Source: Bacteroidota bacterium
GTDB taxonomy: Bacteria; Bacteroidota; Bacteroidia; Bacteroidales; VadinHA17
NCBI GenBank assembly: GCA_037127735.1
Contig: JBAXXU010000007.1
Location: forward strand, 1,023-65,022
DNA length: 64,000 bases
Direction: 5' to 3'
Shown: positions 1-64,000 of the stretch, piece by piece
Layout: each line of letters begins with the position of its first letter
Numbering within the stretch: position 1 is the first letter of the stretch
Program-made: the position numbers and the translations under genes
Notes under the pieces: model-generated
Databases searched by the model: none
Told to the model about the DNA's origin: nothing
The model's input: the letters and a program-made list of their open reading frames with translations, nothing else

Positions 1-1187
1 CGGTTATTGTATTGACAGGTTTGGTGTTATTCAGTTTTTTTTCAAAGCTTGTATTCAAACAGGGAAAATCTATTTTATACGGGTTCATAATTTTTACAGT
101 TTTGTTTCCTCTGGTTTTTGTGGTTTATGAAAAATCAAACCTTTACAGTTCCTGGCGACAGTTTCTTTTTGTCTATCCCGGAATTGTTTTATTGGCAGCA
201 ATAGGATTTCATTATTTTTTCGAATTTGTAAAATTCAGGTTTATTAAATGGGTGGCAGTTGTAGTTTTGGCAATCTTATCTGTTCACCCGCTGAAGTTTA
301 TGATCAGTAATCATCCCTACTATTATTTGTATTATAACGAGTTTGTTGGCGGATTGAAAGGAGCTTATGCCAATTATGAAACGGATTATTATTATGTAAG
401 TCAGACACGGGCATCTGAATGGCTGATTGACTATTTTAAAGAGAAGAATATTCAATCTCCTGTAAAAGTTAAGGCAACATATTCAGTACAATGGCAGTTT
501 CGCGACCATCCTGAAATTAAGACATCATATTTCAGGTATGAGGAGAGAAGTCAGTCTGATTGGGATTATGCAATTGTTGCAAACAGGTATATCTCTCCTT
601 ATCAGTTAAAGAATAAAATATGGCCTCCCAAAAATGCCATACATATAATATATGCTGACCATGTCCCGGTTTGTGCAGTTCTTGAGAGAAAATCGAAAGA
701 TGATTTTTACGGTTATAATGCTTTAAATGAGGGCAGGAGCAAGGATGCAATAAAATTCTTTGAGAAGGTTTTGACGGTTGATGATAAGGATGAAATGATT
801 TTTTATAATTTTGCCGCAGCTTTATATAACGATCAACAGTACCAAAAGGCAGATTCGGTTTTAAAAAAGGGATTGGAGATAAATCCTGATTTCGAAATGA
901 TTTTGATGTACCTGGGAAATATTGCCAGGTACCAAAACAAAACAGATGAGGCAATTAAGTATTATGAAAGAGTTATTGAAACAAACAGGAAGTACTTTGA
1001 AGCTTATGTCGGTTTGTCGGGATTACTTATTGACAGCGATATAATGAGGGCCCACACTTTACTCCAAACTTGCCTGACAATGAGTCCGCGGTATAAGCCT
1101 GCAATAGTTGCACTGGCTGATACTTACAGGAAATCGGACCCCGGCGTTGCTAAGAAGTACGATGAACTGGGGAATAGTATTAAATAA
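1..1187 (+). CDS. polytopic membrane protein with C-terminal TPR repeats; 5' end lies outside the window (possibly the C-terminal part of a GT39/ArnT-like glycosyltransferase)
   Basis: The frame of tracked ORF 12..1187 stays open back to base 1. The first ~100 aa are hydrophobic helices. The last ~170 aa show TPR-like 34-aa periodicity (AIKFFEKVL, YQKADSVLKKGLEINP, EAIKYYERVIE). Confidence 0.5.
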   Translation, partial: VIVLTGLVLFSFFSKLVFKQGKSILYGFIIFTVLFPLVFVVYEKSNLYSSWRQFLFVYPGIVLLAAIGFHYFFEFVKFRFIKWVAVVVLAILSVHPLKFMISNHPYYYLYYNEFVGGLKGAYANYETDYYYVSQTRASEWLIDYFKEKNIQSPVKVKATYSVQWQFRDHPEIKTSYFRYEERSQSDWDYAIVANRYISPYQLKNKIWPPKNAIHIIYADHVPVCAVLERKSKDDFYGYNALNEGRSKDAIKFFEKVLTVDDKDEMIFYNFAAALYNDQQYQKADSVLKKGLEINPDFEMILMYLGNIARYQNKTDEAIKYYERVIETNRKYFEAYVGLSGLLIDSDIMRAHTLLQTCLTMSPRYKPAIVALADTYRKSDPGVAKKYDELGNSIK

Positions 1188-1194
1188 AAATAAT

Positions 1195-1461
1195 ATGTTA
1201 AAAATGAAAAAATCAGTTTTAGTGTTTTCGATGACAACCCTTCTTCTTCTTGGTGGAATGAATATTTCTATCGCACAAGAACAACCCAAGCCAAAGAAAG
1301 ATACAGTTAACATGGATACCGATGCAAAACCACAATTCTATTATGCTGTTGAGGATGAGAAAACAAAAGCCAAAGGATCCACTTCAACAATAGCTATAAT
1401 TGCAGGAGCTGTTGTAATAGTAGTGGCTGCAGGTTTCTTTCTTATCAAGAAGAAAAAGTAG
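1195..1461 (+). CDS. small secreted or membrane-anchored protein, unknown function
   Basis: Internal ATG at 1195 of ORF 1108..1461, just after the upstream stop. Signal-like MLKMKKSVLVFSMTTLLLLGG. C-terminal helix AIIAGAVVIVVAAGFFLI followed by KKKK. Confidence 0.45.
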   Translation: MLKMKKSVLVFSMTTLLLLGGMNISIAQEQPKPKKDTVNMDTDAKPQFYYAVEDEKTKAKGSTSTIAIIAGAVVIVVAAGFFLIKKKK

Positions 1462-1500
1462 TAAATGCAAGTTACATCAGCCTGTTAATTGGCTGTTATT

Positions 1501-2466
1501 ATGGACAAGATTAAAATATCGACTGCCCAGTTTGAGAACAGGAGCGGTGACAAGGACTACAATTTATCAAAAATTGAAAGTCTTGCCGGAAAGGCTGCCA
1601 TTGAAGGTTCTCATGCGATAGCTTTTCATGAATGTTCTGTTACAGGTTATACATTTGCCCGGCATCTTTCAAAAGAAAAGATGCTTGATCTTGCCGAGTT
1701 TATACCTGAGGGATCAAGTGTCAGAAGGTTGACTCATATAGCAGCGCAAAAACGTATCGCCATTCTGGCCGGACTTTTCGAGAAAGACCGAAATGATAAG
1801 ATATATAAGACTTATGTCTGTGTTGATAAAACCGGCTTAGTTGCAAAGTTCCGGAAACTTCACCCTTTTGTAAATGCATTTATTACGCCCGGTGACAGCT
1901 ATTGCGTATTCGATCTGTATGGTTGGAAATGTGGGATACTAATTTGTTATGATAACAATATTATTGAGAATGTACGCGCCACAGCCCTTCTGGGAGCCAA
2001 CATTATTTTCATGCCTCATGTAACAATGTGTACACCTTCAACACGGCCGGGTGCCGGATTTGTTGACCCGAAGTTATGGGAAAACAGAGAATCAGACCCG
2101 ACATCATTAAGGTTGGAATTTGATGGAATGAAGGGACGCGGCTGGTTATTGAAATGGCTTCCTTCCAGAGCCTATGACAATGGAATTTATGTAGTGTTTT
2201 CCAATCCTATAGGTATGGATGACAACCAGCTGAAGAATGGCTGTTCTATGATTATTGATCCGTTTGGCGACATTATTGCAGAATGTCGTACTCTTGGTAA
2301 TGACTATGTTTCAGCTACATTTACCCCGGAAAAACTTACACAATCAGGGGGATACAGGTATACAAAAGCCAGAAGGCCCGATCTTTATAAGAATATAATA
2401 GGAAGGCCACATATACCGGAACAAAAAGTTATATGGCTCGATTCTGATAAAGCCGGTAACTCATAG
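1501..2466 (+). CDS. carbon-nitrogen hydrolase (nitrilase superfamily)
   Basis: Glu-Lys-Cys triad contexts FHECSVTGY, FRKLHPF and GILICYD. First ATG of ORF 1489..2466 is at 1501. Confidence 0.8.
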   Translation: MDKIKISTAQFENRSGDKDYNLSKIESLAGKAAIEGSHAIAFHECSVTGYTFARHLSKEKMLDLAEFIPEGSSVRRLTHIAAQKRIAILAGLFEKDRNDKIYKTYVCVDKTGLVAKFRKLHPFVNAFITPGDSYCVFDLYGWKCGILICYDNNIIENVRATALLGANIIFMPHVTMCTPSTRPGAGFVDPKLWENRESDPTSLRLEFDGMKGRGWLLKWLPSRAYDNGIYVVFSNPIGMDDNQLKNGCSMIIDPFGDIIAECRTLGNDYVSATFTPEKLTQSGGYRYTKARRPDLYKNIIGRPHIPEQKVIWLDSDKAGNS

Positions 2467-2682
2467 TATATTTTTGTCTTGTAACTTTTGACTTTTATCT
2501 TAAGTATCTCAACCTTAACCTCAACCTCGACCTAAATTTGTCCTTTAACCTGTCGTCAGTCGCCTGCATCCATTGGTCAGGAAATCAGCATAACATATAT
2601 TAAAGCAAAAAGGAACATATTTCACAAATGCGTTTATACAGGTCGGATAATACTTTTATCTTTACTATTAAATATATCAGAA

Positions 2683-3888
2683 ATGTTAACAATAGATGAA
2701 ATTAAGGTTCTGATAAAAGATTTGGAATCTGACAGAGTAGAAAGAACCATTTCTTTCAGAGAAGATAAATTGGGTCCAATCGTATGTGTATTTTCAAATG
2801 ATTTCCCAAACCATAAAATGCCATGTTATATTTTGCTTGGAGTTAATGATGATGGAACAGTAAACGGTATGACAATAGGAGATACCGATTTACAAAAAAT
2901 TGGTGGCGTAAAATCAAATGGAAATGTGTTGCCTCAACCATCTTTAGTTGTAAGTCCCGTATTTAAAATTGACGGTGGAGATATTGTAGTTGTTGAAGTT
3001 CAGCCATCTCCATATCCGCCTGTTCGCTACGATGGCAGGTGTTGGATTCGAGTTGGACCAAGAAAAAGTAAAGCAACTCTTGAAGAGGAAAGAATGTTAT
3101 CCGAAAGGAGAAGTTCATTATCAAAAACTTTCGACAACCAGCCCTGTTTTGGTTCATCTCTTAGCGATTTGAATACCGATTTATTCAAAACATTCTATCT
3201 TCCAAAAGCAATTGATGCAGAAACACTGAATCAGAATAATCGTGACATAAAACAACAATTGGCTTCTTTACGTTTTTATGATTTGGTCCATGATTGTCCG
3301 ACCAATGCAGGTATCATATTATTTGCTGAAAGGCCAACATCTTATATACCCGGCGCATATATTCAGTATGTTAAAATTCCTTCCAAAGAGATAATACCGG
3401 GAATTGAATTTGAGAAAGAATTTAAGAAATGTCTTTGCCTCGATTTATTAAACATCGATGAATTCATTCAATCTGTGATTATCAAAAAAAGTTTAATTCA
3501 GAGATACAACAGCATGCAAGAGCAGATTATTTACAATTATCCTTTATGGTCTGTTCGGGAATTGATTTTCAATGCCATCATTCATCGTAACTATGAATCG
3601 AACGCACCTATTCTGATATATGAATTTACCGACAGGATAGAGATAAAAAACCCTGGTTATTTATTTGGGCAGGTTAATAAATACAATTTTCCAAACGTAA
3701 GTGATTATAGAAATATGGAAATTGCTGAGTCTCTCAAAACTCTGGGGTACATTAATAAATTTAATTTTGGAATAAAAACTGCAATCAAGTATTTGAGAGA
3801 TAATAATAACCCGGATCCGGTATTTGATTTATCATTAGTAACTGCTATGAAAGTTACTATATTGATCCGCAATAATTGGAAATATTGA
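2683..3888 (+). CDS. AlbA_2/Schlafen-like DNA-binding domain protein with C-terminal ATPase-like domain (often annotated as an ATP-binding protein or putative transcriptional regulator)
   Basis: N-terminal LESDRVERT...YILLGVNDDGTVNG pattern typical of AlbA_2 domains. C-terminal region contains NAIIHRNY. 401 aa. Confidence 0.55.
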   Translation: MLTIDEIKVLIKDLESDRVERTISFREDKLGPIVCVFSNDFPNHKMPCYILLGVNDDGTVNGMTIGDTDLQKIGGVKSNGNVLPQPSLVVSPVFKIDGGDIVVVEVQPSPYPPVRYDGRCWIRVGPRKSKATLEEERMLSERRSSLSKTFDNQPCFGSSLSDLNTDLFKTFYLPKAIDAETLNQNNRDIKQQLASLRFYDLVHDCPTNAGIILFAERPTSYIPGAYIQYVKIPSKEIIPGIEFEKEFKKCLCLDLLNIDEFIQSVIIKKSLIQRYNSMQEQIIYNYPLWSVRELIFNAIIHRNYESNAPILIYEFTDRIEIKNPGYLFGQVNKYNFPNVSDYRNMEIAESLKTLGYINKFNFGIKTAIKYLRDNNNPDPVFDLSLVTAMKVTILIRNNWKY

Positions 3889-4001
3889 TGATACTCCATT
3901 TTGACAGTAAGCAGGAATTTCATCTGGAGGCAGTAAAAGTCATCACTGATATTTTCGAAGGGCAGCCACTCAGCAGTGGCGACTTTGAATTTTCAATATG
4001 A
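3888..4001 (+). pseudogene. 37-codon remnant resembling the N-terminus of a type III restriction-like (COG3587) DEAD/DEAH helicase
   Basis: ATG overlaps the upstream stop (TGATG). Translation is MILHFDSKQEFHLEAVKVITDIFEGQPLSSGDFEFSI*, matching the remembered N-terminal pattern M.L.FD..Q..Q..A...V.D.F.GQP. The ORF then stops with nothing downstream. Confidence 0.35.
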
Positions 4002-4096
4002 TCGAAAATATTAAGAATGTTCAGAATAATAACGCCTGTTATGCAAGTATCCTTTTGCAGAGTTGAGCGCTGTTAACGAAAAACCCATAAAATGTT

Positions 4097-5467
4097 TTAA
4101 ATAGTATATGGCCTTCTTATTCCCCTGACAAATAATTTATTAGCTTCCTGATCGCCAACTACTTCGCCTTTTGCCGGATCCCAGGTTATTTTTCTGTTTG
4201 TACGTATTGTTATGTCACCCATGTGGCTGATAGAATCAGAAATAATCGCTTCATCAAGAGGGCAAAGTTCCTTCGATTTACCCTTAATCACATCCAGAAA
4301 GACCTGCCCCATTTTATTATTCTCGCTGTTAATCCAACCATCTTTGTTTTTCGGGAAATTATTAAGCTTCTTATTAATTTCAGGAATATTCGATTGCGCT
4401 GATGACCGGCTTAAAGAAATCCATCCTTTCGCACCAAAGAATGTTGTACCATTTTCTTCCTTCAACTGCCGATGATCAAGTACTCCTTTGGTTGCAATGT
4501 CTGTACTTACAAAATGTACCTCAAGCCCGTTTTTATATTTACAGGTAACATCCCAGGAAAGAATGTTATTGTACAAACCTCCCGGGGTCCAGAATTGACC
4601 TGTTCCTTCGCATGTATATGCTCCGGATACTTTATCTTTTAGTATCCACACGAGTATATCCAATGGATGGGCGCCCCAACCGGCAAGGAAACCGATACTG
4701 TAATCATTATTGAACCATGAACTATTATTGGTCACACGATCGGGACAATAGGGTCTCATCGGTGCGGGACCAGTCCATTTTTCAAAATCGAAATCGGGAG
4801 GAACAGGAACCTCATTACAAACCGGACTTTCGACAGGATTTTTACCCGGGGCCCATACTTCAACCCGCTCGATATCACCGATCAGTCCTTCCCTTATCAT
4901 GTTATAACCAAGCTGCATATGTTCTACTGTACGCTGCTGAGTGCCGTAATGAAAACGCACATTGTTGGCGGCCAGTTCTTTACCAAGTATTAGATATTCC
5001 GGATAGCTTAATCCGAGAGGTTTTGCCAGCATTATGTGTTTACCGGCACGCGCAGCCTTTATGGCCGCCGGAACATGCCAGTGATCGGGGGTTGTGATGT
5101 GAACCGCATCAATGTCTTTCCTCTGAAGTATCTCTTCAAAATCGAGGTAGGGGATACATTCCGGTACCGGATCGTTGTTGTCTTTATAGAACTTATTTAT
5201 TGTCATTGCAGCTTCTTCACGGCGGTATTTATGGACATCACACACCGCAATATTTACTGCTCCCCTCAGAGGTAATAAGTAATTCATTAGTTCCCATCCT
5301 CCTCTGTCGCCAACTCCAATGTGAGCGACTGAGATCCTGTCGCTTGCCCCTTTTCCGTTCGAGCACGATGGTAATATTGTTGGCAGCAAGGCCGCGCCGA
5401 TGATCCCTTTTACTGATTTTTGAACAAAACCCCTTCGGGAAATATTCTGTTTATTTTTCATATCCAT
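4097..5467 (-). CDS. Gfo/Idh/MocA-family oxidoreductase with twin-arginine export signal
   Basis: SRRGFVQKSVKGIIGAALLP TAT-like leader. Rossmann start ISVAHIGVGDRGG. HIMLAKPL (EKP-like) motif. Confidence 0.85.
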   Translation of the reverse strand: MDMKNKQNISRRGFVQKSVKGIIGAALLPTILPSCSNGKGASDRISVAHIGVGDRGGWELMNYLLPLRGAVNIAVCDVHKYRREEAAMTINKFYKDNNDPVPECIPYLDFEEILQRKDIDAVHITTPDHWHVPAAIKAARAGKHIMLAKPLGLSYPEYLILGKELAANNVRFHYGTQQRTVEHMQLGYNMIREGLIGDIERVEVWAPGKNPVESPVCNEVPVPPDFDFEKWTGPAPMRPYCPDRVTNNSSWFNNDYSIGFLAGWGAHPLDILVWILKDKVSGAYTCEGTGQFWTPGGLYNNILSWDVTCKYKNGLEVHFVSTDIATKGVLDHRQLKEENGTTFFGAKGWISLSRSSAQSNIPEINKKLNNFPKNKDGWINSENNKMGQVFLDVIKGKSKELCPLDEAIISDSISHMGDITIRTNRKITWDPAKGEVVGDQEANKLFVRGIRRPYTI

Positions 5468-5506
5468 GACAGTATTTTAGTAAAATGTTTTCCGGGTATG
5501 TTGATA

Positions 5507-7208
5507 TTAGTCATTCATATACTTATCATATTTTGCCTGTAAATCTTCTTTTCCGGTTTTGCCCGGCAATATCCAAACTCGATATTTCAAATGAAGAGCT
5601 TCACCTTTTTTTAATATAATCTTACCATCAAATAAAATAGCAGGACTATAATAAAAAAACGGGATTTCCGGATTATTGATCACATACCAACTTGTTGTCG
5701 GGGTAGTAAATTTCAGATTTTGTAAAATGCATACCCCTGCTTTTTCTCCGGTTAAGGTACTGAAACCCATATAAATCCAATTGTTTTTTTTATAATTTTC
5801 ACTTTCAGCAGGAGCAATGATTTCTGGTGAAGTAAAATCCTGATTGAACCGGATGGATAAACCTGCATAACCGCCCCACGACTGACCCTCTGGTTCGCCT
5901 TCAATGGGAGTACGGTCAAGAACTACTTCATCAATCAAAGGATTGAAAATGTTTTCATGATCAATAAAATAACTCCCATCGCTGAAGGGCGGAGAAATAT
6001 GGATATCTCTTTTTTCGGTCATAACGGCGTCACCACCTGCCGGGTGATATTGCAACTCCATCCGGATATCGGCAGAAAAATCAGGGCTCTTAACGATATC
6101 AATTTTTTGTAATTCAGTTATCCCGGCCGATTTGTAACCGTTTTTTTCAGATTTGTAATCATTCAGATATTCCCAGTAATTTACCCCATTGATAAATTTC
6201 CATGAAAACCACAGTCCAAGGTGCCATGGATGATCTGGAGGGCTGACACACGTAAGCGTTGAATTCTTTATAGTAACAGGATGGAAATAAGCATTGCCAA
6301 AACGGTTAGTGAAATTATATTGCCATAATATATCAGAATTGTTCATCAAACTTAAAGTTGTGTCGGATTGTTCCCACCGGAAATTATTGACTTCGGATGT
6401 TATTTTTTCTTTTAAACAGGTGGGTGTTTCGATTGTAACTTCCCTATTGGCTGTCCATTGTGTAGCTCTCAGGATGATTGTTTGCAAGCCGGTATTTAAA
6501 AGTGCTCTCTCATTGTGCCCAAGTGTAGTATAGAAGCAGCGGCCTTTCCCAAGTTGGTTTACAAAAACGGAGGTCTCGTTAATTAAATGGCCATCATTTT
6601 CATCCTTCCCGGTAAAGGAGGCAAGGGCCCTGGCGCCAGAGCAGATGTTGGTTCTTTCCCACAATTCATCAAAAATGTAAAAATCTCTGAGTCCTTTGGT
6701 TATGGGATGTTTTTGGTTAAATTCATATACCTTCCCTATTGTCTGCTTTCCATGATATGTTTTCCCCCCCCCATCTGCCAATACCTATTTGATGATAATC
6801 TTTCCAGGTATAGAATGAACAGGCACCGGCATGAATGGATATCACTCCACCACCCCGTTTAACATATTTCAGAAAATCATTTTCCCATTCTTTTGTCAGA
6901 CGAAAGGTACTGTCGGGCCAGTTATTCCAGTTGCTCACTACAACATCAAATTTTATCAATTCGTTGTATGGGAGTGTATCGGGCATTTCCGTTACTTTTA
7001 TTGTAAAAAGTCTGGAATCCTCATAAATCTTTACAAGTAAGGGAGTTGTTTTTTGCCACTCATGATTGTTCTTTCCGCTGAGGATTAGGACTTTAATTAA
7101 ACTGTCTTTTTTGCGATTCACACAACCGCAGATGACTGTGGTTGAGATTAAAACACAAATAATCTTCAGGATGAGGTTATTAGTCCTACTTTGACAGATT
7201 AAAATCAA
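5507..7208 (-). pseudogene. ThuA-domain / PmoA-family (DUF6807) fusion protein split by a +1 frameshift in a G9 run
   Basis: ORF 6723..7208 (lipoprotein-like leader, ThuA N-half) and ORF 5507..6781 (ThuA C-half ...GKGRCFYTTLGHN..., then the PmoA-like part) overlap at C9 6764..6772 (G9 on the coding strand). Removing one G gives ...IGIGRWGGKTYHGKQTIGKVYEF... Confidence 0.7.
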
Positions 7209-7356
7209 ACCAGGTTTTTCAGCTTTTTTACCCCGGCCCCCTTTGCTTCGCTGAAGCTTCGCGAAAGCGAAGAAGGGGTGAAAGCTGAAAAACCGGCCTG
7301 TTCCCCTTGGGGATGAAGGGTAAAAACAGGCCGGTTTTTCATATCTGTCAAAGTAG
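7186..7356. repeat. MITE/REP-like palindromic intergenic element, long copy
   Basis: 14-bp terminal inverted repeats CTACTTTGACAGAT (7186-7199) and ATCTGTCAAAGTAG (7343-7356). Nested internal hairpins (GGTTTTTCAGCTTT/AAAGCTGAAAAACC; CCCCTTTGCTTCGC/GCGAAAGCGAAGAAGGGG). The right ~75 bp is nearly identical to 11181..11250. Confidence 0.6.
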
Positions 7357-7435
7357 AATTAGTCCGCGCCATCAAATATATTTTTTTACTGATCCACAGT
7401 CTCAGTCACTCAGTTCCTAACACCTTCAGCTATTT

Positions 7436-8569
7436 CTATACTTTTACCCAGGTATTTCCTCCTTTATTAGAAGCAACTACTGAATGAATAAACTTCATTC
7501 CTCTCACACCATCATGAACGGTAGGAAATTCCCCTGAAGTAAATTTCTCTCCTCTTATTGATTTTGCTGTACCTTTATATATATTAGCAAGAGCTTCATA
7601 GATACCTTCAGGATGACCTGCCGGCATTGTATGACCGGCTTCGGCAAACTGATCATTGTATCCATGTGCCGGTTTAAATATTTTTGTCGGTTCGGTGTCA
7701 CTAAGCATGGTAAGGTAGTTAGGGTTTTCCTGGCCCCATTTGAGGCTTGCTTTTGATCCGTATACTGCAATTGTGAGGTTGTTTTCTTCTCCACCGCATA
7801 CCTGGCTCGCTCTTATCACTCCTTTGAGATTTTTGCTGAAACGCAATAAAACGGTTCCATCAAGATCAAGCTCAATATTCTCTTTTACAGGATTAAGATC
7901 AGAAAGTACCTCTTTTACCTCAAGCCCTGTAGTATATTCGATCAGATTAAAAGCATGAACTCCGATATCACCCATACAACTGCTGGCTCCCGCGTGTTTT
8001 GAATCAAGTCGCCAGACACCTGTTATCCTGCTGCCGGTACCATGAATGATTGAATTTATCCAGCCCTGATAATATTGTGCATCAATACGTTGGATGGTTC
8101 CAAGTTCTCCTTTTGCAATAATATCCCTCATCTGCCGGATCATAGGATATCCTGTATAGGTATGAGTCAACGCGAAGGTCAGATTTGTCTCATTAACCAG
8201 TTTTTCAAGTTCCTCTGCCTCTTCAACAGTTATCGTCATTGGCTTTTCACAAACCACGTGAAAGCCGGCAATAAGAAGACTTTTTGCAAAAAAATAATGG
8301 AGTGCATTGGGTGTTACTATGGCAACTACCTCCATCCGTTTTTCTGCTGGCATTGCTGATTCTGTTTTTATAAGAGCATCGACACTTTCATAGCATCTTT
8401 CAAGGGAGATCCCTTCATTTTTTGAGAACTGTTTGCTCTTTTCATAGTCTATATCAAAAACGCCTCCTACAAGCTCATAATCATTACATATTCTTGAAGC
8501 ACGGCGATGAGCATCTCCAATGAAAGCTCCTATACCACCGCCAATCATACCCATTCTTATCTTCTTCAT
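7436..8569 (-). CDS. Gfo/Idh/MocA-family oxidoreductase (cytoplasmic)
   Basis: MGMIGGGIGAFIG Rossmann start and VVCEKPM motif. 377 aa. Confidence 0.85.
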   Translation of the reverse strand: MKKIRMGMIGGGIGAFIGDAHRRASRICNDYELVGGVFDIDYEKSKQFSKNEGISLERCYESVDALIKTESAMPAEKRMEVVAIVTPNALHYFFAKSLLIAGFHVVCEKPMTITVEEAEELEKLVNETNLTFALTHTYTGYPMIRQMRDIIAKGELGTIQRIDAQYYQGWINSIIHGTGSRITGVWRLDSKHAGASSCMGDIGVHAFNLIEYTTGLEVKEVLSDLNPVKENIELDLDGTVLLRFSKNLKGVIRASQVCGGEENNLTIAVYGSKASLKWGQENPNYLTMLSDTEPTKIFKPAHGYNDQFAEAGHTMPAGHPEGIYEALANIYKGTAKSIRGEKFTSGEFPTVHDGVRGMKFIHSVVASNKGGNTWVKV

Positions 8570-8683
8570 AATTAATTTTTTTATTTTTTTTTGTCTTTAG
8601 CTTTGGCTTTTTACCTGTTTTAACCCACCACTTGGGGTTTGTCTAAAAAGGACTTATTAGACAACCTCAACTGGTGGTATTTC

Positions 8684-8718
8684 CTTTTGTCTTTTTCCTT
8701 TTGTCTTTTATCTTTTAT
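8684..8718 (-). repeat. heptanucleotide tract (GACAAAA/GATAAAA family) abutting the stop codon of the MFS gene
   Basis: Plus strand reads CTTTTGT CTTTTTC CTTTTGT CTTTTAT CTTTTAT in one register. On the gene's sense strand it follows the TGA directly. Confidence 0.8.
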
Positions 8719-9971
8719 CAGACATGTTTTCTTTTCCAGATATGCAGGAAAGTAAAAAACACAATCAGAACTGCAGGAACAAAAGCAACCATCCTTAATG
8801 TATGTTCACCTCCTGTGAGCTGAGCCGTTGCCCATGCAACTGCTTCCTTAGTTCCGGCAACTGCTGACTTTAATATCTCAATAGTCTGCCCTTCAGGTAC
8901 TGCTGCAATGGTTTTTGCATCAAAAATTGCACCCAGAACCGGTTGTGCTATAGCTCCACCGAGGAAGCCGATGCCACCCATTATTGCAAGTCCAAGAGCA
9001 CCGCTCTGTGGTACATTTTCCGATACAAATCCTAACATTGAAGGCCAGAAAAATGCTACCCCTAATGCAAAGATACCAGCTGATGCAAAAACCATTGCCC
9101 CGCTTGTGTAACCCATCAGGATGCATCCGATGAAAGCAAGCACAGAAGAGGTAAGTAATACAACAGTTGATTTCAGATTATGTATCAGTGTTCCACCAAA
9201 CTGACGTGCAAGGGCCATAATACCTGATATCCATACCAGTAAAAGGATCGGATTATCTGAAACATTTGCAAGTAATGCTGCAATCCACTGATTTGTACCA
9301 AGTTCAGTCCCTGCTGTAAGTATCATGCAGAAAGCCATGAAGAGGAAAAGAGGGCTTACACAAGCTTTAAGCATATCTTTATATGAAAACCCTGAAACAA
9401 CCCGTTCTGTCTGTGGAAACTGCTTATTAAGAAACATATAACCATAAGCAAATGTTGGTAGAAGCATAATGCCCATCGCGTAACGCCAGTCGGTAAGTCC
9501 AAGCTTAGTGAATAAATATACAGCCAACCCCCCGATTACAATACCTGTTGGAAACCAGGCATGAAACCTGTTTAATCGGCGGGTTTTTTGGTCCGTGTAC
9601 ATGCTTGTTATCAAAGGATTACATGCAGCCTCCACACTACCGTTAGCTATTCCGATTAACAAAGTGGAGATGAATAATGACCAGAAACCGGTTGCTATTA
9701 TAGTCAGGATTATCCCGGCTAAGTGGCAGAAGAATGCTATTGAAATTATTCTTCCTATACCTATTAAATCTACCAATGGTCCGCCTAAAAACATAGCCAG
9801 GGTAAATCCCCAGAAAGCAGTACCGGTAATCCATCCGATTTCAGTGTTGGTCAGATTAAACTCTTTCCCCCACAATGTTATGAATTGGCCTCTTGTTGCA
9901 AAGGCCAGTGCTGTAACAACTAATGCAACACAACTTGCATTAAATAATTGAGTTTTCTTAACAGTATCCAT
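8718..9971 (-). CDS. MFS transporter (sugar-type)
   Basis: 417 aa, about 12 hydrophobic helices, embedded in the sugar-oxidation cluster. Confidence 0.8.
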   Translation of the reverse strand: MDTVKKTQLFNASCVALVVTALAFATRGQFITLWGKEFNLTNTEIGWITGTAFWGFTLAMFLGGPLVDLIGIGRIISIAFFCHLAGIILTIIATGFWSLFISTLLIGIANGSVEAACNPLITSMYTDQKTRRLNRFHAWFPTGIVIGGLAVYLFTKLGLTDWRYAMGIMLLPTFAYGYMFLNKQFPQTERVVSGFSYKDMLKACVSPLFLFMAFCMILTAGTELGTNQWIAALLANVSDNPILLLVWISGIMALARQFGGTLIHNLKSTVVLLTSSVLAFIGCILMGYTSGAMVFASAGIFALGVAFFWPSMLGFVSENVPQSGALGLAIMGGIGFLGGAIAQPVLGAIFDAKTIAAVPEGQTIEILKSAVAGTKEAVAWATAQLTGGEHTLRMVAFVPAVLIVFFTFLHIWKRKHV

Positions 9972-10006
9972 CTTAAGGTTGTCAGGTTAAGTTAGTATTA
10001 AAGGGT

Positions 10007-11002
10007 CTATTTTTTTTCAAACGCGGCATCAAACGCGATGTTGGAAGATGGAAAATCAACCTTGCGTACAAATGCACAGGCCTCTTTTGCACCGAATTCC
10101 CTGTCCATGCCACTATCTTCCCATTCAACCGACAGAGGCCCTTTGTAATTAATACGATTAAGGGCTCTGATGATCTCCTCAAAATTGATGTCCCCATGGC
10201 CAAGACTCCTGAAATCCCAGTAACGGCCTAATGTTCCAAATTCAGTATGTCCACCGAAAACACCGGCTTCAACGGGCACTTTTGACCAGCCTACATCTTT
10301 CATGTGAACATGGTAAATCTTTTCTGCAAAAGTGTGTATGAACCCCACATAATCAACCCCTTGATAACCAAGGTGCGACGGATCGAAGTTGAACCCAAAA
10401 TTAGGATGGTTATTTAATGCCTTCAGCGCTCTGCGGGCCGAGGCTATGTCGAATGCAATCTCAGTAGGATGAACCTCTAATCCAAAGTTAATCCCAAGTT
10501 CATGGTATTTGTCAAGAATAGGTGTCCAGCGTTTTGCAAAATCTGCATAGCCTTCATCTATCATAGCCGGAGTTACCGATGGAAAAGAGTAAATAAGATG
10601 CCATATAGAGCTTCCTGTGAATCCGTTTACCTGGTCAACACCAAGCCTTTTGGCTGCTTCCGCGGTGCTTATCATCTCACGCGCTGCACGTTGATGGACA
10701 CCTTCAGGATCTCCGTCTCCCCATACATAAGGCGGCAAAATACCTTTGTGCCTCTGATCAATGCGATCACAAACTGCCTGACCAACAAGATGATTGGAGA
10801 TTGCAAATACTTTAAGCCCGTATCTCGCAAGTATCTCTTTCTTTCCGCGGCAATATGCCTCATCAGCTTTATTCACCTCAAAATGGTCACCCCAGCATGC
10901 GAGTTCCAAACCGTCAAAGCCAAATGATTTGGCCTTCTGACATAAAGTTTCAAATGGCAAATCTGCCCATTGGCCTGTAAAAAGTGTAACTGGTCTACTC
11001 AT
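10007..11002 (-). CDS. sugar phosphate isomerase/epimerase (xylose-isomerase-like TIM barrel)
   Basis: 331 aa. FGFDGLELA..., [11 protein letters not shown] and FDPSHL patterns are typical of this fold. Confidence 0.8.
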
Positions 11003-11160
11003 AATTTTATGTTTTAAAATTTAAATTCTGTAACAAGTATAAAAAAGATTCTCCTAAAAAGCAATTAAAATTTCATACTATCCGAGAGTTAATGAAATCC
11101 GTAAAAAGCATGAAAGTAAAAACTAACTATGATGGTTTTATTTTTCAGGCTTTTTTGTTC

Positions 11161-11241
11161 TACTTCGACAGATTAAAAACCTACCTGTTCCCCTTGGGGT
11201 TGAAGGGTAAAAACAGGACGGTTTTTCATATCTGTCAAAGT
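11161..11241. repeat. MITE/REP-like palindromic intergenic element, short copy
   Basis: TACTTCGACAGAT ... ATCTGTCAAAGTA termini. The core CCTGTTCCCCTTGGGGTTGAAGGGTAAAAACAGGACGGTTTTTCATATCTGTCAAAGTAG matches 7300..7356 with about 3 substitutions. Confidence 0.6.
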
Positions 11242-11339
11242 AGTATTAGTTTCATGCTAAGATAAGAAAATCATTTTCATAGATCTTAAGGTTATATTAT
11301 AATTTGTTTACTTTGCCTGATATTCTATAAATTATTGAA

Positions 11340-12095
11340 ATGGCAGAAATTTCAGGTTTTTTACTTGATCGCAGAACAATAAGAAAATACTCTTCAGAAC
11401 CTGTTGATGATAAGCTTCTTACTGGTCTGCTCATGAAGGGTTGCAGGGCATCCACAACAGGCAATATGCAGTTGTACAGCATCATTATTACAAGGGATAA
11501 AGAAAAGAAAAAAGAACTTGAACCATTGCATTTTAGCCAGAAGATGATCACCGAAGCTCCAGTTGTTCTGACATTCTGTGCAGATTTCAACCGGTTTATT
11601 AAATGGTGCAAAATCAGGAATGCAGAACCGGGTTATGATAATTTCCTCTCATTAATAACGGCTGCCATTGATGCATTATTAGTCGCGCAAACTGTATGCA
11701 TTGCAGCAGAATCGGAAGGTTTGGGAATATGTTATCTTGGTACCACTACCTATATGGCTCATAAAATTATTGATGTACTGAATCTTCCGAAAGGTGTTGT
11801 TCCTGTAACAACAGTTACTCTAGGTTGGCCGGCTGAGCAACCTGACCAGGTTGACAGGCTTCCTCTGGAAGCAATTATTCATAAAGAGAGTTATTGTGAT
11901 TATACCGATGAGAGTATTGAAATGTACTATAAGGGAAAAGAGGAGAGGAGCGACTCCCGGCAGTTTGTAAATGAGAATAAAAAAGATACTCTGGCACAGG
12001 TGTTTACAGATGTCAGGTACAAGAAAGCTGATAATATTCACTTTTCAAAAATCCTCTTACAGGTTCTGAAGGATCAGGGGTTCATGGATCAATAG
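11340..12095 (+). CDS. nitroreductase-family NAD(P)H oxidoreductase
   Basis: RRTIRKYS N-terminal motif. 251 aa. Confidence 0.75.
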   Translation: MAEISGFLLDRRTIRKYSSEPVDDKLLTGLLMKGCRASTTGNMQLYSIIITRDKEKKKELEPLHFSQKMITEAPVVLTFCADFNRFIKWCKIRNAEPGYDNFLSLITAAIDALLVAQTVCIAAESEGLGICYLGTTTYMAHKIIDVLNLPKGVVPVTTVTLGWPAEQPDQVDRLPLEAIIHKESYCDYTDESIEMYYKGKEERSDSRQFVNENKKDTLAQVFTDVRYKKADNIHFSKILLQVLKDQGFMDQ

Positions 12096-12119
12096 TAAAA
12101 ATCCCCTGACCACCGGCAA

Positions 12120-12884
12120 CTATTCCGGTCTTCTGAAATTATAATTTACACTTGCCTGCTGTGTCGGAGTAATTTCCAGATCATTAATACAGACATGGGC
12201 CGGAAGAGAGGCGCAATAATAAATTGCATCTGCAATATCATCGGCGGTAAGAGCATCAATGCCTTTATATACATTTTTTGCTTTTTCCACATCTCCTTTA
12301 AAACGAACCAGTGCAAACTCTGTTTCTGCCATTCCGGGGGCAATATGAGTTACTTTTATATTATTCTTTAACAGATCAATACGCATTGATTTCGAAATAG
12401 AATCAACTGCCGATTTTGATGCACAATAGACATTCCCATTTTCGTAATTTTCTTTCCCCGCTATTGAACCAATGTTAAAGATATGCCCTGTATTCCTGGC
12501 AACCATGAGTGGTGCAACCGCCCTGGTAACATAAAGCAATCCTTTAACATTTGTGTCTATCATCCTGTCCCAGTCATCTGTAATTCCATCATCAATACGG
12601 GAGAGGCCTACCGCGAGGCCTGCATTATTTACCAGAATATCAATTGATTTCCATTCCACCGGCAGGTTTCCGATGACTGATGCAACTTCCTCCTTCTTCC
12701 TGACGTCGAAATTCAGAGAAAGGATTTTTATGTTTCTATAAGCTGAGAGTTCTTTCCCGAGTTCATCCAGCCTCTCTTTTCTCCTGCCGGTTATAATAAT
12801 GTTATATCCGTTTTTAGCAAATCGTACAGCAATGGCTTTTCCAAAACCTGCCGTAGCGCCGGTTACCATGATTGTTTTATTCAT
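12120..12884 (-). CDS. short-chain dehydrogenase/reductase (YdfG-like)
   Basis: TGATAGFGKA (TGxxxGxG) and YCASKSAV (YxxxK). Confidence 0.85.
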   Translation of the reverse strand: MNKTIMVTGATAGFGKAIAVRFAKNGYNIIITGRRKERLDELGKELSAYRNIKILSLNFDVRKKEEVASVIGNLPVEWKSIDILVNNAGLAVGLSRIDDGITDDWDRMIDTNVKGLLYVTRAVAPLMVARNTGHIFNIGSIAGKENYENGNVYCASKSAVDSISKSMRIDLLKNNIKVTHIAPGMAETEFALVRFKGDVEKAKNVYKGIDALTADDIADAIYYCASLPAHVCINDLEITPTQQASVNYNFRRPE

Positions 12885-12987
12885 TTTGCAGATTGATTTT
12901 TATTTCAGGTAAAAATAAGAATTTATTTTTGATGCATGAACTCACCATCTATCTCACACACTTATTATCTTTGCGTTTTAGTTTAAA

Positions 12988-13722
12988 ATGGCAGATCAAC
13001 CACAGGATTGGAAAGAAGACAAAAAAGCAGCAGTTGAATCAATGTTCGATTCCATAGCCTGGAGGTATGATTTTCTTAACCATTTTTTGTCATTCGGCAT
13101 TGATCGTCTCTGGAGAAAAAAAGTAATAAGAATAATCTCGAAGTTCTTTAAAAACCCTCATATTCTTGATGTTGCAACGGGAACTGGCGACCTCGCAATT
13201 GCTGCAATGAAACTTAAACCATCGAAAATTTCCGGTATTGACATATCGCGGAAAATGCTCGCTGTCGGTAAAGAAAAAATTGAGAAAAGAGGCTTTTCCG
13301 GTGCCATAGAATTGATTGTTGGCGATTCAGAGAAAATACCCTTTGGAGACAGCCTCTTTGATGTGGCCATGGTTGCATTTGGTGTCAGAAATTTTTCAGA
13401 TCCGCTGAAAGGTTTATCTGAAATGAAGAGAGTGATTCGTAATGAAGGGATGATCATTGTGCTTGAATTCTCTAAACCATCAGGTTTTCCATTCAAACAG
13501 TTTTATTATTTCTATTTCAGAAATATCCTTCCGTTTTTCGGGAAACTTTTTTCAAAAGACAAAGAAGCTTACAACTATCTTCCCGACTCTGTCATGAAAT
13601 TTCCGGATAATGAGGAGTTCCTGAAATTACTTTCACTGGCAGGCTTTTCTAATAACCAACAGATAAAACTGACAGGCGGAGTGGCAAGTATTTATACCGG
13701 TTTCAATTTATCAACGCAATAA
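12988..13722 (+). CDS. ubiE: demethylmenaquinone methyltransferase UbiE/MenG
   Basis: FDSIAWRYDFLNHFLSFGIDRLWRK and SAM motif LDVATGTGDLA. Confidence 0.85.
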   Translation: MADQPQDWKEDKKAAVESMFDSIAWRYDFLNHFLSFGIDRLWRKKVIRIISKFFKNPHILDVATGTGDLAIAAMKLKPSKISGIDISRKMLAVGKEKIEKRGFSGAIELIVGDSEKIPFGDSLFDVAMVAFGVRNFSDPLKGLSEMKRVIRNEGMIIVLEFSKPSGFPFKQFYYFYFRNILPFFGKLFSKDKEAYNYLPDSVMKFPDNEEFLKLLSLAGFSNNQQIKLTGGVASIYTGFNLSTQ

Positions 13723-13783
13723 TCGGAATTCAAACCAGTTTATTATCTTGTATCGCTAAATCAAAAAAAAACTCAGGAGAAAA

Positions 13784-14500
13784 TTGAAGAAAAAAATCAT
13801 CAATATCTTATTAGTACTTCTCTTTTTGCTGATCTCTGTCATTTCATTTGGGCAGAAACAGAAACCTAAAAATGAATCATGGTACGATGATAAGTTTTTC
13901 CACTTTGGATTCAGCCTGGGGTTAAATGTGATGGATTTTACTATTACTCCTTCACAGGCTTTTCTGGTTTCTGATTCTCTCTATCCTGAAGTGAGCATCC
14001 TCAATCCCGGGATCAATATTCAAATAGTTACAAACCTGAAATCAGGGAAATATTTTGATGTCAGGTTTCTTCCCGGTGTCTCTTTTGGTCAGAGAGTTAT
14101 CAGGTATTACAAAAACCAGGTTATCTATAACGATAGGCAAAGGCTCGAATCTTCATTTCTCGAGTTCCCGCTACTTCTTAAATATAAGGGAGACAGACTG
14201 AATAATGTCAGACCCTATGTAATCGGGGGGCTAAATTTCAGGTATGACCTTGCCGGGAAGAAAGAATTTGATGACCAAAAGCCTGTCTATATCAGACTAA
14301 AGCGCCCCGATCTTTATTATGAACTTGGAGCCGGGATGGATTTTTACCTTACATATTTTAAGCTTTCTATCGAGTTGAAGATGTCGAACGGGATTGGGAA
14401 TGTACTTGTTAAAGAAGCAGCTCCCGGGCATCCTGAATTTTACAATACCATTGAAAAGTTGAAATCGCAGATATGGGTACTGGCATTTCATTTTGAATAA
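13784..14500 (+). CDS. outer-membrane beta-barrel protein, PorT/SprT-like
   Basis: TTG start. Signal peptide, 238 aa, alternating beta-strand pattern ending ...WVLAFHFE. Lies directly downstream of ubiE, as I recall for porT/sprT. Confidence 0.5.
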   Translation: MKKKIINILLVLLFLLISVISFGQKQKPKNESWYDDKFFHFGFSLGLNVMDFTITPSQAFLVSDSLYPEVSILNPGINIQIVTNLKSGKYFDVRFLPGVSFGQRVIRYYKNQVIYNDRQRLESSFLEFPLLLKYKGDRLNNVRPYVIGGLNFRYDLAGKKEFDDQKPVYIRLKRPDLYYELGAGMDFYLTYFKLSIELKMSNGIGNVLVKEAAPGHPEFYNTIEKLKSQIWVLAFHFE

Positions 14501-14502
14501 GA

Positions 14503-16065
14503 ATGATAAAACAGGTTCAGATAAATCTTAATCCTGAAGCTGCAGCAGATGAAGCTGCAATTAAAAAAATTGCTGCATCTCTCACAGGTACTGACCAGAG
14601 AGAGATTTCATCTATCAGGGTCATTAAGCGATCGGTTGATGCAAGGAAGAATAAGATCCGCGTTAATCTTACTGTTGAAGTTTTTTCCGGTGATGATTCT
14701 GCGTCACCTCCCATCAGCCCTTTTATTCCTGTTGATGTGTCCCTGAGGAGAGAAGTCATCATTGTCGGTGCAGGACCGGCCGGCCTCTTTGCCGCTCTCA
14801 GGCTGATTGAACTGGGATTACGTCCGGTGATAATTGAGAGAGGCAGAGATGTATCATCCCGTAAAACAGATATCGCGAGGATTAGCCGGGAGCAGATTGT
14901 TGATCCTGACAGTAACTATTGCTTTGGTGAAGGTGGCGCCGGCACTTATTCTGACGGAAAGCTATATACCCGATCGAAAAAGAGAGGAGATAATACACGT
15001 GTGGTTGAATTGCTTTGCCTCCATGGCGCCAACGAAAATATCATGTATGAGGCTCATCCTCACCTTGGTACTGATAAGCTTCCGGGTATAATCTCTAATA
15101 TCAGGAAAACGATAGTTGATGCAGGAGGTCAGTTCATCCTCGAAAAGAGAGTAACAGATTTTATAATTGATGGAGATTCAATAAGGGGAGTTGTTACATC
15201 CGGTAATGAAAAATTTCAGTCTGAGTACGTTATTCTTGCAACCGGCCATTCTGCAAGAGATATTTATGATATATGCCGCAATCGCGGTGTTGATCTCGAG
15301 ATGAAACCATTCGCCATGGGAGTGAGGGTTGAACACCCGCAGGAGCTGATCGACAAGATTCAATATCACGGCAATTCAAGTGGGGAGTTTTTACCGGCTG
15401 CTTCATATAATCTTGCTAAACAGGTTGATGGAAGAGGTGTCTATTCATTTTGTATGTGCCCCGGCGGATTTATTGTCCCTTCGGCTACATCACAGCAAGA
15501 GGTAGTTGTTAACGGGATGTCTCCGTCAGGAAGAAATTCACCTTATGCCAATTCGGGAATAGTTGTTGAGATCAGACCTGAAGACCTTTTAAAGTACAGT
15601 AGTTTTGGAGTAATGGCCGGAATTGAATTTCAAAAAGAAATTGAACGGGAAGCCTGGAAAAACGGTGGGCATACGCAAAGGGCGCCGGCCCAGCGACTGG
15701 CTGATTTTGTTTCAGGCGAGGCTTCCGCTTCGCTGCCAAAAGTCTCATATTTTCCGGGAGTAACATCTTCTCCTCTTCATAGCTGGCTGCCAAAGGCGAT
15801 TGGCAGGCGCCTCAGGGATGGTATCAGACTGTTCGGACATGTGATGAACGGTTACCTGACAAATGAAGCTGTTGTTCTTGGTGTTGAATCGCGGACATCT
15901 TCACCTGTAAGGATCCCAAGAGATACGGAGAAGCTTCATCATATAAGAATTTCCGGTTTGTACCCTTGTGGAGAAGGTTCGGGATATGCCGGGGGTATAG
16001 TATCCTCCGCGGTCGATGGAACGAGGGCGGCCGAGGCTATAGGTTTGACAATAAATAATTCATGA
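14503..16065 (+). CDS. NAD(P)/FAD-dependent oxidoreductase (COG2509-like)
   Basis: IIVGAGPAGLFAA dinucleotide-binding motif. 520 aa. Confidence 0.8.
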   Translation: MIKQVQINLNPEAAADEAAIKKIAASLTGTDQREISSIRVIKRSVDARKNKIRVNLTVEVFSGDDSASPPISPFIPVDVSLRREVIIVGAGPAGLFAALRLIELGLRPVIIERGRDVSSRKTDIARISREQIVDPDSNYCFGEGGAGTYSDGKLYTRSKKRGDNTRVVELLCLHGANENIMYEAHPHLGTDKLPGIISNIRKTIVDAGGQFILEKRVTDFIIDGDSIRGVVTSGNEKFQSEYVILATGHSARDIYDICRNRGVDLEMKPFAMGVRVEHPQELIDKIQYHGNSSGEFLPAASYNLAKQVDGRGVYSFCMCPGGFIVPSATSQQEVVVNGMSPSGRNSPYANSGIVVEIRPEDLLKYSSFGVMAGIEFQKEIEREAWKNGGHTQRAPAQRLADFVSGEASASLPKVSYFPGVTSSPLHSWLPKAIGRRLRDGIRLFGHVMNGYLTNEAVVLGVESRTSSPVRIPRDTEKLHHIRISGLYPCGEGSGYAGGIVSSAVDGTRAAEAIGLTINNS

Positions 16066-16080
16066 TAGTAAGCCCATTTT

Positions 16081-16101
16081 CGCACACGTGTGCGGTTTTT
16101 T
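16081..16101 (+). terminator. intrinsic terminator after the FAD oxidoreductase gene
   Basis: Palindrome CGCACACGTGTGCG followed by GTTTTTT. Confidence 0.6.
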
Positions 16102-16364
16102 CAATGAATTTATAATAATCTCGCGGAAAGCCACTCGCGTAATTTCTGCTATCAAAAAATAATAAATTTATTAGTGTCAGATATTCAGATGATTAAGAAG
16201 CAGAAATCATTTATTTCTATTTTTTAACCATTTCTGGCACTCCTTTTGCCTGTTATTCCTGTATGGGAAGGGAATTGCCGCTTATATAAAGAAAGGTATT
16301 TTAATTAAATAAGGGCGAATCAGAGGTTAAAAGTGTTTTTCATTGGTTAGGTTAGGGGAGTTTA

Positions 16365-16403
16365 TAGTGGAGTTGAAATTTCAACTTCACTATTTACTTT
16401 TTT
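16365..16403 (+). terminator. orphan plus-strand terminator-like hairpin inside a 500-bp non-coding gap
   Basis: TAGTGGAGTTGAAA/TTTCAACTTCACTA stem (one G-U pair) followed by TTTACTTTTTT. No annotated plus-strand gene ends here. Confidence 0.4.
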
Positions 16404-16565
16404 AATTTCAGGAACGATTTTACGAAACATATTGTTTTTTTTTAAATAATCATTGATGTCAGGGTAAAATGGCCCATCAATTCCGGTTGGAAATCCCATT
16501 ACGGGTGGTCTGCAAGGGTTGGCCTGACAAAATGATTAACCAATTTTTTGAAAAACAACTGTCTT

Positions 16566-17795
16566 TTATTGATCTTCTTCTTTAACCAGAATTGTTGATT
16601 CCTTAAGCCGCAGCGATATTAATATACTTAGAACCATTAACCCGATAAGAATAATCAATGGATTGGTCATTGATCCTGTTAATGAAGATTTCAGGCTGTC
16701 CATACCAAAGATAAATGCTATTCCCGATATCTGACCCATCAATATGAGCATTCCATTTGAAGTACCTTCAGAAGCCGGGTAGGTAATTTCGGCTCCGTAT
16801 TGAAAACCTATTGGTCCCGAGCTTAGGAGGAAGAAGCCCAACACCATTCCGGAAACAAGCAGTAACCAGAAGTTTGCAGCAAATGTGATTCCGGCCAGAC
16901 CAATAGTGGCGCCGACCAGCGCGATAACTATAAACGGAGTTCTTTTTTTGTAGTGATCGGATAGGAGAGGAATAATAAGAGCTCCGATGATCCCTCCGAC
17001 AATCATTAAACCGCCAGTAATCCCAGCCTGTGTGGCCGAGAACCCGCGAGGTCTCAAAATGTCCTCTATCCAGGTAGTTACAGCATTAAAAACCCCAAGG
17101 CCAATAAAAAAAACAACCATCAGTAATATGAAATCTTTCGTCCTTAAAGTCTGCTTAAAACCATCAAAAACCAGAGAGCGTTCCTCCTGATCAGGACGGC
17201 AGGGAGGTGTAAGGGGCCTCTCTTTTATCAAAACAATGAAGATAATAGCCGTTAAAATGGAAATAATACCATAAATATTAAGCATTCCGCTAATGCCTGA
17301 TCCAATGGTCAGATACGGTGTCAGAGTCATTCCTGCCAGGATTCCGATATACATTGACAGTGTACCCAGGCCGGCTGCAGTAGCTCGTTCCTCGATAGGG
17401 AACCAGCGGGCAGCCAGTTTAGTAATTGCATTAAGAATGAAAGGTTGTCCGATCGCAATACCAATTTGTGATAGGAGCAACAGATTGTAATCTGGGCCGG
17501 CTAATCCGCGAAGTAAACCAAAAATACCTGTAAATACAGCTCCAATACCGACCCCTATCCGGATTCCATATTTATCGATAGCCCACGATGCAGGAATTGA
17601 CACGACAACATAAACTATCATAAAACACATGGAAAGAATTCCGATCTGAAGGTCAGAAACACCATAATATTTTGTAGCATCTCCCGTTATCGGGGCAAAT
17701 GTAATCCACAAGAGTTGATTCACAGCAGCCATAAGCATATAAACACTAAGCATTATCCAACGGATACCGTACACTTTGAAATTTGATTTTGGCAT
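16566..17795 (-). CDS. MFS transporter
   Basis: 409 aa polytopic protein. Confidence 0.8.
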   Translation of the reverse strand: MPKSNFKVYGIRWIMLSVYMLMAAVNQLLWITFAPITGDATKYYGVSDLQIGILSMCFMIVYVVVSIPASWAIDKYGIRIGVGIGAVFTGIFGLLRGLAGPDYNLLLLSQIGIAIGQPFILNAITKLAARWFPIEERATAAGLGTLSMYIGILAGMTLTPYLTIGSGISGMLNIYGIISILTAIIFIVLIKERPLTPPCRPDQEERSLVFDGFKQTLRTKDFILLMVVFFIGLGVFNAVTTWIEDILRPRGFSATQAGITGGLMIVGGIIGALIIPLLSDHYKKRTPFIVIALVGATIGLAGITFAANFWLLLVSGMVLGFFLLSSGPIGFQYGAEITYPASEGTSNGMLILMGQISGIAFIFGMDSLKSSLTGSMTNPLIILIGLMVLSILISLRLKESTILVKEEDQ

Positions 17796-17826
17796 ATTGT
17801 AATTTTTGAAAGCAAATATAATTTTA

Positions 17827-18609
17827 TTATTCAGGTAACCTGCCTGATTTCCTCATAAACTCAGAAAAAACCACCGAGGCCGCCATACCTACATTCAGTG
17901 AATCTATTCCTTCCTTTGCATTGGTGAATTTAGGGATCATTATTTTATCAGTTATGAACGGAATCAATTCCTCAGAAATACCCTTCGATTCATTTCCGAG
18001 CAAAATAATTCCTTTGTTATCAAGTTTATGGTTGTATATTGATTCTCCTTCCAGCATTGTTCCAAATACAGGGATCTTGTTATCAACTGCCATTGCAAGA
18101 AGTTTATTAAGGTCGGAATAGTAAACATTTACATGTAAAACAGCGCCCATCCCTGCCTGTATTACTTTTGGATTATAAACATCTGCACAGTCTGAGGAGC
18201 ATACAATGTTTTTAATGCCAAACCAGGCGGCAGCTCTTATTATTGTACCAAGATTTCCCGGATCCTGGACACAATCGAGAGCCACTGTTAAACCCTTGAT
18301 AACCTCGCCGGTATCCGGAATCTTGTTTTGTACAGGAACCAAAGCAAGTGCATTACGCGGGTTTTTTAAAGCGCTTATATGTTTAAGTTCTTCATTACTG
18401 ACCTCTTCAATCTCATTGGCAAACCACTTCATTTCAATCGTGAGTGAGCTGAGAAATTCCGCATTGGCAATCAGCATCCTTAAAGGGATCTTTGCCATCA
18501 GAAACTCTTTTACAAGTTTATCTCCTTCGATAACGAATAGTCCCTCGTCTTCTCTGACCTTTTTCTTCCGGAGGGCAATTATTAATTTTACTTTACTTTT
18601 ACTGATCAT
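17827..18609 (-). CDS. TrmH/SpoU-family RNA methyltransferase
   Basis: DPGNLGTIIRAAAWFG and LLGNESKGIS motifs. Confidence 0.8.
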   Translation of the reverse strand: MISKSKVKLIIALRKKKVREDEGLFVIEGDKLVKEFLMAKIPLRMLIANAEFLSSLTIEMKWFANEIEEVSNEELKHISALKNPRNALALVPVQNKIPDTGEVIKGLTVALDCVQDPGNLGTIIRAAAWFGIKNIVCSSDCADVYNPKVIQAGMGAVLHVNVYYSDLNKLLAMAVDNKIPVFGTMLEGESIYNHKLDNKGIILLGNESKGISEELIPFITDKIMIPKFTNAKEGIDSLNVGMAASVVFSEFMRKSGRLPE

Positions 18610-18708
18610 GGAAGACAGAATTAACTATTTTTTTTTACTTAGACCCGAAGCCCTAAAGTTACGCGAATTATTATTGATATATTTGCGTAACACACTTGCA
18701 TACGAATT

Positions 18709-21063
18709 TTGAAAAAAGTAACATTAAATAGAATTATTTTTTCTTTGAGATATTTTCTCCACCTGCTGTTTTTTGTTTTAATATTTTCGTCTTGTAATCC
18801 GACAAAATATGTTCCCGAAGGAGAAACCCTTCTTAATGATAACCATGTATTTGTAAACAAAGAGGGGATAACGAAAAGCGACTTGCTGCCATACATTAAG
18901 CAAAAACCTAATAAAAAAATTTTTGGCACAAGGTTCTACCTTGGGTTGTATGACCTTTCGAACATAGATAAAAAGAAGTGGCCGCACAAGTGGTTAAGAG
19001 ATATTGGCGAAGAGCCCGTTATCTATGATCCCTATGCTACTGCCAAGAGCAGGGAGCAAATAAAATCGTATGTTGCATCAAAAGGGTATTTTGACAGTTC
19101 GGTTGAAGATACAGTAGAAACAGCCAACAGAAGATCAGAGGTTTATTATAATATTAATTTGCTGCCGGCTTATACTGTCCGGAGTGTGCTTTATGAGGTT
19201 GCCGATAGTAATATTCAAAAACTCTGTTATTTTGATTCCATGAACTGTCTCATAGAAAGGGGAAAACCTTACGATGTTGATGTATTGCAGGCTGAACGTT
19301 CAAGGTTTGAACGCTTTGTCAGGGATCATGGTTTTTTTGATTTTTCAGGCGATAACATTTATTTCAGGGTGGATAGTACAATCGGAAACAGACAAGTGGA
19401 TATTTATTATGGTGTTAAGAATTTAACAAAGATTGATGCTTATAAAAGGATCAGCCTTATTCAACATTCAATTTACCGTGTAAAGAATATTTATATCTAT
19501 GCAGATTTTATTCCAAAGGATGCCCTGGAAGGAGGCGAGGCGTACATAAAAAGTCTCGATACCACCAACTACAAAGGTTACTTTTTTATTTCACCAAAAG
19601 GAACCCCTGATATAAAATACGATCTTATAATCCAGTCTCTATATCTAAAGCCGGGATCTGTATATAATGCGTCAAATACCGAGCAAACCCAGGCACATCT
19701 TTTGGCTCTGAAAGTGTATCGTCTCGTCAATATTTCTTATAATGATTTAAATAAACGGGGAAACATAAGATATTCAGAAATGTTGCTTGATTGTAACATT
19801 CAGCTTACTCTTTTAAGTCAACAGTCATTTAAGGTTGAACTGGAAGGAACTAATTCTGCCGGCAATCTGGGCGGAGCATTGAACCTGATATACCAGCATA
19901 AAAATCTGTTTCATGGTGGTGAGTTATTCAGTATGAAGCTGAAAGGAGCTTATGAGGCATATACACAACCTGATAGTAGTCTGTCAAGTACCCAGGAATA
20001 TGGATTTGAGACGAGTCTCAGACTTCCTAAATTTCTGTTTCCATTTCTTAAAACAGAAGGGTTCATCAAAAAATATAATCCATCAACTACAATACTTGGC
20101 AGTTATAATTATCAGGCATTGCCATTTTATACCAGGACCATGGCAAACGCGACATTTGGTTATAACTGGAAAGCAGGAAACTACCAGGAACATATAGTTA
20201 ATCCGCTTCAGTTCAACCTTATTAAACTGCCATATATAGATCCGGGTTTTGCTGCCAAAATCGATTCATCATCTTATCTGGCATATAGTTATAAGAATGT
20301 AATGATCCTTGGTGGAAATTATTCATTCATTTTTAGTAACCAGAAAATTAAGAAATCAAGAGATTACTGGTTTCTTAGAATAAATGCCGAAGCGGCAGGC
20401 AATATGCTTGCCCTTGCGGGAAATCTTGTCGGTGCAAAAAAGACCGACAGTACCTATAATATTCTGGGCCAACCTTATGCCCAGTACGTGAGAACAGATT
20501 TCGATCTAAGATATAATTATATTTTAAATGATGTAAGTTCAATTGTTTACAGGGCTTTTTTCGGTATGGGAATTCCTTATGGCAATTCAAAAGCAATGCC
20601 CTTTGAAAAGCAGTATTTTGGCGGTGGTGCGAATAGTATCAGAGCCTGGCAGGTACGGTCACTTGGCCCCGGTTCATATTTACGCGACACCAGCGCTACA
20701 TTTCTGAATCAGACAGCTGATATTAAATTAGAAGCAAACGCGGAGTACAGGTTTAAGCTTTTCTGGATTCTCGAAGGTGCACTTTTTCTTGATGCGGGAA
20801 ATATTTGGACCTTTCATGAAGACAATGCACGACCCGGATCTCAATTTAAATTTAATAAATTCTATAAAGATATCGCGGTAGGTACCGGAACTGGATTCAG
20901 ATTCGACTTTAAATTCGTTATCGGGAGGGTTGACCTCGGCATGAAACTTCGCGACCCATGTGATCCATCATTAGTTGGCGGCTCAAAATGGATATTTGCC
21001 CGACGGCCTTACAACTTCAGAGATGATTTTTCAATTGTTCTGGGAATCGGATACCCGTTCTGA
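18709..21063 (+). CDS. BamA/TamA-family outer-membrane protein
   Basis: TTG start and lipoprotein-like leader (FSSCNP). C-terminal surface-antigen barrel (FGGGANSIRAW ... GIGYPF). Confidence 0.75.
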   Translation: MKKVTLNRIIFSLRYFLHLLFFVLIFSSCNPTKYVPEGETLLNDNHVFVNKEGITKSDLLPYIKQKPNKKIFGTRFYLGLYDLSNIDKKKWPHKWLRDIGEEPVIYDPYATAKSREQIKSYVASKGYFDSSVEDTVETANRRSEVYYNINLLPAYTVRSVLYEVADSNIQKLCYFDSMNCLIERGKPYDVDVLQAERSRFERFVRDHGFFDFSGDNIYFRVDSTIGNRQVDIYYGVKNLTKIDAYKRISLIQHSIYRVKNIYIYADFIPKDALEGGEAYIKSLDTTNYKGYFFISPKGTPDIKYDLIIQSLYLKPGSVYNASNTEQTQAHLLALKVYRLVNISYNDLNKRGNIRYSEMLLDCNIQLTLLSQQSFKVELEGTNSAGNLGGALNLIYQHKNLFHGGELFSMKLKGAYEAYTQPDSSLSSTQEYGFETSLRLPKFLFPFLKTEGFIKKYNPSTTILGSYNYQALPFYTRTMANATFGYNWKAGNYQEHIVNPLQFNLIKLPYIDPGFAAKIDSSSYLAYSYKNVMILGGNYSFIFSNQKIKKSRDYWFLRINAEAAGNMLALAGNLVGAKKTDSTYNILGQPYAQYVRTDFDLRYNYILNDVSSIVYRAFFGMGIPYGNSKAMPFEKQYFGGGANSIRAWQVRSLGPGSYLRDTSATFLNQTADIKLEANAEYRFKLFWILEGALFLDAGNIWTFHEDNARPGSQFKFNKFYKDIAVGTGTGFRFDFKFVIGRVDLGMKLRDPCDPSLVGGSKWIFARRPYNFRDDFSIVLGIGYPF

Positions 21064-21209
21064 TTTCTGATTTTAGAGATCCTTGCTGTCAGTATTTCAA
21101 AACATTTATAAGGTATCAGTTATCCCTGAGTCAAAAATCAGCAATTTGTTGCTGATAATTAAAAAGAATTACCTAAAATTGCAGGTTGTCTCACTGCATA
21201 TTTGTAAAA

Positions 21210-22064
21210 ATGAAGTTAAACATTGAACCAATAAGAAACTGGTTTGGCTTTACGCGAAGGGAAAGAAGATCGTCATTTATTTTGCTTCTCATAATCTTTA
21301 TAATATTAGCCCTGAGATTTAGTGTTCCGGAAAAAAATATTGCTGTTGAAGATGTAACCGCCGGTATTTCAATTTTTGAAGAGTCATCCGGATTAAATAC
21401 CGGAGAAATACAATCTTCTGTACAACTATTTTCATTTGACCCCAATACCGCTTCGTACCCTACCCTTATTAAGCTTGGACTTGATTCAAAGGAAGCAAAT
21501 ACATTAATTAAATACAGAACCAAAGGTGGAAAATTCAGGAATCCGTCAGATATCAGAAAGGTTTATGGAATTGATGAGGCTAAGGCTGTGAAACTTATTC
21601 CATTCGTTGAAGTGGCAATTGATACTCCTCGAAAGGCTAAAATAGTATCCTACCGGCAACAACGACCAACGCTCGATATTAATAGTTGCGACTCGGCATC
21701 ACTTGTCAGGCTACCGGGAATCGGCCCTGTACTTTCTGCGCGCATCATTAAGTACCGGCGACTGCTTGGTGGTTTTGCATCTGTTAATCAATTAACAGAG
21801 GTTTATGGTCTGTCTCCGGAAACATTTGATCTTATTAAAGGAAGAGTGTATGCAGATTCATTAGCCCTGCTCAGAGTAGATATTAATTCAGCCGGTTATA
21901 AGGAGATATCGCGTCTTCCATATTTTGAAAAGTATGAGGTAACAGCAATCCTTAAGTACAAAGAGCTGAAGGGAAGCATATTATCAATAACGGATCTGAT
22001 TGATAATAAAATATTAACAGAGGAGAAGGCTGTTAAAGTACAACCCTATCTGAAGTTCGAATAG
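21210..22064 (+). CDS. ComEA-like helix-hairpin-helix DNA-binding protein
   Basis: First ATG of ORF 21186..22064. TM anchor, then repeated HhH units (LVRLPGIGPVLSARII). Confidence 0.7.
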   Translation: MKLNIEPIRNWFGFTRRERRSSFILLLIIFIILALRFSVPEKNIAVEDVTAGISIFEESSGLNTGEIQSSVQLFSFDPNTASYPTLIKLGLDSKEANTLIKYRTKGGKFRNPSDIRKVYGIDEAKAVKLIPFVEVAIDTPRKAKIVSYRQQRPTLDINSCDSASLVRLPGIGPVLSARIIKYRRLLGGFASVNQLTEVYGLSPETFDLIKGRVYADSLALLRVDINSAGYKEISRLPYFEKYEVTAILKYKELKGSILSITDLIDNKILTEEKAVKVQPYLKFE

Positions 22065-22209
22065 TATTGTAATTGTTCATTCATATTAATTTGGAACAGT
22101 GCAGAAAAAATTGTACTTTTATTAATTGTAAAATCTATTGTGAAGGATATTTTTATCTTACTTATAATTTAAAAACAGAGCATCATGATTAATTTAAATC
22201 CATAAATGT

Positions 22210-22240
22210 TTTGAAAAGACTTTTTCTATTTCTAACTTTG
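22210..22240 (+). promoter_or_regulatory. Bacteroidota-type promoter for rpsU (-33 TTTG / -7 TAnnTTTG)
   Basis: TTTG at 22210-22213 and TAACTTTG at 22233-22240, with a 19-nt spacer, 30 nt upstream of the ATG. Confidence 0.45.
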
Positions 22241-22269
22241 CGCCTCGTTTTAAAACTGAATTATTAATT

Positions 22270-22461
22270 ATGATCATTGTACCATTAAAAGAAGGCGAAA
22301 ACATTGAAAGAGCTTTAAAAAAGTTCAAAAGAAAGTTTGAAAAGACGGGAGTGATTCGCGAATTACGTTCACGTCAGGCTTTTGTTAAGCCTTCAGTACG
22401 CCGGAGAGAAGAAATTAAGAAGGCTATGTATGTTCAGAAGATGCAGGAAAGCGAAGAATAG
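22270..22461 (+). CDS. rpsU: 30S ribosomal protein bS21
   Basis: ERALKKFKRKFEKTGVIRELRSRQAFVKPSVRRR. Confidence 0.9.
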   Translation: MIIVPLKEGENIERALKKFKRKFEKTGVIRELRSRQAFVKPSVRRREEIKKAMYVQKMQESEE

Positions 22462-22512
22462 TTTTTTTTCCTGTTTCTATATTTTTTAACATAACTGATA
22501 GGGGGTTCCTTC

Positions 22513-23400
22513 ATGAGCCATAAGGAATCATTCTTACAATATCTGCAAATCGAGAAGCGGTATTCAACACATACTGTCCGGTGTTATACAAATGATCTGG
22601 ATCAGTTTTATTCCTTTTTATCATCACAAGATCTTCCGGCTGAGGTGGAGCTTGTTACATCGCACGACATCAGAGCATGGATTGTAAGTATGCTCGATAA
22701 TAAATATTCAACAGTAAGCGTTCACCGTAAGATATCATGTCTGAGGGTATTTTACCGGTATTTAAGGAAAGAGGGAATTGTTAAAAGTGATCCTCTTGAA
22801 AAAATTGTTTTGCCAAAAAGAAAAAAGAACCTACCGGTTTTTGTCGAAGAAGAGGCTCTCGATAAATTGCTTGACAATTATAGTTTCGGAGATAATTTTT
22901 CAGGGATCCGCGACCGGACAATTATTGAGATGCTTTATCTTACAGGAATGAGGAGATCGGAGCTCATTGGTCTTCGGAATATCGATGTGGACCTGTCGGA
23001 AGGCTCTGTAAAAGTAACCGGTAAGAGGAATAAGCAACGGATTATTCCCCTGATAAAACCATTCATTCAAAGATTGAAAGAGTATAATAAAGTAAGGAAT
23101 GAAATTATTACCACAGGGAGCGAAGAATGGTTTTTTATTACAGACAAAGGAAACAAGTTATATGATAAATATGTTTATAATACAGTGAATAACTATCTCT
23201 CTATTGTTACAACGATTGAAAAGAAAAGCCCTCATATTTTGAGGCATACTTTTGCAACTCATATGCTCAATCATGGCGCTGATCTGAATTCTATAAAAGA
23301 GCTGCTGGGACATGCAAATTTGTCGGCAACACAGATATATACCCACAATACATTTGAAAAACTGAAGAAAGTTTACAAACAGGCCCATCCAAGGGCTTAA
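22513..23400 (+). CDS. xerC: tyrosine recombinase XerC/XerD-type
   Basis: GMRRSEL, HILRHTFATH and ATQIYTH (R..HxxR..Y catalytic pattern). Sits in the conserved rpsU-xer-hpf position. Confidence 0.75.
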   Translation: MSHKESFLQYLQIEKRYSTHTVRCYTNDLDQFYSFLSSQDLPAEVELVTSHDIRAWIVSMLDNKYSTVSVHRKISCLRVFYRYLRKEGIVKSDPLEKIVLPKRKKNLPVFVEEEALDKLLDNYSFGDNFSGIRDRTIIEMLYLTGMRRSELIGLRNIDVDLSEGSVKVTGKRNKQRIIPLIKPFIQRLKEYNKVRNEIITTGSEEWFFITDKGNKLYDKYVYNTVNNYLSIVTTIEKKSPHILRHTFATHMLNHGADLNSIKELLGHANLSATQIYTHNTFEKLKKVYKQAHPRA

Positions 23401-23429
23401 TATTAATCAAATAAAAAGGAGGTACTACT

Positions 23430-23729
23430 ATGAACATTCAGATTCATTCAGTTCGGTTCGATGCCGACAAAAAGCTAATCGACTTTGTTCATCAGAAACT
23501 GGAAAAACTGACCCAGTTTGCTGAAGATATTGTTCATGCCGAGGTTTATTTGCGGCTTGACAAGGATCAGGAACGTGAGAACAAAATTAGCGAAATTAAG
23601 CTGGAGTTACCGGGTGGGCCTTTATTTGCAAAGAAACAGAGTAAAACATTCGAAGAAGCAACAGATGAAGCAATAGATGCACTTAAAAAGCAGATTACCA
23701 AGCACAAACAGAAGAAGAGAGGAGTCTGA
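23430..23729 (+). CDS. hpf: ribosome hibernation promoting factor (HPF/RaiA)
   Basis: 99 aa. KLEKL..F...I..AEVYL pattern of the S30AE family. Confidence 0.8.
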   Translation: MNIQIHSVRFDADKKLIDFVHQKLEKLTQFAEDIVHAEVYLRLDKDQERENKISEIKLELPGGPLFAKKQSKTFEEATDEAIDALKKQITKHKQKKRGV

Positions 23730-23760
23730 TAAATCTATTTTCAAAAATATATTAAATTAT

Positions 23761-23792
23761 TTTGATAAATAAAATTTATATTCATACATTTG
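23761..23792 (+). promoter_or_regulatory. Bacteroidota-type promoter for the tRNA-tuf cluster
   Basis: TTTG at 23761-23764 and TACATTTG at 23785-23792. Confidence 0.4.
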
Positions 23793-23844
23793 CAAACTGT
23801 TTTTTGAGGGTGTATTGTGCTCTCGCGGGACGTTCTTTAAATTG

Positions 23845-23918
23845 CCGATGTAGCTCAGTTGGTCAGAGCAGCTGATTTGTAATCTGCAGGTCGGGGGTTC
23901 GAATCCCTTCATCGGCTC
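23845..23918 (+). tRNA. tRNA-Thr (anticodon TGT)
   Basis: Cloverleaf: GCCGATG/CATCGGC acceptor, GCTC..GAGC D-arm, anticodon loop TTTGTAA, TTCGAAT T-loop. One U-U mismatch in the anticodon stem. Confidence 0.85.
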
Positions 23919-23966
23919 TTGAAAGATTTGTTAATGTGTGTCTTAAGAGTAATACTCTGTTTGAAG

Positions 23967-24049
23967 GGGGAGATACCAAAGCGGCCAACTGGGGCAGACT
24001 GTAAATCTGCTGGCGAATGCCTTCGTAGGTTCGAATCCTGCTCTCCCCA
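23967..24049 (+). tRNA. tRNA-Tyr (anticodon GTA), long variable arm
   Basis: GGGGAGA/TCTCCCC acceptor, loop CTGTAAA. 83 nt. Confidence 0.88.
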
Positions 24050-24079
24050 CTTTTTTTACCTTCAGAAACAAAATCATAA

Positions 24080-24152
24080 GCGGGAGTAGCTCAGTTGATA
24101 GAGCATTAGCCTTCCAAGCTGAGGGTCGCGGGTTTGAGTCCCGTCTTTCGCT
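24080..24152 (+). tRNA. tRNA-Gly (anticodon TCC)
   Basis: GCGGGAG acceptor, loop CTTCCAA, TTTGAGT T-loop. Confidence 0.88.
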
Positions 24153-24200
24153 CAAAAAGGAGTATTATTGTCGGATAAAACTGATTTCGCTCCTTATATT

Positions 24201-24272
<72 letters not shown>

Positions 24273-24328
24273 CAACTTTGTAAGCTTTTATAAAACATAT
24301 AAATTAATTATTAAATAATCTTTGAGTT

Positions 24329-25516
24329 ATGGCAAAAGAAAAATTTGACAGGTCAAAACCCCACGTTAACGTAGGTACTATTGGACACGTTGACCACGGT
24401 AAAACTACCTTGACCGCTGCAATTACTATGGTACTTGCAAAAAAAGGACTTTCTGAAATGCGTTCATTCGATTCAATCGATAATGCACCAGAAGAAAAAG
24501 AACGTGGTATTACCATTAATACTGCCCACGTAGAATACCAAACAGCTAACCGTCACTACGCACACGTTGACTGTCCGGGTCACGCTGACTACGTTAAGAA
24601 CATGGTAACTGGTGCTGCTCAAATGGACGGTGCTATCATTGTAGTTGCTGCAACTGATGGTCCAATGCCACAAACACGCGAACACATCCTTCTAGCCCGT
24701 CAGGTAAACGTACCTCGTTTGGTTATATTTATGAACAAATGTGATATGGTTGATGATCCGGAAATGTTGGAATTAGTAGAAATGGAAATGCGCGAATTGC
24801 TTTCATTCTATGATTTCGATGGTGACAATACTCCTGTTATTCAGGGTTCTGCACTTGGTGGATTAAACGGAGTTCCAGAATGGGAAGATAAAATCATGGA
24901 ATTGATGGATGCAGTTGATAGCTGGATTTTATTGCCAGAACGCGCTGTTGACAAACCTTTCTTGATGCCGGTTGAAGATGTATTCTCTATCACAGGTCGT
25001 GGTACAGTTGCTACAGGTCGTATCGAAACAGGTAAAATCAAAACAGGTGAAGAAGTTCAAATCATTGGATTAGGTTCAAGTGCTCTTAAATCAGTTGTAA
25101 CTGGTGTTGAGATGTTCCGTAAGATTCTTGATGATGGACAAGCTGGTGATAACGTAGGTTTATTGCTTCGTGGTATCGACAAAGAAAGTATCAAACGTGG
25201 TATGGTTATTACCCACCCGGGAAAAGTAACTCCTCACACTACTTTCAAAGCTGCTGCGTATATCTTGAAAAAAGAAGAAGGTGGACGTCACACTCCATTC
25301 CACAACCGCTACCGTCCACAGTTCTATATCCGTACATTGGATGTAACAGGTGAAATCACTTTACCTGAAGGAACTGAAATGGTTATGCCGGGTGACAACT
25401 TAGAATTAACTGTAACTCTTATCTATCCTGTAGCTTGTAACGTAGGTTTACGTTTCGCTATCCGTGAAGGTGGTCGTACAGTAGGTTCAGGTCAGATTAC
25501 AGAATTGTTAGACTAA
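24329..25516 (+). CDS. tuf: elongation factor Tu
   Basis: [17 protein letters not shown] and NKCD. Confidence 0.98.
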
Positions 25517-25527
25517 TACCCCTTAAT

Positions 25528-25588
25528 CCCCTGAAGGGGAGATAAAGGAAATTTAATAACCCCCGGCTCCCCTTTAGGGGCTGGGGGT
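25528..25588 (+). terminator. two GC-rich hairpins between tuf and tRNA-Trp (no T-run)
   Basis: CCCCTGAAGGGG (25528-25539) and ACCCCCGGCTCCCCTTTAGGGGCTGGGGGT (25559-25588). Confidence 0.35.
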
Positions 25589-25593
25589 AACAC

Positions 25594-25666
25594 ACGGGCG
25601 TAGCTCAGTTGGTAGAGCACTGGTCTCCAAAACCAGGTGTCGGGAGTTCGAGTCTCTCCTCCCGTG
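25594..25666 (+). tRNA. tRNA-Trp (anticodon CCA)
   Basis: Loop CTCCAAA, TTCGAGT T-loop, G73 discriminator. The acceptor stem has one C6-U67 mismatch. Confidence 0.85.
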
Positions 25667-25682
25667 CAAAATTATTAGTACT

Positions 25683-25874
25683 ATGAATATAAAAGGATAT
25701 TTTAAGGAATCATACACAGAACTCATTCACAAGGTAACCTGGCCAACGTGGAGCGAACTTCAGAACAGCGCTGTTTTAGTTATGGTGGCTACTCTGATAG
25801 TCGCTCTTCTTGTTGCTGCTATGGATTTCTTATTTAGCAGGGCAATGGAATTCATTTACAGTTTGTTATACTAA
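25683..25874 (+). CDS. secE: preprotein translocase subunit SecE
   Basis: 63 aa with a single C-terminal TM helix. Conserved position before nusG. Confidence 0.85.
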
Positions 25875-25890
25875 CCAGAAGAAGATTCCG

Positions 25891-26439
25891 ATGAGTGAGA
25901 ATATTAAGAAGTGGTACGTGCTTCGGGCTATCGGTGGAAAAGAAAAAAAGGTCAAGGAATATATTGATAACGAAGTTGCACGTCTTAAACTCAATGATTA
26001 TGTCTCACAAGTTCTTATACCAACCGAAAAGGTTTATCAGATAAGGGCAGGCAAGAAAATCAGCAAGGAGAGAACATTCTTTCCGGGATATATTCTTATT
26101 GAAGCCATCCTTGTTGGTGAGATACCACATATGTTGAGAAGCGTACCAAACGTGATTGGATTTCTGGGTTCTAAGGATGGTGAACCTGTTCCACTCAGAA
26201 AACCTGAGATAAACCGTATTCTCGGAAAAGTTGACGAGCTGAATGCCAGCGATGAGGAATTGAATGTTCCATTCTTTGTCGGCGAATCAGTTAAAGTTAT
26301 AGATGGACCTTTCAATAGTTTCACGGGAATAATTGAAGAGGTGAATGATGAAAAGAAAAAGCTTAAAGTGATGGTTAAAATATTTGGAAGAAAAACTCCC
26401 CTTGAGCTCAGTTTTATGCAGGTAGAAAAAGAGAATTAA
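25891..26439 (+). CDS. nusG: transcription termination/antitermination factor NusG
   Basis: Internal ATG of ORF 25810..26439 gives [20 protein letters not shown] (NGN domain). KOW motif [11 protein letters not shown]. Confidence 0.92.
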
Positions 26440-26522
26440 CAGAAGATATTGATAGTTGTAATATTCATAATGCTTCCTGAATAACTATCAAGCTCTCGCA
26501 ATAAATACGCAAATTTAAAATT

Positions 26523-26963
26523 ATGGCAAAAGAAGTTGCTGGAATTATCAAGTTACAGATTCGTGGCGGAGGAGCCAATCCATCACCACCGGTAGGGCCG
26601 GCACTAGGCTCGAAAGGTGTGAACATCATGGATTTCTGTAAGCAATTTAATGCGAGGACTCAGGACAAAGCTGGAAAAGTAATACCGGTTGTAATAACAG
26701 TATATGGCGATAAATCATTTGATTTTGTTACCAAAACACCACCGGTGGCTGTTCAGCTTCTTGAAGTTGCCAAAACGAAGAAAGGTTCCCAGGAACCTAA
26801 CAGAGACAAAGTGGCATCACTTTCCTGGGACCAGGTCAAAACAATTGCTGAAGAGAAAATGGAGGACCTGAACTGCTTTACAGTAGAGTCCGCTATGAGA
26901 ATGGTAGCCGGTACAGCCAGAAGTATGGGAATCACCGTTAAAGGAGAATTCCCGGTAAAATAA
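26523..26963 (+). CDS. rplK: 50S ribosomal protein uL11
   Basis: [20 protein letters not shown]. Confidence 0.96.
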
Positions 26964-26979
26964 TTAATTAGGAGAAAAA

Positions 26980-27675
26980 ATGACTAAACTTACCAAAAAC
27001 CAAAAGTTTGCTCTTGAAAAAATCGAAAAGGACAAACTTTATACGTTGAAAGAAGCTTCTGCTTTGGTTAAGGAAATAACTAAAACAAAGTTCGATGCTT
27101 CGGTCGATTTAGATGTAAGGTTAGGTATAGATCCGAGGAAATCCAATCAGATGGTTCGCGGTGTTGTTTCCCTCCCTCACGGAACAGGAAAAGAGACACG
27201 TGTACTCGTGCTCTGCTCCCCCGATAAGGAGGCTGAAGCAAAAGAAGCCGGAGCCGATTTCGTTGGTCTTGACGATTATGTCGAAAAGATCAAAGGCGGT
27301 TGGACAGATATGGATGTTATAATAACCATGCCATCTGTAATGGGAAAGGTCGGTCAGTTAGGTCGAATACTCGGTCCACGCGGACTGATGCCGAACCCGA
27401 AAAGTGGAACTGTTACTATGGAAATTGGTAAGGCTGTTAAAGAAGTGAAGCAGGGTAAGATTGATTTCAAAGTTGATAAAACAGGAATCATTCATGCCTC
27501 AATAGGAAAAGTCTCATTCGAGCCTCAAAAGATCATCGAGAATGCAAGAGAGTTTATCTCTATTGTAAACAAACTTAAACCGGCTGCTGCCAAAGGTACC
27601 TACATCCGTAGCGTATTCATATCAAGCACAATGAGCCCTGGTGTTAAGGTTGATCCAAAAGGTCTTGATGATTAA
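26980..27675 (+). CDS. rplA: 50S ribosomal protein uL1
   Basis: [24 protein letters not shown]. Confidence 0.96.
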
Positions 27676-27702
27676 TTAGTTAAGTTAAAACTTGAAAGAA
27701 AA

Positions 27703-28224
27703 ATGAGACGGGAAGAAAAAAATGCTATCATAGACAGCCTTGCTGAGAGATTAAAAGAGTACAGCCACTTTTATCTGACTGATACTGCTCAGCTTAATGC
27801 CGCTGATACAAGCAACCTGCGAAGAAAGTGTTTTGAAAACGATATTAAATTAGTGGTTGTTAAAAACACTCTCCTCAAAAGAGCGCTCGAGCAGTCTAAT
27901 GGAAACTTTGAAGAACTATATCCGGTTCTGAAAGGTACTACGTCCATCATGTTTACTCAAACGGGTAATGTTCCTGCTAAACTTATTAAGGAATTCCGTA
28001 GAAAACATGATAAACCTGTAATTAAAGGCGCATACGTTCAGGAATCAGTTTACGTTGGTGATAACTTGCTTGAAGCACTTATATCTGTAAAAACCAAATA
28101 TGAACTGATAGGTGATATTATTATGCTCTTGCAGTCACCTGCCAAAAATGTTATCGGAGCCCTGCAGTCAGGTGGAACTATAATTCATGGTGTCCTCGAA
28201 ACACTATCAAAAAGAGAAGAATAA
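27703..28224 (+). CDS. rplJ: 50S ribosomal protein uL10
   Basis: Position between rplA and rplL. 173 aa; LRRKCFENDIKLVVVKNTL. Confidence 0.92.
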   Translation: MRREEKNAIIDSLAERLKEYSHFYLTDTAQLNAADTSNLRRKCFENDIKLVVVKNTLLKRALEQSNGNFEELYPVLKGTTSIMFTQTGNVPAKLIKEFRRKHDKPVIKGAYVQESVYVGDNLLEALISVKTKYELIGDIIMLLQSPAKNVIGALQSGGTIIHGVLETLSKREE

Positions 28225-28256
28225 TTAAACTATAATCAAATTAAAAATCGATAAAA

Positions 28257-28634
28257 ATGGCAGATCTGAAGAAATTTGCAGAAGAACTGGTTAACTTATC
28301 TGTAAAAGAGGTAAACGAACTCGCTAAAATACTTAAAGATGAGTATGGCATTGAACCTGCTGCTGCAGCAGTTGCAATGGCCGGACCCGCTGCAGGCAGC
28401 GATGCCCCGGCTGTTGAAGAGAAATCAAAATTCGACGTAATTCTCAAAGCCGCCGGCGGTCAGAAATTACAGATTGTTAAACTTGTTAAGGATATCACCG
28501 GACTCGGACTGAAAGAAGCAAAAGCAGTCGTAGATGCTGCTCCTTCTCCGGTTAAAGAAGGTGTTTCCAAAGATGAAGCAGAAGCTATTAAAAACCAATT
28601 AGTAGAAGCAGGAGCTGAAGTTGAACTTAAATAA
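28257..28634 (+). CDS. rplL: 50S ribosomal protein bL12
   Basis: Ala-rich hinge. [19 protein letters not shown]...EAGAEVELK. Confidence 0.96.
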
Positions 28635-28663
28635 GTTATACCTAATTGCTGGGTTATAGGTTT

Positions 28664-28695
28664 GGTCCCGATTTTTCGGGACCAGGCCTTTTTGT
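28664..28695 (+). terminator. rplL-rpoB intergenic attenuator/terminator hairpin
   Basis: GGTCCCGATTTTTCGGGACC followed by AGGCCTTTTTG. An attenuator occupies the same position in E. coli. Confidence 0.5.
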
Positions 28696-28730
28696 TCTTT
28701 AAATAATAAGTTCACTTAATCTTTTAATAA

Positions 28731-31700
28731 ATGTCCTCAAAAAATACCGAAAGAATAAGTTTCGCTTCCAGAAAAAATCAGCTTGAATACCCTGATTTTC
28801 TGGAGATTCAGTTGAAATCCTTCGGGGAGTTCTTTCAGCTTGGAACTACTCCCGAAAACAGAAAAAAAGAGGGACTATTCAAGGTCTTTACCGAGAATTT
28901 CCCTATAACTGATACAAGGAACAATTTCGTTCTTGAATTTCTGGATTATTATATCGACCCTCCGCGTTATACCATAGAAGAGTGTATCGAACGCGGTCTG
29001 ACTTTCAGCATTCCTCTCAAAGCTAAACTAAAACTTTACTGTACCGACCCCGAACATGAGGATTTTGATACAGTTATCCAGGATGTATATCTTGGAACCG
29101 TACCGTATATGACAGACCGCGCTACATTTGTTATTAATGGCGCTGAAAGAGTCGTGGTTTCTCAGTTGCACAGATCACCGGGAGTCTTCTTTGGTCAAAG
29201 CATACACGCGAACGGAACTAAACTCTATTCTGCCAGGATCATTCCATTCAAAGGCTCCTGGATCGAATTTGCTACTGACATTAATAACGTTATGTATGCA
29301 TATATCGACAGAAAGAAAAAACTGCCGGTAACAACACTACTCCGAGCTATCGGATTCGAGAGCGACAAAGAGATACTCGAAATATTTAACCTTGCCGAAG
29401 AACATAAAGTATCGAAAACAAGTATCAAAAAACTCACCGGACGTAAACTGGCTGCCAGGGTACTGAAGACATGGGTCGAAGACTTTGTTGACGAAGATAC
29501 AGGTGAGGTGGTTTCAATAGAAAGAAATGAAGTAATCCTCGACAGGGAAACGGTTATAGAATCGGAGCATGTCGATATGATAGTTGATTCAGGTGCAAAA
29601 GCAATTCTTTTGCATAAAGACGATTCAACTCTCTCGGATTTTGCGATAATATATAACACACTTCAGAAAGATCCCTGTAACTCTGAAAAAGAGGCAGTTA
29701 TCTATATTTACCGTCAACTGCGCAACGCCGAACCACCCGATGAAGCAACAGCTCGCGATGTAATAGACAAACTCTTCTTCTCCGATAAGAGATATGACCT
29801 TGGCGAGGTCGGTCGCTACAGGATTAATAAGAAACTGGGTCTTAATACCGAAATGAATGTTAAAATTCTTACCCGCGAAGATATCATCAAGATCATCGGA
29901 TACCTGATCGAACTTATTAACTCAAAGACCGATATAGACGATATTGACCACCTGAGTAACAGAAGGGTTCGTACCGTCGGAGAGCAATTATATTCGCAGT
30001 TTGGAGTTGGTCTTGCCCGTATGGCCCGTACAATTCGCGAAAGAATGAACGTGAGAGATAATGAGGTGTTTACACCGGTTGACCTGATTAATTCAAAAAC
30101 CCTTTCATCAGTAATAAACTCTTTCTTCGGAACAAACGCCCTTTCGCAGTTCATGGATCAGACCAACCCGCTTGCTGAAATGACACATAAACGTCGTTTA
30201 TCAGCCCTGGGACCAGGAGGACTTTCACGCGAGAGAGCAGGATTTGAGGTAAGAGACGTTCACTATACCCATTACGGGCGCCTTTGCCCGATAGAAACAC
30301 CTGAAGGACCAAACATCGGTCTTATATCATCTCTCTGCGTCTATGCTAAAATAAATTCTCTGGGATTTATTGAAACACCTTATCGTTCCGTTATACACAG
30401 CAGCGAAATTAATGTAAATGACAAAGTTCCCCACTCATCTGTTGACTTCTCCAATGAAGGAGTCGTGTGGCTCAGCGCGGAGGAGGAAGAGGAAAAAATG
30501 ATAGCACAGGCAAATGCGCCTCTAAATAAAGATGGCTCTTTTACTGATGCAAGAGTGAAATGCAGATATGAAGCTGACTATCCTTTTGAAGAAAACCACA
30601 AGGTTGACCTTATGGATGTTGCTCCAAACCAGATTGCATCAATAGCTGCTTCTCTTATCCCATTCCTTGAACATGACGATGCCAACAGGGCCCTCATGGG
30701 ATCAAACATGATGCGTCAGGCTGTCCCTCTCATTAGTCCGGATGCTCCGATAGTTGGAACAGGTCTTGAAGCACAGGTGATTAGCGACAGCAGGATACTT
30801 TATGCCGCGGAAGGCGATGGGGTAGTCGAATTCGTCGATTCAAATGAAATTGTTATCAGGTACACGCGCACTGATGAGGAGAAGTTCGTGAGCTTCGATG
30901 ACGACATAAAGCGTTATACTCTTCCAAAATATAAAAAGACAAACCAGAATACATGTATCAACCTTATACCCGTGGTCAGAAAAGGTGAAAAAGTAACCAA
31001 AGGCCAGGTGCTTACAGAAGGTTATGGTACCAAACATGGTGAACTGGCGCTCGGCAGAAACCTCAAAGTGGCTTTTATGCCATGGAAAGGTTATAATTTC
31101 GAAGATGCAATAGTTATCTCTGAGAAAGTCGTTCAGGAAGATTATTTCACATCGGTGCATATAGATGAATACCAGCTTGAGGTGCGCGATACAAAACGCG
31201 GCCTTGAGGAACTTACAGCTGATATACCTAACGTGAGCGAGGAAGCTACTAAAAACCTCGATGAGAATGGTCTTATCAGGATAGGCGCACATATCCGCCC
31301 GGGAGATATACTTATCGGCAAAATCACACCAAAAGGTGAATCAGATCCTTCACCTGAAGAAAAACTGCTCCGCGCTATCTTCGGTGATAAAGCGGGCGAC
31401 GTAAAAGATGCCTCTCTTAAAGCAGGTCCTTCTCTCGAAGGAGTCGTTATAGATAAAAAACTGTTCACGAGAGCTATCAAAGACAGAAAAGCCAAAGCGG
31501 TGGAAAAACCATTGCTCGACAAAATTGAAACTGAATTCAACAGAAGCGCAGATGATCTTAAATTAAGGCTTGTTGATAAACTTTTTATTCTTGTAAATGG
31601 AAAAACTTCGCAGGGTGTTAAGGATTATCTGAATGTTGATGTCATTCCAAAAGGAAGTAAGTTCACACTGAAACAGCTCCAGGAGGTTGATTTTCTGAAT

Positions 31701-32576
31701 GTTAATCCCAATAAGTGGACTACCGACAAGAAAAAAAATGATAGTATCAAGCTGCTTCTTCATAACTATATCATTAAACATAAGGAGATTGACGGCGTTT
31801 ACAAACGTAGAAAATACAATATTACAATCGGTGATGAACTGCCGGCAGGTATTGTTCGTCTTGCAAAAGTTTATATTGCCAAGAAAAGAAAAGTGAAGGT
31901 GGGCGATAAAATGGCCGGACGCCATGGTAACAAAGGTATTGTTGCAAGGATAGTACGCGCTGAAGATATGCCTTTCCTTGAAGATGGCACCCCGGTTGAT
32001 ATTGTACTTAACCCACTCGGTGTACCATCGAGGATGAACCTCGGACAGATTTATGAAACTGTTCTTGGGTGGGCAGGCCAGAAACTCGGACTCCGGTTCT
32101 CAACACCGATTTTCGATGGCGCTACTATTAGTCAGATCAATGAATATACCCAGGAGGCAAAACTTCCGAAGTATGGAAAGACTTACCTCTACGATGGTGG
32201 CACAGGCGAAAGATTCGACCAACCTGCAACAGTAGGCGTTATTTATATGCTTAAACTTGGCCATATGGTTGACGATAAGATGCATGCCCGTTCAATAGGA
32301 CCTTACTCGCTTATTACACAACAACCGTTAGGCGGTAAAGCTCAGTTTGGAGGTCAGCGCTTTGGTGAAATGGAAGTTTGGGCCCTCGAAGCATTTGGCG
32401 CTGCTCATATCCTCCAGGAGATACTTACAATTAAATCTGACGACGTCGTTGGCCGCGCCAAAGCTTATGAAGCAATCGTGAAAGGCGAACCTATGCCTTT
32501 GCCGGGTATTCCCGAATCATTAAATGTTCTTTTGCACGAACTGAGAGGTCTTGGACTGAGCATAATACTTGATTAA
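28731..32576 (+). CDS. rpoB: DNA-directed RNA polymerase subunit beta
   Basis: 1281 aa; [12 protein letters not shown]. Confidence 0.98.
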
Positions 32577-32629
32577 GTATTTAGCAAGGGTTTGAATTTT
32601 TAGTTTTAGAATAAAAAAATATTCAGAAT

Positions 32630-35600
32630 ATGTCATTCAGAAGAGACAACAAAACAAAGATCAGTTACTCAAAAATCTCCATAGGTCTTGCTTCACCTGA
32701 AGAAATACTTGATCGCTCAAGTGGTGAAGTGCTAAAGCCTGAAACAATAAATTACCGTACATATAAACCTGAACGCGATGGATTATTCTGCGAAAGGATT
32801 TTTGGCCCGGTAAAAGATTACGAGTGCCATTGCGGAAAATACAAAAGAATCCGTTATAAAGGAATCGTTTGCGACCGCTGCGGTGTGGAGGTTACAGAAA
32901 AGAAAGTTCGTCGCGAAAGAATGGGACACATTTCTCTTGTTGTTCCTGTTGCTCACATCTGGTATTTCCGTTCCCTGCCTAATAAAATAGGGTATCTTCT
33001 CGGCCTTCCAACAAAAAAACTCGATTCTATAATCTATTATGAGAGATATGTCGTTATCAACCCTGGCCTGAAAGCAGTGGATGGTGTCAAATATCTCGAT
33101 TTTCTGACAGAAGAGGAATATCTCGAGGTCACAGAATCACTTCCAAAAGAAAACCAATACCTCGAGGATAACCACCCTGATAAGTTTATTGCTGATATGG
33201 GTGCTGAGGCTCTTTATAAACTTCTCAGCCGTATCAATCTTGACGATATGTCTTATTCTCTTCGTGACAAAGCTAATACTGAAACATCTCAACAACGTAA
33301 AAATGAGGCTCTTAAGCGCCTTCAGGTTGTTGAAGCTTTCAGAGATTCCAGCCATGTTAACAAACCTGAATGGATGATCATTAAGGTTGTACCTGTCATT
33401 CCTCCTGAATTGAGGCCTCTTGTTCCTCTCGATGGCGGACGATTTGCAACCAGCGACCTGAATGATCTTTACAGGAGGGTGATAATAAGAAACAATCGTC
33501 TTAAAAGACTTATTGAGATCAAAGCCCCGGAAGTGATACTGCGTAACGAAAAACGCATGCTTCAGGAAGCTGTTGATTCTCTTTTCGATAACTCGCGTAA
33601 AGCAAATGCTGTAAAGACAGATGCTAACCGCCCACTTAAATCGTTGAGCGATAGCTTGAAAGGCAAACAGGGAAGGTTTCGTCAGAACCTGCTTGGTAAA
33701 AGAGTTGACTACTCCGCGCGTTCCGTGATTGTTGTTGGCCCTGAACTCGCATTGCACGAATGTGGTTTACCTAAAGATATGGCTGCTGAACTTTTTAAGC
33801 CATTCATTATACGTAAACTGATAGAACGCGGAATAGTAAAAACAGTTAAGTCGGCAAAGAAAATCGTTGACAGGAAAGATCCTGTTGTATGGGATATACT
33901 TGAAAACGTACTTAAAGGACATCCGGTTCTCCTGAACCGTGCACCTACACTTCACAGGCTTGGTATTCAGGCTTTTCAACCTAAACTAATCGAAGGGAAA
34001 GCTATACAGCTCCATCCTCTTGTCTGTACCGCTTTTAATGCTGACTTCGATGGTGACCAAATGGCTGTTCACCTTCCTCTTGGCAACGGTGCAGTTCTTG
34101 AAGCTCAGATGCTGATGCTTGCTTCACATAATATTCTTAACCCGGCCAACGGCGCCCCGATAACTGTTCCTTCACAGGACATGGTTCTTGGTCTTTATTA
34201 CATTACCAAAGGAAGAAAACATACCGAGACCGAAAAGGTAAGAGGTGAGGGGCTTATATTCTACTCTCCTGAAGAGGTCAATATTGCATACAACGAAGGA
34301 CAGATTGATCTTCACGCGTACATTAAAGTTAAAGTCAACGACAGGAAAGATGGCGAGTTTGTTAACCACCTCGTTGAAACCACTGTCGGAAGGGTTATTT
34401 TCAATCAGTATGTGCCTTTTGAAGTCGGATATATCAACGAGATACTAACAAAAAAATCATTAAGGGATATAATCGGACGGGTTCTCAAACTGGCAGGGAC
34501 AGCAAAAACTGCTGATTTTCTTGATGCAATTAAAAACCTCGGATTCTATTCCGCTTTCAGAGGCGGTTTGTCATTTAACCTCGATGATGTTATCATCCCC
34601 GAGGAAAAGACAATATTCGTTAACGAGGGATATGAGCAGGTTGAAGAGGTAATGAATAACTACAGTATGGGATTCATTACCAATAACGAACGGTATAATC
34701 AGATAATTGATATCTGGACACACGTCAATGCAAGGCTTACACAAACACTGATGAAGCAGTTGTCGAATGATAAACAGGGGTTCAATTCTGTTTATATGAT
34801 GCTCGATTCAGGCGCAAGGGGGTCAAAGGAACAGATACGCCAGCTTTCAGGCATGAGGGGTCTTATGGCAAAACCGCAGAAATCAGGCTCATCAGGTTCC
34901 GAGATCATTGAAAACCCGATCCTGTCAAACTTTAAAGAGGGATTGTCGGTTCTTGAATATTTTATTTCTACACACGGAGCGCGTAAAGGTCTTGCCGATA
35001 CAGCTCTGAAAACAGCCGATGCCGGGTATCTCACACGTCGTCTTGTTGATGTTTCACAGGATGTTATCATTAATGAAGAAGACTGCGGTACTCTGAGAGG
35101 ATTGGTGGCAACGGCTATCAAGAAGAATGAGGAAGTTGTTGAATCACTGTACGAAAGAGTCCTCGGCCGGACAACTGTTCATAACATATACCACCCGCTT
35201 ACCGGCGAACTGATTGTTGAATCAGGACAGGAACTTACTGAAGACGTTGCCAGGAAAATTGAAGATTCTCCGATTGAGCAGGTTGAGATACGTTCAGTTC
35301 TCACCTGCGAATCAAAAAAAGGAGTATGTGCAAAATGCTATGGCCGTAACCTCGCTAACGGACGCATGGTTCAGAAAGGCGAAGCAGTTGGTGTTATAGC
35401 TGCTCAAAGTATTGGCGAACCAGGTACTCAGCTGACACTCCGTACGTTCCACGTTGGCGGTACAGCATCGAACATTACTACCGAATCGAGGCTTGTTGCA
35501 CGCTACGGTGGTATTGCTGAAATAGAGGAGATCAGAACAGTTCCTAAAAAAGATATCGAAAAAGGTGAAATTGATATAGTTATCGGACGTCTTGCAGAAT

Positions 35601-36922
35601 TAAGAATAATTGACAAGAAGACAAGCATCGCCCTTACAACACATACAATACCTTATGGCTCGAAACTTTATATTAAGCCCGGACAGGAAATTGAAAAAGG
35701 TAAACTTATTTGTGAATGGGATCCTTTTAATGCCGTTATTATTTCTGAAATGACCGGAAAGATCGGATATGACTTTCTGATCGAAGGTATTACATTCCGT
35801 GAAGAGTCTGATGAGCAGACCGGATTTAAAGAGAAAGTAATTATTGAGAGCAGAGACAAAACAAAGAACCCGGCAATAAAAATATTAAACCCAAAAGGAG
35901 AGGAGCTCAGGGTGTATAACCTTCCTGTTGGTTCTCACCTTGTTGTTGATACAAATAAGATGGTAGAAGCCGGCGAAGTGCTTGCTAAAATTCCGCGGGC
36001 TGTTGGAAAATCGGGCGATATAACCGGTGGTCTGCCACGCGTTACCGAACTATTTGAAGCACGTAATCCATCTAACCCGGCAATAGTATCGGAAATAGAC
36101 GGTGAAGTAACATTCGGAAAAATTAAAAGAGGTAACAGGGAAATATCAATCAAATCAAAAACTGAGGAGACTAAAAAATACCTCGTACCTCTCTCAAAGC
36201 AGATACTTGTTCAGGAAAATGATTATGTAAAGGCAGGTATTCCACTTTCAGACGGCGCGATAACTCCTTCCGATATCCTTGCAATTAAAGGACCCACGAA
36301 GGTTCAGGAATATATCGTGAATGAGATTCAGGAGGTTTATCGCCTTCAGGGTGTTAAGATAAATGATAAACACTTTGAAATCATCGTCCGCCAGATGATG
36401 CGCAAGGTGGAGATTGTTGATCCGGGCGATACAAAATTTCTTGAAAGACAGGTTGTTGATAAACTGGATTTCATGGATGAAAATGATTGGATATACGGAA
36501 AAAAAGTGATTGAACTGGCCGGTGATTCTCAAACCCTTCGGGCAGGTATGATCATATCAGCGCGTAAACTCAGAGATGATAATTCTGTACTTAAACGCCG
36601 TGACCTGAAGATTGTTGAAGCAAGAGATGCTGTTCCTGCAACTTCAAGCCAGGTATTGCAGGGTATTACAAGAGCAGCGCTTCAGACTAACAGCTTCTTC
36701 TCAGCTGCCTCCTTCCAGGAAACAACAAAAGTACTGAACGAAGCCGCGATATTAGGCAAGGTTGACAGGCTCGAAGGACTGAAGGAAAATGTTATCGTCG
36801 GGCATCTTATCCCGGCAGGAACAGGACAACGCCAATATAATGGCATAATAGTCGGTTCCCTCGAGGAGTATGAGAGCCTTGTTGGCGTTGAACACGAAAC
36901 TGAGCCCAGACAAAAAAAATAA
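32630..36922 (+). CDS. rpoC: DNA-directed RNA polymerase subunit beta'
   Basis: 1430 aa. Zinc motif CHCGKY..C..CGVEV; catalytic NADFDGDQM. Confidence 0.98.
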
Positions 36923-36940
36923 ATCTTATTATTTACGGCA

Positions 36941-37258
36941 ATGACAGAACCCAAGAACCCCGCACAGATCAGTATTGAGCTGAATGAAGAAGTTGCTCAG
37001 GGAACTTATTCGAACCTTGCAGTTATAACCCATTCAGCATCTGAATTCGTAATTGACTTTATCAGAATAATGCCGGGGATACCTAAGGCACAGGTAAAGT
37101 CGAGGATAATACTTACTCCTGAACACGCGAAAAGACTTGTTGCAGCGCTTCAGGATAATATCGCCAAATATGAGTCTGTTCATGGGGATATTAAAGAAGT
37201 GAAAGGATCGGGTCCCGCGATGCCATTAACTTTCGGCGGTCCGACGGCCCAGGCATGA
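36941..37258 (+). CDS. DUF3467-like small protein, probably co-transcribed with rpoC
   Basis: Starts 19 nt after the rpoC stop. GTYSNLAVITHSASEFVIDFI pattern. Confidence 0.6.
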   Translation: MTEPKNPAQISIELNEEVAQGTYSNLAVITHSASEFVIDFIRIMPGIPKAQVKSRIILTPEHAKRLVAALQDNIAKYESVHGDIKEVKGSGPAMPLTFGGPTAQA

Positions 37259-37313
37259 AATAAAAATTTACTTTGTCCGTTGAATACTATTAACTGCAAA
37301 AGATAAATCTGAA

Positions 37314-37715
37314 ATGAGAGGACATATTATAAGAAAATTCCTGGTCGTACTGATAATTATTGCACCTGTTTTCTCCTATTCAGGTTGCAAGAAACAGGCA
37401 AAATGCGGTTGCGATGGAGATACCCTTTATACGCTTACTAATGCGCAGGCAACAGTTTATTATAATGAGACAAAGACAAGTATCACCTTCACAACATTAA
37501 CTGATCCATATTCTACATACAATTTCTGCAACCCGGGTGAAATGGCCCCAAAATTTGATGACTATAAATCAGGCGATGTACTCCTCGTGTCGGGTCATGT
37601 TTTCTGGGAATGTAATTATCTATACCAGTCAAGTAATTATTCATATCAGACATATTATAAGGTATATATGATTCAGGTTACTGATGTAACCGTGGATCTA
37701 TATGGAAAAAAATAA
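37314..37715 (+). CDS. lipoprotein, unknown function
   Basis: Lipobox-like VFSYSGC after a signal peptide. Confidence 0.5.
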   Translation: MRGHIIRKFLVVLIIIAPVFSYSGCKKQAKCGCDGDTLYTLTNAQATVYYNETKTSITFTTLTDPYSTYNFCNPGEMAPKFDDYKSGDVLLVSGHVFWECNYLYQSSNYSYQTYYKVYMIQVTDVTVDLYGKK

Positions 37716-37747
37716 TTCTTGTTTTGTATATTTCAGAAAATTCAGAA

Positions 37748-38527
37748 ATGTATCAATACAATATATCTTTTGCAGGAGCAGGCAGAGTGGCCAAAGCTTT
37801 ATGCAGCGAGATGTATTCTGCCGGCCACAATATCGGTTTGATAGTTTCCGAATCTGAAAAAAGCGGCGCCTTACTGGCTGATCTATGCAAAGCCCGGTGG
37901 TCTCAAAACCTTGTGTTTTCCGATTCTACTAATATTGTAATAGTTGCAGTTCCTGACCACAGGTTGAAAAGCGTACTTGATAAAATAAAATGCAGACCCG
38001 GAACATTAGTTGCTCATACGGCAGGTAGTATTGGTCTTGATGTTTTTCCTGAACAAATTTTGCAAAAGGGTATTTTTTATCCGTTGCAAACATTTTCTGT
38101 GGAACGAAAAATCAATTTCAAAGATCTTCCTTTTTTTCTCGAATCATCAGACAAACAATCAGCTGATATTCTGAAAAACCTTACGGAATCTATTGGCGCT
38201 AAGGCTCATTTTACTGATACTGAACACAGGAGGATCCTTCATCTTGCTGCCGTATTTGTCTGTAATTTTACAAATCACATGCTTACGGCAGGAAAGGAAT
38301 TAGCCATCAAAGCAGGCTTCCCCTTTGAAGTCATCAGGCCATTAATTATTGAAACTTATTTAAAAGCGATGGATAACGGGCCGGAAAACTCTCAGACCGG
38401 ACCTGCAATACGAAATGATCAGAATACGATTGAAACACATTTGAAATTACTATCTTTCTCACCCGAATTATACAAGATATACAATGAGATGACTCAGTCA
38501 ATAATTAAATACTATAAAAAATGCTGA
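37748..38527 (+). CDS. Rossmann-fold NAD(P)-binding protein with DUF2520-like C-terminus
   Basis: First ATG of ORF 37724..38527 gives MYQYNISFAGAGRVA (GxGxxA). Confidence 0.55.
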   Translation: MYQYNISFAGAGRVAKALCSEMYSAGHNIGLIVSESEKSGALLADLCKARWSQNLVFSDSTNIVIVAVPDHRLKSVLDKIKCRPGTLVAHTAGSIGLDVFPEQILQKGIFYPLQTFSVERKINFKDLPFFLESSDKQSADILKNLTESIGAKAHFTDTEHRRILHLAAVFVCNFTNHMLTAGKELAIKAGFPFEVIRPLIIETYLKAMDNGPENSQTGPAIRNDQNTIETHLKLLSFSPELYKIYNEMTQSIIKYYKKC

Positions 38528-38530
38528 TAA

Positions 38531-39052
38531 ATGGCTAACTTTAAGGAAGATCTTGTAAATGTAAAGGCCTTTGTTTTTGATATTGACGGGGTATTGTCGC
38601 TGCAGACAATCAGCCTGAATGTTTTTGGCGTACCAAATAGAACTGTCAACCTTCGCGATGGTTACGCTATTCAGCTTGCCGTTAAAAAGGGATATAATAT
38701 TGGTGTTATTTCAGGAAGCAACGCGAAAGAATATCAAAAGAGGCTTAAGTCTCTTGGGGTAAGAGATATTTATCTGAACAGCCGGATAAAAATGGACCAT
38801 TTTAATGCTTTTATTAAAAAACACAACCTCGATAAATCCGACGTGCTGTTCATGGGTGATGATATTCCTGATTTTGAAGTGATGAAAAAGGCCGGCGTTG
38901 CAGTCTGCCCTTCCGATGCAGACAGTGAAATTAAACAGGTCGCTGCTTATATTTCCGATAAGAAGGGCGGTGATGGTTGTGTAAGAGATGTTATTGAACA
39001 GGTATTGAGGCTTCATAACAACTGGATGGATACTGATGCATTTACATGGTAA
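38531..39052 (+). CDS. kdsC: HAD-IIIA phosphatase, KDO-8-phosphate phosphatase type
   Basis: FVFDIDGVL and MGDDIPD motifs. 173 aa. Confidence 0.75.
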   Translation: MANFKEDLVNVKAFVFDIDGVLSLQTISLNVFGVPNRTVNLRDGYAIQLAVKKGYNIGVISGSNAKEYQKRLKSLGVRDIYLNSRIKMDHFNAFIKKHNLDKSDVLFMGDDIPDFEVMKKAGVAVCPSDADSEIKQVAAYISDKKGGDGCVRDVIEQVLRLHNNWMDTDAFTW

Positions 39053-39055
39053 AAT

Positions 39056-40039
39056 ATGAAAGCATTTCTTAATCTGATCAGGTGGCAAAATCTTCTCATG
39101 GTGATCTTTACTATGGGGCTGATGAGATATGCGGTAATTGGGCCGTTAATCGGCAAAATAGGTGTAACATTACTTAATGGAACGGGAAAAGAAATTCCGA
39201 TGGTTCTTCAGCTTCCCTGGTATGACTTTCTGTTACTCGTTGCTGCCACTGTCTTCTTAACCGCTGCCGGATATGTAATAAATGATTATTTTGATATTAA
39301 AACTGACCTTATAAACAAAGGGAAGGTTATTGTAGGAACAAAAATTCCGAGACGCCAGGCAATGATGTGGCACAGCATTTTTAATATCGCAGGCGTGTCA
39401 ATCGGTTTCTATATTTCATGGAAAGCAGGTTATATATGGTTGGGAGCTATGTTTCTTATCGTCTCCGGCTTGCTCTATTTTTATTCAGCAAGCTATAAAA
39501 GACAGTTCCTGATTGGTAATATAATCGTAGCCATACTGACAGCTATGGTTCCCCTCCTGGTTGTTTTTTACGAATGGCCGGCTTTATATAAATATTATAC
39601 GTTAAATACTCCAGCCCTTCCTGACATAAACTTTATTTTCTACTGGGTAACCGGATTTGCCCTTTTTGCCTTTCTTACAACTCTTACCCGTGAAATAATC
39701 AAGGACATCGAAGATTTTGAAGGTGATGTTGCCTATGGAAGAAATTCAGTTCCTGTTGTAATCGGGGTACTACCTGCCAAGGTATTTTCTGTTACTCTTT
39801 TAATTATTACTATTGCTTTGCTTTACATTATATGGTATTTTTTTATTAATGATATCATAACACTTGTTTACCTTTCTGCTGCTATTGCTTTGCCTCTTCT
39901 GTATGTCATTTATAAGGTGGCAATCAGCAAAAACAGGAAGCAACTTCATTGTGCAAGCAGAATAATGAAAATTGTAATGGTTACCGGTATCCTTTACTCT
40001 GTTGTGGTAAAAGTAATACTTACCTGGAACCTGTTCTGA
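39056..40039 (+). CDS. UbiA-family prenyltransferase
   Basis: NDYFDIKTD (NDxxDxxxD). Polytopic, 327 aa. Confidence 0.8.
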   Translation: MKAFLNLIRWQNLLMVIFTMGLMRYAVIGPLIGKIGVTLLNGTGKEIPMVLQLPWYDFLLLVAATVFLTAAGYVINDYFDIKTDLINKGKVIVGTKIPRRQAMMWHSIFNIAGVSIGFYISWKAGYIWLGAMFLIVSGLLYFYSASYKRQFLIGNIIVAILTAMVPLLVVFYEWPALYKYYTLNTPALPDINFIFYWVTGFALFAFLTTLTREIIKDIEDFEGDVAYGRNSVPVVIGVLPAKVFSVTLLIITIALLYIIWYFFINDIITLVYLSAAIALPLLYVIYKVAISKNRKQLHCASRIMKIVMVTGILYSVVVKVILTWNLF

Positions 40040-40632
40040 TGATGACTGTTGACAACCTGAATAAGTATAAGATTGTCCTTGCTTCGCGTTCACCCCGAAG
40101 ACAGCAATTACTCAGGGAACTGGGTCTGAAATTTGATGTTGTAATTAAAGATTATAAAGAAACATATCCGGAAGGCCTTGTCGGTGAGGATATTGTTAAA
40201 TATGTCGCTCACGAAAAAGCAATCTCTTTCAGAAACGAAATATCAGATAATGAGATTGTTATTACAGCAGATACTATTGTCTGGCATAACAGTAAAGTTC
40301 TTGGTAAACCTATTGATTGTGAAGATGCAGTACGCATACTTAAAGAAATTTCCGGTAACACTCATGAGGTTATCACAGGTGTCTGCCTCTATTCCACTTC
40401 AAAAGAAAAGATATTTTCCGTCTCAACAAAGGTTACTTTCGAAACCCTTTCCGGGGAAGAGATAAACTATTATGTTGATAAATACAAACCGTACGATAAA
40501 GCCGGCGCTTACGGCATACAGGAGTGGATTGGTATAATTGCCTGCAGCCATATTGAAGGATCATATTTCAATGTTGTTGGTTTGCCGGTGCAGAGACTCT
40601 ATAAGGAACTTCAGAACTTCATACTGGAATAA
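40039..40632 (+). CDS. maf: Maf-family nucleoside triphosphate pyrophosphatase
   Basis: ATG overlaps the upstream TGA (TGATG). LASRSPRRQQLL and AGAYGIQ motifs. Confidence 0.85.
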   Translation: MMTVDNLNKYKIVLASRSPRRQQLLRELGLKFDVVIKDYKETYPEGLVGEDIVKYVAHEKAISFRNEISDNEIVITADTIVWHNSKVLGKPIDCEDAVRILKEISGNTHEVITGVCLYSTSKEKIFSVSTKVTFETLSGEEINYYVDKYKPYDKAGAYGIQEWIGIIACSHIEGSYFNVVGLPVQRLYKELQNFILE

Positions 40633-40633
40633 A

Positions 40634-40675
40634 GACAAAAGATAAAAGACAAAAGATAAAAGGGAAAGGTTGGGG
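40634..40675 (+). repeat. heptanucleotide tract directly after the maf stop codon
   Basis: GACAAAA GATAAAA GACAAAA GATAAAA GGGAAAG GTTGGGG in one register. Confidence 0.8.
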
Positions 40676-40720
40676 AGCGATTTAATGAAGACAAAATTTA
40701 AAAGAAATAATTAAATAGAT

Positions 40721-42889
40721 ATGAAAAGCAAGCTACTGACAATCACGTTATTATTGACGATTTTACTGGCTCCTGCAACGAGGGCCGATGAAGGTATGTG
40801 GATACCTCTCCTGATCGAAAAATACAATATTAAACTGATGCAGGAGAAGGGTTTTAAGCTTTCAGCCGAAGATATTTACAGCGTTAACAAAGCTTGCATG
40901 AAAGATGCAATTGTACAATTTGGCGGTGGCTGTACCGGAGAAGTTATATCCCCTGATGGACTTATGATAACAAACCATCATTGTGGTTATGGCCTGATAC
41001 AGAAACATTCAACTCTTGAAAATGATTATCTTACGAATGGATTCTGGGCTATGTCACGCGAAGATGAATTGGCTAATCCGGGCCTTACAGTCACTTTCTT
41101 AAAAAGAATGGAGGATGTAACTGACAGAGTACTTAAAAGTGTGACTGCTGAGATGACAGCAGTTGAACGCGAAAAAGTGATTAATGACAATATAGCTGCA
41201 ATAATTGCAGGCGCAATAGACGGAACCGGTTTTACTGCAACTGTGCGTCCTTTTTATATGGGAAACCAGTATTTCATTTTTGTGAACCAAACATTCAGGG
41301 ATATCCGTCTTGTCGGAGCTCCGCCTTCATCTATAGGAAAATTCGGTGGTGAAACTGATAACTGGATATGGCCGCGCCACACCGGTGATTTTTCCCTCTT
41401 CAGAATTTATGCCGGTAAAGACAACAAACCGGCTGAATATTCAAAAGATAACCTTCCATATAAACCTTTTTACCATTTCCCGATCTCATTGAAAGGTATA
41501 AAAGAGGGTGATTTTACAATGGTCTTCGGATATCCCGGATCTACTTCTGAATATGTTCCCTCATATCATGTCGATATGGTTAAAAACTATCTGAATCCCA
41601 AGATGATAGTTATCCGTACAAAGAAGATTGAAATTATGGAAGCAGCAATTAATTCTGATCCTCTTATCAGGATTCAGTATTCTGCAAAGAAAGCCGGTAT
41701 AGCCAATTCATGGAAGAAATGGATAGGAGAGAGCCAGGGACTGGAAAAGTTGGGAACAATAGCAAAAAAACAGGAATTTGAGAACAGTCTTACAGAGTGG
41801 ATAAATTCAGATAAAGACCGGTTTTCAAAATACGGGAACATTCTCCCGCAGTATAAGGTATTATATGCAGGATTGAATGAATATAATATTGTGAACAGTT
41901 ATACTAATGAAGTATTCTTCGGCAGCGGTGCAGAAGCAGTTGGTTTTTCAAGAAATGTAAGGGTTCTGGCAGAACTGGTTAAGAACAAAGAATCAGAAGA
42001 AAATATTAAGAAAATAAAAAGTAACCTTCTTAATTCAGGTAAAAATTTCTTTGAGAACTATAATATTGCCACCGACAAAAAACTATTTGTTGCAGTAATG
42101 ACATTATACGGTGATAATATCGATTTGAAATGGCAGGCCCCTGAGTATATCAAATTGAAGAATTCATGCAAAGGAAACTTTTCATCCGTAGTCGATAAAC
42201 TGTTTAGTAAAACAATTTTTGCCGATGAAGCCAGGTTTAATGCTTTCATAACAGAATTTAACACATCCGCCATACGCAGGCTTAATAAGGATCCGTTTTA
42301 CTTACTTGCACTAAGCGCCGGGGAATTTCTTGCAGGTAATGTAAAACCTGAGCTGACAAGGCTTAATACAGAGATTCAGAAACTTAACAGGGATTATATG
42401 GAGGCACAGATGGAGTTTGATAAAGAGAGGGTCTTCTATCCCGATGCCAATTCAACACTACGTCTTACTTATGGAACAGTTAAGGGATATTTTTCAAAAG
42501 ATGCGGTTTACTTCACTCCTTATACAACTCTGAAAGGTATTATTGAAAAAGATAATCCGGCAATCTACGATTATGATGTTCCTGAAAAGCTCCGGCAGTT
42601 GTATAAGACCAAAGATTATGGCCGTTACCCGCAGGATGGAGAAGTTCCTGTATGTTTTATAGCTGATAACCATACAACAGGCGGAAATTCAGGAAGTCCT
42701 GTTATTAATGCCGATGGTCAGCTTATCGGTGTCAATTTCGACAGGGCATGGGAAGGTGTTGCCAGCGACATTGCATTTAATCCTGATCAGAGCCGTAATA
42801 TCAGTCTCGATATAAGATACGCGCTTTTTATTATCGACAAGTTTGCCGGTGCCGGTTATCTGCTTAAAGAGATGACAATTATCGAATAA
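40721..42889 (+). CDS. S46-family dipeptidyl-peptidase (DPP7/DPP11-like)
   Basis: Signal peptide then ADEGMW. Active-site GGNSGSPV. Confidence 0.9.
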   Translation: MKSKLLTITLLLTILLAPATRADEGMWIPLLIEKYNIKLMQEKGFKLSAEDIYSVNKACMKDAIVQFGGGCTGEVISPDGLMITNHHCGYGLIQKHSTLENDYLTNGFWAMSREDELANPGLTVTFLKRMEDVTDRVLKSVTAEMTAVEREKVINDNIAAIIAGAIDGTGFTATVRPFYMGNQYFIFVNQTFRDIRLVGAPPSSIGKFGGETDNWIWPRHTGDFSLFRIYAGKDNKPAEYSKDNLPYKPFYHFPISLKGIKEGDFTMVFGYPGSTSEYVPSYHVDMVKNYLNPKMIVIRTKKIEIMEAAINSDPLIRIQYSAKKAGIANSWKKWIGESQGLEKLGTIAKKQEFENSLTEWINSDKDRFSKYGNILPQYKVLYAGLNEYNIVNSYTNEVFFGSGAEAVGFSRNVRVLAELVKNKESEENIKKIKSNLLNSGKNFFENYNIATDKKLFVAVMTLYGDNIDLKWQAPEYIKLKNSCKGNFSSVVDKLFSKTIFADEARFNAFITEFNTSAIRRLNKDPFYLLALSAGEFLAGNVKPELTRLNTEIQKLNRDYMEAQMEFDKERVFYPDANSTLRLTYGTVKGYFSKDAVYFTPYTTLKGIIEKDNPAIYDYDVPEKLRQLYKTKDYGRYPQDGEVPVCFIADNHTTGGNSGSPVINADGQLIGVNFDRAWEGVASDIAFNPDQSRNISLDIRYALFIIDKFAGAGYLLKEMTIIE

Positions 42890-42901
42890 ACTCTTTTACC
42901 G

Positions 42902-42945
42902 CGCCCTTCGCCCTTCACCCTCCGCCCCGGGCGAAAGGTTTTTTT
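42902..42945. terminator. hairpin plus T-run between convergent genes, with a stem built from heptamer units
   Basis: CGCCCTT CGCCCTT CACCCTC CGCCCCG, then GGGCGAAAGG pairing back onto CCCTTCGCCC, then TTTTTTT. Confidence 0.55.
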
Positions 42946-42960
42946 ATTAGTAAAGAGAGG

Positions 42961-44145
42961 TCAGATATATTCAAAACTCACTTTCTTAAGCCATTTTTCT
43001 TCGAGCAACCGTGCAATCCGTTTTACCACGGTTCGTCTTATTTCAAGGTCAACGGGCAGGTTGGGATCCTGATGGGCGATGTTTATCCTTGTACCGATAA
43101 TGAAGTGAATCTCATCACTTTCCATAATAAGCCTCACTATCTTATCGGCTGGTCCTTTACCCAGCCTGACACTATTATTATATATTTTCAGTATTTCATT
43201 TACCTTCTGCAGAGTCAGTATCCCCTCAGTTACAAGATCAATTCCTTCAAGAAAACTTTCGGGAGGCAGCTCCGGATCTTCGAAGATAAGTTCATCAACG
43301 ATGGTCCTGTTCAACTCCCTCGCAACTATATCTGCCGTGGTGCCCCCGCAAAGAATTACTTTTCCTTTGTATCCCAAAACTTTTGCCCCCAGGTCTTTGT
43401 CTTTTTCCTTTTCGTAGGGAGGCCCGGTAGAGATAAGTAGTTTGCGCGGTTCGCGAAAATATATTGTTGCACAGCTTATATCGTCCCTCGCTTTATAACT
43501 GTCGTTTTTATGAGCCATTGTAACTATCTTTCCTGCAAGCATCATGGCAGAAATTGATGCTTCACTCGAAACGAGAGAAGCAGCATAGTTAGATAGATTC
43601 TCCCTTTCCCATCCGAATGGATATGCTTCACTGCCCATTCCACTCTGAGATACTCCATCAGAGCAAAAGATTATCCTGTCTTCTTTTTCAGGCATGAACG
43701 TGCAGGTTTTGAGAATTTTTCCGGAATGTTTGCCTTTTTCAAGCACAACTTTTTTCCAAACGGGATCAAATATCTGATTGCCTCTTAAAACAACTGTTGA
43801 GGGGTTGTCATATTCAAGTATGGTGGCCCGGCCACTGCTCTCTATGTCAATTATTGTGAAGGTGGAATAGCTGATTTTCCTTTCGCTGCATACAGGAAGG
43901 GTATTCATTATGATCTCTGCAATACGGTCAACCTCTTTATGTTCGCGGGTGAAATTTATGGCCATCGTTGCAGTGAGGGTAGCAAGAATATTTGCTTTCA
44001 CACCGTGACCCATACCATCAGATAAAACTGCAATAACCCTGTTTTCTTCTTTAATATAACGGTAAAGGAAGACATCACCGGAAATCCTCTCACCGTCATG
44101 ATTCCTCTGCTGGCTGTTTACCTCAATATAAAAGTTCCTGTTCAC
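42961..44145 (-). CDS. SpoIIE/PP2C-family protein phosphatase with a ~190-aa C-terminal extension
   Basis: GDVFLY...LSDGMGHG...FCSDGV metal-binding Asp motifs. Starts 6 nt after the hydS-PAS stop. Confidence 0.8.
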   Translation of the reverse strand: MNRNFYIEVNSQQRNHDGERISGDVFLYRYIKEENRVIAVLSDGMGHGVKANILATLTATMAINFTREHKEVDRIAEIIMNTLPVCSERKISYSTFTIIDIESSGRATILEYDNPSTVVLRGNQIFDPVWKKVVLEKGKHSGKILKTCTFMPEKEDRIIFCSDGVSQSGMGSEAYPFGWERENLSNYAASLVSSEASISAMMLAGKIVTMAHKNDSYKARDDISCATIYFREPRKLLISTGPPYEKEKDKDLGAKVLGYKGKVILCGGTTADIVARELNRTIVDELIFEDPELPPESFLEGIDLVTEGILTLQKVNEILKIYNNSVRLGKGPADKIVRLIMESDEIHFIIGTRINIAHQDPNLPVDLEIRRTVVKRIARLLEEKWLKKVSFEYI

Positions 44146-44151
44146 GTAAGA

Positions 44152-46038
44152 TTATTTCAGTTTGTTATTCTGACTTACCTTTTTTGTTTTGTACGACTCT
44201 ATTATCGAGTTGAGCATCTGTTCCGTTTCAGAAGCGCCTTCCCCAAGCAGAAACCCGATCTTTTGAACCATTTCAAGGTTTTTATCAATTACCTCGCTTA
44301 CCCTGTTTGTCACCTCTTCACCCTGTACCTCAGGCGAGTACAGGTCGCGGATTATTGCTCCGCACATCTTGTTCTTTTTTATTGGAAATATGGAGATATT
44401 CAGCATCTTATCTTCAAAATGGACATCTTTGCTCACAACAGGTTCGTCTTCTTTAATAACAAATGTAAACATGTTATACACATTGAATGGGATGAGCGTC
44501 TTTATATCGGCGCCTGCCAGCCCGGGGATAACATCTGATATTGCTTTGGCATCTTCCCCGATTATATTTATGAAGCTTTGATTTGAATGGAGTATTTTCA
44601 GAAAATTATCAACGATAACAACGCCTGTCGGGAGTTTTTCGAGCATGTTATTCATCATATCAGAAGCGCTTTGTGCTATCTCCTTTTCCCTGCGGGCAAG
44701 CTCTTCTGATTCCTTGAGGGCTTTTTTTGTTTCAGCCAGCTTCCTGTTTGTCTGCCTGAGTGTTTCAATGTACTCCTGTTTGTTACGCAGGTTGAAGGTA
44801 TGGCACATTTCAGGAACTGCAAGCCCTTTTGCAACAGTTGATGCAAAATCGCGGCACGAAAGGTATCCACAAGCGCCACAGTTTAATTCTTCATCAGGAT
44901 TATTTTTACCCACGATTTTAAGTACCTCATTTATTGCCTCTTCAGGAGGTTCCGGGATTCTCTGATCGTCAGGGGAAAAGGTTCTGGAAAAATCGAGTTT
45001 CGACCATTTTTCCATACTTTTTTGCCAGAGTACTTTATCAATTTTTTCAACCCTTTTTTCTGCATACTTCCGTACCAGGGCCCTTCTTCTGAACCGTTCA
45101 TTGTGATGCTCCATGGCCGGACCCAACAGGCATCCGTGACAGAAAAACAAGTTGAAATGGTGTTTTATTGTATCAATGTATTTATCGAAATCATTTATTG
45201 CTTCAAGGATTTCCTCCTTTCCTGAAGCAGTTATAACACTGCTCGAAACCATGTCGCGCTTAATTCCTCCTGCCTGTATTATCCCGGCCGGAAGAGGGTA
45301 GAGGGCGCCCCAGTTGCCATAAGGAGGATCAAAATCCGACAACTTAACGAGCCGTTCCTGGATATTGAACTCATCAAAAAGCTGCCTCAACTCAATAAAT
45401 GTAAGAACTCCGTCAACCAGTTTGCCTGAACTATAAATCAGCGATTCGTCCTTTGCATCGAGGCATGGTCCTATCTGAATCGTTGCAACATCAGCCCCGT
45501 ACAACTCCTTCACTACCATTGCGGTAGCAATCATAGGAGAGACTAATGGGGCAAGGTTTGGTACCAGGTCCGGATAAAATTTCTCCACCATCTTAACAAT
45601 TGAAGGGCAATTGGCAGTTATGTAATACTTGCCTTCTGCTTTTGAGAAAAGCTTTGCATAGGCCGCGGCAATCAGATCAACTCCGAATGAATCTTCATGA
45701 ACATAATCAAATCCCAGCGACCTGATCATTCCCACGAACTTCCTGTAATCAGTTATGTCGTCAAACTCCGAAGCAATACTCGGTTCAATCAGGGCTGCAG
45801 TTTTCCTGCCTGATGACAGTAATTTCTTCACTTCTTCCCTCGAGTCGCGGAACCCGATAGCATGAGGGGTGCATGCAACATAGCATAAACCGCAACCTAT
45901 ACACCTGTCAGGAAGTATGAACGGATGCTCCTTCTGAGGCTTAACCTCTATGGCATTGACAGGGCAGACACGAACGCAGGAATATGAATTTCTGCATTTA
46001 TCGTCATTTATGAACAGAACAGGTTTTATGTCCGTCAT
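44152..46038 (-). CDS. hydS: sensory-type [FeFe]-hydrogenase (HydS-like) fused to a PAS domain
   Basis: N-terminal ferredoxin motifs. H-cluster motifs ANCPS, GPCLDAKDE and FFCHGCLLGP. Extra Cx2Cx4Cx16C (CGACGYLSC...EMC). Coiled linker and a PAS-like C-terminus. Confidence 0.8.
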   Translation of the reverse strand: MTDIKPVLFINDDKCRNSYSCVRVCPVNAIEVKPQKEHPFILPDRCIGCGLCYVACTPHAIGFRDSREEVKKLLSSGRKTAALIEPSIASEFDDITDYRKFVGMIRSLGFDYVHEDSFGVDLIAAAYAKLFSKAEGKYYITANCPSIVKMVEKFYPDLVPNLAPLVSPMIATAMVVKELYGADVATIQIGPCLDAKDESLIYSSGKLVDGVLTFIELRQLFDEFNIQERLVKLSDFDPPYGNWGALYPLPAGIIQAGGIKRDMVSSSVITASGKEEILEAINDFDKYIDTIKHHFNLFFCHGCLLGPAMEHHNERFRRRALVRKYAEKRVEKIDKVLWQKSMEKWSKLDFSRTFSPDDQRIPEPPEEAINEVLKIVGKNNPDEELNCGACGYLSCRDFASTVAKGLAVPEMCHTFNLRNKQEYIETLRQTNRKLAETKKALKESEELARREKEIAQSASDMMNNMLEKLPTGVVIVDNFLKILHSNQSFINIIGEDAKAISDVIPGLAGADIKTLIPFNVYNMFTFVIKEDEPVVSKDVHFEDKMLNISIFPIKKNKMCGAIIRDLYSPEVQGEEVTNRVSEVIDKNLEMVQKIGFLLGEGASETEQMLNSIIESYKTKKVSQNNKLK

Positions 46039-46057
46039 TTTACATTAAACTTACTTA

Positions 46058-46309
46058 TTATAATCTGGCAAATTCTTTTTCGAGGATACCTTCAATTTTT
46101 GAGATGGTAACACCTTCAGTTGTTATCCCGTTAATATTCAGATTCGGGCCATTACTGCAATTGCCCATGCAACGCGCTCCTTTGAAAATGACTTTGTCGT
46201 CGAGATGGTTTTTCCTCAGGTATTCCCGTATGAACATTACTACATCCTTGTTACCTCTTGAAAAACAGGAACTGCCGAGACAAATTTGCATTTCAATTCT
46301 TTGAGCCAT
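46058..46309 (-). CDS. thioredoxin-like [2Fe-2S] ferredoxin
   Basis: 83 aa. CLGSSCF ... CMGNCSNGP four-Cys pattern, as in NuoE-type domains. Confidence 0.7.
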   Translation of the reverse strand: MAQRIEMQICLGSSCFSRGNKDVVMFIREYLRKNHLDDKVIFKGARCMGNCSNGPNLNINGITTEGVTISKIEGILEKEFARL

Positions 46310-46527
46310 TTTTTACTGTTCATAAATAAACAACAACATCAAAAGTAATATTTTTTTTCGAGCCGGCATCAATCACTTTTCATCTAAAAGTAGCATAATT
46401 ATTTAGTATTATCCGACTGCTCCTCATTCTACCCGGTAATGGAATTACTTAGTAAATATTATCATATTTTGTAAATAGCAGATATACAGCATATAAGCTA
46501 TATGTTGAACGTAATATAAATTATTAA

Positions 46528-46572
46528 TTTTATTGTTAATAAAATAACAATGTTTATTTATTAACAATAAAA
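46528..46572. promoter_or_regulatory. perfect 15-bp inverted repeat containing two overlapping Rex-box-like operators
   Basis: TTTTATTGTTAATAA (46528-46542) and TTATTAACAATAAAA (46558-46572). TTGTTAA-TAAA-ATAACAA (46533-46550) matches 13/14 half-site positions of TTGTTAAnnnnTTAACAA. ATGTTTA-TTTA-TTAACAA (46550-46567) matches 12/14. Confidence 0.45.
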
Positions 46573-46577
46573 TCAAT

Positions 46578-46585
46578 TATCTTTG
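46578..46585 (+). promoter_or_regulatory. candidate -7 box (TAnnTTTG) of the hydCBA promoter
   Basis: TATCTTTG lies 28 nt upstream of the hydC ATG. The Rex-like boxes lie where a -33 element would be. Confidence 0.35.
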
Positions 46586-46613
46586 TGTTGAAATATTTTA
46601 TTTTTTTTCAGGG

Positions 46614-47084
46614 ATGGATAAGGATCTTGACATAATTCTCAAAAAGTACAAACAGGGGAAACGGGAGGATCTTATTCCTCTTCTTCAGGAAATACAGGAA
46701 GATCTTGGTCATCTTTCTGAAGATGCAATTATAAAGGTCGGAAGTTTTTTAGGGCTAAGCACAACTAAGATCTATGGCCTTGCTACATTTTACGACAGGT
46801 TCAGGTTCATCCCTCGCGGAAAAATTCAGATAAAGATTTGCCATGGCACTTCATGTTTTCTTAACGGATCGCAGGCTATCATTAATAAAATAAAAGAAGA
46901 GACAGGTGTAATGCCCGGCCAAACTACCAGAGATGGCAATTTCAGCTATGAGATTGTATCATGTATGGGTGGCTGCCATAATGGCCCGTTGATAAATGTT
47001 AACGAAGAATTTCAGATACATATTAAGGCTGAACAACTGCCTGAACTTATTAAAAAACTTAAGTACGTTATTGAAAGCGACTAA
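46614..47084 (+). CDS. hydC: NuoE-like [2Fe-2S] subunit of an NAD(P)-linked [FeFe]-hydrogenase
   Basis: ICHGTSCFLNG ... VSCMGGCHNGP. Confidence 0.85.
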   Translation: MDKDLDIILKKYKQGKREDLIPLLQEIQEDLGHLSEDAIIKVGSFLGLSTTKIYGLATFYDRFRFIPRGKIQIKICHGTSCFLNGSQAIINKIKEETGVMPGQTTRDGNFSYEIVSCMGGCHNGPLINVNEEFQIHIKAEQLPELIKKLKYVIESD

Positions 47085-47102
47085 TTCAATATTGCAACCC
47101 GG

Positions 47103-49037
47103 ATGGAAGATCTGAAGACATTTCTTATTAACAAAGTCCTGTTATCTGAATCCGATGCCTTACCTCCGGAAACCGAAAAGGTATTACAGCAAATCAGGCG
47201 TGAAAAACCCAATGAACCTGTGATCTTTGTCTCATCCGGCACAAGCAGTGTTATTGCCGGATCGGAAAAAACATATTCTGCAATTGATACATATATTATT
47301 GAAAATGAACCATCAGCGCGATTAGTGCGCGTCGGGTGTGCCGGACCGGCTAATTTTGAACCTCTGGTCTGCATTCAGATACCCGGCAAAAACAAACTGT
47401 TCTTCAGAAATATTACAGAGGAGAAGGTTGAACCGCTTCTCAACGGTGTTTTTCATAACGATATTAATGAAGAAGACCTTGCCGGTCAGTCCGGAACGAA
47501 AGGATTTGAATTATGGCCGGGAATTCCTTTTATGGATCAGTTGCCCTTCTTTGCCAACCAGAAAAGGGTGGTACTCGGCAATTGCGGTTGTTACGACCCG
47601 GAAAGTATTGAAGAATACATCGCCCGGGGAGGTTACAGGGCATATATTAAAACAATCACACATTATACTTTTGAAGAGGTATGTGATATCGTGGAAAGGA
47701 GCGGTCTGAGAGGTAGAAGCGGGGGAGGATATCTGACAGGACTAAAATGGAAACATGCTCTTAACACAACTTCAAATGCAAGATATCTTATATGCAACGC
47801 GAAGGAGAGCGACCCCGGAGCGTTCACCGACAGAACCATTCTTGAAAGCGACCCCCATCGTCTTGTTGAAGGTATTGCAATAGCTTCGTATGCCATAGGC
47901 GCTTCAAATGCCATAGTATTTATCAGATCGGGTTCCGATCATGCAAGAAACAGACTTCAGAAAGCAATCAACAAGGCCAGGGATTATGGCCTTTTCGGAC
48001 ATAATATTTTTTCAAGCGGATACAACCTCGATATTGTGATCCGCAAAGAACCCGGCGCCTTTGTATGCGGTGAAGAAACTGCTCTGATAAACTCTCTCGA
48101 AGGAAAAAGAGGAATGCCCAGGCTTAAACCTCCTTATCCCACCACTGCAGGATTATTCGGCAAGCCAACTGTGATTAACAATGTTGAGACTCTGATGAAT
48201 GTCCCGCTTATAATGCAGAACGGACCGGAATGGTTCAGAACGCTTGGAACAGAAAACAGCCCCGGCACTAAAATTTTCGCTGTGGCAGGAAAAGGGCGCA
48301 TGTCGGGCGTGGTGGAGGTTGAAATGGGAACAACCATAAGGACAATACTGGAAGATATTGCCGATGGCATACGTGAGGGAAAAGAGTTTAAAGCCATACA
48401 GCTGGGCGGAGCTTCAGGCTCTTTTATTACCAGCGAAAACCTCGATATTGCAATAGATTATGACGATCTCAAAGAAAAAGGGATAGGAATGGGCGCCGGA
48501 GGATTCGTGATAATTGATGAGAACACCTGTATGGTTGACCTCGTGAGATATTATATGGAATTTATCCGTAATGAGAGTTGTGGCAAATGTATTCCATGTC
48601 GCGAAGGTACAGGCAGGATGCTCGAGATACTTGAGAGCGTGATAAGAAAACCTTTGAATGAGGAGTCGGGAACAACCCTTGAACGGTTTAAAGGGGTAAT
48701 GCAACTCGAAACAATTGCATCGGTGATGAAAGACACCTCCCTTTGCGGCCTTGGCCAGGCAGCTCCAAACCCTTTTATAAGCGCACTAAAGAACTTCAGG
48801 GATGAGTTTGAAGAACATATATTCGACAGGAAATGCCGTGCCAATATCTGCAGGGGATTAAGGTCATTCTCAATTGACGTGGATAAATGTACCGGATGTA
48901 CTGCATGTGCAGGCAAATGTCCGGTGAACGCGATTTATGGAACCCGCCTTCAGCCATTTTTTATTGTTGAGGAGAAATGTATCGGCTGTGGTATCTGTTT
49001 TGATATTTGTAAATTCAGTGCAATAACTGTTAAATAA
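47103..49037 (+). CDS. hydB: NuoF-like flavoprotein subunit (FMN, NAD(P)H, Fe-S) of an [FeFe]-hydrogenase
   Basis: GRSGGGYLTGLKW (FMN site), ESCGKCIPCREG, and C-terminal 2x CxxCxxCxxxCP (CTGCTACAGKCP, CIGCGICFDIC). Confidence 0.9.
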   Translation: MEDLKTFLINKVLLSESDALPPETEKVLQQIRREKPNEPVIFVSSGTSSVIAGSEKTYSAIDTYIIENEPSARLVRVGCAGPANFEPLVCIQIPGKNKLFFRNITEEKVEPLLNGVFHNDINEEDLAGQSGTKGFELWPGIPFMDQLPFFANQKRVVLGNCGCYDPESIEEYIARGGYRAYIKTITHYTFEEVCDIVERSGLRGRSGGGYLTGLKWKHALNTTSNARYLICNAKESDPGAFTDRTILESDPHRLVEGIAIASYAIGASNAIVFIRSGSDHARNRLQKAINKARDYGLFGHNIFSSGYNLDIVIRKEPGAFVCGEETALINSLEGKRGMPRLKPPYPTTAGLFGKPTVINNVETLMNVPLIMQNGPEWFRTLGTENSPGTKIFAVAGKGRMSGVVEVEMGTTIRTILEDIADGIREGKEFKAIQLGGASGSFITSENLDIAIDYDDLKEKGIGMGAGGFVIIDENTCMVDLVRYYMEFIRNESCGKCIPCREGTGRMLEILESVIRKPLNEESGTTLERFKGVMQLETIASVMKDTSLCGLGQAAPNPFISALKNFRDEFEEHIFDRKCRANICRGLRSFSIDVDKCTGCTACAGKCPVNAIYGTRLQPFFIVEEKCIGCGICFDICKFSAITVK

Positions 49038-49042
49038 CCAAT

Positions 49043-50764
49043 ATGGTTTTTACAATACAGGTAAATAATAAGAAGATCAAAGCTGAAAAGGGCGAAACAA
49101 TCCTTTCGGCCCTTAACCGTAACGGGATTATTATTCCTACCCTCTGCAGGATGAAAGAGTTTACTCCCACCGGCGCCTGCAGGATGTGTGTTGTTGAAGT
49201 GGAAGGCCGCGACCGTCTGGTTACAGCCTGCTCGCAGCCTGTTGAAGAATGGATGAAAATAAAAACCCATTCCCCGAGAGTTATAATGGCAAGAAAAACA
49301 ATCGTGGAACTGCTTCTTTCAAACCATCCCGATGATTGTCTTTATTGCGACCGGAACCTCAACTGTGAACTGCAGCGCCTTTCGGAAGAACTTAATATAA
49401 GAGAACGCCGTATACGCGGGAAAAAAATAAAACCGCGCCTCGACCAGTCGAGCCCTGCAATTGTAAGGGAACTCTCGAAATGCATCCTTTGCGGACGATG
49501 TGTAAGAGTCTGCGAAGAGGTAATAACAGCAACCTCACTCGATTTTATTAATAAAGGAAGAGAGACTCACGTCGGGGCAGCTATGGACAGGGATTTCAAC
49601 TTCTCGAGCTGTGTACATTGCGGCCAGTGCGTACTGGTATGTCCAACAGGAGCCCTTCACGAAAAACATAATATAACTGAAGTCCAGGATTACCTCAATA
49701 AACCGGATATTGTAAAAATAATTCAGTACTCTCCACTGGTAACTGTCGGGATAGCTGAAGAACTGGGCATGAGGTATAACAGGGAAGTTGATAAGGTACT
49801 AAATGCCGTTCTTCGTAAAATTGGATTTGATAAGGTGTTTACAACAGGTACGGGAACTGATGTTTGTATATCTGAGATCACCGGTCAGCTATCTGTAAAA
49901 ATTGAAAGTAAAAACGATACTCCATTATATATTTCTGCTTGCCCGGCATGGGTTAAATACGCCGAACAGTTCATGCCTTCGGTTATTCCCCGGCTGTCAA
50001 CCGTTAAATCGCCTCAACAGATTACAGGCGTATTGATTAAAACACTCGTTGCCGGCCAGCTGCGCGTAAAACCGGAAGAGATTTTTTCAGTTTCTGTAAC
50101 TCCCTGTATAGCAATGAAATTTGAAGCCCGCCGCGATGGAATGATGCGGAAGGGGATCAGCGATGTTGATTCTGTTCTGACTGTCAGGGAACTGGCACGG
50201 CTCATAAGGTTATATGGCATTGATGTTACAAATATTGACCATGAGCCGGCCGATGAACCTTTAACAGGGAGAAGCTCCGTTGCAGTACTTGCTGAAGTAT
50301 CTGGGGGATTGGCTGAAGGGGTGATACGATCGTTCCATTTTCAAAAACTTAAGAAAGAGGCTGAAAAACAGCTTTTTAAAAAATTGCGTTCAGGAGGATC
50401 TTTCAGGGAAGCGTCATTTCAGATAGACGAAATTGAGGTAAATGTTGCAGTTGTGGATGGCCTTACCGGTCTCGAAAAGTTGAGAACATCAATTGCCGCC
50501 GGCAAGAAATTTGACCTTATTGAGGTGATGGCTTGCCCGGGGGGGTGTGTGCATGGAGCCGGACTCTCTTTCAGCGCTTCAAAGGATGAGATAAAAAGCA
50601 GATCGAAACTTATATATCATGCCGATGAAACTGAAGCAATAAATCTGCCCTGCAAATCACCTGCCCTGATTAATCTCAATGAAAAATTATTAAAGGAGAA
50701 TAGTGATATTGCAGATAAGAAGATATTCTATACTCATTTTGAAAAGAGAAATGTATTGTTGTGA
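49043..50764 (+). CDS. hydA: [FeFe]-hydrogenase large subunit, M3 architecture, non-canonical H-cluster motifs
   Basis: 2Fe-2S (CRMKEF..GACRMC), HPDDCLYCDRNLNC and two ferredoxin motifs. H-domain motifs are YISACPAW, VTPCIAMKFE and EVMACPGGCVHGAG. Confidence 0.85.
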   Translation: MVFTIQVNNKKIKAEKGETILSALNRNGIIIPTLCRMKEFTPTGACRMCVVEVEGRDRLVTACSQPVEEWMKIKTHSPRVIMARKTIVELLLSNHPDDCLYCDRNLNCELQRLSEELNIRERRIRGKKIKPRLDQSSPAIVRELSKCILCGRCVRVCEEVITATSLDFINKGRETHVGAAMDRDFNFSSCVHCGQCVLVCPTGALHEKHNITEVQDYLNKPDIVKIIQYSPLVTVGIAEELGMRYNREVDKVLNAVLRKIGFDKVFTTGTGTDVCISEITGQLSVKIESKNDTPLYISACPAWVKYAEQFMPSVIPRLSTVKSPQQITGVLIKTLVAGQLRVKPEEIFSVSVTPCIAMKFEARRDGMMRKGISDVDSVLTVRELARLIRLYGIDVTNIDHEPADEPLTGRSSVAVLAEVSGGLAEGVIRSFHFQKLKKEAEKQLFKKLRSGGSFREASFQIDEIEVNVAVVDGLTGLEKLRTSIAAGKKFDLIEVMACPGGCVHGAGLSFSASKDEIKSRSKLIYHADETEAINLPCKSPALINLNEKLLKENSDIADKKIFYTHFEKRNVLL

Positions 50765-50825
50765 TCGAAAATCAGGGGTAAGAGTTGCTGAAAATGTTTT
50801 GCAAATTTGTAAAAACTGATTTAAT

Positions 50826-52787
50826 ATGTTGGTTTACACAATAAAAGAACTTTGCCGCACATGCTACACCTGCGTCAGGGAATGTCCTGCCAAAGCAATC
50901 CGTATTGTTGGTGGTCAGGCTGAGGTGATTGATGAAAGGTGCATTGCCTGCGGTAACTGTACAAAAGTATGCAGCCAGGGCGCCAAGGTCTTTCTGAACA
51001 CAACCGACAGGGTGGCGAAACTTCTCGAAAACGATTCGAAAGTTGCTGCTATTATTGCTCCGAGCTTTCCGGCAGAATTCTCTGATATACCCGATCACCA
51101 CGTTCTTACCGGAATGATAAAGTCACTTGGATTTGAATATGTTGCAGAGGTTGCTTTTGGCGCTGACCTTGTTGCTGACAAATATAAAAAACTTGTTTCG
51201 GAAGATAAAGATTTTTATATCTCATCTGATTGTCCTTCAATAGTTAATTACATAAAATTCTTTCACCCGGCTCTTGTCGCAAATCTGGCTCCCATAGTTT
51301 CTCCCATGGTGGCAATGAGCAGGGTTATTCGTGAAAAATACGGCAAGGATACAAGTATTGTTTTCATAGGCCCGTGTGTCGCGAAGAAAGCTGAAAGCGC
51401 TGAAATAGACGAGGCAATAACATTCACGGAATTGAGGGATATGTTTGCTGAAAGAGGTATCGCCCCGGAGAACAGTATACCGGTTGATTTTGACCAGCCT
51501 GTTGGCGGAAGAGGCGCCATATTCCCTGTTGCACGCGGATTGCTTCAGACCGCTAAAATCAGCGATAACGCTATTACCGGAAATATAATCGCGGCTGAAG
51601 GCAGGATTGATTTTCAGGGAGCACTGAAGGAATTTGAAGCAGGACTGATAAAAAACCAGCACATGGAACTGCTATGTTGCGAAGGCTGCATCATGGGGCC
51701 GGGATTATCGAAAAGCGGGAAGCAGTATAACAGACGCTCGCTCGTAAGCTCTTATGCCAACAGTAAGATGCAGAATATCGATTCTGACAGCTGGCAAAGA
51801 TCATTCGATGAATATGCTGAACTCGACTTATCGTTTCGTCATAAACCTGAAGATCACAGGATTGAATTGCTCGACGAAAATGATGTATCTGATGAACTGA
51901 GTAAGATGGGCAAGAAGACGAAGAAGGACCAGCTCGACTGTGGCGCCTGCGGTTACGAAAGTTGCGTGGAGCATGCAATAGCAATAAAGAAGGGCCTTGC
52001 CGAAGTGGAGATGTGTCTGCCATATACTATTGAAAAACTGCATAAATCAGTAAATGATCTTGCATTGTCAAACGAGAAACTATCCTCGATGAAGCAGGCT
52101 CTCAAACAATCGGAAAAGCTTGCTCACATGGGCCAGCTTTCAGCCGGTATTGCCCATGAATTGAATAATCCCCTTGGAGTTGTAATAATGTACAGCAACA
52201 TTCTTCTGGAAGAATCATCCGAGGGCGATCCTGTCAGGGAAGATCTTAAACTTATAGTCGAACAGGCAGGCAGATGCAAGAAAATTGTTGCCGGCTTGCT
52301 CAATTTTGCAAGGAAAAACCAGGTTAACCATCAACCGGTAAGTATAAAGGAACTTGTTAATCATAGTCTTGAAAGTCTTATAATTCCTGAAGAGATAAAA
52401 ATCAGTATATCTGATCTGACAACCAATCCGGAGGCAATGCTAGATGCGGAACAGATGATGCAGGTTCTTACCAACCTCGTGAAGAACGCTATTGACGCTA
52501 TGCCGGATGGGGGAGCCATAGATATTAAGCTTGAAGATACTCTCGGTGATGTTATTATTACGATAAGTGACACAGGGACAGGTATTAAGGAAGAAGACAG
52601 GGCTAAGATTTTCGAACCATTCTTTACCACTAAAAGCATTGGAAAAGGAACCGGACTGGGGCTCGCTACCGCGTATGGCGTAGTTAAAATGCATAAGGGA
52701 CAGATTATTGCTGAGTCAAACAACGATTTGGCCAAAGGGCCGACAGGGACAAGTTTTAAGATTATGTTACCAAGAAGAAAGGAATAG
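50826..52787 (+). CDS. hydS: sensory-type [FeFe]-hydrogenase domain fused directly to a histidine kinase
   Basis: CRTCYTCVRECP and CIACGNCTKVC. H-cluster motifs SSDCPS, GPCVAKKAE and LLCCEGCIMGPG. CGACGYESC...EMC. Then H-box AHELNNPL, N-box NLVKNAIDA, DTGTGI and GTGLGL. Confidence 0.8.
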   Translation: MLVYTIKELCRTCYTCVRECPAKAIRIVGGQAEVIDERCIACGNCTKVCSQGAKVFLNTTDRVAKLLENDSKVAAIIAPSFPAEFSDIPDHHVLTGMIKSLGFEYVAEVAFGADLVADKYKKLVSEDKDFYISSDCPSIVNYIKFFHPALVANLAPIVSPMVAMSRVIREKYGKDTSIVFIGPCVAKKAESAEIDEAITFTELRDMFAERGIAPENSIPVDFDQPVGGRGAIFPVARGLLQTAKISDNAITGNIIAAEGRIDFQGALKEFEAGLIKNQHMELLCCEGCIMGPGLSKSGKQYNRRSLVSSYANSKMQNIDSDSWQRSFDEYAELDLSFRHKPEDHRIELLDENDVSDELSKMGKKTKKDQLDCGACGYESCVEHAIAIKKGLAEVEMCLPYTIEKLHKSVNDLALSNEKLSSMKQALKQSEKLAHMGQLSAGIAHELNNPLGVVIMYSNILLEESSEGDPVREDLKLIVEQAGRCKKIVAGLLNFARKNQVNHQPVSIKELVNHSLESLIIPEEIKISISDLTTNPEAMLDAEQMMQVLTNLVKNAIDAMPDGGAIDIKLEDTLGDVIITISDTGTGIKEEDRAKIFEPFFTTKSIGKGTGLGLATAYGVVKMHKGQIIAESNNDLAKGPTGTSFKIMLPRRKE

Positions 52788-52826
52788 AGTGGGAGAAGGG
52801 GAGAGAGAGGGAATGGGAGAGTTGAA

Positions 52827-52868
52827 GACAAAAGATAAAAGTAAAAAGACAAAAGTAAGCAGTGAGCA
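52827..52868 (+). repeat. heptanucleotide tract downstream of the hydS-kinase gene
   Basis: GACAAAA GATAAAA GTAAAAA GACAAAA GTAAGCA GTGAGCA in one register, preceded by a purine-rich GGGAGA-type stretch. Confidence 0.75.
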
Positions 52869-52950
52869 TAACCCAGCACCAATGTTAATAAATTAACACC
52901 AGATAATATATATCATATTTACTGTTTGATTTAACTTCTTTTATTTATAA

Positions 52951-53058
52951 ACTTTGTGAGCCTTTGTGTAACCCTTTGTGTAACCCTTTGTGCGACTTAG
53001 TGTTTAATATTTTTTTACCACGAAGGTACACAAAGTACATCACAAAGTAACACAAAGA
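52951..53058. repeat. CTTTGTG direct repeats mirrored by CACAAAG repeats (long imperfect palindrome)
   Basis: CTTTGTG at 52952, 52962, 52974 and 52986. CACAAAG at 53029, 53041 and 53051. AT/T-rich centre. Confidence 0.7.
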
Positions 53059-53124
53059 AAAAGAGCGCTTTAAGTATATTTGTGAATAATTCAGGTTAAA
53101 GAAATTTTAGAAATTTGTGGAAAG

Positions 53125-53520
53125 ATGAAGAAAAGTGATATTACCATACTTGTTGCTGATGATGATCCGGATTATCTTTTTCAGACAGTATTTAATCTCG
53201 GGAAGGCAGGTTACAAGACTGTGGCAGTAGAGAGCCAGGCAGAGGCAGAATCGGTAATTGCCCGTTTCAAACCTCACCTCGCAATATTCGACCTGATGAT
53301 GGAGAGCGACGACAGTGGATTTATATTATGTTACAAGATGAAAAGAAAATATCCTGATGTACCTGTAATTCTGGCAACTGCAGTATCGCACGAAACAGGA
53401 TTGTCTTTTAGTATTGATTCAGAACAGGAAAAGTCGTGGATCAGAGCCGACAGATATCTTGAAAAAGGTATCAGGCCCGAGCAGCTTGACCAGGAGGTTA
53501 TGAAACTGTTAAAACTTTAA
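53125..53520 (+). CDS. stand-alone response-regulator receiver domain
   Basis: ILVADDDPD ... AIFDLMM ... 131 aa, no output domain. Confidence 0.85.
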   Translation: MKKSDITILVADDDPDYLFQTVFNLGKAGYKTVAVESQAEAESVIARFKPHLAIFDLMMESDDSGFILCYKMKRKYPDVPVILATAVSHETGLSFSIDSEQEKSWIRADRYLEKGIRPEQLDQEVMKLLKL

Positions 53521-53521
53521 A

Positions 53522-54658
53522 ATGGCTGTTTTAAAAGTACTTGTTATTGATGATGAACCAGGGATACGTTCAGGTGTTTCACGGATACTGAATAACTTTC
53601 ATGTAACATATCCTTTTATGGATGAGGATTATACATTTGAAGTTACTGAAGCCGGAACAGGCGAAGACGGTATCGCGATCATTGAAAGCAGTATGCCGGA
53701 TATCCTTTTACTCGATAATAAGCTACCCGGAATACAGGGAGTTGATGTTCTGGAATATATCAGGAAGAGAAATTATGATATTGTTGTCGCGATGATCACA
53801 TCTTATGCCTCACTCGACGTGGCAATAAGGGCCACCCGCGATGGAGCCATCGATTTTATCCCGAAACCATTTACCCCCCAGGAACTTAAATCGAGCATTG
53901 AAAATATCACTAAACAGCAGTATCTTAAAAGGATAACTCATAAAATGAAGCAGGAGGGAAAGAAGATACGGTACCAGTTTCTTTCTGTCCTTTCACATGA
54001 ATTGAAAGCTCCGCTGAATGTACTGGAAGGGTATCTCAGGATGATGCAGGAAAAACAGGCGGGAGACAGGATTGAGGATTATACAACACCAATAGAAAGA
54101 TCGCTTCAACGCATACAAGGTATGAGGAGCCTTATTATGGATCTTCTTGATTTTACAAAAATACGGCTAGAAAGAAAAGAGGAAAAGATACAGGAGGTCA
54201 ACCTTGCAGAAGTAGCCTCCGAGGCAATAGTTACAGTCCAGCCCTATGCTATCCAAATGGATGTCAGTATAAACCTGGATGTTAGATCCGATGCAATTAT
54301 AATGGCTGATCCTGATGATATGGAAATCGTTTTTAATAATCTCATCTCGAATGCAGTCAAATATAATAAAATAGGGGGGAAAGCAGAAATTACTATCAAT
54401 AGTTCCGATAGCGAAGCAATTCTTATCTTTTCCGATACAGGGATAGGCATAACAAAAAATGACACGGAAAATTTGTTTGCCGAGTTTGTAAGGATAAAGA
54501 ACGAAAAAACAAGAAATATATCAGGAAGCGGACTTGGCCTGTCAATTGTTAAGAAAGTTGTTGAACTTTACCATGGAACTATAAATGTTGATAGCACACC
54601 CGATGTAGGAACAGTATTTACAATCAGATTACCAAAAAAAGCAATAACCACCCCCTGA
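53522..54658 (+). CDS. hybrid receiver-histidine kinase
   Basis: VLVIDDEPG...LLLDNKLPG receiver. H-box LSHELKAPL. NLISNAVKY, DTGIGI and GSGLGLSI. Confidence 0.85.
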   Translation: MAVLKVLVIDDEPGIRSGVSRILNNFHVTYPFMDEDYTFEVTEAGTGEDGIAIIESSMPDILLLDNKLPGIQGVDVLEYIRKRNYDIVVAMITSYASLDVAIRATRDGAIDFIPKPFTPQELKSSIENITKQQYLKRITHKMKQEGKKIRYQFLSVLSHELKAPLNVLEGYLRMMQEKQAGDRIEDYTTPIERSLQRIQGMRSLIMDLLDFTKIRLERKEEKIQEVNLAEVASEAIVTVQPYAIQMDVSINLDVRSDAIIMADPDDMEIVFNNLISNAVKYNKIGGKAEITINSSDSEAILIFSDTGIGITKNDTENLFAEFVRIKNEKTRNISGSGLGLSIVKKVVELYHGTINVDSTPDVGTVFTIRLPKKAITTP

Positions 54659-54664
54659 AAAATC

Positions 54665-55291
54665 ATGACTAAATTACCCGGAAAAACTGTAGAAAGGCTA
54701 AGCGAGTACAGAAGGACGCTTCTCGAATGTCTTAACGAAAAAAGAAACTTCATATTTTCTCACGATCTGGCTGCCCGTCTTCATATTACAGCAGTGCAGG
54801 TCAGACGCGACCTCATGCTGATCGGCTATTCCAGCGTTCTCAGAAAGGGATACGATGTGAGGGAGCTGATTGATATTATCGGGAAGATCATTGATTCTGA
54901 AGAGAGCATGAATGTTGCCATAATCGGGATTGGAAACCTGGGAAGAGCCCTGGCAGGATATTTCAAAGGGAAACGGTCAAAACTTAACCTTGTGGCATCA
55001 TTTGATAATGATCCGCAGAAAGTCAATAAGGTTATTTCGGGGGTGAAATGTTATCCTTACATTGATATCGAAAGGATGATCAAAGAGCTTGATATCCGGA
55101 TAGCGATACTTACTGTTTCACCGGATTTCGCGAGGGAGATTGCTGAGGAGACTGTCCGCTTCGGGATAAAGGGTATTCTCAATTTTACGACTATCCCTTT
55201 AAACGTCCCTTCAGGTGTCTATCTCGAAGAATATGATATGATCACCTCTATTGAAAAAGTTGCATATTTTGTTAAAGAGAATAAAATTTAG
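54665..55291 (+). CDS. rex: redox-sensing transcriptional repressor Rex
   Basis: TVERLSEYRRTL...VQVRRDLMLIGY winged-helix part, then GIGNLGRALAGY Rossmann part. Confidence 0.85.
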   Translation: MTKLPGKTVERLSEYRRTLLECLNEKRNFIFSHDLAARLHITAVQVRRDLMLIGYSSVLRKGYDVRELIDIIGKIIDSEESMNVAIIGIGNLGRALAGYFKGKRSKLNLVASFDNDPQKVNKVISGVKCYPYIDIERMIKELDIRIAILTVSPDFAREIAEETVRFGIKGILNFTTIPLNVPSGVYLEEYDMITSIEKVAYFVKENKI

Positions 55292-55306
55292 CGTCCTTGT
55301 TGCAAC

Positions 55307-56227
55307 ATGAAGATATTCAGAAGCTTTGAAGATGCAAAGGGTATAAGAAATCCTGTCGTGACAACCGGATCGTTCGATGGGGTTCATATCGGGCATAAAA
55401 CCATACTTAACCGTCTTAAGATGCTTGCAGAAAAGTGCGACGGTGAATCGGTTCTCATCACCTTCGATCCGCATCCCCGGAAAGTACTTTACCCTGAAAC
55501 AGCCGGAAAAGATCTGAAACTGATTAATTCACAGGAAGAAAAACTGGAACTCCTCGAAAAGGCCGGCCTTAATAACCTTATCATCATAGAATTCACGAGT
55601 GAGTTCTCAAAAGTGACAAGCGAACAGTTTGTCAGAGACTTTCTTCATGGAATGTTGCATGCAAAAGTTGTTGTTGTTGGGTTTAACCATCATTTCGGAT
55701 TCAATAAAGAAGGCGATTATAAACAACTCTGGAAGTGGCAGGGAATATATGATTTTGAAGCCGAAGAGATACCGGAACAAGAGGTTCAGCACGAAACAGT
55801 AAGTTCGACAAAAATACGCCAGGCAATAAGCGAGGGTTATATTCAACGTGCAAATGCCTACCTCGATCATTATTATATTGTTATGGGAAAGCCTGAAAAA
55901 TATTCCTCCGATGAGGCAGTTGGCCTGCCCACAATGTTAAAAATTCCTTTGACAGAAGAGTGTAAGCTTCTTCCTTCACAGGGGATTTATGCAGTCTCTG
56001 TTGAAAGCGGACTTCTTTATTCAAAAGGAATGGCAATAATTCACAATAAACCCGAAGATAAACCTGAAGTTCTTTTAAATATTTTTGACAACCTGAACAT
56101 TCCTGCCGACCAGAATATTACCCTTTTTTTTCATAAGAAAATACATGGCGCTGTTAATCTGTCAGATAGTAAATACGCGGGTAAAATTAACTATGCAAAA
56201 GAGGAGATAACAGAACTTATTTACTGA
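55307..56227 (+). CDS. ribF: bifunctional riboflavin kinase / FAD synthetase
   Basis: TGSFDGVHIGH. C-terminal kinase part has VSSTKIR. Confidence 0.85.
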   Translation: MKIFRSFEDAKGIRNPVVTTGSFDGVHIGHKTILNRLKMLAEKCDGESVLITFDPHPRKVLYPETAGKDLKLINSQEEKLELLEKAGLNNLIIIEFTSEFSKVTSEQFVRDFLHGMLHAKVVVVGFNHHFGFNKEGDYKQLWKWQGIYDFEAEEIPEQEVQHETVSSTKIRQAISEGYIQRANAYLDHYYIVMGKPEKYSSDEAVGLPTMLKIPLTEECKLLPSQGIYAVSVESGLLYSKGMAIIHNKPEDKPEVLLNIFDNLNIPADQNITLFFHKKIHGAVNLSDSKYAGKINYAKEEITELIY

Positions 56228-56302
56228 CAAGAAGCAAATATGAAGAAGGGGGAATAGGGAGAAATGGAGCAACTTTTTTAAACTAATTTAATTTTATAAT
56301 TC

Positions 56303-57727
56303 ATGAGGTTTACTCCTGAAAAACTGACCATCCCCGATCAACGGATGAAGCCATTCATTGATCCTGAAGAGATTTGGGGACTTATCAACAATACAAAGCC
56401 CGACAAACAGAGGGTGAGGGATGTCATTGCAAAATCGCTCGATAAACAAAGGCTCACGATGGAGGAGACTGCAGTTCTCGTGAATGTTGTCGGTACCGAC
56501 CTGGCTGATGAGATCAAACAGGGGGCCCGCGAACTGAAACAGAGAGTTTATGGTAACCGGATAGTGCTTTTTGCCCCGCTCTATGTAGGAAACAGGTGTA
56601 TAAATAACTGCAAATATTGCGGTTTCAGGACTTCAAATGCCGATGCTGTAAGGAAAACATTGAGCGACAATGAGATCATAAGCGAGGTGGAGGCACTGGA
56701 GGATAACGGACAAAAAAGGCTGATCCTTGTATATGGCGAACACCCCGATTACTCACCTGAATATATAGCCCATACAGTTAAGTTGGTGTATGGCGTCAAA
56801 AAGGGCCATGGCGAAATCAGAAGAGTAAATATCAATGCCGCACCACTCGACATTGAAGGTTTCAGAATTGTTGGCGAGTCAGGGATTGGCACCTACCAGG
56901 TCTTTCAGGAAACATACCACCCGGAGGCATATAAATGGTACCACCTGGGTGGGAAAAAGAAAGACTTTGAATGGCGACTGACATCGCTCGACAGAGCACA
57001 GGAAGCCGGAATTGATGATGTCGGAATCGGAGCCCTGTTCGGACTGTACGACTGGAGGTTTGAGGTACTGGGACTTGTTCGTCATACAAATCATCTTGAA
57101 GCATGTTATAATGTAGGCCCACATACTATATCTTTTCCGAGGATAAAAGATGCTGTAAGTCTGAACCTCGATAAGAAATTCGAGACAAGCGATGATGATT
57201 TTAAAAAACTTGTTGCTATCCTTCGTCTTGCTGTTCCATACACCGGATTGATCCTCACTGCACGTGAGACTCCCGATGTACGCCGGGAAGTATTGCAATT
57301 TGGTGTATCACAGATAGATGGTGGAACAAAACTTGAGCTTGGTTCTTATTCAGATTCAAAAAATGAAGAACAGAACCTTAACCGCGAGCAGTTTAAAATT
57401 AGCGATCCCCGTTCGCTGGCTGAAGTAATTGATGAGCTGCTCACGGACAATTATTTGCCATCATTTTGCACATCTTGCTACAGGATGGGACGCACCGGCG
57501 AACACTTCATGGAATTTTCAGTACCGGGTTTCATTAAAAGATTCTGCACACCCAATGCAATACTTACCCTTGCAGAATATATCTGCGACTATGGCCAGGG
57601 AGAGACTGTTAATAAGGGCTGGAAGGTAATTGTGAAGAACCTGGAAAAGCTCGAATCTGAAGTTGCCGTAAGTACCAGGGAAAAGATAGAAAGGATTAAG
57701 GCGGGGGAGAGAGACCTTTATTTTTGA
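56303..57727 (+). CDS. hydG: [FeFe]-hydrogenase H-cluster radical-SAM maturase HydG
   Basis: CINNCKYCGF (Cx3Cx2C) and the C-terminal auxiliary-cluster motif CTSCYRMGRTGEHFMEF...FCTPNA. Confidence 0.9.
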   Translation: MRFTPEKLTIPDQRMKPFIDPEEIWGLINNTKPDKQRVRDVIAKSLDKQRLTMEETAVLVNVVGTDLADEIKQGARELKQRVYGNRIVLFAPLYVGNRCINNCKYCGFRTSNADAVRKTLSDNEIISEVEALEDNGQKRLILVYGEHPDYSPEYIAHTVKLVYGVKKGHGEIRRVNINAAPLDIEGFRIVGESGIGTYQVFQETYHPEAYKWYHLGGKKKDFEWRLTSLDRAQEAGIDDVGIGALFGLYDWRFEVLGLVRHTNHLEACYNVGPHTISFPRIKDAVSLNLDKKFETSDDDFKKLVAILRLAVPYTGLILTARETPDVRREVLQFGVSQIDGGTKLELGSYSDSKNEEQNLNREQFKISDPRSLAEVIDELLTDNYLPSFCTSCYRMGRTGEHFMEFSVPGFIKRFCTPNAILTLAEYICDYGQGETVNKGWKVIVKNLEKLESEVAVSTREKIERIKAGERDLYF

Positions 57728-57825
57728 GGCGACAGGCGTAAGGCGTCAGGCGACAGTTTCAAATCCGAAATCCGAAATCCGAAATCCCCAGCCTGTAGCC
57801 CGTAGCCAGAGGCCTGTAGCCTTAT
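57728..57825 (+). repeat. 14-unit phase-locked heptanucleotide tract directly after the hydG stop
   Basis: GGCGACA GGCGTAA GGCGTCA GGCGACA GTTTCAA ATCCGAA x3 ATCCCCA GCCTGTA GCCCGTA GCCAGAG GCCTGTA, all in one 7-nt register. Confidence 0.9.
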
Positions 57826-57863
57826 TTTATGTTATAAAACAAATTATTCAATCTATAAGCATC

Positions 57864-58388
57864 ATGATAAAAGTACTTGGTATTAAAATTATCGACAGGA
57901 TAAAAGAAGCCGGTCTAACACAGGAGATATTGTCGCGGCATGCTACCGTAATAACTACCCGACTGGGTTTTCATGAAGTGACTGATTCAGTCTGCAGCCG
58001 TGAGGCATATATCATTCTTCATCTTAATGGCGATCCGGCTGATACAGATAGACTTTCATCAGCGCTGGAAGGGATTGGGGGTATTGAGATCCGCGGGATG
58101 TCCTTTCCTTCTGAAAAGGAAACCCTGAATTTAAAGACAGTTAATGGCAATGTGGAAATACTTGGTATTCTTGTTGAAAGAAACCACGATGTAATTGTTT
58201 TAGTTCAGAAAATCCTAACGGCTTATGGCTGTAATATCCGTACCCGTCTCGGTGTTAATGAGCTCTTCTTTGGCGAACCGGCAGGGCTGATCATTCTCGA
58301 ATTAAAGGGAGATGAAAAGCAGCGTCTTCTTCTTGAAAAGGAACTGAAGGGACTAAAACATGTGCATGTCAGGACGATGGTGTTTTAG
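57864..58388 (+). CDS. tandem-duplicated TM1266-type (iron-only hydrogenase system regulator, ACT/NikR-C-like) protein
   Basis: Two ~85-aa halves share a pattern: VLGIKIIDR...VITTRLGFHE...YIILHLNG versus ILGILVERN...NIRTRLGVNE...LIILELKG. Adjacent to hydG. Confidence 0.6.
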   Translation: MIKVLGIKIIDRIKEAGLTQEILSRHATVITTRLGFHEVTDSVCSREAYIILHLNGDPADTDRLSSALEGIGGIEIRGMSFPSEKETLNLKTVNGNVEILGILVERNHDVIVLVQKILTAYGCNIRTRLGVNELFFGEPAGLIILELKGDEKQRLLLEKELKGLKHVHVRTMVF

Positions 58389-58656
58389 ATCATAGAAAAA
58401 GGTTGGAAAGTCTCAACCGCACCCGAACCCCATAACGCCATAACGGTTTAAGACAAAAGTGATGATGTGATGATGAAAACCTCTGCTTCAATCGCGGCTT
58501 CATGTTGTTTGATACTTAACTTTTATTTTACAGTTCATTATATTTTGGTAATTTTGTACTATTAAGTCGGCGGTTTGGAACAATTGCCTCAAGCTGGGCA
58601 ACATTGATTGTTATATATATTCAAAAAATTGATTAACCTTTGGTGAAAATCAGGAT

Positions 58657-59055
58657 ATGACTGATAATGTTGATATAGATAAAATTTATAATCATTGGAT
58701 TAGTACATCTGATAAGGATCTTATTACAATGGTTCATCTTTATGATTCAAAAGATTATCATTGGTCATTATTTATTGGTCATGCTGTTGTTGAACGATTA
58801 TTAAAAGCTTCCGTTGTAAAACGAATTTCAGATCATGCTCCTTTTACGCATGACTTAACCAAATTAGCAAAACTTTCCGGATTGTTATTTTCTGAAGAGC
58901 AATTAGATTGGCTGGATACAATTTCAACTTTCAATATTAATGCAAGATACGATAGCTATAAAGAGGCATTTTACAGAAAATGTACTTTAGAGTTCACAAC
59001 GGAATGGATTGATAAAGTTAAAATTCTACAATCATGGATAAAGGAGAAGCTCTAA
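58657..59055 (+). CDS. HEPN-domain protein (toxin-like partner of the MNT gene)
   Basis: 132 aa helical protein with the HAPFTHDL region expected around the HEPN active site. Overlaps the next gene by 22 nt. Confidence 0.65.
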   Translation: MTDNVDIDKIYNHWISTSDKDLITMVHLYDSKDYHWSLFIGHAVVERLLKASVVKRISDHAPFTHDLTKLAKLSGLLFSEEQLDWLDTISTFNINARYDSYKEAFYRKCTLEFTTEWIDKVKILQSWIKEKL

Positions 59056-59351
59056 GAATAGCAGGGGATTATATTGATTCAATAAGCACAAAATATAATA
59101 TCAGACAGGCAATATTGTTTGGTTCTTTTGCAAAAGGTACCAATCATGATGATAGTGATATAGATATAGCGATAATAATTAATAATGTAGTTGATATTAT
59201 TGATACCCAAATAGATTTAATGAAACTTCGCAGGACAATTGATTTAAGAATAGAGCCCCATCCTTTTATGATTGGGGACTTTAATCAGAGCAACCCTGTT
59301 GTAAATGAAATATTAAAATACGGAATAGTAATAAATAGTAACGTGTCCTGA
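59034..59351 (+). CDS. minimal nucleotidyltransferase (MNT) domain protein
   Basis: GSFAKGTNHDDSDIDIAI (GSxxxGx5-6SDxDxx). Confidence 0.75.
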   Translation: MDKGEALRIAGDYIDSISTKYNIRQAILFGSFAKGTNHDDSDIDIAIIINNVVDIIDTQIDLMKLRRTIDLRIEPHPFMIGDFNQSNPVVNEILKYGIVINSNVS

Positions 59352-59370
59352 TCGAAAATCTTTGACAATA

Positions 59371-59412
59371 ACCCGCAGCCTCGCACCCAGAACCCAGAAC
59401 CCGGCACCACAT
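59371..59412 (+). repeat. heptanucleotide tract downstream of the MNT gene
   Basis: ACCCGCA GCCTCGC ACCCAGA ACCCAGA ACCCGGC ACCACAT in one register. Confidence 0.75.
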
Positions 59413-59433
59413 TATAGTTGTTGGTGATTTTTG

Positions 59434-59586
59434 CTATTTCCAATAATTTTCAACGGCATAAAGTGGCAAATTTGTTAACCAATCATCTCTTCTATAATCA
59501 GACATGGAGGTTCTTATAGATATCAATGGTTTACGGTCTTTTGAGTTTTTCCAATTAGTCAGTTTTTGAAATTGAAATCGTTCCAT
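59434..59586 (-). pseudogene. 50-codon remnant resembling the N-terminus of a COG1373/DUF4143 AAA ATPase
   Basis: MERFQFQKLTNWKNSKDRKPLISIRTS... The family pattern (L..W....RKPLIL.G.RQVGKT) is followed as far as RKPLI and then lost. Stop after 50 aa. Confidence 0.3.
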
Positions 59587-59937
59587 TGCGTTATTATTTT
59601 CCGCGAAGGTAAAAAAAATAGTTTGGTGTTTAACATTATTAATAACATTTATTCATACGACTATATGTTATGAAATACATTTATTCTAATTACTTAATGT
59701 AGATGAAATATTATTTATTATAGTAACCCTGATCATCTCACGGCCCCCTTCACCCGGCCTTTTACCCCCAGGCACCCGGCCCCCGGTAACGAATTTCAGT
59801 TTCTCAGGTTAAGACCGGCTTAACAGACTATAAAGACACTTCAGACAATAAAGAATTTTCACCACGTAAAAAAATCTTTATTAAATAAATCCGGAATAAT
59901 TGTTTTCTATTAGCAAACTATTATCTACTTTTGTCGG

Positions 59938-60255
59938 ATGTTTAATATTATTGCCCGAAAAACATTATTGGATTATTGTAAAACATATCCTTTGGCAGCG
60001 CCGGGATTGCAAGAGTGGTATCATGAGATGGTTCAAAGCGACTTTAAAAACTTTAACAAGCTGAAAATGGTATATGGCACTGCAAGCCTGGTTGCCGACG
60101 ACAGGGTGGTATTTAATATAATGGGAAACAAGTACAGATTGGTGGTGAGGATTGTATTTCAATTCAGGGCCATACAGATAAAGTGGTTTGGCACTCATGC
60201 AGAGTATGATGAAGTAGATGTGACAAGTACAAATTTTAAAAAGAAGAAATCATGA
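59938..60255 (+). CDS. higB: type II toxin HigB (RelE-fold mRNA interferase)
   Basis: VVFNIMGNKYRLVVRI...IKWFGTHAEYDEVDV, the characteristic HigB_toxin pattern. Confidence 0.85.
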   Translation: MFNIIARKTLLDYCKTYPLAAPGLQEWYHEMVQSDFKNFNKLKMVYGTASLVADDRVVFNIMGNKYRLVVRIVFQFRAIQIKWFGTHAEYDEVDVTSTNFKKKKS

Positions 60256-60608
60256 ATTTAAAAATCATAGTATCTAAAAAAGAATATCAGCAATACCTTA
60301 CCTGGGCTGATGAAATGTTTGATAAGAGAATATCACCGGAAACAGCTGAAGGAGAAAAGCTAAAGGTTGTGCTGTTATTAATTAAACAATATGAAGATCA
60401 GCACTATCCTGTTCCAAAACCAGATCCCATTGATGCCATAAAAAATAAAATGGTTGATTTAGGGCTTAAAAACAAATATTTTGTGGGTAAAGTAGGTTCT
60501 AAAGGATATGTATCGGCTATTTTGAATAAACGCAAACCACTTACGCTTCATCTTGCCAGGTTGTTTCATAATGAATTAGGAATCCCGGCTGATGTTTTAT
60601 TGTCATAG
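60252..60608 (+). CDS. higA: HigA-type HTH antitoxin
   Basis: 4-nt overlap with higB. ...YEDQHYPVPKPDPIDAIKNKM...ILNKRKPLTLHLARLFHNELGIPADVLL. Confidence 0.8.
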   Translation: MNLKIIVSKKEYQQYLTWADEMFDKRISPETAEGEKLKVVLLLIKQYEDQHYPVPKPDPIDAIKNKMVDLGLKNKYFVGKVGSKGYVSAILNKRKPLTLHLARLFHNELGIPADVLLS

Positions 60609-60624
60609 GATTTAAACTGTTTAA

Positions 60625-60750
60625 GACAAAAGACAAAAGACAAAAGACAAAAGACAAAAGACAAAAGACAAAAGACAAAAGTCACAAGAAAAAAGTAAAA
60701 ATGCAAAATGCAAAATGCGAAACGCGAAACGCGATACGCTGAACGCTGAA
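60625..60750 (+). repeat. 18-unit phase-locked heptanucleotide tract with stepwise unit drift
   Basis: GACAAAA x8, GTCACAA, GAAAAAA, GTAAAAA, TGCAAAA x2, TGCGAAA, CGCGAAA, CGCGATA, CGCTGAA x2. The register is unbroken. Confidence 0.92.
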
Positions 60751-60784
60751 CTCTTAGACCAAAAAGCTCCTTCAAATCGAAGAC

Positions 60785-61096
60785 CTACCTCTTTTTTGTC
60801 TTTTCAAACCATGATCCGGGATTGCGATATGTGCAGATTATAGCAAGAACTTTAATGGTTTCGGTTTGTTGTTCAACGCTATAGTGAATCATGTAAGGGA
60901 ATTTATTTATGATTGCTGTACGGATAGTTTTATATCGAACGGCATATCCTAAAGGATTCTTTTGTATGTTTTTGAGTGTTGTCCGAGTATATTTGTAAAA
61001 ACGAAATCCCAAATTCGGTTGTTGCTCATTGTACCAATCAATAGCCTGAATAATATCAATCCTTGCAGTGGGATTAATACTTATTTTATAAGCCAT
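60785..61096 (-). CDS. RelE/ParE-family toxin
   Basis: 103 aa. ...AIDWYNEQQPNLGFRF...FPYMIHYSVEQQTETIKVLAIICTYRNP. Confidence 0.75.
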   Translation of the reverse strand: MAYKISINPTARIDIIQAIDWYNEQQPNLGFRFYKYTRTTLKNIQKNPLGYAVRYKTIRTAIINKFPYMIHYSVEQQTETIKVLAIICTYRNPGSWFEKTKKR

Positions 61097-61307
61097 ATTT
61101 GGTATTTATTTCTTTTTGTACCTCATCCCAATTAAGGTAATCTTCGCTTTTATTTTCCAATCTTTGGTCAAGAATAGCTTTATGCCATTGAGGAATTTCG
61201 TTGGTATCGGAAACAGCTTCAATTTTTTTGACAAACGAAACACTTTTCATTAATTCAACGAAGATGTTTTCTTTATCGTCTTGTATTGTTATCGAAAATG
61301 TTTTCAT
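61086..61307 (-). CDS. antitoxin (addiction-module component) paired with the RelE/ParE toxin
   Basis: 73 aa, overlaps the toxin start by 11 nt. IPQWHKAILDQRLE...NWDEVQKEI pattern. Confidence 0.6.
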   Translation of the reverse strand: MKTFSITIQDDKENIFVELMKSVSFVKKIEAVSDTNEIPQWHKAILDQRLENKSEDYLNWDEVQKEINTKYGL

Positions 61308-61562
61308 CCGACCTTAAATTATATTTGTTTATAATGCAAATATACAATCAAAAGGGGAAAGAAGGTGTTGATATTAGAAATATTAACGCGCTACTTTTTT
61401 ATTCTCGCCATGCTGCACGGGAAGTTATTTTTACAGCACCAACAACTTACTGAGTGAAAAGTGAAAAGCCGGGATCGTAAGACGTATTACAGGTTGCAAA
61501 ATGGTGTGGTATTATCAACACGTCGCAGAGCGCAGTTTCTTCTACTCTGAGCCCTCCGCCCT

Positions 61563-61604
61563 GCGGACTGCCGATGCGAAGGTTAGGTTTAATTGGCTGC
61601 GCCG
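61563..61604 (+). repeat. direct repeat copy A flanking the DUF4160/DUF2442 pair
   Basis: GCGGAC[TGCCGAT]GCGAAGGTTAGGTTTAATTGGCTGCGCCG. A 29-nt core is identical to 62230..62258. Copy B lacks the 7-nt bracketed block. Confidence 0.85.
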
Positions 61605-61670
61605 AGTTCGTAAACGTAGAATTTTCGAGTGTTTTATATAAAAGTTTCTCACCTTTATTTATATTTGTAA

Positions 61671-62003
61671 ATGAGTCCAACAGTTTTGAAATATAAAGGA
61701 TATCGATTATTCTTTTTTTCATCCGTGCAAAATTATTTTTAATAGGTCGGATGGAGCTCGCATGTTGATTTTGTTCAGGCAGGTTAGTGTTTTTTGTTAA
61801 ACATGCTCGGTTCAAGAGAAGAAAAAAGAGTTCATATCCATGTTTCATCTCAAGATGGGGAGGCAAAATTCTGGGTTGAACCAGAAGTCGAATTAGCTCA
61901 GAATACCGGCTTCACTGAAAAACAATTGAATGCCATAAGAAACATTATACTAATACATTAAAATGAAATCACCGATGCATGGGTTAAGCACTTTAACAGT
62001 TGA
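61671..62003 (+). pseudogene. DUF4160-family gene disrupted by a 93-bp in-frame block with stops and by an in-frame TAA
   Basis: MSPTVLKYKGYRLFFFS (61671-61721), then a 93-nt block with TAA/TAG/TAG (61722-61814), then REEKRVHIHVSSQDGEAKFWVEPEVELAQNTGFTEKQLNAIRNIILIH, then TAA (61959), then NEITDAWVKHFNS*. All parts are in one frame. Confidence 0.6.
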
Positions 62004-62223
62004 GGTTACGAATATTTCTGCTCATGGTTTTTGGATCCTTTTGAACGAAAATGAGTATTTTCTGTCTTATTTAAATTTTCCATGGTTTACAAAAGCAACC
62101 ATCGATGATCTCTGTGAAGTTCATTTACTTAATGGGCAACACTTATTTTGGAAAAAGCTGGATGTCGATTTAGAACTCTCTTCAATTATCACCCCTGAAA
62201 GTTATCCCTTAATCTATAAGTAG
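61963..62223 (+). CDS. DUF2442-domain protein
   Basis: Usual partner of DUF4160 genes. ...VEVTNISAHGFWILLNENEYFLSYLNFPWF... Confidence 0.65.
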   Translation: MKSPMHGLSTLTVEVTNISAHGFWILLNENEYFLSYLNFPWFTKATIDDLCEVHLLNGQHLFWKKLDVDLELSSIITPESYPLIYK

Positions 62224-62258
62224 GCGGACGCGAAGGTTAGGTTTAATTGGCTGCGCCG
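62224..62258 (+). repeat. direct repeat copy B, starting immediately after the DUF2442 stop
   Basis: GCGGACGCGAAGGTTAGGTTTAATTGGCTGCGCCG. Confidence 0.85.
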
Positions 62259-62509
62259 GGCTCTCCGCCAACTGCCGGATCGGTTCACCGGTGCTTCCAC
62301 CGTTTTTTGAGTCCAGAGCCAGCTCTGGGGTTCATACCATTTGATTATTTGTTACACTGACATTTTATATTATAACGACCAAATAGCATTACTTTAAGTC
62401 ATTACGATATCAATTTGTCTTCCTTAAAGCTTGTGTACTCAGATAACACCAGGTTTTCCCGTGAAAACTATCGAGTAAACTCCGCGAAGACACCCATCGA
62501 AGCGTTAGC

Positions 62510-62544
62510 GACAAAAGTAAAAACGCAAAACGCAAAACGCTATA
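62510..62544 (+). repeat. heptanucleotide tract upstream of hicB, with the same unit progression as 60674..60736
   Basis: GACAAAA GTAAAAA CGCAAAA CGCAAAA CGCTATA. Confidence 0.75.
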
Positions 62545-62623
62545 ACAGTAAAAAAATCTTCCAAAAATCATATTCCCTTTAAATAATCTTATATTTGTAA
62601 GTAATCTTTTAAAACGCTTAGCT

Positions 62624-62851
62624 ATGAACAAGATGGAATTAACATTGATGGTTGAAGAGGGAGAGAATGGCTATTATGTTGGTCAGATAGTTGAGTATCC
62701 TGCTGCACTATCGCAGGGAAAAACTATAGAAGAATTGGAAAATAATTTAAAGGATGCTCTTAAATTGCTATTACAAGTACAAAAAGAACAACTGAAAAGG
62801 GAATATCTTAAACGAAAAGCCATAAAGCGAAAAGTGACATTTGCTGTATGA
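62624..62851 (+). CDS. hicB: HicB-family antitoxin
   Basis: ELTLMVEEGENGYYVGQIVEYPAALSQGKTIEELENNLKDAL (UPF0150/HicB N-domain pattern). Confidence 0.75.
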   Translation: MNKMELTLMVEEGENGYYVGQIVEYPAALSQGKTIEELENNLKDALKLLLQVQKEQLKREYLKRKAIKRKVTFAV

Positions 62852-63042
62852 AACGTTTAGATTTCAAAAGACATTTAAATCAGAATTCGTGTATATTACT
62901 GAGAGAAGGAGGAAGCCATTCCATTTGGATAAATACAACTAACGAAATGCATACATCCGTTCCACGGCATAAAGAAATTGATAACAGGTTGTGTAAGAAT
63001 ATCTGTAAACAATTAGGAATCATACCACCTGAAAATATTTAA
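62848..63042 (+). CDS. hicA: HicA-family toxin
   Basis: 4-nt overlap with hicB. REGGSHSIW...SVPRHKEI...ICKQLGI. Confidence 0.78.
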   Translation: MKRLDFKRHLNQNSCILLREGGSHSIWINTTNEMHTSVPRHKEIDNRLCKNICKQLGIIPPENI

Positions 63043-63164
63043 TTCTAAACTTATGCCATCATCATTTAGCCTGAATATGAATATTGAAGGGTTGATTGGC
63101 TATAACTTTTCCTATCACTCTTAGATGTTTTGCGGTTTTTCTTCTCCTTATCTTCTTGCATTCA

Positions 63165-63241
63165 CTTTTGTCTTTTCCCTTTTATCTTGATTTTGCCCTG
63201 CGCTCTGAGCTCTGCGCCCTCCGCCCTCCGCTCTGCGCCCA
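63165..63241 (+). repeat. 11-unit phase-locked heptanucleotide tract (T-rich units drifting into C-rich units)
   Basis: CTTTTGT CTTTTCC CTTTTAT CTTGATT TTGCCCT GCGCTCT GAGCTCT GCGCCCT CCGCCCT CCGCTCT GCGCCCA. Confidence 0.88.
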
Positions 63242-63384
63242 AAGCAGTAAGTGGGAATCGATCATAAGCGGCAAAAACTTCATAAATAAAATTCCGGTAA
63301 CACACGAATAAAATATTTATTGAACAATAGTTTGATAAAATTGATAAATATTCTACTTTTAAAGGTCTAAATAAATGTAAAAAT

Positions 63385-64000
63385 ATGGCACGACCACCTT
63401 CTACTAAAAGCGCGACCAAGCCTGTGGGCAAAGTAAGGAAAAAAGCACAAAAGAAACCACCCATAATATTGCCTCCTGTCATTGTAAAAACAAATTATTT
63501 TCAAAAGAAATATTTATATGGAGTTTCAGCCGTAGTACTGTTAATCGTATTCATCTTATTAATTCGCTTTTGTAATAAAGAAAAGCCGGCGCTACCGGTT
63601 CTGAAAACACAAGCTGTGACTGAAATTTTGTCTGAAACAGCTGCTTCAGGAGGCGATATAACAAGCAATGGCGGAGCGCCCGTAGTTTCAAGAGGCGTCT
63701 GCTGGAATACATCGGCCAGCCCGACTGTCGCGAACAATAAGACAGTTGATAGTGTTGGATCAGGCCCTTTTATCAGCCTGATTACCGGACTTACCCCAAA
63801 TACCATATATTTAGTAAGAGCCTATGCTACAAATAGCGCCGGTACAAGTTATGGCAATCAGGTACTATTTACTACCGGCAAGAGTGTAGTTCCTGATCTG
63901 ACACAGAAAACAACCGGTAAGGCTGAAGTTCCTGATCTGACACAGAAAACAACCGGTAAGGGTGAAGTTCCTGTTTTGACACAGAAAACAACCGGTAAGG
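63385..64000 (+). CDS. N-terminally anchored surface protein with an Fn3-like domain and 13-aa tandem repeats; 3' end outside the window (absent from the ORF track)
   Basis: ATG at 63385 with no stop through base 64000 (205 codons). Basic tail MARPPSTKSATKPVGKVRKKAQKK, TM helix YLYGVSAVVLLIVFILLIRF, and the domain ITSNGGAPVVSRGVCWNTSASPT...IYLVRAYATNSAGTSYGNQVLFTT. Repeats VPDLTQKTTGK[AG]E follow. Confidence 0.7.
   Translation, partial: MARPPSTKSATKPVGKVRKKAQKKPPIILPPVIVKTNYFQKKYLYGVSAVVLLIVFILLIRFCNKEKPALPVLKTQAVTEILSETAASGGDITSNGGAPVVSRGVCWNTSASPTVANNKTVDSVGSGPFISLITGLTPNTIYLVRAYATNSAGTSYGNQVLFTTGKSVVPDLTQKTTGKAEVPDLTQKTTGKGEVPVLTQKTTGK
63889..64000 (+). repeat. 39-bp coding tandem repeat, at least 2.8 copies, running off the window
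   Basis: GTTCCTGATCTGACACAGAAAACAACCGGTAAGGCTGAA starts at 63889, 63928 and 63967, with 2-4 substitutions per copy. Confidence 0.9.

Follow-up and report, generated by a model that had tools for sequence, protein, structure and literature searches.

The region is probably a hydrogenase module that regulates itself and is conserved among uncultured Bacteroidales; its HydA subunit is in a derived state in the clade represented by the window (the whole 64,000-nucleotide stretch of DNA analysed). The locus belongs to a known kind, the Rex- and HydS-regulated HydABC operon, of which it is a variant. The ORF list of the window holds a 13-gene H2/redox island, whose domains were called with Pfam and NCBIfam profiles on the island ORFs, and the gene order, strands and coordinates of an earlier sequence-only reading agree with it ORF by ORF. 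The genes and sites are as follows.

42961..44145, minus strand: PP2C/SpoIIE Ser/Thr phosphatase, 394 aa (Pfam SpoIIE at residues 34-226, E 3.8e-12)
44152..46038, minus strand: HydS-PAS, a sensory-type [FeFe]-hydrogenase (2x[4Fe-4S], Fe_hyd_lg_C and PF04060)
46058..46309, minus strand: thioredoxin-like [2Fe-2S] ferredoxin, 83 aa, four Cys (Pfam 2Fe-2S_thioredx, E 1.8e-10)
46533..46567, unstranded: overlapping pair of palindromes that resemble Rex operators, TTGTTAATAAAATAACAA and ATGTTTATTTATTAACAA (operator scan)
46578..46585, plus strand: TATCTTTG, which fits TAnnTTTG, 10 bp downstream of the second Rex box
46614..47084, plus strand: hydC, NuoE-like 2Fe-2S subunit, 156 aa (Pfam E 3.4e-43)
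47103..49037, plus strand: hydB, NuoF-like flavoprotein, 644 aa (Pfam)
49043..50764, plus strand: hydA, M3-type [FeFe]-hydrogenase subunit, 573 aa
50826..52787, plus strand: HydS-HK, a HydS with HisKA and HATPase domains (Pfam)
52882..52899, unstranded: third Rex-like box, ATGTTAATAAATTAACAC, in the hydS-HK/rec spacer
52931..53095, unstranded: 165-bp insertion, from alignment to close relatives, which lack it
53125..53520, plus strand: stand-alone receiver (rec), 131 aa, without output domain (Pfam Response_reg)
53522..54658, plus strand: REC-HisKA-HATPase hybrid (recHK), 378 aa, receiver N-terminal (Pfam)
54665..55291, plus strand: rex, redox-sensing repressor, 208 aa (NCBIfam NF003995)
55307..56227, plus strand: ribF-like FAD_syn gene of FAD synthetase "type II" character (Pfam)
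56303..57727, plus strand: hydG, H-cluster radical-SAM maturase (TIGR03955, 479 bits, cut-off 312)
57864..58388, plus strand: tandem-duplicated TM1266/CPF_0552 ACT-like protein, 174 aa (NF052672)

The motifs reported earlier for the three hydrogenase paralogues (ITANCPS, ISACPAW and ISSDCPS) are exact, and the statement that no canonical catalytic hydrogenase lies within the locus is upheld. The absence of TSCCP, however, is not diagnostic by itself, because TSCSP-type enzymes, such as HydA1 from A. woodii, are active. What had been missed is that HydA deviates at five more functional positions, a state derived within a cassette whose HydA is canonical in other lineages. Scans of upstream ORFs (12-23400 and 39056-40039) and of flanking ORFs gave no further hydrogenase and neither hydE nor hydF. 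The ORFs at ~23.4-37.3 kb were taken as housekeeping genes (tuf, ribosomal proteins, rpoB/C) from their size and order only, and no ORF of at least 90 aa was called at 61.9-63.3 kb.

HydABC shares its three subunits and their domain order with the electron-bifurcating group A3 enzymes (T. kivui 8a6t, A. woodii 7q4v and T. maritima 7p5h): HydA is of the M3 type, with a 2Fe-2S, a His-ligated 4Fe-4S and 2x[4Fe-4S], HydB retains a NuoF core with a C-terminal 2x[4Fe-4S], and HydC is NuoE-like. Unlike these enzymes, the window HydA lacks Glu279, Glu282, Cys299, Met353 and Lys358 (CpI numbering, after alignment to 8a6t_A and 7q4v_A), the full set of substitutions being E279I, E282Q, R286K, C299A, M353T and K358M. 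With E279I, E282Q and C299A the proton pathway is lost, while all the Cys of the FeS clusters and the H-cluster are kept, together with M497 and an intact FeS relay. HydB (aligned to 7q4v_B, with conservation over 76 orthologues; best PDB match 7t2r_B) also departs from group A3, since the ligands of its N-terminal 2Fe-2S cluster are lost (SSGTSS, with C79 alone left) and its flavin-site motif reads NAKE instead of NADE.

The altered state of HydA, with the pattern IQACTMKM, is conserved clade-wide in a comparison of 81 sequences. Among 70 HydA proteins of the same cassette in a broader sample, 21 keep Cys299 and 8, in other lineages, are fully canonical (EECCMKKM), so the state in the window is the derived one. 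The 80 orthologues are 77-88% identical and have no stop codons; HydA is thus under purifying selection and not a pseudogene. Sensory enzymes are altered at C299, M353 and M497, with Ala as the commonest residue at 299 (PMC10055695), and K358 contacts the distal CN ligand together with P324 and Q325 (PMC10147833). The HydA of this clade should still bind FeS clusters and, most likely, an H-cluster; because the proton pathway, Met353 and Lys358 are lost, it is expected to resemble group C/D enzymes in being slow or strongly biased, rather than to be a fast bifurcating hydrogenase. A close comparison is TamHydS, a putatively sensory group D enzyme whose H-cluster site is otherwise intact but also lacks the canonical proton pathway, and whose low activity would be expected for HydA as well (PMC10407848), although TamHydS is a PAS-linked M2e monomer, whereas HydA belongs as an M3 subunit to a NuoE/NuoF-type complex and has no signalling domain. 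Group D enzymes lack the canonical pathway and are slow (PMC10407848); they also use an alternative proton path, and by analogy HydA might be more active than expected.

It is unlikely that all three H-cluster proteins are sensors and that HydABC in this clade, no longer a metabolic hydrogenase, is a regulatory or poising device by which the H2 signal and the NAD(H)/ferredoxin pool are coupled. It could, for instance, supply electrons to the HydS clusters or take them up, or serve as a safety valve that works very slowly. Such a role would fit the sensory-type Ala299 and Thr353 of HydA next to its missing Glu279, Glu282 and Lys358, the lost cluster and changed flavin motif of HydB, the position of hydA beside HydS-HK in 70/70 loci of a broader sample, and the evolution of HydA and HydC, which between distant loci is faster (40-47% and 30-44% identity) than that of HydS-HK, recHK and Rex (53-64%). 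It would also be favoured if K358M prevented [2Fe] insertion altogether, as it could. However, the association of HydA with HydS-HK alone implies no sensory role, because the same cassette has a fully canonical HydA in other lineages. Moreover, purifying selection has kept the whole electron-transfer chain, M497 and every Cys, and neither HydA nor HydB nor HydC has a fused signalling domain.

The opposite view, in which HydABC is an ordinary, fully active bifurcating or confurcating hydrogenase using an alternative proton route, in a regulated group A3 operon, is doubtful too. The M3 type of HydA and its pairing with HydB and HydC, the retained C-terminal 2x[4Fe-4S] of HydB, the best PDB relatives, namely the bifurcating enzymes of T. 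kivui and A. woodii (E 1.8e-126 for HydA), and the alternative pathways of group D would all agree with it, as would the activity of TmHydS, which carries Ala at 299 and yet surpasses CpI C299A (PMC10055695). Against it, five functionally characterised positions are altered together, the CN-contacting Lys included, and the N-terminal cluster of HydB is lost. In prototypical enzymes, any change of C299 other than to Asp abolishes or severely impairs activity, and M353 mutations lower it less severely (PMC10055695). Furthermore, HydA reaches only 575.7 bits against the NCBIfam A6 model (cut-off 765), and PGAP names its relatives only "2Fe-2S cluster-binding protein".

As had been proposed, the island holds two sensory hydrogenases of the group C type that differ in output: one has a PAS domain and lies beside the PP2C gene, the other is fused to a histidine kinase. 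Both share an N-terminal 2x[4Fe-4S] and the H-domain with TmHydS, R. albus HydS and T. saccharolyticum HfsB, as well as changes at positions 299, 353 and 497 and a four-Cys cluster (Cx2Cx4Cx16C) towards the C-terminus. In HydS-PAS this cluster is followed by a coiled coil and the PAS domain, which scores under the Pfam threshold here (16.9 vs 21.8 bits); its orthologues nevertheless carry PAS_8/PAS_9, and the best PDB matches of the AlphaFold model are all PAS. The divergent arm runs from the small ferredoxin, in the hfsA position (63/70 loci), through HydS-PAS to the phosphatase, its last gene, and thus follows the hfsA-B-C order of hfsABCD, where a PAS sensor also adjoins a Ser phosphatase. 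The phosphatase is 88-100% identical and 390-405 aa long among the 120 database relatives listed, and its C-terminal ~165 aa hold no domain recognisable by Pfam.

Unlike group C and hfs systems, the locus has two sensors of different output types, lacks an hfsD-type ferredoxin hydrogenase, and belongs to a Bacteroidota host rather than to Firmicutes or Thermotogae. HydS-PAS differs further in holding Asn at the relay position 299 (59/59 orthologues), Gly at 353 and Ala in place of Lys358. HydS-HK, whose transmitter is ZraS/NtrB-like (9jfj ZraS, E 1.8e-32), keeps K358, and its relay position is invariably Asp (69/69 and 77/77, or 146/146 over two locus sets that overlap in part); no other substitution is known to preserve proton transfer and activity (PMC10055695). 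Neither sensor route has a DNA-binding or other recognisable output domain encoded in the locus. The earlier claim that both converge on one operon is not supported.

Control of the operon by Rex, in turn, gains support from the hydC promoter. Rex scores 191.9 bits against NF003995 (cut-off 126) and carries a wHTH and the Rossmann GxGxxG motif. The tandem palindromes span the -33 region of the predicted promoter, followed by a match to the Bacteroidetes -7 consensus TAnnTTTG, which is conserved in the footprint alignment; operators and -7 box form the sole conserved block upstream of hydC. Rex operator-like matches number 6 in the window against 0.93 expected, and the tandem boxes occupy a fixed position in 74/77 close loci, making up nearly all of the 164 matches in 1.51 Mb. 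They are also found in the distant loci L081 and L085, and, with up to 2 mismatches, in 41/64 loci of the broader sample. The window boxes are presumably a lineage-specific, TTGTTAA-type Rex motif, and at the same site the relative L027 has the exact general consensus TTGTGAA-N4-TTCACAA. As in the locus, Caldithrix abyssi has rex in the hydABC operon with an inverted-repeat operator (Rex box) at the promoter (PMC5317091), and the Rex regulons of Clostridia and Thermotogae include further hydrogenase operons. In contrast to these, the operator here is a tandem overlapping pair of the TTGTTAA-N4-TTAACAA variant, and rex lies downstream of the phosphorelay and ahead of the ribF-like gene.

The arrangement of the island is far beyond chance. 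The sequence-only reading had named a unique, chance juxtaposition as what would refute it; instead, the eight-gene core (hydC-hydB-hydA, HydS-HK, rec, recHK, rex and the ribF-like gene) is found in 150 or more MAG loci of Bacteroidota at species level, and its order is kept in distant loci with HydA of 39-47% identity. Among 80 close species-level loci, with assessable loci as denominators, hydC is present in 76/76, hydS-HK in 72/76, rex in 68/68, hydS-PAS in 63/70, pp2c in 62/68 and hydG in 41/62. The divergent arm (62/68 and 28/33 assessable loci) and hydG/TM1266 accompany the cassette in most relatives. Although rex and ribF are genes of a general housekeeping type, hydG and TM1266 are variably present and a DNA-binding output is missing, independent units with unrelated targets for the two-component genes, rex and ribF are highly improbable given this order, kept down to ~40% HydA identity, genes that abut or overlap in distant loci, and Rex operators exactly at the hydC promoter.

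In the mechanism that we propose, the eight-gene cassette would be read from a Bacteroidetes-type promoter overlapped by the tandem predicted Rex operators. At low NADH/NAD+, Rex would occupy this promoter, and rising NADH would release it, so that the HydABC complex and the sensors are made. HydABC would then shuttle electrons between NADH, possibly also ferredoxin, and H+/H2. HydS-HK may pass an H2 signal from its H-cluster through the kinase domain to the two receiver proteins, and HydS-PAS may pass one through its PAS domain to PP2C for dephosphorylation of a phosphoprotein, so that the two routes together would match the synthesis or the activity of the hydrogenase to the partial pressure of H2. 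In some relatives, Rex might also act on an internal promoter before rec and thereby control itself.

An equivalent Rex-like box at -78 from rec is seen in ~30/73 relatives (up to 3 mismatches), and the core of the window box, TGTTAA-N4-TTAACA, is a perfect palindrome. Between it and rec stands the 165-bp insertion, which is TTAA-flanked, consists of an inverted array of CTTTGTG/CACAAAG units, carries TATATTTG at 53075-53082 and looks like a MITE; no second copy occurs within the window. This insertion inflates the hydS-HK/rec gap to 337 bp, against -4 to 342 bp in relatives, so that the gap does not stand as a conserved operon boundary. The receiver, whose sequence shows an acidic pocket as well as D56, T84 and K113, occurs in 70/71 loci, and in 76/76 beside HydS-HK in the broader sample; the hybrid occurs in 68/69 and 73/73, respectively.

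The suggestion that RibF supplies the FMN of HydB is weakened by the gene itself. Its Flavokinase score is only 21.2 bits, every RibF equivalog model falls under its cut-off, and, by the motif definitions of PMC2972280, the FMN adenylyltransferase motifs are invariant, while the PTAN motif of riboflavin kinase is missing here and varies across relatives; the enzyme would thus consume FMN rather than make it. It resembles the type II FAD synthetases, such as that of Alistipes putredinis, in having HxGH and SSTxIR, no PTAN and a non-conserved C-terminal module (PMC2972280), and differs from them in being fixed in a hydrogenase/regulator cassette (63/65 close loci, and 56/67). HydG, by contrast, is complete as the H-cluster maturase proposed earlier, with a C-terminal CX2CX22C motif, and in relatives hydE adjoins it. 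The TM1266-like protein matches NF052672 in two stretches (130 bits, cut-off 85), scores 31 bits against TIGR03959, under the cut-off of 60.8, and both of its halves weakly match PF21699.

The island at 42961-58388 comprises thirteen genes, whose coordinates, strands and identities, as assigned by a sequence-only reading, agree with the ORF list, Pfam and NCBIfam, as do the L1 motifs of the three H-domain paralogues (ITANCPS, ISACPAW and ISSDCPS). Three divergent genes on the minus strand form a PP2C arm with short intergenic distances (19 bp from the 2Fe-2S protein gene to the HydS-PAS gene, and 6 bp from the latter to the PP2C gene downstream), and the plus strand holds a cassette with the order hydC-hydB-hydA-hydS-HK-rec-recHK-rex-ribF-like, followed by hydG and a TM1266-type gene.

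Features of the island (window positions)
42961-44145, minus strand: SpoIIE/PP2C phosphatase (Pfam/NCBIfam)
44152-46038, minus strand: HydS-PAS, 628 aa, with 2x[4Fe-4S], an [FeFe]-hydrogenase H-domain and a PF04060 four-Cys cluster
46058-46309, minus strand: thioredoxin-like 2Fe-2S protein, 83 aa (Pfam/NCBIfam)
46533-46567: two overlapping Rex-like boxes upstream of hydC
Plus strand, consecutive: hydC and hydB, immediately upstream of M3-type hydA (Pfam/NCBIfam)
Plus strand: HydS-HK, 653 aa, a HydS fused to HisKA-HATPase, followed by a 337-bp spacer
52882-52899: third Rex-like box, in the hydS-HK/rec spacer
Plus strand, after the spacer: receiver protein (rec), 131 aa
Plus strand, after rec: REC-HisKA-HATPase hybrid (recHK)
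Plus strand: rex, NF003995 191.9 bits (cut-off 126), Pfam Put_DNA-bind_N and CoA_binding (wHTH, Rossmann)
Plus strand, after rex: ribF-like FAD_syn protein
Plus strand: hydG, TIGR03955 479.4 bits (cut-off 312.15)
Plus strand: tandem TM1266/CPF_0552 protein, NF052672 130.1 bits (cut-off 85), two repeats

This arrangement is widely conserved. A scan of species-representative genomes anchored on HydA yielded 80 loci with HydA identities of 77-88%, from fen, lake sediment, soil and digesters; 79 of them are labelled as Bacteroidales/Bacteroidota MAGs and one as Chloroflexota, and the named relatives found are MAGs in all cases. The full 13-gene pattern is present in 28 of these loci, and the presence of each gene was counted over the loci long enough for its assessment.

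Presence of the island genes in the HydA-anchored loci (present/assessable)
pp2c: 62/68
hydS-PAS: 63/70
2Fe-2S protein: 63/70
hydC: 76/76
hydB: 77/78
hydS-HK: 72/76
rec: 70/71
recHK: 68/69
rex: 68/68
ribF: 63/65
hydG: 41/62
TM1266: 42/62

The cassette order is also kept, often with overlapping genes, in six distant loci (L081-L086) whose HydA is only 39-47% identical; one of them (L086) additionally holds the PP2C arm, hydG and TM1266, and a further distant locus (L087) has the PP2C arm, hydCBA, rex and TM1266 and is devoid of the kinase arm. A second scan, anchored on a HydS-HK protein alignment, found at least 499 relatives, 80 of which were retained for analysis, nearly all labelled as Bacteroidota/Bacteroidales MAGs and one as Thiohalospira. 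The neighbours of HydS-HK in these loci include hydA (70/70), hydB (66/68), hydC (65/65), rec (76/76), recHK (73/73), rex (61/70) and ribF (56/67), together with the PP2C arm in 28 of 33. The sequence-only reading had admitted that the juxtaposition could be fortuitous if it were kept in no relative, an option that the recurrence of the cassette order in both scans decisively removes. The components have diverged unequally between distant loci, with identities of 40-47% for HydA and 30-44% for HydC versus 53-59% for HydS-HK, 55-57% for recHK and 55-64% for rex.

Searching for the pattern TTGTTAA-N4-TTAACAA with up to two mismatches returned six matches in the window (0.93 expected), three of them within the island. 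This type of palindrome is taken here to be a variant of the Rex motif, an assumption supported by the comparative data of the present analysis: in the HydA-anchored set a Rex-like box lies at a constant distance from hydC in 74 of 77 loci, and nearly all of the 164 matches in 1.51 Mb are either these sites or a second one ahead of rec. In the 74 aligned hydC upstream regions, the sole conserved block is the box pair followed by TAnnTTTG. The latter corresponds to the Bacteroidetes -7 promoter element, which places the second box over the -33 region. The distant loci L081 and L085 likewise exhibit tandem Rex-like boxes followed by TATATTTG. Scans for sigma-70 promoters and intrinsic terminators gave counts equal to the shuffle expectation, and are uninformative in a Bacteroidetes genome. 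One relative (L027) holds, at the position of the hydC-upstream box, an exact copy of TTGTGAAnnnnTTCACAA, which has been quoted as the general Rex consensus (PMC5317091). A Rex protein above its curated cut-off is encoded within the operon, and putative 18-bp inverted-repeat operators are kept at the hydC promoter in the relatives. Two further Rex-like palindromes occur at 19412-19429 and 21781-21798 (one and two mismatches), within an Omp85-family gene and a gene for a ComEA-like HHH protein; the AT-rich sequence makes chance occurrence the probable explanation.

The region before rec is far less uniform, since a Rex-like box with up to three mismatches is found there in only about 30 of 73 relatives, and the hydS-HK/rec spacer varies from -4 to 342 bp. 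In the window, the spacer owes its length to a 165-bp insertion (52931-53095), a TTAA-flanked inverted array of CTTTGTG/CACAAAG units that is absent from close relatives. A role of the 337-bp gap as regulatory RNA, or as an operon boundary that stays fixed, is rejected in view of the variable length and the insertion. The insertion parts the Rex-like box, with its probable -33 region, from rec, and supplies its own -7-like TATATTTG at 53075-53082. This MITE-like element may have changed how rec-recHK-rex is expressed in this genome.

Both HydS proteins exhibit the architecture of group C, with Fer4, Fe_hyd_lg_C and PF04060 domains, an M2-type N-terminus, four Cys ligands in the H-domain and a C-terminal Cx2Cx4Cx16C motif, and each is associated with a signalling module typical of this group: a PAS domain and a neighbouring PP2C (C3-like) in HydS-PAS, and a fused HisKA-HATPase (C1-like) in HydS-HK. 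As in group C enzymes, positions 299 and 353 (CpI numbering) are non-canonical in both, with states that are invariant among their orthologues. The relay position (299) of HydS-HK is Asp in 69 of 69 orthologues and in 77 of 77 proteins of a broader sample, two sets that share some contigs, and the orthologue comparison shows an invariant Gly353, with K358 kept. HydS-PAS holds Asn at the relay position (59/59 orthologues), Gly353 and Ala/Asn358. Neither Asp nor Asn is among the common residues at position 299 in the reported frequencies (PMC10055695). The PAS domain of HydS-PAS is below the Pfam threshold (16.9 vs 21.8 bits); orthologues at 55-60% identity carry PAS_8/PAS_9, and an AlphaFold model of the region, built from 35 sequences with a core pLDDT of 85-93, has only PAS domains as its best PDB matches (NifL, Aer2, PYP and FixL, along with CitA PASc at a target TM-score of 0.78). 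A sequence search of the PDB found no solved HydS, the matches being restricted to kinase modules and HydA fragments.

The kinase portion of HydS-HK is most similar to ZraS. Its H-box (HELNNPL), that of the REC-HK hybrid (SHELKAPL), and the residues of both receivers (DDD...D56...T84...K113 in REC, and DD...D65...K115 in REC-HK) are those of a phosphorelay, and the locus encodes no DNA-binding or enzymatic output domain for the sensor routes. No signalling output has yet been defined for the H2 sensing attributed to group C hydrogenases, and HydS-HK, with two cognate receivers next door and an invariant Asp relay that is unusual in the group, offers a directly testable phosphotransfer system. 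On the other arm, the PP2C phosphatase is among the best-conserved proteins of the island (77-93% identity in related loci, and 88-100% among the top database matches), although its C-terminal half (residues ~230-394) has no Pfam/NCBIfam match; this half might represent a sensing or partner-binding domain not yet recognised. An AlphaFold model of the phosphatase is uninformative on these C-terminal 165 aa, with a mean pLDDT of 37.6 from an alignment composed solely of 88-94% identical sequences.

HydA, the catalytic-type subunit of HydABC, combines the architecture of a bifurcating enzyme with an active site resembling those of sensors. Its Pfam domains (Fer2_4, NADH-G_4Fe-4S_3, Fer4 and Fe_hyd_lg_C) are those of a group A3 M3 protein, and its alignment with the bifurcating HydA of T. 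kivui (8a6t, E 1.8e-126) and A. woodii spans the full length. Its residue numbers coincide with the CpI numbering, and all the FeS ligands, the four H-cluster cysteines, P324/Q325 and M497 are retained. However, the canonical motifs and the proton pathway (E279, E282, C299) expected of groups A3/A6 are missing: the protein has I279, Q282, K286, A299, T353 and M358, its motifs ISACPAW and TPCIAMKFE depart from TSC(C/S)P and MPCxxKK, and only EVMACPGGC is canonical. It scores below the curated cut-offs (575.7 vs 765 bits for NF040763, and 349.7 vs 405.95 for TIGR02512), and its relatives are named in databases only as ‘group A’ (‘iron-only hydrogenase group A’), ‘HndD’ or ‘2Fe-2S cluster-binding protein’. 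Among 81 orthologues, A299 is found in 73, M358 in 79, T/S353 in all 81, and Glu279 in none. Sensory enzymes deviate at C299, M353 and M497; the residues most often seen in them are Ala at 299 and Gly, Ser or Thr at 353, and replacement of C299 in prototypical enzymes, except by Asp, abolishes or severely impairs activity (PMC10055695). K358 contacts the distal CN ligand (PMC10147833), and group D enzymes without the canonical pathway are slow (PMC10407848).

On balance, the window HydA probably binds an H-cluster and turns over slowly or with a strong bias. An ordinary fast A3 enzyme, which the architecture would allow, would have to replace the lost pathway with a compensating proton route, and is considered improbable. 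An equally improbable reading, which the sensor-like residues would suit, takes HydABC as purely regulatory, without a metabolic role. A decaying pseudogene is ruled out by the lack of stop codons in 80 orthologues, their 77-88% identity and the conservation of the variant residues themselves.

As for the origin of the slow or biased HydA favoured here, its clade collapses at 50% clustering into one representative, with the next relative just 46% identical, and a rough neighbour-joining tree, from a sample biased to the best matches of the query, places it among ~27 representatives that are all non-canonical. A wholly non-canonical radiation is nevertheless rejected, as the HydS-HK-anchored sample contains canonical HydA in the same cassette. 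In that sample, Ala occupies position 299 of HydA in 27 loci and Cys in 21, with Asp in 7, Ser and His in 4 each and another residue in 7, and eight loci hold a fully canonical HydA (EECCMKKM at the eight active-site positions examined, IQACTMKM in the window clade). The coexistence of canonical and altered HydA within one cassette makes it most likely that the ancestral cassette held a canonical HydABC, and that the proton pathway and second-sphere residues were later taken apart in several lineages, most thoroughly in that of the window. Such a range is a natural experiment on how these residues tune [FeFe]-hydrogenase activity. A bolder proposal, put forward tentatively and with considerable doubt, is that HydABC of the window clade, once a bifurcating hydrogenase of metabolism, became a slow sensor-like device coupling H2 and NAD(H). 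If so, the locus would contain three H-cluster proteins, none of them a fast hydrogenase, and a natural series from the fully canonical EECCMKKM to the fully ‘sensory’ IQACTMKM would run through the cassette lineages in one conserved operon context. The representative search also retrieved P0002, a protein of 4122 aa with seven separate regions that match HydA (897 bits, 30% identity), seemingly a giant hydrogenase-like protein with multiple H-domains.

HydB is modified as well. Its core and C-terminal 2x[4Fe-4S] are retained, and the N-terminal 2Fe-2S cysteines are gone (SSGTSS, with one Cys left), a feature conserved in the clade. Its flavin-site motif has changed from NADE to NAKE, with Lys/Arg at residue 234 in 76 of 76 members of the window clade, while distant cassettes have NADE, NAVE or NAEE. 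The NAKE change coincides with the presence of an FMN adenylyltransferase-type gene in the operon, and the idea of an altered flavin requirement may be raised.

The ribF-like gene does not fit a bifunctional RibF (FADS type I). The protein is under every RibF equivalog cut-off (e.g., 119 vs 184 for TIGR00083), with only 21 bits for Flavokinase; the riboflavin-kinase PTAN motif is absent and its site variable among orthologues, whereas the FMN adenylyltransferase motifs GSFDGVHIGH (HxGH) and SSTKIR are invariant, and GxY is also present. This motif pattern matches the ‘FADS type II’ class reported, together with a separate kinase, in the Bacteroidales species Alistipes putredinis (PMC2972280). 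The missing PTAN and intact adenylyltransferase motifs argue that the product would make FAD from FMN rather than synthesise FMN, leaving unsupported the earlier proposal that RibF supplies the FMN of HydB. The fixed place of the gene after rex is real.

HydG is a complete maturase, with the radical-SAM motif CNNCKYC and a C-terminal CX2CX22C. The TM1266-type protein is below the TM1266 equivalog cut-off (TIGR03959, 31.2 vs 60.8 bits) and belongs to the CPF_0552 subfamily (NF052672). No further hydrogenase, hydE or hydF was detected in the scanned ORFs (12-23400, 39056-40039 and those flanking the island). The maturation genes are tied to the locus in two alternative ways: relatives that have no hydG-TM1266 downstream of ribF, such as L008 (16912-21702), carry instead an inverted cluster of hydE, a tryptophanase/tyrosine-phenol-lyase-like gene and hydG, whose product is just 42% identical to the window HydG, yet scores 487 bits to TIGR03955. 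The pairing of a tyrosine-lyase homologue with the tyrosine-cleaving HydG is a curious one.

From the established anatomy and conservation of the island, and from its predicted operators, a regulatory scheme can be proposed. At low NADH/NAD+, Rex would repress the hydC promoter, and relief of this repression by NADH would lead to the production of HydABC and its regulators. H2 would act through HydS-HK on the phosphorylation of the two receivers. Its route through HydS-PAS would lead to the PP2C phosphatase, in line with earlier proposals for HfsB/HfsC and R. albus HydS. NADH sensing and two putative H2-sensing routes would thus meet at one promoter region, making the island a compact model for the adjustment of H2 release by fermenters to H2 partial pressure under syntrophic conditions. 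Rex-linked hydABC operons have already been described in Caldithrix (PMC5317091), as has the location of HydS beside hydrogenase genes with phosphatase or kinase partners. The literature searched holds no account of a Bacteroidales-wide eight-gene cassette, of two paired sensors with different output types, of an invariant Asp relay in a kinase-fused sensor, or of a HydABC with sensory-like surroundings in its catalytic subunit while orthologous cassettes remain canonical.

The Bacteroidales of the window clade are common fermenters of peat, lake sediment, soil and digesters. Due to the annotation of their HydA as ‘iron-only hydrogenase group A’ or HndD, MAG studies would score this protein as a bifurcating H2 producer, which the active-site changes render doubtful. 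The ‘group A3’ HydA of Bacteroides thetaiotaomicron has been reported to exhibit low activity and minimal transcription (PMC12578642).

Elsewhere in the window, two toxin-antitoxin-like pairs lie directly 3' of the island, at 58657-59351 and 59938-60608. The first comprises a HEPN gene (58657-59055) and a Pol-beta-type nucleotidyltransferase gene (59034-59351), and the second a HigB-like toxin gene (59938-60255) followed by a 118-aa ORF, a candidate antitoxin. Judged by their size and order, the ORFs at ~23.4-37.3 kb look like tuf, ribosomal-protein genes and rpoB/rpoC. On the minus strand at 5507-7208, a ThuA domain is divided over two overlapping ORFs, with its N-terminal half in 6723-7208 and its C-terminal half fused to DUF6807 in 5507-6781, which suggests a frameshift or pseudogene within a sugar-utilisation cluster.

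Follow-up and report, generated by a model that had tools for sequence, protein, structure and literature searches.

The gene located at positions 49043-50764 on the + strand of the window (the entire stretch of 64,000 nucleotides analysed here) encodes HydA*, an M3-type [FeFe]-hydrogenase-like subunit recognised through Pfam, alignments, AlphaFold modeling and Foldseek. It is best viewed, with a probability of about 40% in our estimate and hence tentatively, as a Rex- and sensor-controlled HydABC subunit that has kept the H-cluster, has exchanged the usual proton relay for another one and works with slow or biased turnover. Sequence comparison does not make HydA* a deviant form within the characterised A3 clade; it places the protein in a distinct Bacteroidales lineage that has a conserved operon of its own. 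An earlier note on this DNA had described a NuoE/NuoF-linked, A3-like HydA with sensor-type substitutions, and the core of this description holds at the relay cysteine and at M353.

The HydABC* operon and its neighborhood

The hydA* reading frame starts with ATG, is intact and follows nuoE and nuoF. Pfam resolves the 573-amino-acid protein into Fer2_4, NADH-G_4Fe-4S_3, 2x[4Fe-4S] and Fe_hyd_lg_C (1.1e-66), with a [2Fe-2S] and a His-ligated cluster as in the M3 architecture; this layout bears out the complete M3 architecture previously ascribed to it. Neither a C-terminal Cx2Cx4Cx16C FeS motif nor a PAS or other signalling domain was detected in HydA* by Pfam. The closest solved relatives are T. 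kivui HydA1 (1.8e-126), A. woodii HydA1, T. maritima HydA and CpI, and the identity to the T. kivui, A. woodii and T. maritima HydABC enzymes amounts to 35-41%. In the AlphaFold model, the H-domain has a mean pLDDT of 70-95 in most 10-residue blocks, and a Foldseek search with this cofactor-free model ranks HydA1 and CpI first, thereby confirming the fold. HydA* scores below the curated NCBIfam [FeFe]-hydrogenase cut-offs (349.7 vs. 405.95 bits for TIGR02512; 575.7 vs. 765 bits for NF040763). Its sequence sides with the HydA proteins of HydABC complexes and not with the two HydS-type proteins of its own locus, which match the H-domain profile far more weakly than HydA* does and also differ in L1-L3. 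A neighbor-joining tree, from which TmHydS and TamHydS were left out, separates the HydA* clade from the characterised HydABC enzymes with a bootstrap support of 98/100.

The NuoE/HydC-type [2Fe-2S] subunit is encoded at 46614-47084 (+; Pfam 2Fe-2S_thioredx 3.4e-43, with NCBIfam NuoE-family matches just under the cut-offs) and the NuoF/HydB-type flavoprotein at 47103-49037 (+; Pfam Complex1_51K 2.1e-41, NADH_4Fe-4S and Fer4); they are present in 76 and 78, respectively, of 80 related loci. The solved relatives closest to HydB* are the B subunits of bifurcating Bfu enzymes (6e-171 to 1.5e-155). HydB* keeps the C-terminal 2x[4Fe-4S] segment, with Fer4 matches at residues 590-641 and both Cys motifs conserved, and its Trx-like N-terminal domain is devoid of the [2Fe-2S] cluster cysteines. 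Its flavin/NADH motifs read GRSGGGYLTG, NAKESDPG(AFT), RSGSD and GGASG in place of the canonical GRGGAGFPTG, NADEGDPG(AFM), RAEYP and GGPSG; conservation in the clade is 90% or higher for each of the first three, and the HydB flavin/NADH motifs vary between lineages. The bifurcation criteria of Losey et al. (2020) are, in T. maritima HydB numbering, A/E232, M234, F367 and GGPSG. When these positions are mapped to motifs as done in this analysis, HydB* possesses Ala232 (DPGAF) and Phe367 (GAFVCGEE), Thr234 instead of Met, and GGASG instead of GGPSG. The complex resembles the group A3 (BfuABC) HydABC enzymes of T. kivui, A. woodii and T. maritima in its gene order (nuoE-like, nuoF-like, hydA), in its M3-type HydA, and in the C-terminal 2x[4Fe-4S] segment and bifurcating-type GAFVCGEE motif of HydB. 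It differs from them by the absence of C299, E279, E282, M353, K358 and F417 in HydA*, and by the altered flavin/NADH motifs and missing N-terminal [2Fe-2S] cysteines in HydB*.

This cluster recurs in dozens of Bacteroidales MAGs, and it always includes at least one HydS sensor. Divergently oriented on the - strand are the genes for a small, 83-amino-acid thioredoxin-like [2Fe-2S] ferredoxin (46058-46309; Pfam 2Fe-2S_thioredx 1.8e-10; 63/80 loci), for a HydS-type, group C-like putative sensory [FeFe]-hydrogenase (44152-46038; Pfam Fe_hyd_lg_C 2.6e-35, FeS 3.3e-9) and, as the last gene of this module, for a PP2C/SpoIIE-type phosphatase (42961-44145; Pfam SpoIIE 3.8e-12), homologues of which, with 77-93% identity, occur in 62/80 loci. 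The HydS protein comprises 2x[4Fe-4S], the H-domain, a C-terminal 4-Cys FeS motif and a PAS-like tail for which all PAS matches are sub-threshold; its pocket contains N299, G353, A358/K359, Y417 and F497. The succession of ferredoxin, HydS and PP2C matches the hfsA-hfsB-hfsC layout of the Thermoanaerobacterium hfsABCD-type sensor modules.

Directly 3' of hydA* and on the same strand lies the gene for a HydS protein fused to a histidine kinase (50826-52787, +; Pfam Fe_hyd_lg_C 1.8e-42, FeS, HisKA, HATPase_c), a group C1-like sensor whose pocket residues D299, G353, K358 and F417 are conserved in 65 loci. The spacing between the two genes is most often 18 nt in the clade, and they overlap in sister lineages. 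There follow, all on the + strand, a stand-alone receiver-domain protein (53125-53520; Pfam Response_reg; 70/80 loci), a hybrid receiver and histidine kinase (53522-54658; Pfam Response_reg, HisKA, HATPase_c), a Rex-type redox-sensing repressor (54665-55291; Pfam Put_DNA-bind_N and CoA_binding; 68/80 loci), the riboflavin kinase/FAD synthetase RibF (55307-56227; NCBIfam RibF-family matches, all under the cut-offs; 63/80 loci), the radical-SAM H-cluster maturase HydG (56303-57727; TIGR03955, 479 bits vs. a cut-off of 312) and a small CPF_0552/TM1266-family protein, a putative iron-hydrogenase regulator (57864-58388; NF052672, 130 bits vs. a cut-off of 85; TIGR03959 under its cut-off). Sister lineages carry a homologous 475-amino-acid radical-SAM gene at the position of hydG. 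No formate dehydrogenase, NiFe or other catalytic module was found at 42.9-58.4 kb or among the larger ORFs of the first 21 kb.

Two overlapping Rex-box-like palindromes, TTGTTAATAAAATAACAA and ATGTTTATTTATTAACAA, are situated at 46533-46567, about 84 and 67 nt upstream of nuoE. The Rex-like variant TTGTTAAnnnnTTAACAA has six matches in the window against 0.93 expected, and the classic Rex box TTGTGAAnnnnTTCACAA is not enriched within the window. At least one Rex-like site precedes nuoE in 74 of 76 related loci, with a background of 0.11 sites per kb. A third Rex-like site (52882-52899) is conserved in just 21/70 loci and was not counted in the system. Scanning for sigma-70 promoters and terminators yielded counts equal to the shuffled expectation; promoters of Bacteroidota are of a different type.

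Group C1 and C3 sensor genes beside A3/Bfu hydrogenase genes are a known arrangement, for instance in Hydrogenedentota. The BfuABC systems of the latter share with our locus the sensor hydrogenase genes adjoining an A3-type operon; however, they keep the first Cys of TSCxP and have Cys or Ser at the second position, whereas HydA* loses the first (relay) Cys. The 'A3' HydA of Bacteroides thetaiotaomicron is poorly active (0.22% of the CrHydA1 activity, about 4 TPM); no Bacteroides names occur among the homologue matches listed.

The H-cluster pocket of HydA*

Residue states of HydA* relative to CpI were read off MAFFT alignments; the CpI sequence was taken from the HydA* alignments, and 13 of its residues (279, 282, 286, 299, 300, 319, 353, 355, 358, 417, 497, 499 and 503) were checked for the expected letters. 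The YISACPAW motif aligns gaplessly with FTSCCPGW, so that C299 is replaced by Ala and C300 is kept, just as the earlier note had stated for the relay Cys. Its description of VTPCIAMKFE is equally accurate: compared with VMPCTSKKFE of CpI, M353 is Thr and K358 is Met, and K359 and E361 are kept. The reported alteration of the L3 motif from GGGQP to GAGLS was recovered as well (MACPGGCVHGAGLS vs. MACHGGCVNGGGQP; N505H, G507A, Q509L, P510S), with C499 and C503 kept, and all four H-cluster cysteines said to be retained (C300, C355, C499 and C503) are indeed present. Read against ExMxCxxGCxxGGGQP, L3 keeps E495, M497, C499 and C503 and shows GAGL(S/P) for GGGQP. One statement was misnumbered, namely that SGGLAEG replaces GGVMEA and that Met497 is therefore Ala. 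The Met of GGVMEA is M424 of CpI, which is Ala in HydA*; M497 is the Met of E-V-M-A-C and is present in HydA* of the window and in 174/175 relatives.

Further pocket changes, beyond those recognised before, are E279I, E282Q, R286K, F417A, G418E, A230S and S232L; S319, S323, P324, Q325, E278 and G421-G422 are unchanged. With I279, S319, Q282 and K/R286 at its positions, the canonical proton path is therefore gone from HydA*, and K358 and F417 are lost alongside it. K358 provides a hydrogen bond to the distal CN ligand. For TmHydS, the F417 position is reported to lie in the immediate vicinity of the ADT amine. Most of the substitutions (C to A, F to A, M to T, M424 to A) introduce smaller side chains, in keeping with a pocket that is still occupied.

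Enzymes of groups C and D have neither the relay Cys nor the canonical proton path, which supports the claim that loss of this Cys typifies sensory enzymes; about 43% of the sensory enzymes have Ala at position 299. TmHydS, which carries Ala299, displays an activity far above that of CpI C299A. Sensory enzymes are reported to conserve the residues forming hydrogen bonds to the [2Fe] unit, whereas K358 is lost in HydA*. The sensory architectures M2e/M2f possess N-terminal 2x[4Fe-4S] alone, the C-terminal Cx2Cx4Cx16C motif and, in group C, a PAS domain. HydA* shares with TmHydS (group C) and TamHydS (group D) the Ala in place of the relay Cys, the absence of the canonical proton path, a hydroxyl residue at position 353 as in M2e enzymes, and the linkage of its gene to signalling genes and an A-type hydrogenase operon. 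Unlike these proteins, HydA* is of the M3 type and has neither the C-terminal cluster nor PAS, and position 497 is Met in HydA*, Ser in TmHydS and Leu in TamHydS. Given that M497 is retained, the HydA* pocket is no copy of the TmHydS or TamHydS pocket. The relay Glu of TamHydS, E252, corresponds by our inference to V423 of CpI, as it aligns with a Val of group A enzymes; HydA* has Leu there and a new Glu at position 418, located in the AlphaFold model in a loop between two helices.

Conservation within the clade and variation among its sisters

None of our alignments places a Cys at position 299 of HydA*, and no characterised clade of active SACP enzymes was found in which HydA* could be placed. 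Among 119 listed homologues with a readable L1 motif, the relay Cys never occurs. Across 175 relatives, all of them distinct sequences and stemming from many independent assemblies, position 299 is Ala in 90%; the others have Val, Ser or Thr there, and Cys does not occur. M358, K359 and E361 are invariant in this set, E418 (99%), T353 (98%), S230 (97%) and A417 (94%) are near-fixed, and all 16 accessory-cluster ligands as well as C300, C355, C499 and C503 are conserved to 100%. The L3 region of the clade alignment is marked by GAGL(S/P) and the kept E495. Position 423 is Leu, Met or Ile throughout the clade, and a group D-type relay (TamHydS E252, taken as CpI V423) was on this ground rejected for HydA*. 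Conservation is lower in the H-domain than in the Fe-S domain (0.846 vs. 0.964). The median dN/dS of hydA* is 0.047, with dS saturated, and similar to that of the neighboring genes, indicating purifying selection. Hence, the derived HydA* pocket is fixed and not drifting, and there is no decay.

Among lineages with the common operon, residues 299, 353, 358 and 417 vary widely, position 299 being occupied by Cys (together with E279), Asp, Asn, Ser or Ala. The sister group sampled with P0126, which is its member shown to share the operon, contains C299 in 110/119 sequences (Asp in 7), E279 in 117/119 and mostly M353, and this points to a hydrogenase ancestry and role. New charged residues are Glu at 418 in the HydA* clade and Lys or Glu at 423 in sisters. 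In the sister lineage P0123, Glu is found at 423 rather than at 418, probably the very position of the TamHydS relay E252. Across representatives, an acidic residue at 418 goes with the loss of Cys299 (18/47 vs. 1/75; Fisher p = 4e-8), also when the query clade is reduced to one sequence (12/41 vs. 1/75; p = 1e-5). The P0190 and P0230 homologues have lost H-cluster cysteines and still keep P324 and Q325; retention of the latter is therefore no proof of a bound cofactor.

Functional readings of HydABC*

In the reading that we favor, HydA* would provide the H2 site of a Bfu-type HydABC complex specific to Bacteroidales. It would still bind the H-cluster and, controlled by Rex and HydS, serve as a redox valve that makes or consumes H2. 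Protons would bypass the C299-E279-S319-E282-R286 path and enter by another route, for which the (nearly) clade-invariant Glu418, next to Ala417 and in the space vacated by F417, is the best candidate. With K358M and M353T, one would expect a turnover far below that of prototypical enzymes, or a biased one, like that of HydS-type enzymes. Such a hydrogenase is favored by the complete Fe-S wire and set of H-cluster cysteines, by its place behind NuoE and a Bfu-type NuoF, by the conserved Rex boxes, and by the presence of hydG, rex, ribF and two HydS-type sensors in the cluster, although the sensors and rex autoregulation account just as well for HydG and the Rex boxes. Against it stands Met at position 358 in every member; K358M and G418E together remove one positive and add one negative charge, which could disfavor the anionic [2Fe] unit. 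The variability of the pocket at 299, 353, 358 and 417 is unusual for an enzyme under selection for turnover and resembles that of sensory enzymes. The departure of HydB* from the canonical flavin/NADH motifs and the lower conservation of the H-domain relative to the Fe-S domain also speak against it. The earlier note had left the choice between an alternative proton path or altered bias and a sensor-like role; sequence data cannot decide between these two readings, and a third one, in which HydA* resembles HylA, must be added.

That HydABC* is a signalling device appears rather unlikely to us, yet it is the strongest competitor. A low-turnover, sensor-like H-cluster would be wired via the Fe-S chain to a remodelled flavin site and, instead of carrying metabolic flux, would pass information on H2 and redox state to the HydS histidine kinase transcribed with it, to the two-component proteins and to the PP2C module. 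Such a role would suit the position of hydS-HK directly behind hydA* (18 nt in most clade members, overlapping in sister lineages), the fact that the cluster never occurs without at least one HydS sensor, the variation of both catalytic ends between lineages while the Fe-S ligands are invariant, and the fit of Ala299 and the hydroxyl residue at 353 to group C/D patterns. Yet HydA* has no PAS or signalling domain and is M3 rather than M2e/M2f with its C-terminal 4-Cys cluster, a third sensor would be redundant beside the two dedicated ones, and the locus would be left without an H2-metabolising target for these sensors if HydABC* were no effector. The catalytic Cys relay is, moreover, kept in a sister group, and we know of no bifurcation-type complex that acts as a sensor. 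Somewhat more doubtful still is the wider proposal that the bifurcation-type HydABC complexes of an entire Bacteroidota lineage have ceased to be high-flux hydrogenases and become a redox/H2 signal-integration device, with the H-cluster and flavin/NADH pockets remodelled, the Fe-S wire strictly kept, and the complex acting with the co-translated H-cluster histidine kinase. If true, this would be the first sensor on a Bfu scaffold.

We consider it similarly improbable that HydA* has no [2Fe] subcluster and holds the cubane [4Fe-4S] alone, as an electron-transfer subunit like HylA or the H-cluster-less HydA of NiFe-HydABCSL that couples NAD(P)H and ferredoxin to another partner, possibly the adjoining HydS-type protein. 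HydA homologues without conserved L1-L3 motifs do function as Bfu subunits, and HylA of the HylABC-FdhF2 complex from Gottschalkia (Clostridium) acidurici, compared here by description, is likewise a HydA homologue beside NuoE-/NuoF-like subunits in which L1-L3 are not conserved. The loss of K358 in every member, that of C299, E279, E282, M353 and F417, the changed GGGQP, the scores under the NCBIfam cut-offs, and the retention of P324/Q325 even in P0190 and P0230, which have lost H-cluster cysteines, all accord with such a subunit. In contrast to HylA, HydA* keeps the four H-cluster cysteines and M497, no formate dehydrogenase gene resides in its cluster, and its neighbors are H-cluster sensors and hydG. 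The cluster is devoid of NiFe and other catalytic modules as well, the bridging Cys503 is retained along with M497, the new polar residues E418, T353 and S230 are fixed around a cavity that has been enlarged and not filled, and sister lineages keep the canonical relay residues. Although many residues essential in prototypical enzymes are altered together, a decaying pseudo-enzyme or assembly and sequencing artefacts are refuted for practical purposes by the intact ORF, the conserved operon, the identical states in 175 distinct sequences from many independent assemblies, a dN/dS of about 0.05 and the invariance of all Fe-S ligands.

For proton transfer without the Cys299 relay, a problem also posed by the sensory groups C and D, the lineage described here constitutes a natural series inside one orthologous operon, varied at positions 299, 418 and 423, and alternative proton pathways are thereby directly testable by residue swaps among orthologues. 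Peat, sediments and digesters harbor many uncultured Bacteroidales with genes of the HydA* type; tools that label these genes 'group A' or 'HndD' hydrogenases would class them with the fermentative, electron-confurcating H2 producers, although their catalytic competence is putative.

Active site of HydA*

HydA*, the 573-aa hydrogenase-like subunit, is encoded on the forward strand at window positions 49043-50764, its ATG start lying 6 bases past the stop codon of the nuoF-like gene. The protein has the M3 layout, with an N-terminal [2Fe-2S] domain, a His-ligated NADH-G-type [4Fe-4S] domain, a 2x[4Fe-4S] ferredoxin domain and the H-domain (Pfam, 1.1e-66). Among solved structures it matches best HydA of the bifurcating HydABC enzymes from T. 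kivui (1.8e-126), A. woodii and T. maritima, and next CpI from C. pasteurianum. An AlphaFold model based on 35 homologues reached mean pLDDT values of 70-95 in most 10-residue blocks of the H-domain (residues 363-372 fell below 50), the Fe-S domain being poor, as expected without cofactors; Foldseek returned T. kivui HydA1 and CpI as the top matches of this model.

Reference HydA sequences were taken from HMMER alignments against HydA*, and the CpI letters were verified at positions 279, 282, 286, 299, 300, 319, 353, 355, 358, 417, 497, 499 and 503. The earlier note had claimed that the H-cluster signature motifs L1, L2 and L3 deviate from those of prototypical enzymes, and this is borne out. 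In a gapless alignment, YISACPAW of L1 stands against FTSCCPGW, so that Ala replaces the relay Cys C299 next to a retained ligand C300; L2 reads VTPCIAMKFE versus VMPCTSKKFE, with M353 replaced by Thr, K358 by Met, and K359 and E361 retained. L3 is altered as well (EVMACPGGCVHGAGLS versus EVMACHGGCVNGGGQP; N505H, G507A, Q509L and P510S), with C499 and C503 kept. The reported replacement of M497 by Ala was a misassignment: the Met of GGVMEA corresponds to CpI M424, and M497 is the Met of E-V-M-A-C, which is kept in HydA* and in 174 of 175 relatives. The remodeling of the pocket is at the same time wider than previously noted, as it includes E279 to Ile, E282 to Gln, R286 to Lys, F417 to Ala, G418 to Glu, A230 to Ser and S232 to Leu. 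Four of the five residues of the canonical proton path (C299, E279, E282, R286) are thus replaced and S319 stays; E278, S323, P324, Q325 and G421-G422 are also kept.

The best 120 database homologues of HydA* are 84-100% identical to it, and no Cys occurs at position 299 in any of the 119 among them with a readable L1. A genome scan yielded 389 stretches encoding a HydA* relative; the best 80 loci (76-88% identity) stem from fens, lake sediments, soils and digesters, and all but one 4.4-kb contig are labeled as Bacteroidales, Bacteroidia, Bacteroidota or Rikenellaceae metagenome-assembled genomes (MAGs). That exception, L061 (JBLNAO010000350.1), carries nuoE, nuoF and hydA* (79% identity) in a 'Chloroflexota' MAG, a label that is probably a binning error because all other loci belong to Bacteroidota. 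In an alignment of 175 distinct sequences of the clade formed by HydA* and its close relatives, Met358, Lys359 and Glu361 are present in 100%, Glu418 in 99% (otherwise Asp), Thr353 in 98% (otherwise Ser), Ser230 in 97%, Gln282 in 95%, Ala417 in 94% (otherwise Ser), Ala299 in 90% (otherwise Val, Ser or Thr), His505 in 89%, and Ile279 in 86% (otherwise mostly Leu or Val, with Thr in two). Neither the 16 accessory-cluster ligands nor the four H-cluster Cys residues vary, and conservation is higher in the Fe-S domain than in the H-domain (mean top-residue frequency 0.964 versus 0.846). The median dN/dS relative to the window is 0.047 for hydA and 0.025-0.041 for the neighboring genes; all these figures are far below 1, and they are rough, as dS is saturated. 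Judged from the sequences of the clade, the substitutions in HydA* are neither chance nor decay.

Partner flavoprotein and gene cluster

HydB, the NuoF-like partner (47103-49037, forward strand), is a Bfu-type B subunit; among solved structures its best matches (6e-171 to 1.5e-155) come from the B subunits of NiFe-HydABCSL, A. woodii HydABC, NfnABC, and T. maritima and T. kivui HydABC. Among the features that Losey et al. list for bifurcating beta-subunits, two are present, position 234 is Thr rather than Met, and one residue of GGPSG differs. HydB has kept the N3-type [4Fe-4S] motif, GAFVCGEE of the bifurcating type and the C-terminal 2x[4Fe-4S] domain, and its N-terminal Trx-like domain lacks the [2Fe-2S] cluster cysteines. 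Within the clade, GRGGAGFPTG has become GRSGGGYLTG, NADEGDPGAFM has become NAKESDPGAFT, RAEYP has become RSGSD and GGPSG has become GGASG; each changed motif is at least 90% conserved, the canonical forms normally being near-invariant in the NuoF family, and the HydB proteins of sister lineages differ at the same sites. Because the equivalent residues of T. thermophilus Nqo1 touch FMN and the NADH ribose, the nucleotide preference or the flavin binding of HydB may be altered.

The hydA* cluster spans about 15.5 kb (ORFs, Pfam, NCBIfam). Its reverse strand encodes a PP2C phosphatase, a HydS-type protein (44152-46038) with a weak PAS-like tail (Pfam matches below threshold only) and an 83-aa Trx-like [2Fe-2S] protein. 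On the forward strand are found nuoE, nuoF and hydA*, a gene for a HydS fused to a histidine kinase (HydS-HK; 50826-52787), genes for a receiver protein and a receiver-kinase hybrid, rex, ribF, hydG (TIGR03955, 479 bits versus a cut-off of 312) and a TM1266/CPF_0552-family gene. This gene order recurs: NuoF is encoded in 78 and NuoE in 76 of 80 related loci, HydS-HK in about 72 and the divergent sensor module in 62-63, the latter two counts referring to matches of at least about 75% identity and several absences being contig ends. The pocket of HydS-HK conserves Asp at 299, K358 and F417; Asp at 299 is the only substitution reported to leave prototypical enzymes active. Conserved in the other HydS are Asn at 299, Tyr at 417 and a Lys only at Cys+4, as in HydA*.

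Two overlapping palindromes at 46533-46567 resemble Rex boxes and match the form TTGTTAAnnnnTTAACAA that occurs in Clostridia. The pattern is present six times in the window versus 0.93 expected, and of 76 loci, 74 have one or more such sites upstream of nuoE, at a background of 0.11 sites per kb. A third palindrome of this kind, ATGTTAATAAATTAACAC, is located at 52882-52899 between hydS-HK and the receiver gene; only 21 of 70 loci have a counterpart. The cluster is followed by an AT-rich run of small paired ORFs (58657-63042) that by eye looks like a toxin-antitoxin island, with HEPN/nucleotidyltransferase-like (58657-59351), HigB/HigA-like (59938-60608), RelE/ParE-like (60785-61307) and HicA/HicB-like (62624-63042) pairs. 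Five tRNA genes are clustered at 23844-25666 (Rfam).

Lineage and relation to known hydrogenases

In a search clustered at 50% identity, the clade is represented by a single sequence (P0121) at 77% identity; the next full-length matches reach at most 46%. Of the aligned representatives with lengths of 500-700 aa, 41 have no Cys299, P0121 included, and usually no E279, M353, K358 or F417 either; 71 have Cys299 and are nearly all canonical elsewhere. Six non-canonical or partly canonical representatives with 36-44% identity to the window (P0123, P0125, P0126, P0127, P0133, P0143) were traced to contigs. Wherever these are long enough, they carry the same operon (nuoE, nuoF, hydA, hydS-HK, genes for a response regulator and a response regulator-kinase hybrid, rex, ribF), followed by a metallo-beta-lactamase gene, a HydG-like radical-SAM gene and TM1266-like genes, and hydA frequently overlaps with hydS-HK. 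In a distance tree, the traced lineages, the query clade and 13 more non-canonical representatives split from the canonical set (T. kivui, A. woodii, T. maritima, CpI and 15 canonical representatives) with a bootstrap of 98/100. All named members are uncultured Bacteroidales or Bacteroidota, and their NCBI protein names are generic only, which fits the scores of HydA* below curated cut-offs (NF040763 'group A6', 575.7 versus 765; TIGR02512, 349.7 versus 405.95).

The HydA* system would work like the HydABC/Bfu hydrogenases and descends from them; HydA* departs from prototypical group A in L1, L2, proton path and curated scores. With the HydS sensors it has pocket features in common, but neither architecture nor sequence relationship. 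Sensor genes adjoining A3 operons are already known, for example from Hydrogenedentota, whose enzymes keep the relay Cys and vary only the second Cys with Ser, whereas HydA* has lost the former. A TSCSP-type L1 is mentioned in the literature for Hydrogenedentota BfuA; TSCSP, with Ser at the [4Fe-4S] ligand C300, is also found in A. woodii HydA1 (7q4v) and in many representatives (e.g., P0124, P0140, P0150), and is common among A3-like ones. Targeted full-text literature searches of incomplete coverage turned up neither a report on an A3-type HydA that lacks the relay Cys nor one on this Bacteroidales operon. The 'A3' HydA of B. thetaiotaomicron is barely transcribed and has 0.22% of CrHydA1 activity after artificial maturation; these findings are possibly related to the HydA* lineage. 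The representative P0122 (4122 aa) matches HydA* in seven separate stretches (897.6 bits, 30% identity), apparently as a giant protein in which hydrogenase-like domains occur several times.

Possible function of the complex and its evolution

In HydA*, the Fe-S wire and the H-cluster cysteines are both intact, and the pocket has been re-fixed, enlarged and made more acidic. We favor, with a probability of roughly 40%, a HydABC* complex that would still be a hydrogenase and would serve as a redox valve under the control of Rex and the HydS systems, with protons traveling by a new route. The best candidate for this route is Glu418, which adjoins Ala417 and is invariant in the clade bar Asp in 1%; in TmHydS, position 417 is described as lying close by the ADT amine. 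An acidic residue at 418 goes along with the loss of Cys299 (18 of 47 versus 1 of 75 representatives, p = 4e-8; 12 of 41 versus 1 of 75 with the clade collapsed to one, p = 1e-5). In one sister lineage the Glu is at 423 instead; this is probably where the TamHydS relay E252 falls, a residue reported to align with a Val of group A enzymes. Turnover of HydA* would be expected to be slow or biased because C299 is substituted and K358 is replaced by Met. K358 is the partner of the distal CN ligand. Substitutions of C299, Asp excepted, are reported to abolish or severely impair the activity of prototypical enzymes.

The tight coupling of hydA* to hydS-HK, and catalytic ends that are both variable as against an invariant Fe-S wire, would also suit a signaling complex, a less probable reading. 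It is doubtful that HydA* is a HylA-like electron-transfer subunit devoid of the [2Fe] unit: the loss of K358 and the precedent of such subunits in the literature speak for it, but the lack of a third-substrate module weakens the case. Decay or an artefact as the source of the changes is scarcely credible.

A Bacteroidales sister group of this putative hydrogenase comprises 119 sequences (e.g., L086 10001-11722) that are 55-92% identical to P0126, whose contig carries the same operon. This group has C299 in 110 of its 119 members (Asp in seven, Asn in two), E279 in 117 and M353 in 95; E282 is gone nearly everywhere, position 417 is Met, Leu or Thr, and Lys423 is found in all 119. Lys423 stands, in our reading, where TamHydS has the Glu at the start of its alternative proton path. 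From the residue states of this sister group and of the representatives, we infer that the entire lineage has abandoned the canonical proton path, and that the clade of the window is its most derived branch.

Follow-up and report, generated by a model that had tools for sequence, protein, structure and literature searches.

A compound heptamer repeat after hydG in a freshwater Bacteroidales lineage, probably an STRR-like quasi-palindrome that arose by slippage

The 7-bp tandem repeats of cyanobacteria known as STRR are built from the words CCCCAGT, TTGGTCA and CAACAGT. They form hairpins between hupS and hupL (Nostoc/Anabaena) and near gene 3′ ends, and have been proposed to act in transcript stability, termination or translational coupling (PMC2670836). 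The heptamer repeats of Xanthomonas and Nostoc (GGGAATC and GGGGAYT) mostly comprise about four units, are intergenic in 89–93% of cases, have mean distances of 28 nt to the upstream ORF and 160 nt to the downstream ORF, and overlap stop codons; each genome holds 70–75 convergent (plus/minus strand) pairs capable of forming stem-loops, and sister species do not keep the repeats at corresponding genes (Rehm et al. 2015, PMC4692102). Direct repeats of TAACTGA and other heptamers occur in Beggiatoaceae, Cyanobacteria and some Bacteroidetes; in Gramella, Aequorivita and Elizabethkingia, one spacer carries 'larger assemblages' of several heptamer repeats, and the spacers of close relatives are shorter and free of repeats (MacGregor 2015, PMC4679880). 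As cited in these two papers (PMC4679880 and PMC4692102), Mrazek, Guo and Shah (2007) found heptanucleotides to be the commonest class of long simple sequence repeats (SSRs) in many prokaryotic genomes, and are credited in PMC4679880 with proposing a 7-nt polymerase-contact length that favours slippage.

We analysed 64 kb of DNA from a freshwater Bacteroidales lineage (hereafter the window, meaning the whole stretch), in which a repeat element lies between the stop codon of hydG (TGA, 57725–57727) and the leader, approximately 40 nt (38 nt), of a regulator gene. The regulator gene is co-directional with and downstream of hydG in all close relatives (synteny, L001–L022), and the genes around the element encode Rex, RibF, HydG, the regulator and TA modules (Pfam/NCBIfam annotation); rpoB and rpoC also lie in the window. 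The features of the locus are as follows.

56303–57727, + strand: hydG, [FeFe]-hydrogenase radical-SAM maturase (NCBIfam TIGR03955, 479 bits versus a cutoff of 312; Pfam Radical_SAM and BATS)
57728–57755, + strand: 5′ arm, four heptamers GGCGACA GGCGTAA GGCGTCA GGCGACA (GGCGNNA ×4; TRF 57734–57752)
57756–57762, + strand: junction heptamer GTTTCAA (lag-7 match string; Hamming distances of 5 and 4 to its neighbours)
57761–57787, + strand: loop array (AAATCCG)3.9, which reads as ATCCGAA ×3 plus ATCC in the frame of the original prediction (TRF, 100% matches)
57790–57822, + strand: 3′ arm GCCTGTA GCCCGTA GCCAGAG GCCTGTA GCC (TGTAGCC-type ×4.6; inverted-repeat search)
57809–57833, + strand: terminator-like stem-loop GAGGC-CTGTA-GCCTT followed by T-rich ATTTTATGTT (57824–57833; consensus scan)
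57864–58388, + strand: CPF_0552 family/TM1266-like iron-only hydrogenase regulator (NCBIfam NF052672, 130 bits; Pfam PF21699)

The 98 nt directly after the hydG stop can be read as 14 consecutive 7-mers from 57728, exactly as the original prediction listed them: GGCGACA GGCGTAA GGCGTCA GGCGACA GTTTCAA ATCCGAA ATCCGAA, then ATCCGAA ATCCCCA GCCTGTA GCCCGTA GCCAGAG GCCTGTA, so that three ATCCGAA and ATCCCCA are followed by a last family of four GCC words and then by GCCTTAT. The 7-nt periodicity far exceeds chance. Self-identity at lag 7 was 61/91, compared with 13–30% at other lags; none of 20,000 shuffles reached 61 matches (maximum, 42), and at least 50/91 matches were found in only three regions of the 64-kb window. 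TRF called three period-7 arrays at the locus, and the periodicity of the first starts at A57727, inside the stop codon. The locus is thus a real compound heptamer repeat that departs strongly from randomness. Coding repeats were rejected as a candidate class, as were CRISPR and G-quadruplex repeats on unit size and G/C runs: the units are 7 nt long and contiguous rather than repeats of at least about 23 nt with unique spacers, and GGCGACA, ATCCGAA and GCCTGTA hold at most GG or one CCC(C), whereas a G-quadruplex requires a minimum of four short-looped runs of three or more G (or C). Rfam returned no hit to the element; the sole match was a sub-threshold chance match inside hydG (Ocean-VII, 14 bits versus a gathering score of 53.5).

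The 14 words had been described as four unrelated families, and this description does not hold. GTTTCAA occurs once and constitutes no family; it is a junction chimera with its G from the first array, a non-periodic TTTC and its AA from the loop array. The outer arrays, far from being unrelated, are imperfect reverse complements of one another: the reverse complement of GGCGACA is TGTCGCC, which TGTAGCC (GCCTGTA rotated) matches for pairing at 6/7 positions, and the inverted arms (57727–57756 and 57793–57822) are 30 nt long, 73% complementary and 36 nt apart, with about six paired bases and one mismatch per unit. This inverted-repeat relation, which the original prediction had missed, organizes the locus.

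With at least three tandem copies, a stop-adjacent intergenic site, many dispersed arrays and convergent pairs, the locus shares these features with heptanucleotide SSRs and STRR. Like the cyanobacterial STRR (PMC2670836), it consists of 7-bp tandem units in an intergenic or intercistronic position near a gene 3′ end, is capable of forming a hairpin and belongs to many dispersed arrays per genome. It differs in its host (a freshwater Bacteroidales rather than a filamentous cyanobacterium), in its words (GGCGACA, ATCCGAA and TGTAGCC) and in a third array that fills the loop. All of the features given above for the Xanthomonas and Nostoc repeats (unit number, intergenic location, proximity to stops, convergent pairs and poor conservation) match the present data; those genomes, however, each have one dominant word that is capable of forming G-quadruplexes, whereas many words are present here, without G3 runs or G-quadruplex potential. 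The TAACTGA system shares intergenic heptamer arrays, and its assemblages correspond to the concatenation that was first noticed at hydG, but TAACTGA arrays are mostly forward-oriented and located immediately before start codons, whereas the arrays here abut stops and are paired in inverted orientation. The locus is therefore an ordinary member of a known STRR-like class, now found in a freshwater Bacteroidales lineage; the adjacency of heptamer arrays to stop codons and their convergent pairing are both already published.

The sense RNA folds as one long hairpin (−35.3 kcal/mol, z = −3.3; 0/200 dinucleotide shuffles were as stable), with the (ATCCGAA)4 array in the hairpin loop of both the minimum free energy (MFE) and centroid structures and UUAUUUUAU following the hairpin. 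The long stem starts at the UGA stop of hydG, whose three bases are the first to pair (UGAGGC with GCCUUA in the MFE structure), and is followed by TTATTTTAT. The long stem and the small terminal stem-loop end at one point, and the terminator-like site at 57809–57823 plus ATTTTATGTT was the sole one called in 57500–58000. The sequence signature of a Rho-independent terminator is present downstream of the gene on the sense strand, as a GC-rich stem-loop with a U-rich tract right behind it; the loop of the long hairpin, however, measures 36 nt, and mismatches recur periodically in its stem.

Among relatives, the length of the hydG spacer ranged from 10 to 171 nt. A hairpin with GGC-initiated arms was found at the hydG spacer of the window and of loci L013, L021, L015, L017, L342 and L327, and an arm-loop-arm architecture with differing loops was found at the orthologous spacers of L021, L015, L013, L342, L327 and L321. 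The loop array of the window was not present in the orthologous hairpins L021, L015 and L013. In L321, remnants of the arms enclose (CGGTATT)13, which makes it a second lineage with a loop colonized by another heptamer. Other words in the hydG spacers of relatives include CGCTGGA, GGTGCTT, GTCGGAA and the period-8 GGCACAAT; words turn over between close relatives and unit numbers differ between species at this one spacer. The design also recurs elsewhere: (GTTGCTG)6-(AAGACCG)13-(AGCACCC)3 occupies L013 630–850, and similar elements lie at L015 5825–5925 and L008 605–675 (hairpin z-scores from −6.3 to −6.8 at the three sites).

These observations bear on whether the hairpin and U-tract are a selected RNA element (an intrinsic terminator, an attenuator or a stabilizing stem-loop on the hydG mRNA), the periodicity being incidental to the lengthening of the stem. 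Such an element would be consistent with a stem that runs from the stop codon to TTATTTTAT, with the single terminator-like site at 57809–57833, with fold z-scores of −2.8 to −7.0 for the orthologous hairpins, with arms kept in at least six lineages despite wholly different loops, with T-rich sequence behind the 3′ arm in L013, L015, L021 and L342, and with the transcript stabilization or termination proposed for cyanobacterial STRR hairpins (PMC2670836). However, the antisense RNA folds better than the sense RNA by 5–16 kcal/mol in 4/4 orthologous hairpins, which argues against strong selection on a sense-strand RNA structure. Many relatives have a hydG spacer of 10–55 nt with neither array nor hairpin, indicating that the element is dispensable, and L344 has a pyrimidine-rich array alone that does not fold. 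No Bacteroidetes-type promoter motif was seen in the 38 nt before the regulator gene, so full termination would silence that gene, and a 36-nt loop is atypical of intrinsic terminators. The antisense fold and the many relatives without the element thus count against a strongly selected sense-RNA structure. We consider a selected RNA element possible but doubtful as the explanation of the locus.

Imperfect palindromes just after stop codons are familiar from Escherichia coli, in which REP/BIME elements lie inside operons and act as mRNA stabilizers or partial terminators. REPs form a conserved, dispersed sequence family that is mobilized by RAYT and is not internally periodic. The hydG locus resembles them as an imperfect post-stop palindrome but differs in having no dispersed copies in the 64-kb window. 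Insertion, in either orientation, of a REP/BIME- or MITE-like mobile quasi-palindrome at the hydG stop codon would fit the presence or absence of the element among relatives and the scattering of GGCG-arm hairpins in the HydG tree, an identical junction of the stop codon with GGCGACAGGC in the window, L013 and L021, arms in L342 that are exact complements of the opposite arms of the window, as if flipped, and a nested palindrome in the loop of L013. Within the 64-kb window, however, neither the element nor its arms have a second copy: the exact match to GGCGNNAGGCG was the locus itself only, one-mismatch matches were at chance level, and the arm and loop words form no other arrays. A dispersed REP/MITE family within the window was rejected as a candidate in the absence of further copies. 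Nor is there a conserved core or a transposase among the neighbouring genes, and an informal look noticed no flanking direct duplication; unit numbers and words vary continuously, and the same architecture is built from arrays of unrelated words. Insertion of a mobile element is very unlikely.

Arrays of this type are common around the locus and beyond it. Approximately 11 period-7 sites are present in the 64-kb window, nearly all in spacers directly after genes. In 926 kb of Bacteroidales relatives, 28 strict arrays had lag 7 and 14 had lag 8, with at most 2 for any other lag (0 in shuffled sequence). In this Bacteroidales set, 54 arrays were intergenic and 2 genic; within co-directional spacers, 18/20 arrays were closer to the upstream stop than to the downstream start (P = 4 × 10−4), and nine were no more than 10 nt from the stop. 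GTDB searches with the patterns of four GGCGNNA units and (ATCCGAA)3.5 each returned at least 120 matches in genomes of many phyla, ATCCGAA being present as arrays in at least 120 genomes. Among the matches listed, we took a wider sample of 239 loci from many phyla (1.66 Mb). Of the unselected arrays at these 239 listed loci, which represent 124 word classes, 211/337 had a period of 7, as opposed to 40 at lag 8, 20 at lag 9 and 12 at lag 6. Inverted pairing is also widespread at the listed loci: 97/384 neighbouring array pairs were inverted at 6/7 positions or better (chance, approximately 1%), and 178/659 arrays had an inverted partner at a median gap of 55 nt. Arm lengths in inverted pairs were uncorrelated (Spearman 0.06) in this sample, which the search patterns bias towards arrays of about four units. 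The purine-rich arm came first in 54 versus 31 cases at the listed loci, a count that is uninformative without gene orientation given that the palindrome is identical on both strands.

The diversity of words also bears on the possibility of a binding-site array, in which every heptamer would be recognized by a protein that binds single-stranded RNA or DNA (with a Csp/S1-like OB fold or something similar) and the whole would serve as a post-transcriptional regulatory platform at the gene 3′ end. The arrays lie on the sense strand directly after stops, the first array is usually purine-rich, the words ATCCGAA and GGCGNNA recur in very many phyla, and CspB binding of one heptamer per monomer, with a regulatory role, has been proposed for TAACTGA repeats (PMC4679880). 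Yet at least ten words occur as arrays in the 64-kb window and 124 classes in the wider listed sample, which is incompatible with one sequence-specific binder; words are replaced between close relatives at a single spacer, and arms that pair with each other would not be free for a single-strand binder. We regard a binding-site array as quite unlikely.

The feature that first drew attention to the locus was its single register: heptamers of different families stay in frame with each other. This is uninformative, because any abutting period-7 arrays can be parsed into one 7-nt frame with one chimeric unit per junction, and register is informative only for words that have anchor positions in common. 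Self-match boundaries place the array starts at 57727, 57761 and 57790, at offsets (34 and 29) that are not multiples of 7. The units do have columns in common (13/14 have C at their third position, C3, and 12/14 have A at their seventh, A7), but 3/49 relative rotations of the three consensus words equal the shared columns (P ≈ 0.06), a test of register based on the similarity of adjacent pairs gave P ≈ 0.27, and Hamming distances at the family changes (5, 4 and 5) are near the random expectation of 5.25. The G1 and C3 common to the first and fourth families follow from a palindromic GNC and this particular loop length.

We surveyed junctions between adjacent period-7 arrays in 2.6 Mb, comprising the window, 80 Bacteroidales hydG loci and the 239 listed loci from many phyla. 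At the 86 junctions found in this survey, the in-frame offset was the best match at 50 (12 expected), with a mean rank of 2.0 versus a null of 4.0. The words at these 50/86 in-register junctions differ by 1–3 bases; they are mutated units that were re-amplified in place, as in the nearby array 60623–60755, in which units drift stepwise in register. Truly unrelated words had a mean in-frame rank of 3.5 versus 4.0 (n = 7), and the same word was joined to itself out of register at 8/86 junctions. The expectation that junctions lie in register more often than chance is thus borne out for related words and not for unrelated ones, and there is no evidence among the junctions surveyed for register between unrelated words. 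Same-word arrays 21–60 nt apart at the listed loci kept register in 13/22 cases (P = 1 × 10−6), and those 61–300 nt apart in 10/52, no more than chance. Gaps between complementary arms, taken modulo 7 over 79 pairs at the listed loci, were uniform (8, 12, 17, 6, 15, 12 and 9), and the arm phases of the orthologous hydG hairpins were 3 (window), 5 (L021), 6 (L015) and 6 (L013).

It had been argued that independent slippage would not preserve register across different words, and that the period itself, rather than the sequence, is generated or selected. The first argument overlooks that slippage within an existing array always changes its length by whole units, so that mutating units necessarily stay in register. 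For the second, the 7-nt period rather than the word is indeed the invariant, but the support drawn from register falls away; recurrence of the period rather than the word is correct and already published, Mrazek et al. (2007) being, as that work is represented in the later papers, its survey-level form without junction-phase or hairpin analysis. A dedicated, sequence-independent generator working in 7-nt quanta, with the period as its product or as the target of selection, would account for the dominance of period 7 over at least 124 word classes in many phyla, for same-word arrays in register across gaps of 21–60 nt and for the C3 and A7 columns. It would not explain the loss of register beyond 60 nt, the same word rejoined out of frame, the uniform gaps between complementary arms, the differing orthologous phases or the period-8 arrays that occupy the identical post-stop position in some relatives, and register between unrelated words is undefined in the first place (rotation test, P = 0.06–0.27) and their junctions are close to the null. 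The shared G1/C3 has its own cause, and all of the observations are predicted by ordinary whole-unit slippage. We consider such a generator improbable. Whole-unit slippage in a mutating array explains every case of kept register, and the single register at the hydG locus is whole-unit slippage plus free parsing, with no separate phenomenon.

Database searches provided views of strain variation and of the assembly. An exact search for the array in GTDB and an exact search for the hydG 3′ end in JGI metagenomes each gave 0 matches, and among metagenome contigs searched with HydG the best match had 92% identity, with no conspecific. Three metatranscriptomes of the source samples yielded no hydG sequence, the matches being (ATCCGAA)n contigs of other organisms only. 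Logan contigs showed no indels at the array, at low depth, and break there: they end inside the array, where the depth of the ATCCGAA word is 1,000–8,000 compared with 3–9 for the flanks, as would be expected if contigs had been joined through the abundant (ATCCGAA)n into a chimeric spacer. However, a contig of run X3 covers 57500–57809 and one of run X1 covers 57760–58100 with zero differences, overlapping by 50 nt that include unique 3′-arm sequence; the array, at 27 nt, is shorter than k = 31; the order from hydG to the TM1266-like gene is conserved in relatives; and the two arms that flank the supposed join can pair with each other. On these observations an assembly chimera is unlikely, and a false join through the array is extremely improbable as an account of the locus.

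We think it probable that the locus is an STRR-like compound heptanucleotide SSR in the form of a quasi-palindrome, for which we propose a slippage origin and an intercistronic stem-loop role. An ancestral GGC-rich post-stop hairpin would have been present in this Bacteroidales clade. Replication slippage, for which 7 nt is a favoured length in many bacteria, would gain and lose whole 7-nt units, and point mutations in units followed by re-amplification would yield new words with the frame unchanged; we infer this origin of the arrays from their sequences. Selection acting on the hairpin or intrastrand template switching, or the two together, may keep the arms complementary, and the loop array would have arisen later, in this lineage alone. 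On a hydG–regulator co-transcript, the hairpin would act as an intercistronic stem-loop, serving as a partial terminator or as an RNA-stability or processing element. Judging from the predicted folds, this is its most likely role, and it may equally be a tolerated by-product.

A broader version of this proposal is that the period-7 arrays of many phyla come from a common, sequence-independent slippage quantum, with post-stop hairpins as nucleation sites at which arms and loops turn periodic; one candidate for the quantum is a 7-nt contact or translocation step made by a replicase or repair polymerase stalled at hairpins near gene 3′ ends. This idea is speculative, and we judge it unlikely.

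The hydG locus is a clean example of its class and offers no new handle on the bacterial preference for 7 nt. Because contigs end inside them, heptamer arrays break short-read assemblies, and they can pass for exotic signals. Uncultured Bacteroidales from fresh water and sediment also commonly show the STRR-like syndrome that had been described for cyanobacteria and Xanthomonas. Its four features are arrays hugging stops, convergent pairing, rapid turnover and freedom of the words, and arrays of the same two words are present in many phyla. If the common slippage quantum were real, the hydG locus (in which both arms and loop are periodic), L321 and L013 would be snapshots of the process, and the 7-nt preference would be experimentally tractable in Bacteroidales.

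The antisense RNA fold was more stable than the sense fold by 5–16 kcal/mol in all four orthologous hairpins (57725–57825 in the window, and 3004–3084, 5208–5275 and 2301–2438 in the compared loci L021, L015 and L013, respectively), because the arm mismatches are A·C in sense and G·U in antisense. Possible explanations are that mutation is biased or that a strong sense-strand terminator is avoided. In a metagenome relative whose HydG is 83% identical (locus L342, 1574–1670), the arms read GGCTACA.../...TGTCGCC, with units that are exact complements of the 3′-arm and 5′-arm units of the window; judged from these sequences, the quasi-palindrome looks as if it had been flipped relative to hydG. 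The same spacer in a second relative (90% identical HydG; locus L321, 1675–1835) carries (CGGTATT)13 flanked by the arm remnants GCATCAGGTG and CGCCTGATAC, and is an independent instance in which a different heptamer has expanded within the hairpin loop.

The (AAATCCG)n word of the window (57752–57793; runs X1–X4 and X16–X18) reached depths of 1000–8000, compared with 3–9 for its flanks, in four freshwater metagenomes. It also occurred in metatranscriptome contigs that run on into GC-rich sequence from other organisms. Arrays of this word were present in at least 120 GTDB genomes from many phyla, and the Acidobacteria MAG SZAS-13 holds many copies in one genome.

Shortly after the hydrogenase genes come two toxin–antitoxin-like pairs, each of which is in turn followed by heptamer arrays:
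58657–59055 and 59034–59351, HEPN gene and nucleotidyltransferase gene
59938–60255 and 60252–60608, HigB-like toxin gene and partner ORF

The array at 60623–60755 starts with (AAGACAA)8 and continues in the same frame through AAGTCAC, AAGAAAA, AAGTAAA, AATGCAA (twice), AATGCGA, AACGCGA (twice), TACGCTG and AACGCTG. With 1–3 substitutions per step and a retained AA prefix, it is a textbook example of in-register re-amplification of mutated units.

Elsewhere in the window, between convergent genes (42897–42945), the units CGCCCTT, CGCCCTT and CACCCTC lead into CGCCCCGGGCGAAAGG and then T7; here, a heptamer array merges into a compact terminator-like hairpin. A longer repeat, which presumably encodes a 13-residue protein repeat, lies within an ORF extending past the window end:
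63874–64000, 39-nt tandem repeat, 3.3 copies, 92% matches

Purine-rich tracts of irregular GGAG/GAGA sequence, such as AGTGGGAGAAGGGGAGAGAGAGGGAATGGGAGAG, stand directly 3′ of stop codons, and in some cases heptamer arrays come next. Shine–Dalgarno-dependent initiation is largely absent from the host phylum. The tracts are located as follows:
52788–52825 of the window
post-hydG spacers of loci L001, L002, L323, L328 and L336

Period 8 was the second commonest class, with 14 strict arrays versus 28 for period 7. In some relatives, period-8 arrays (TTCAACCC, GGCACAAT and GGCGCAAA) occupy the same post-stop positions:
L009, 3941–4054 and 7935–7957
L017, 9037–9069
L330, L322 and L325, hydG spacers

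At 52950–53070 of the window, a period-12 array (CCTTTGTGTAAC, 2.7 copies) has an inverted partner 35 nt downstream (ACACAAAGTAC, 2.7 copies). The pair, upstream of a response-regulator gene at 53125, forms a predicted hairpin of −36.6 kcal/mol, and the arm–loop–arm design therefore extends beyond period 7.
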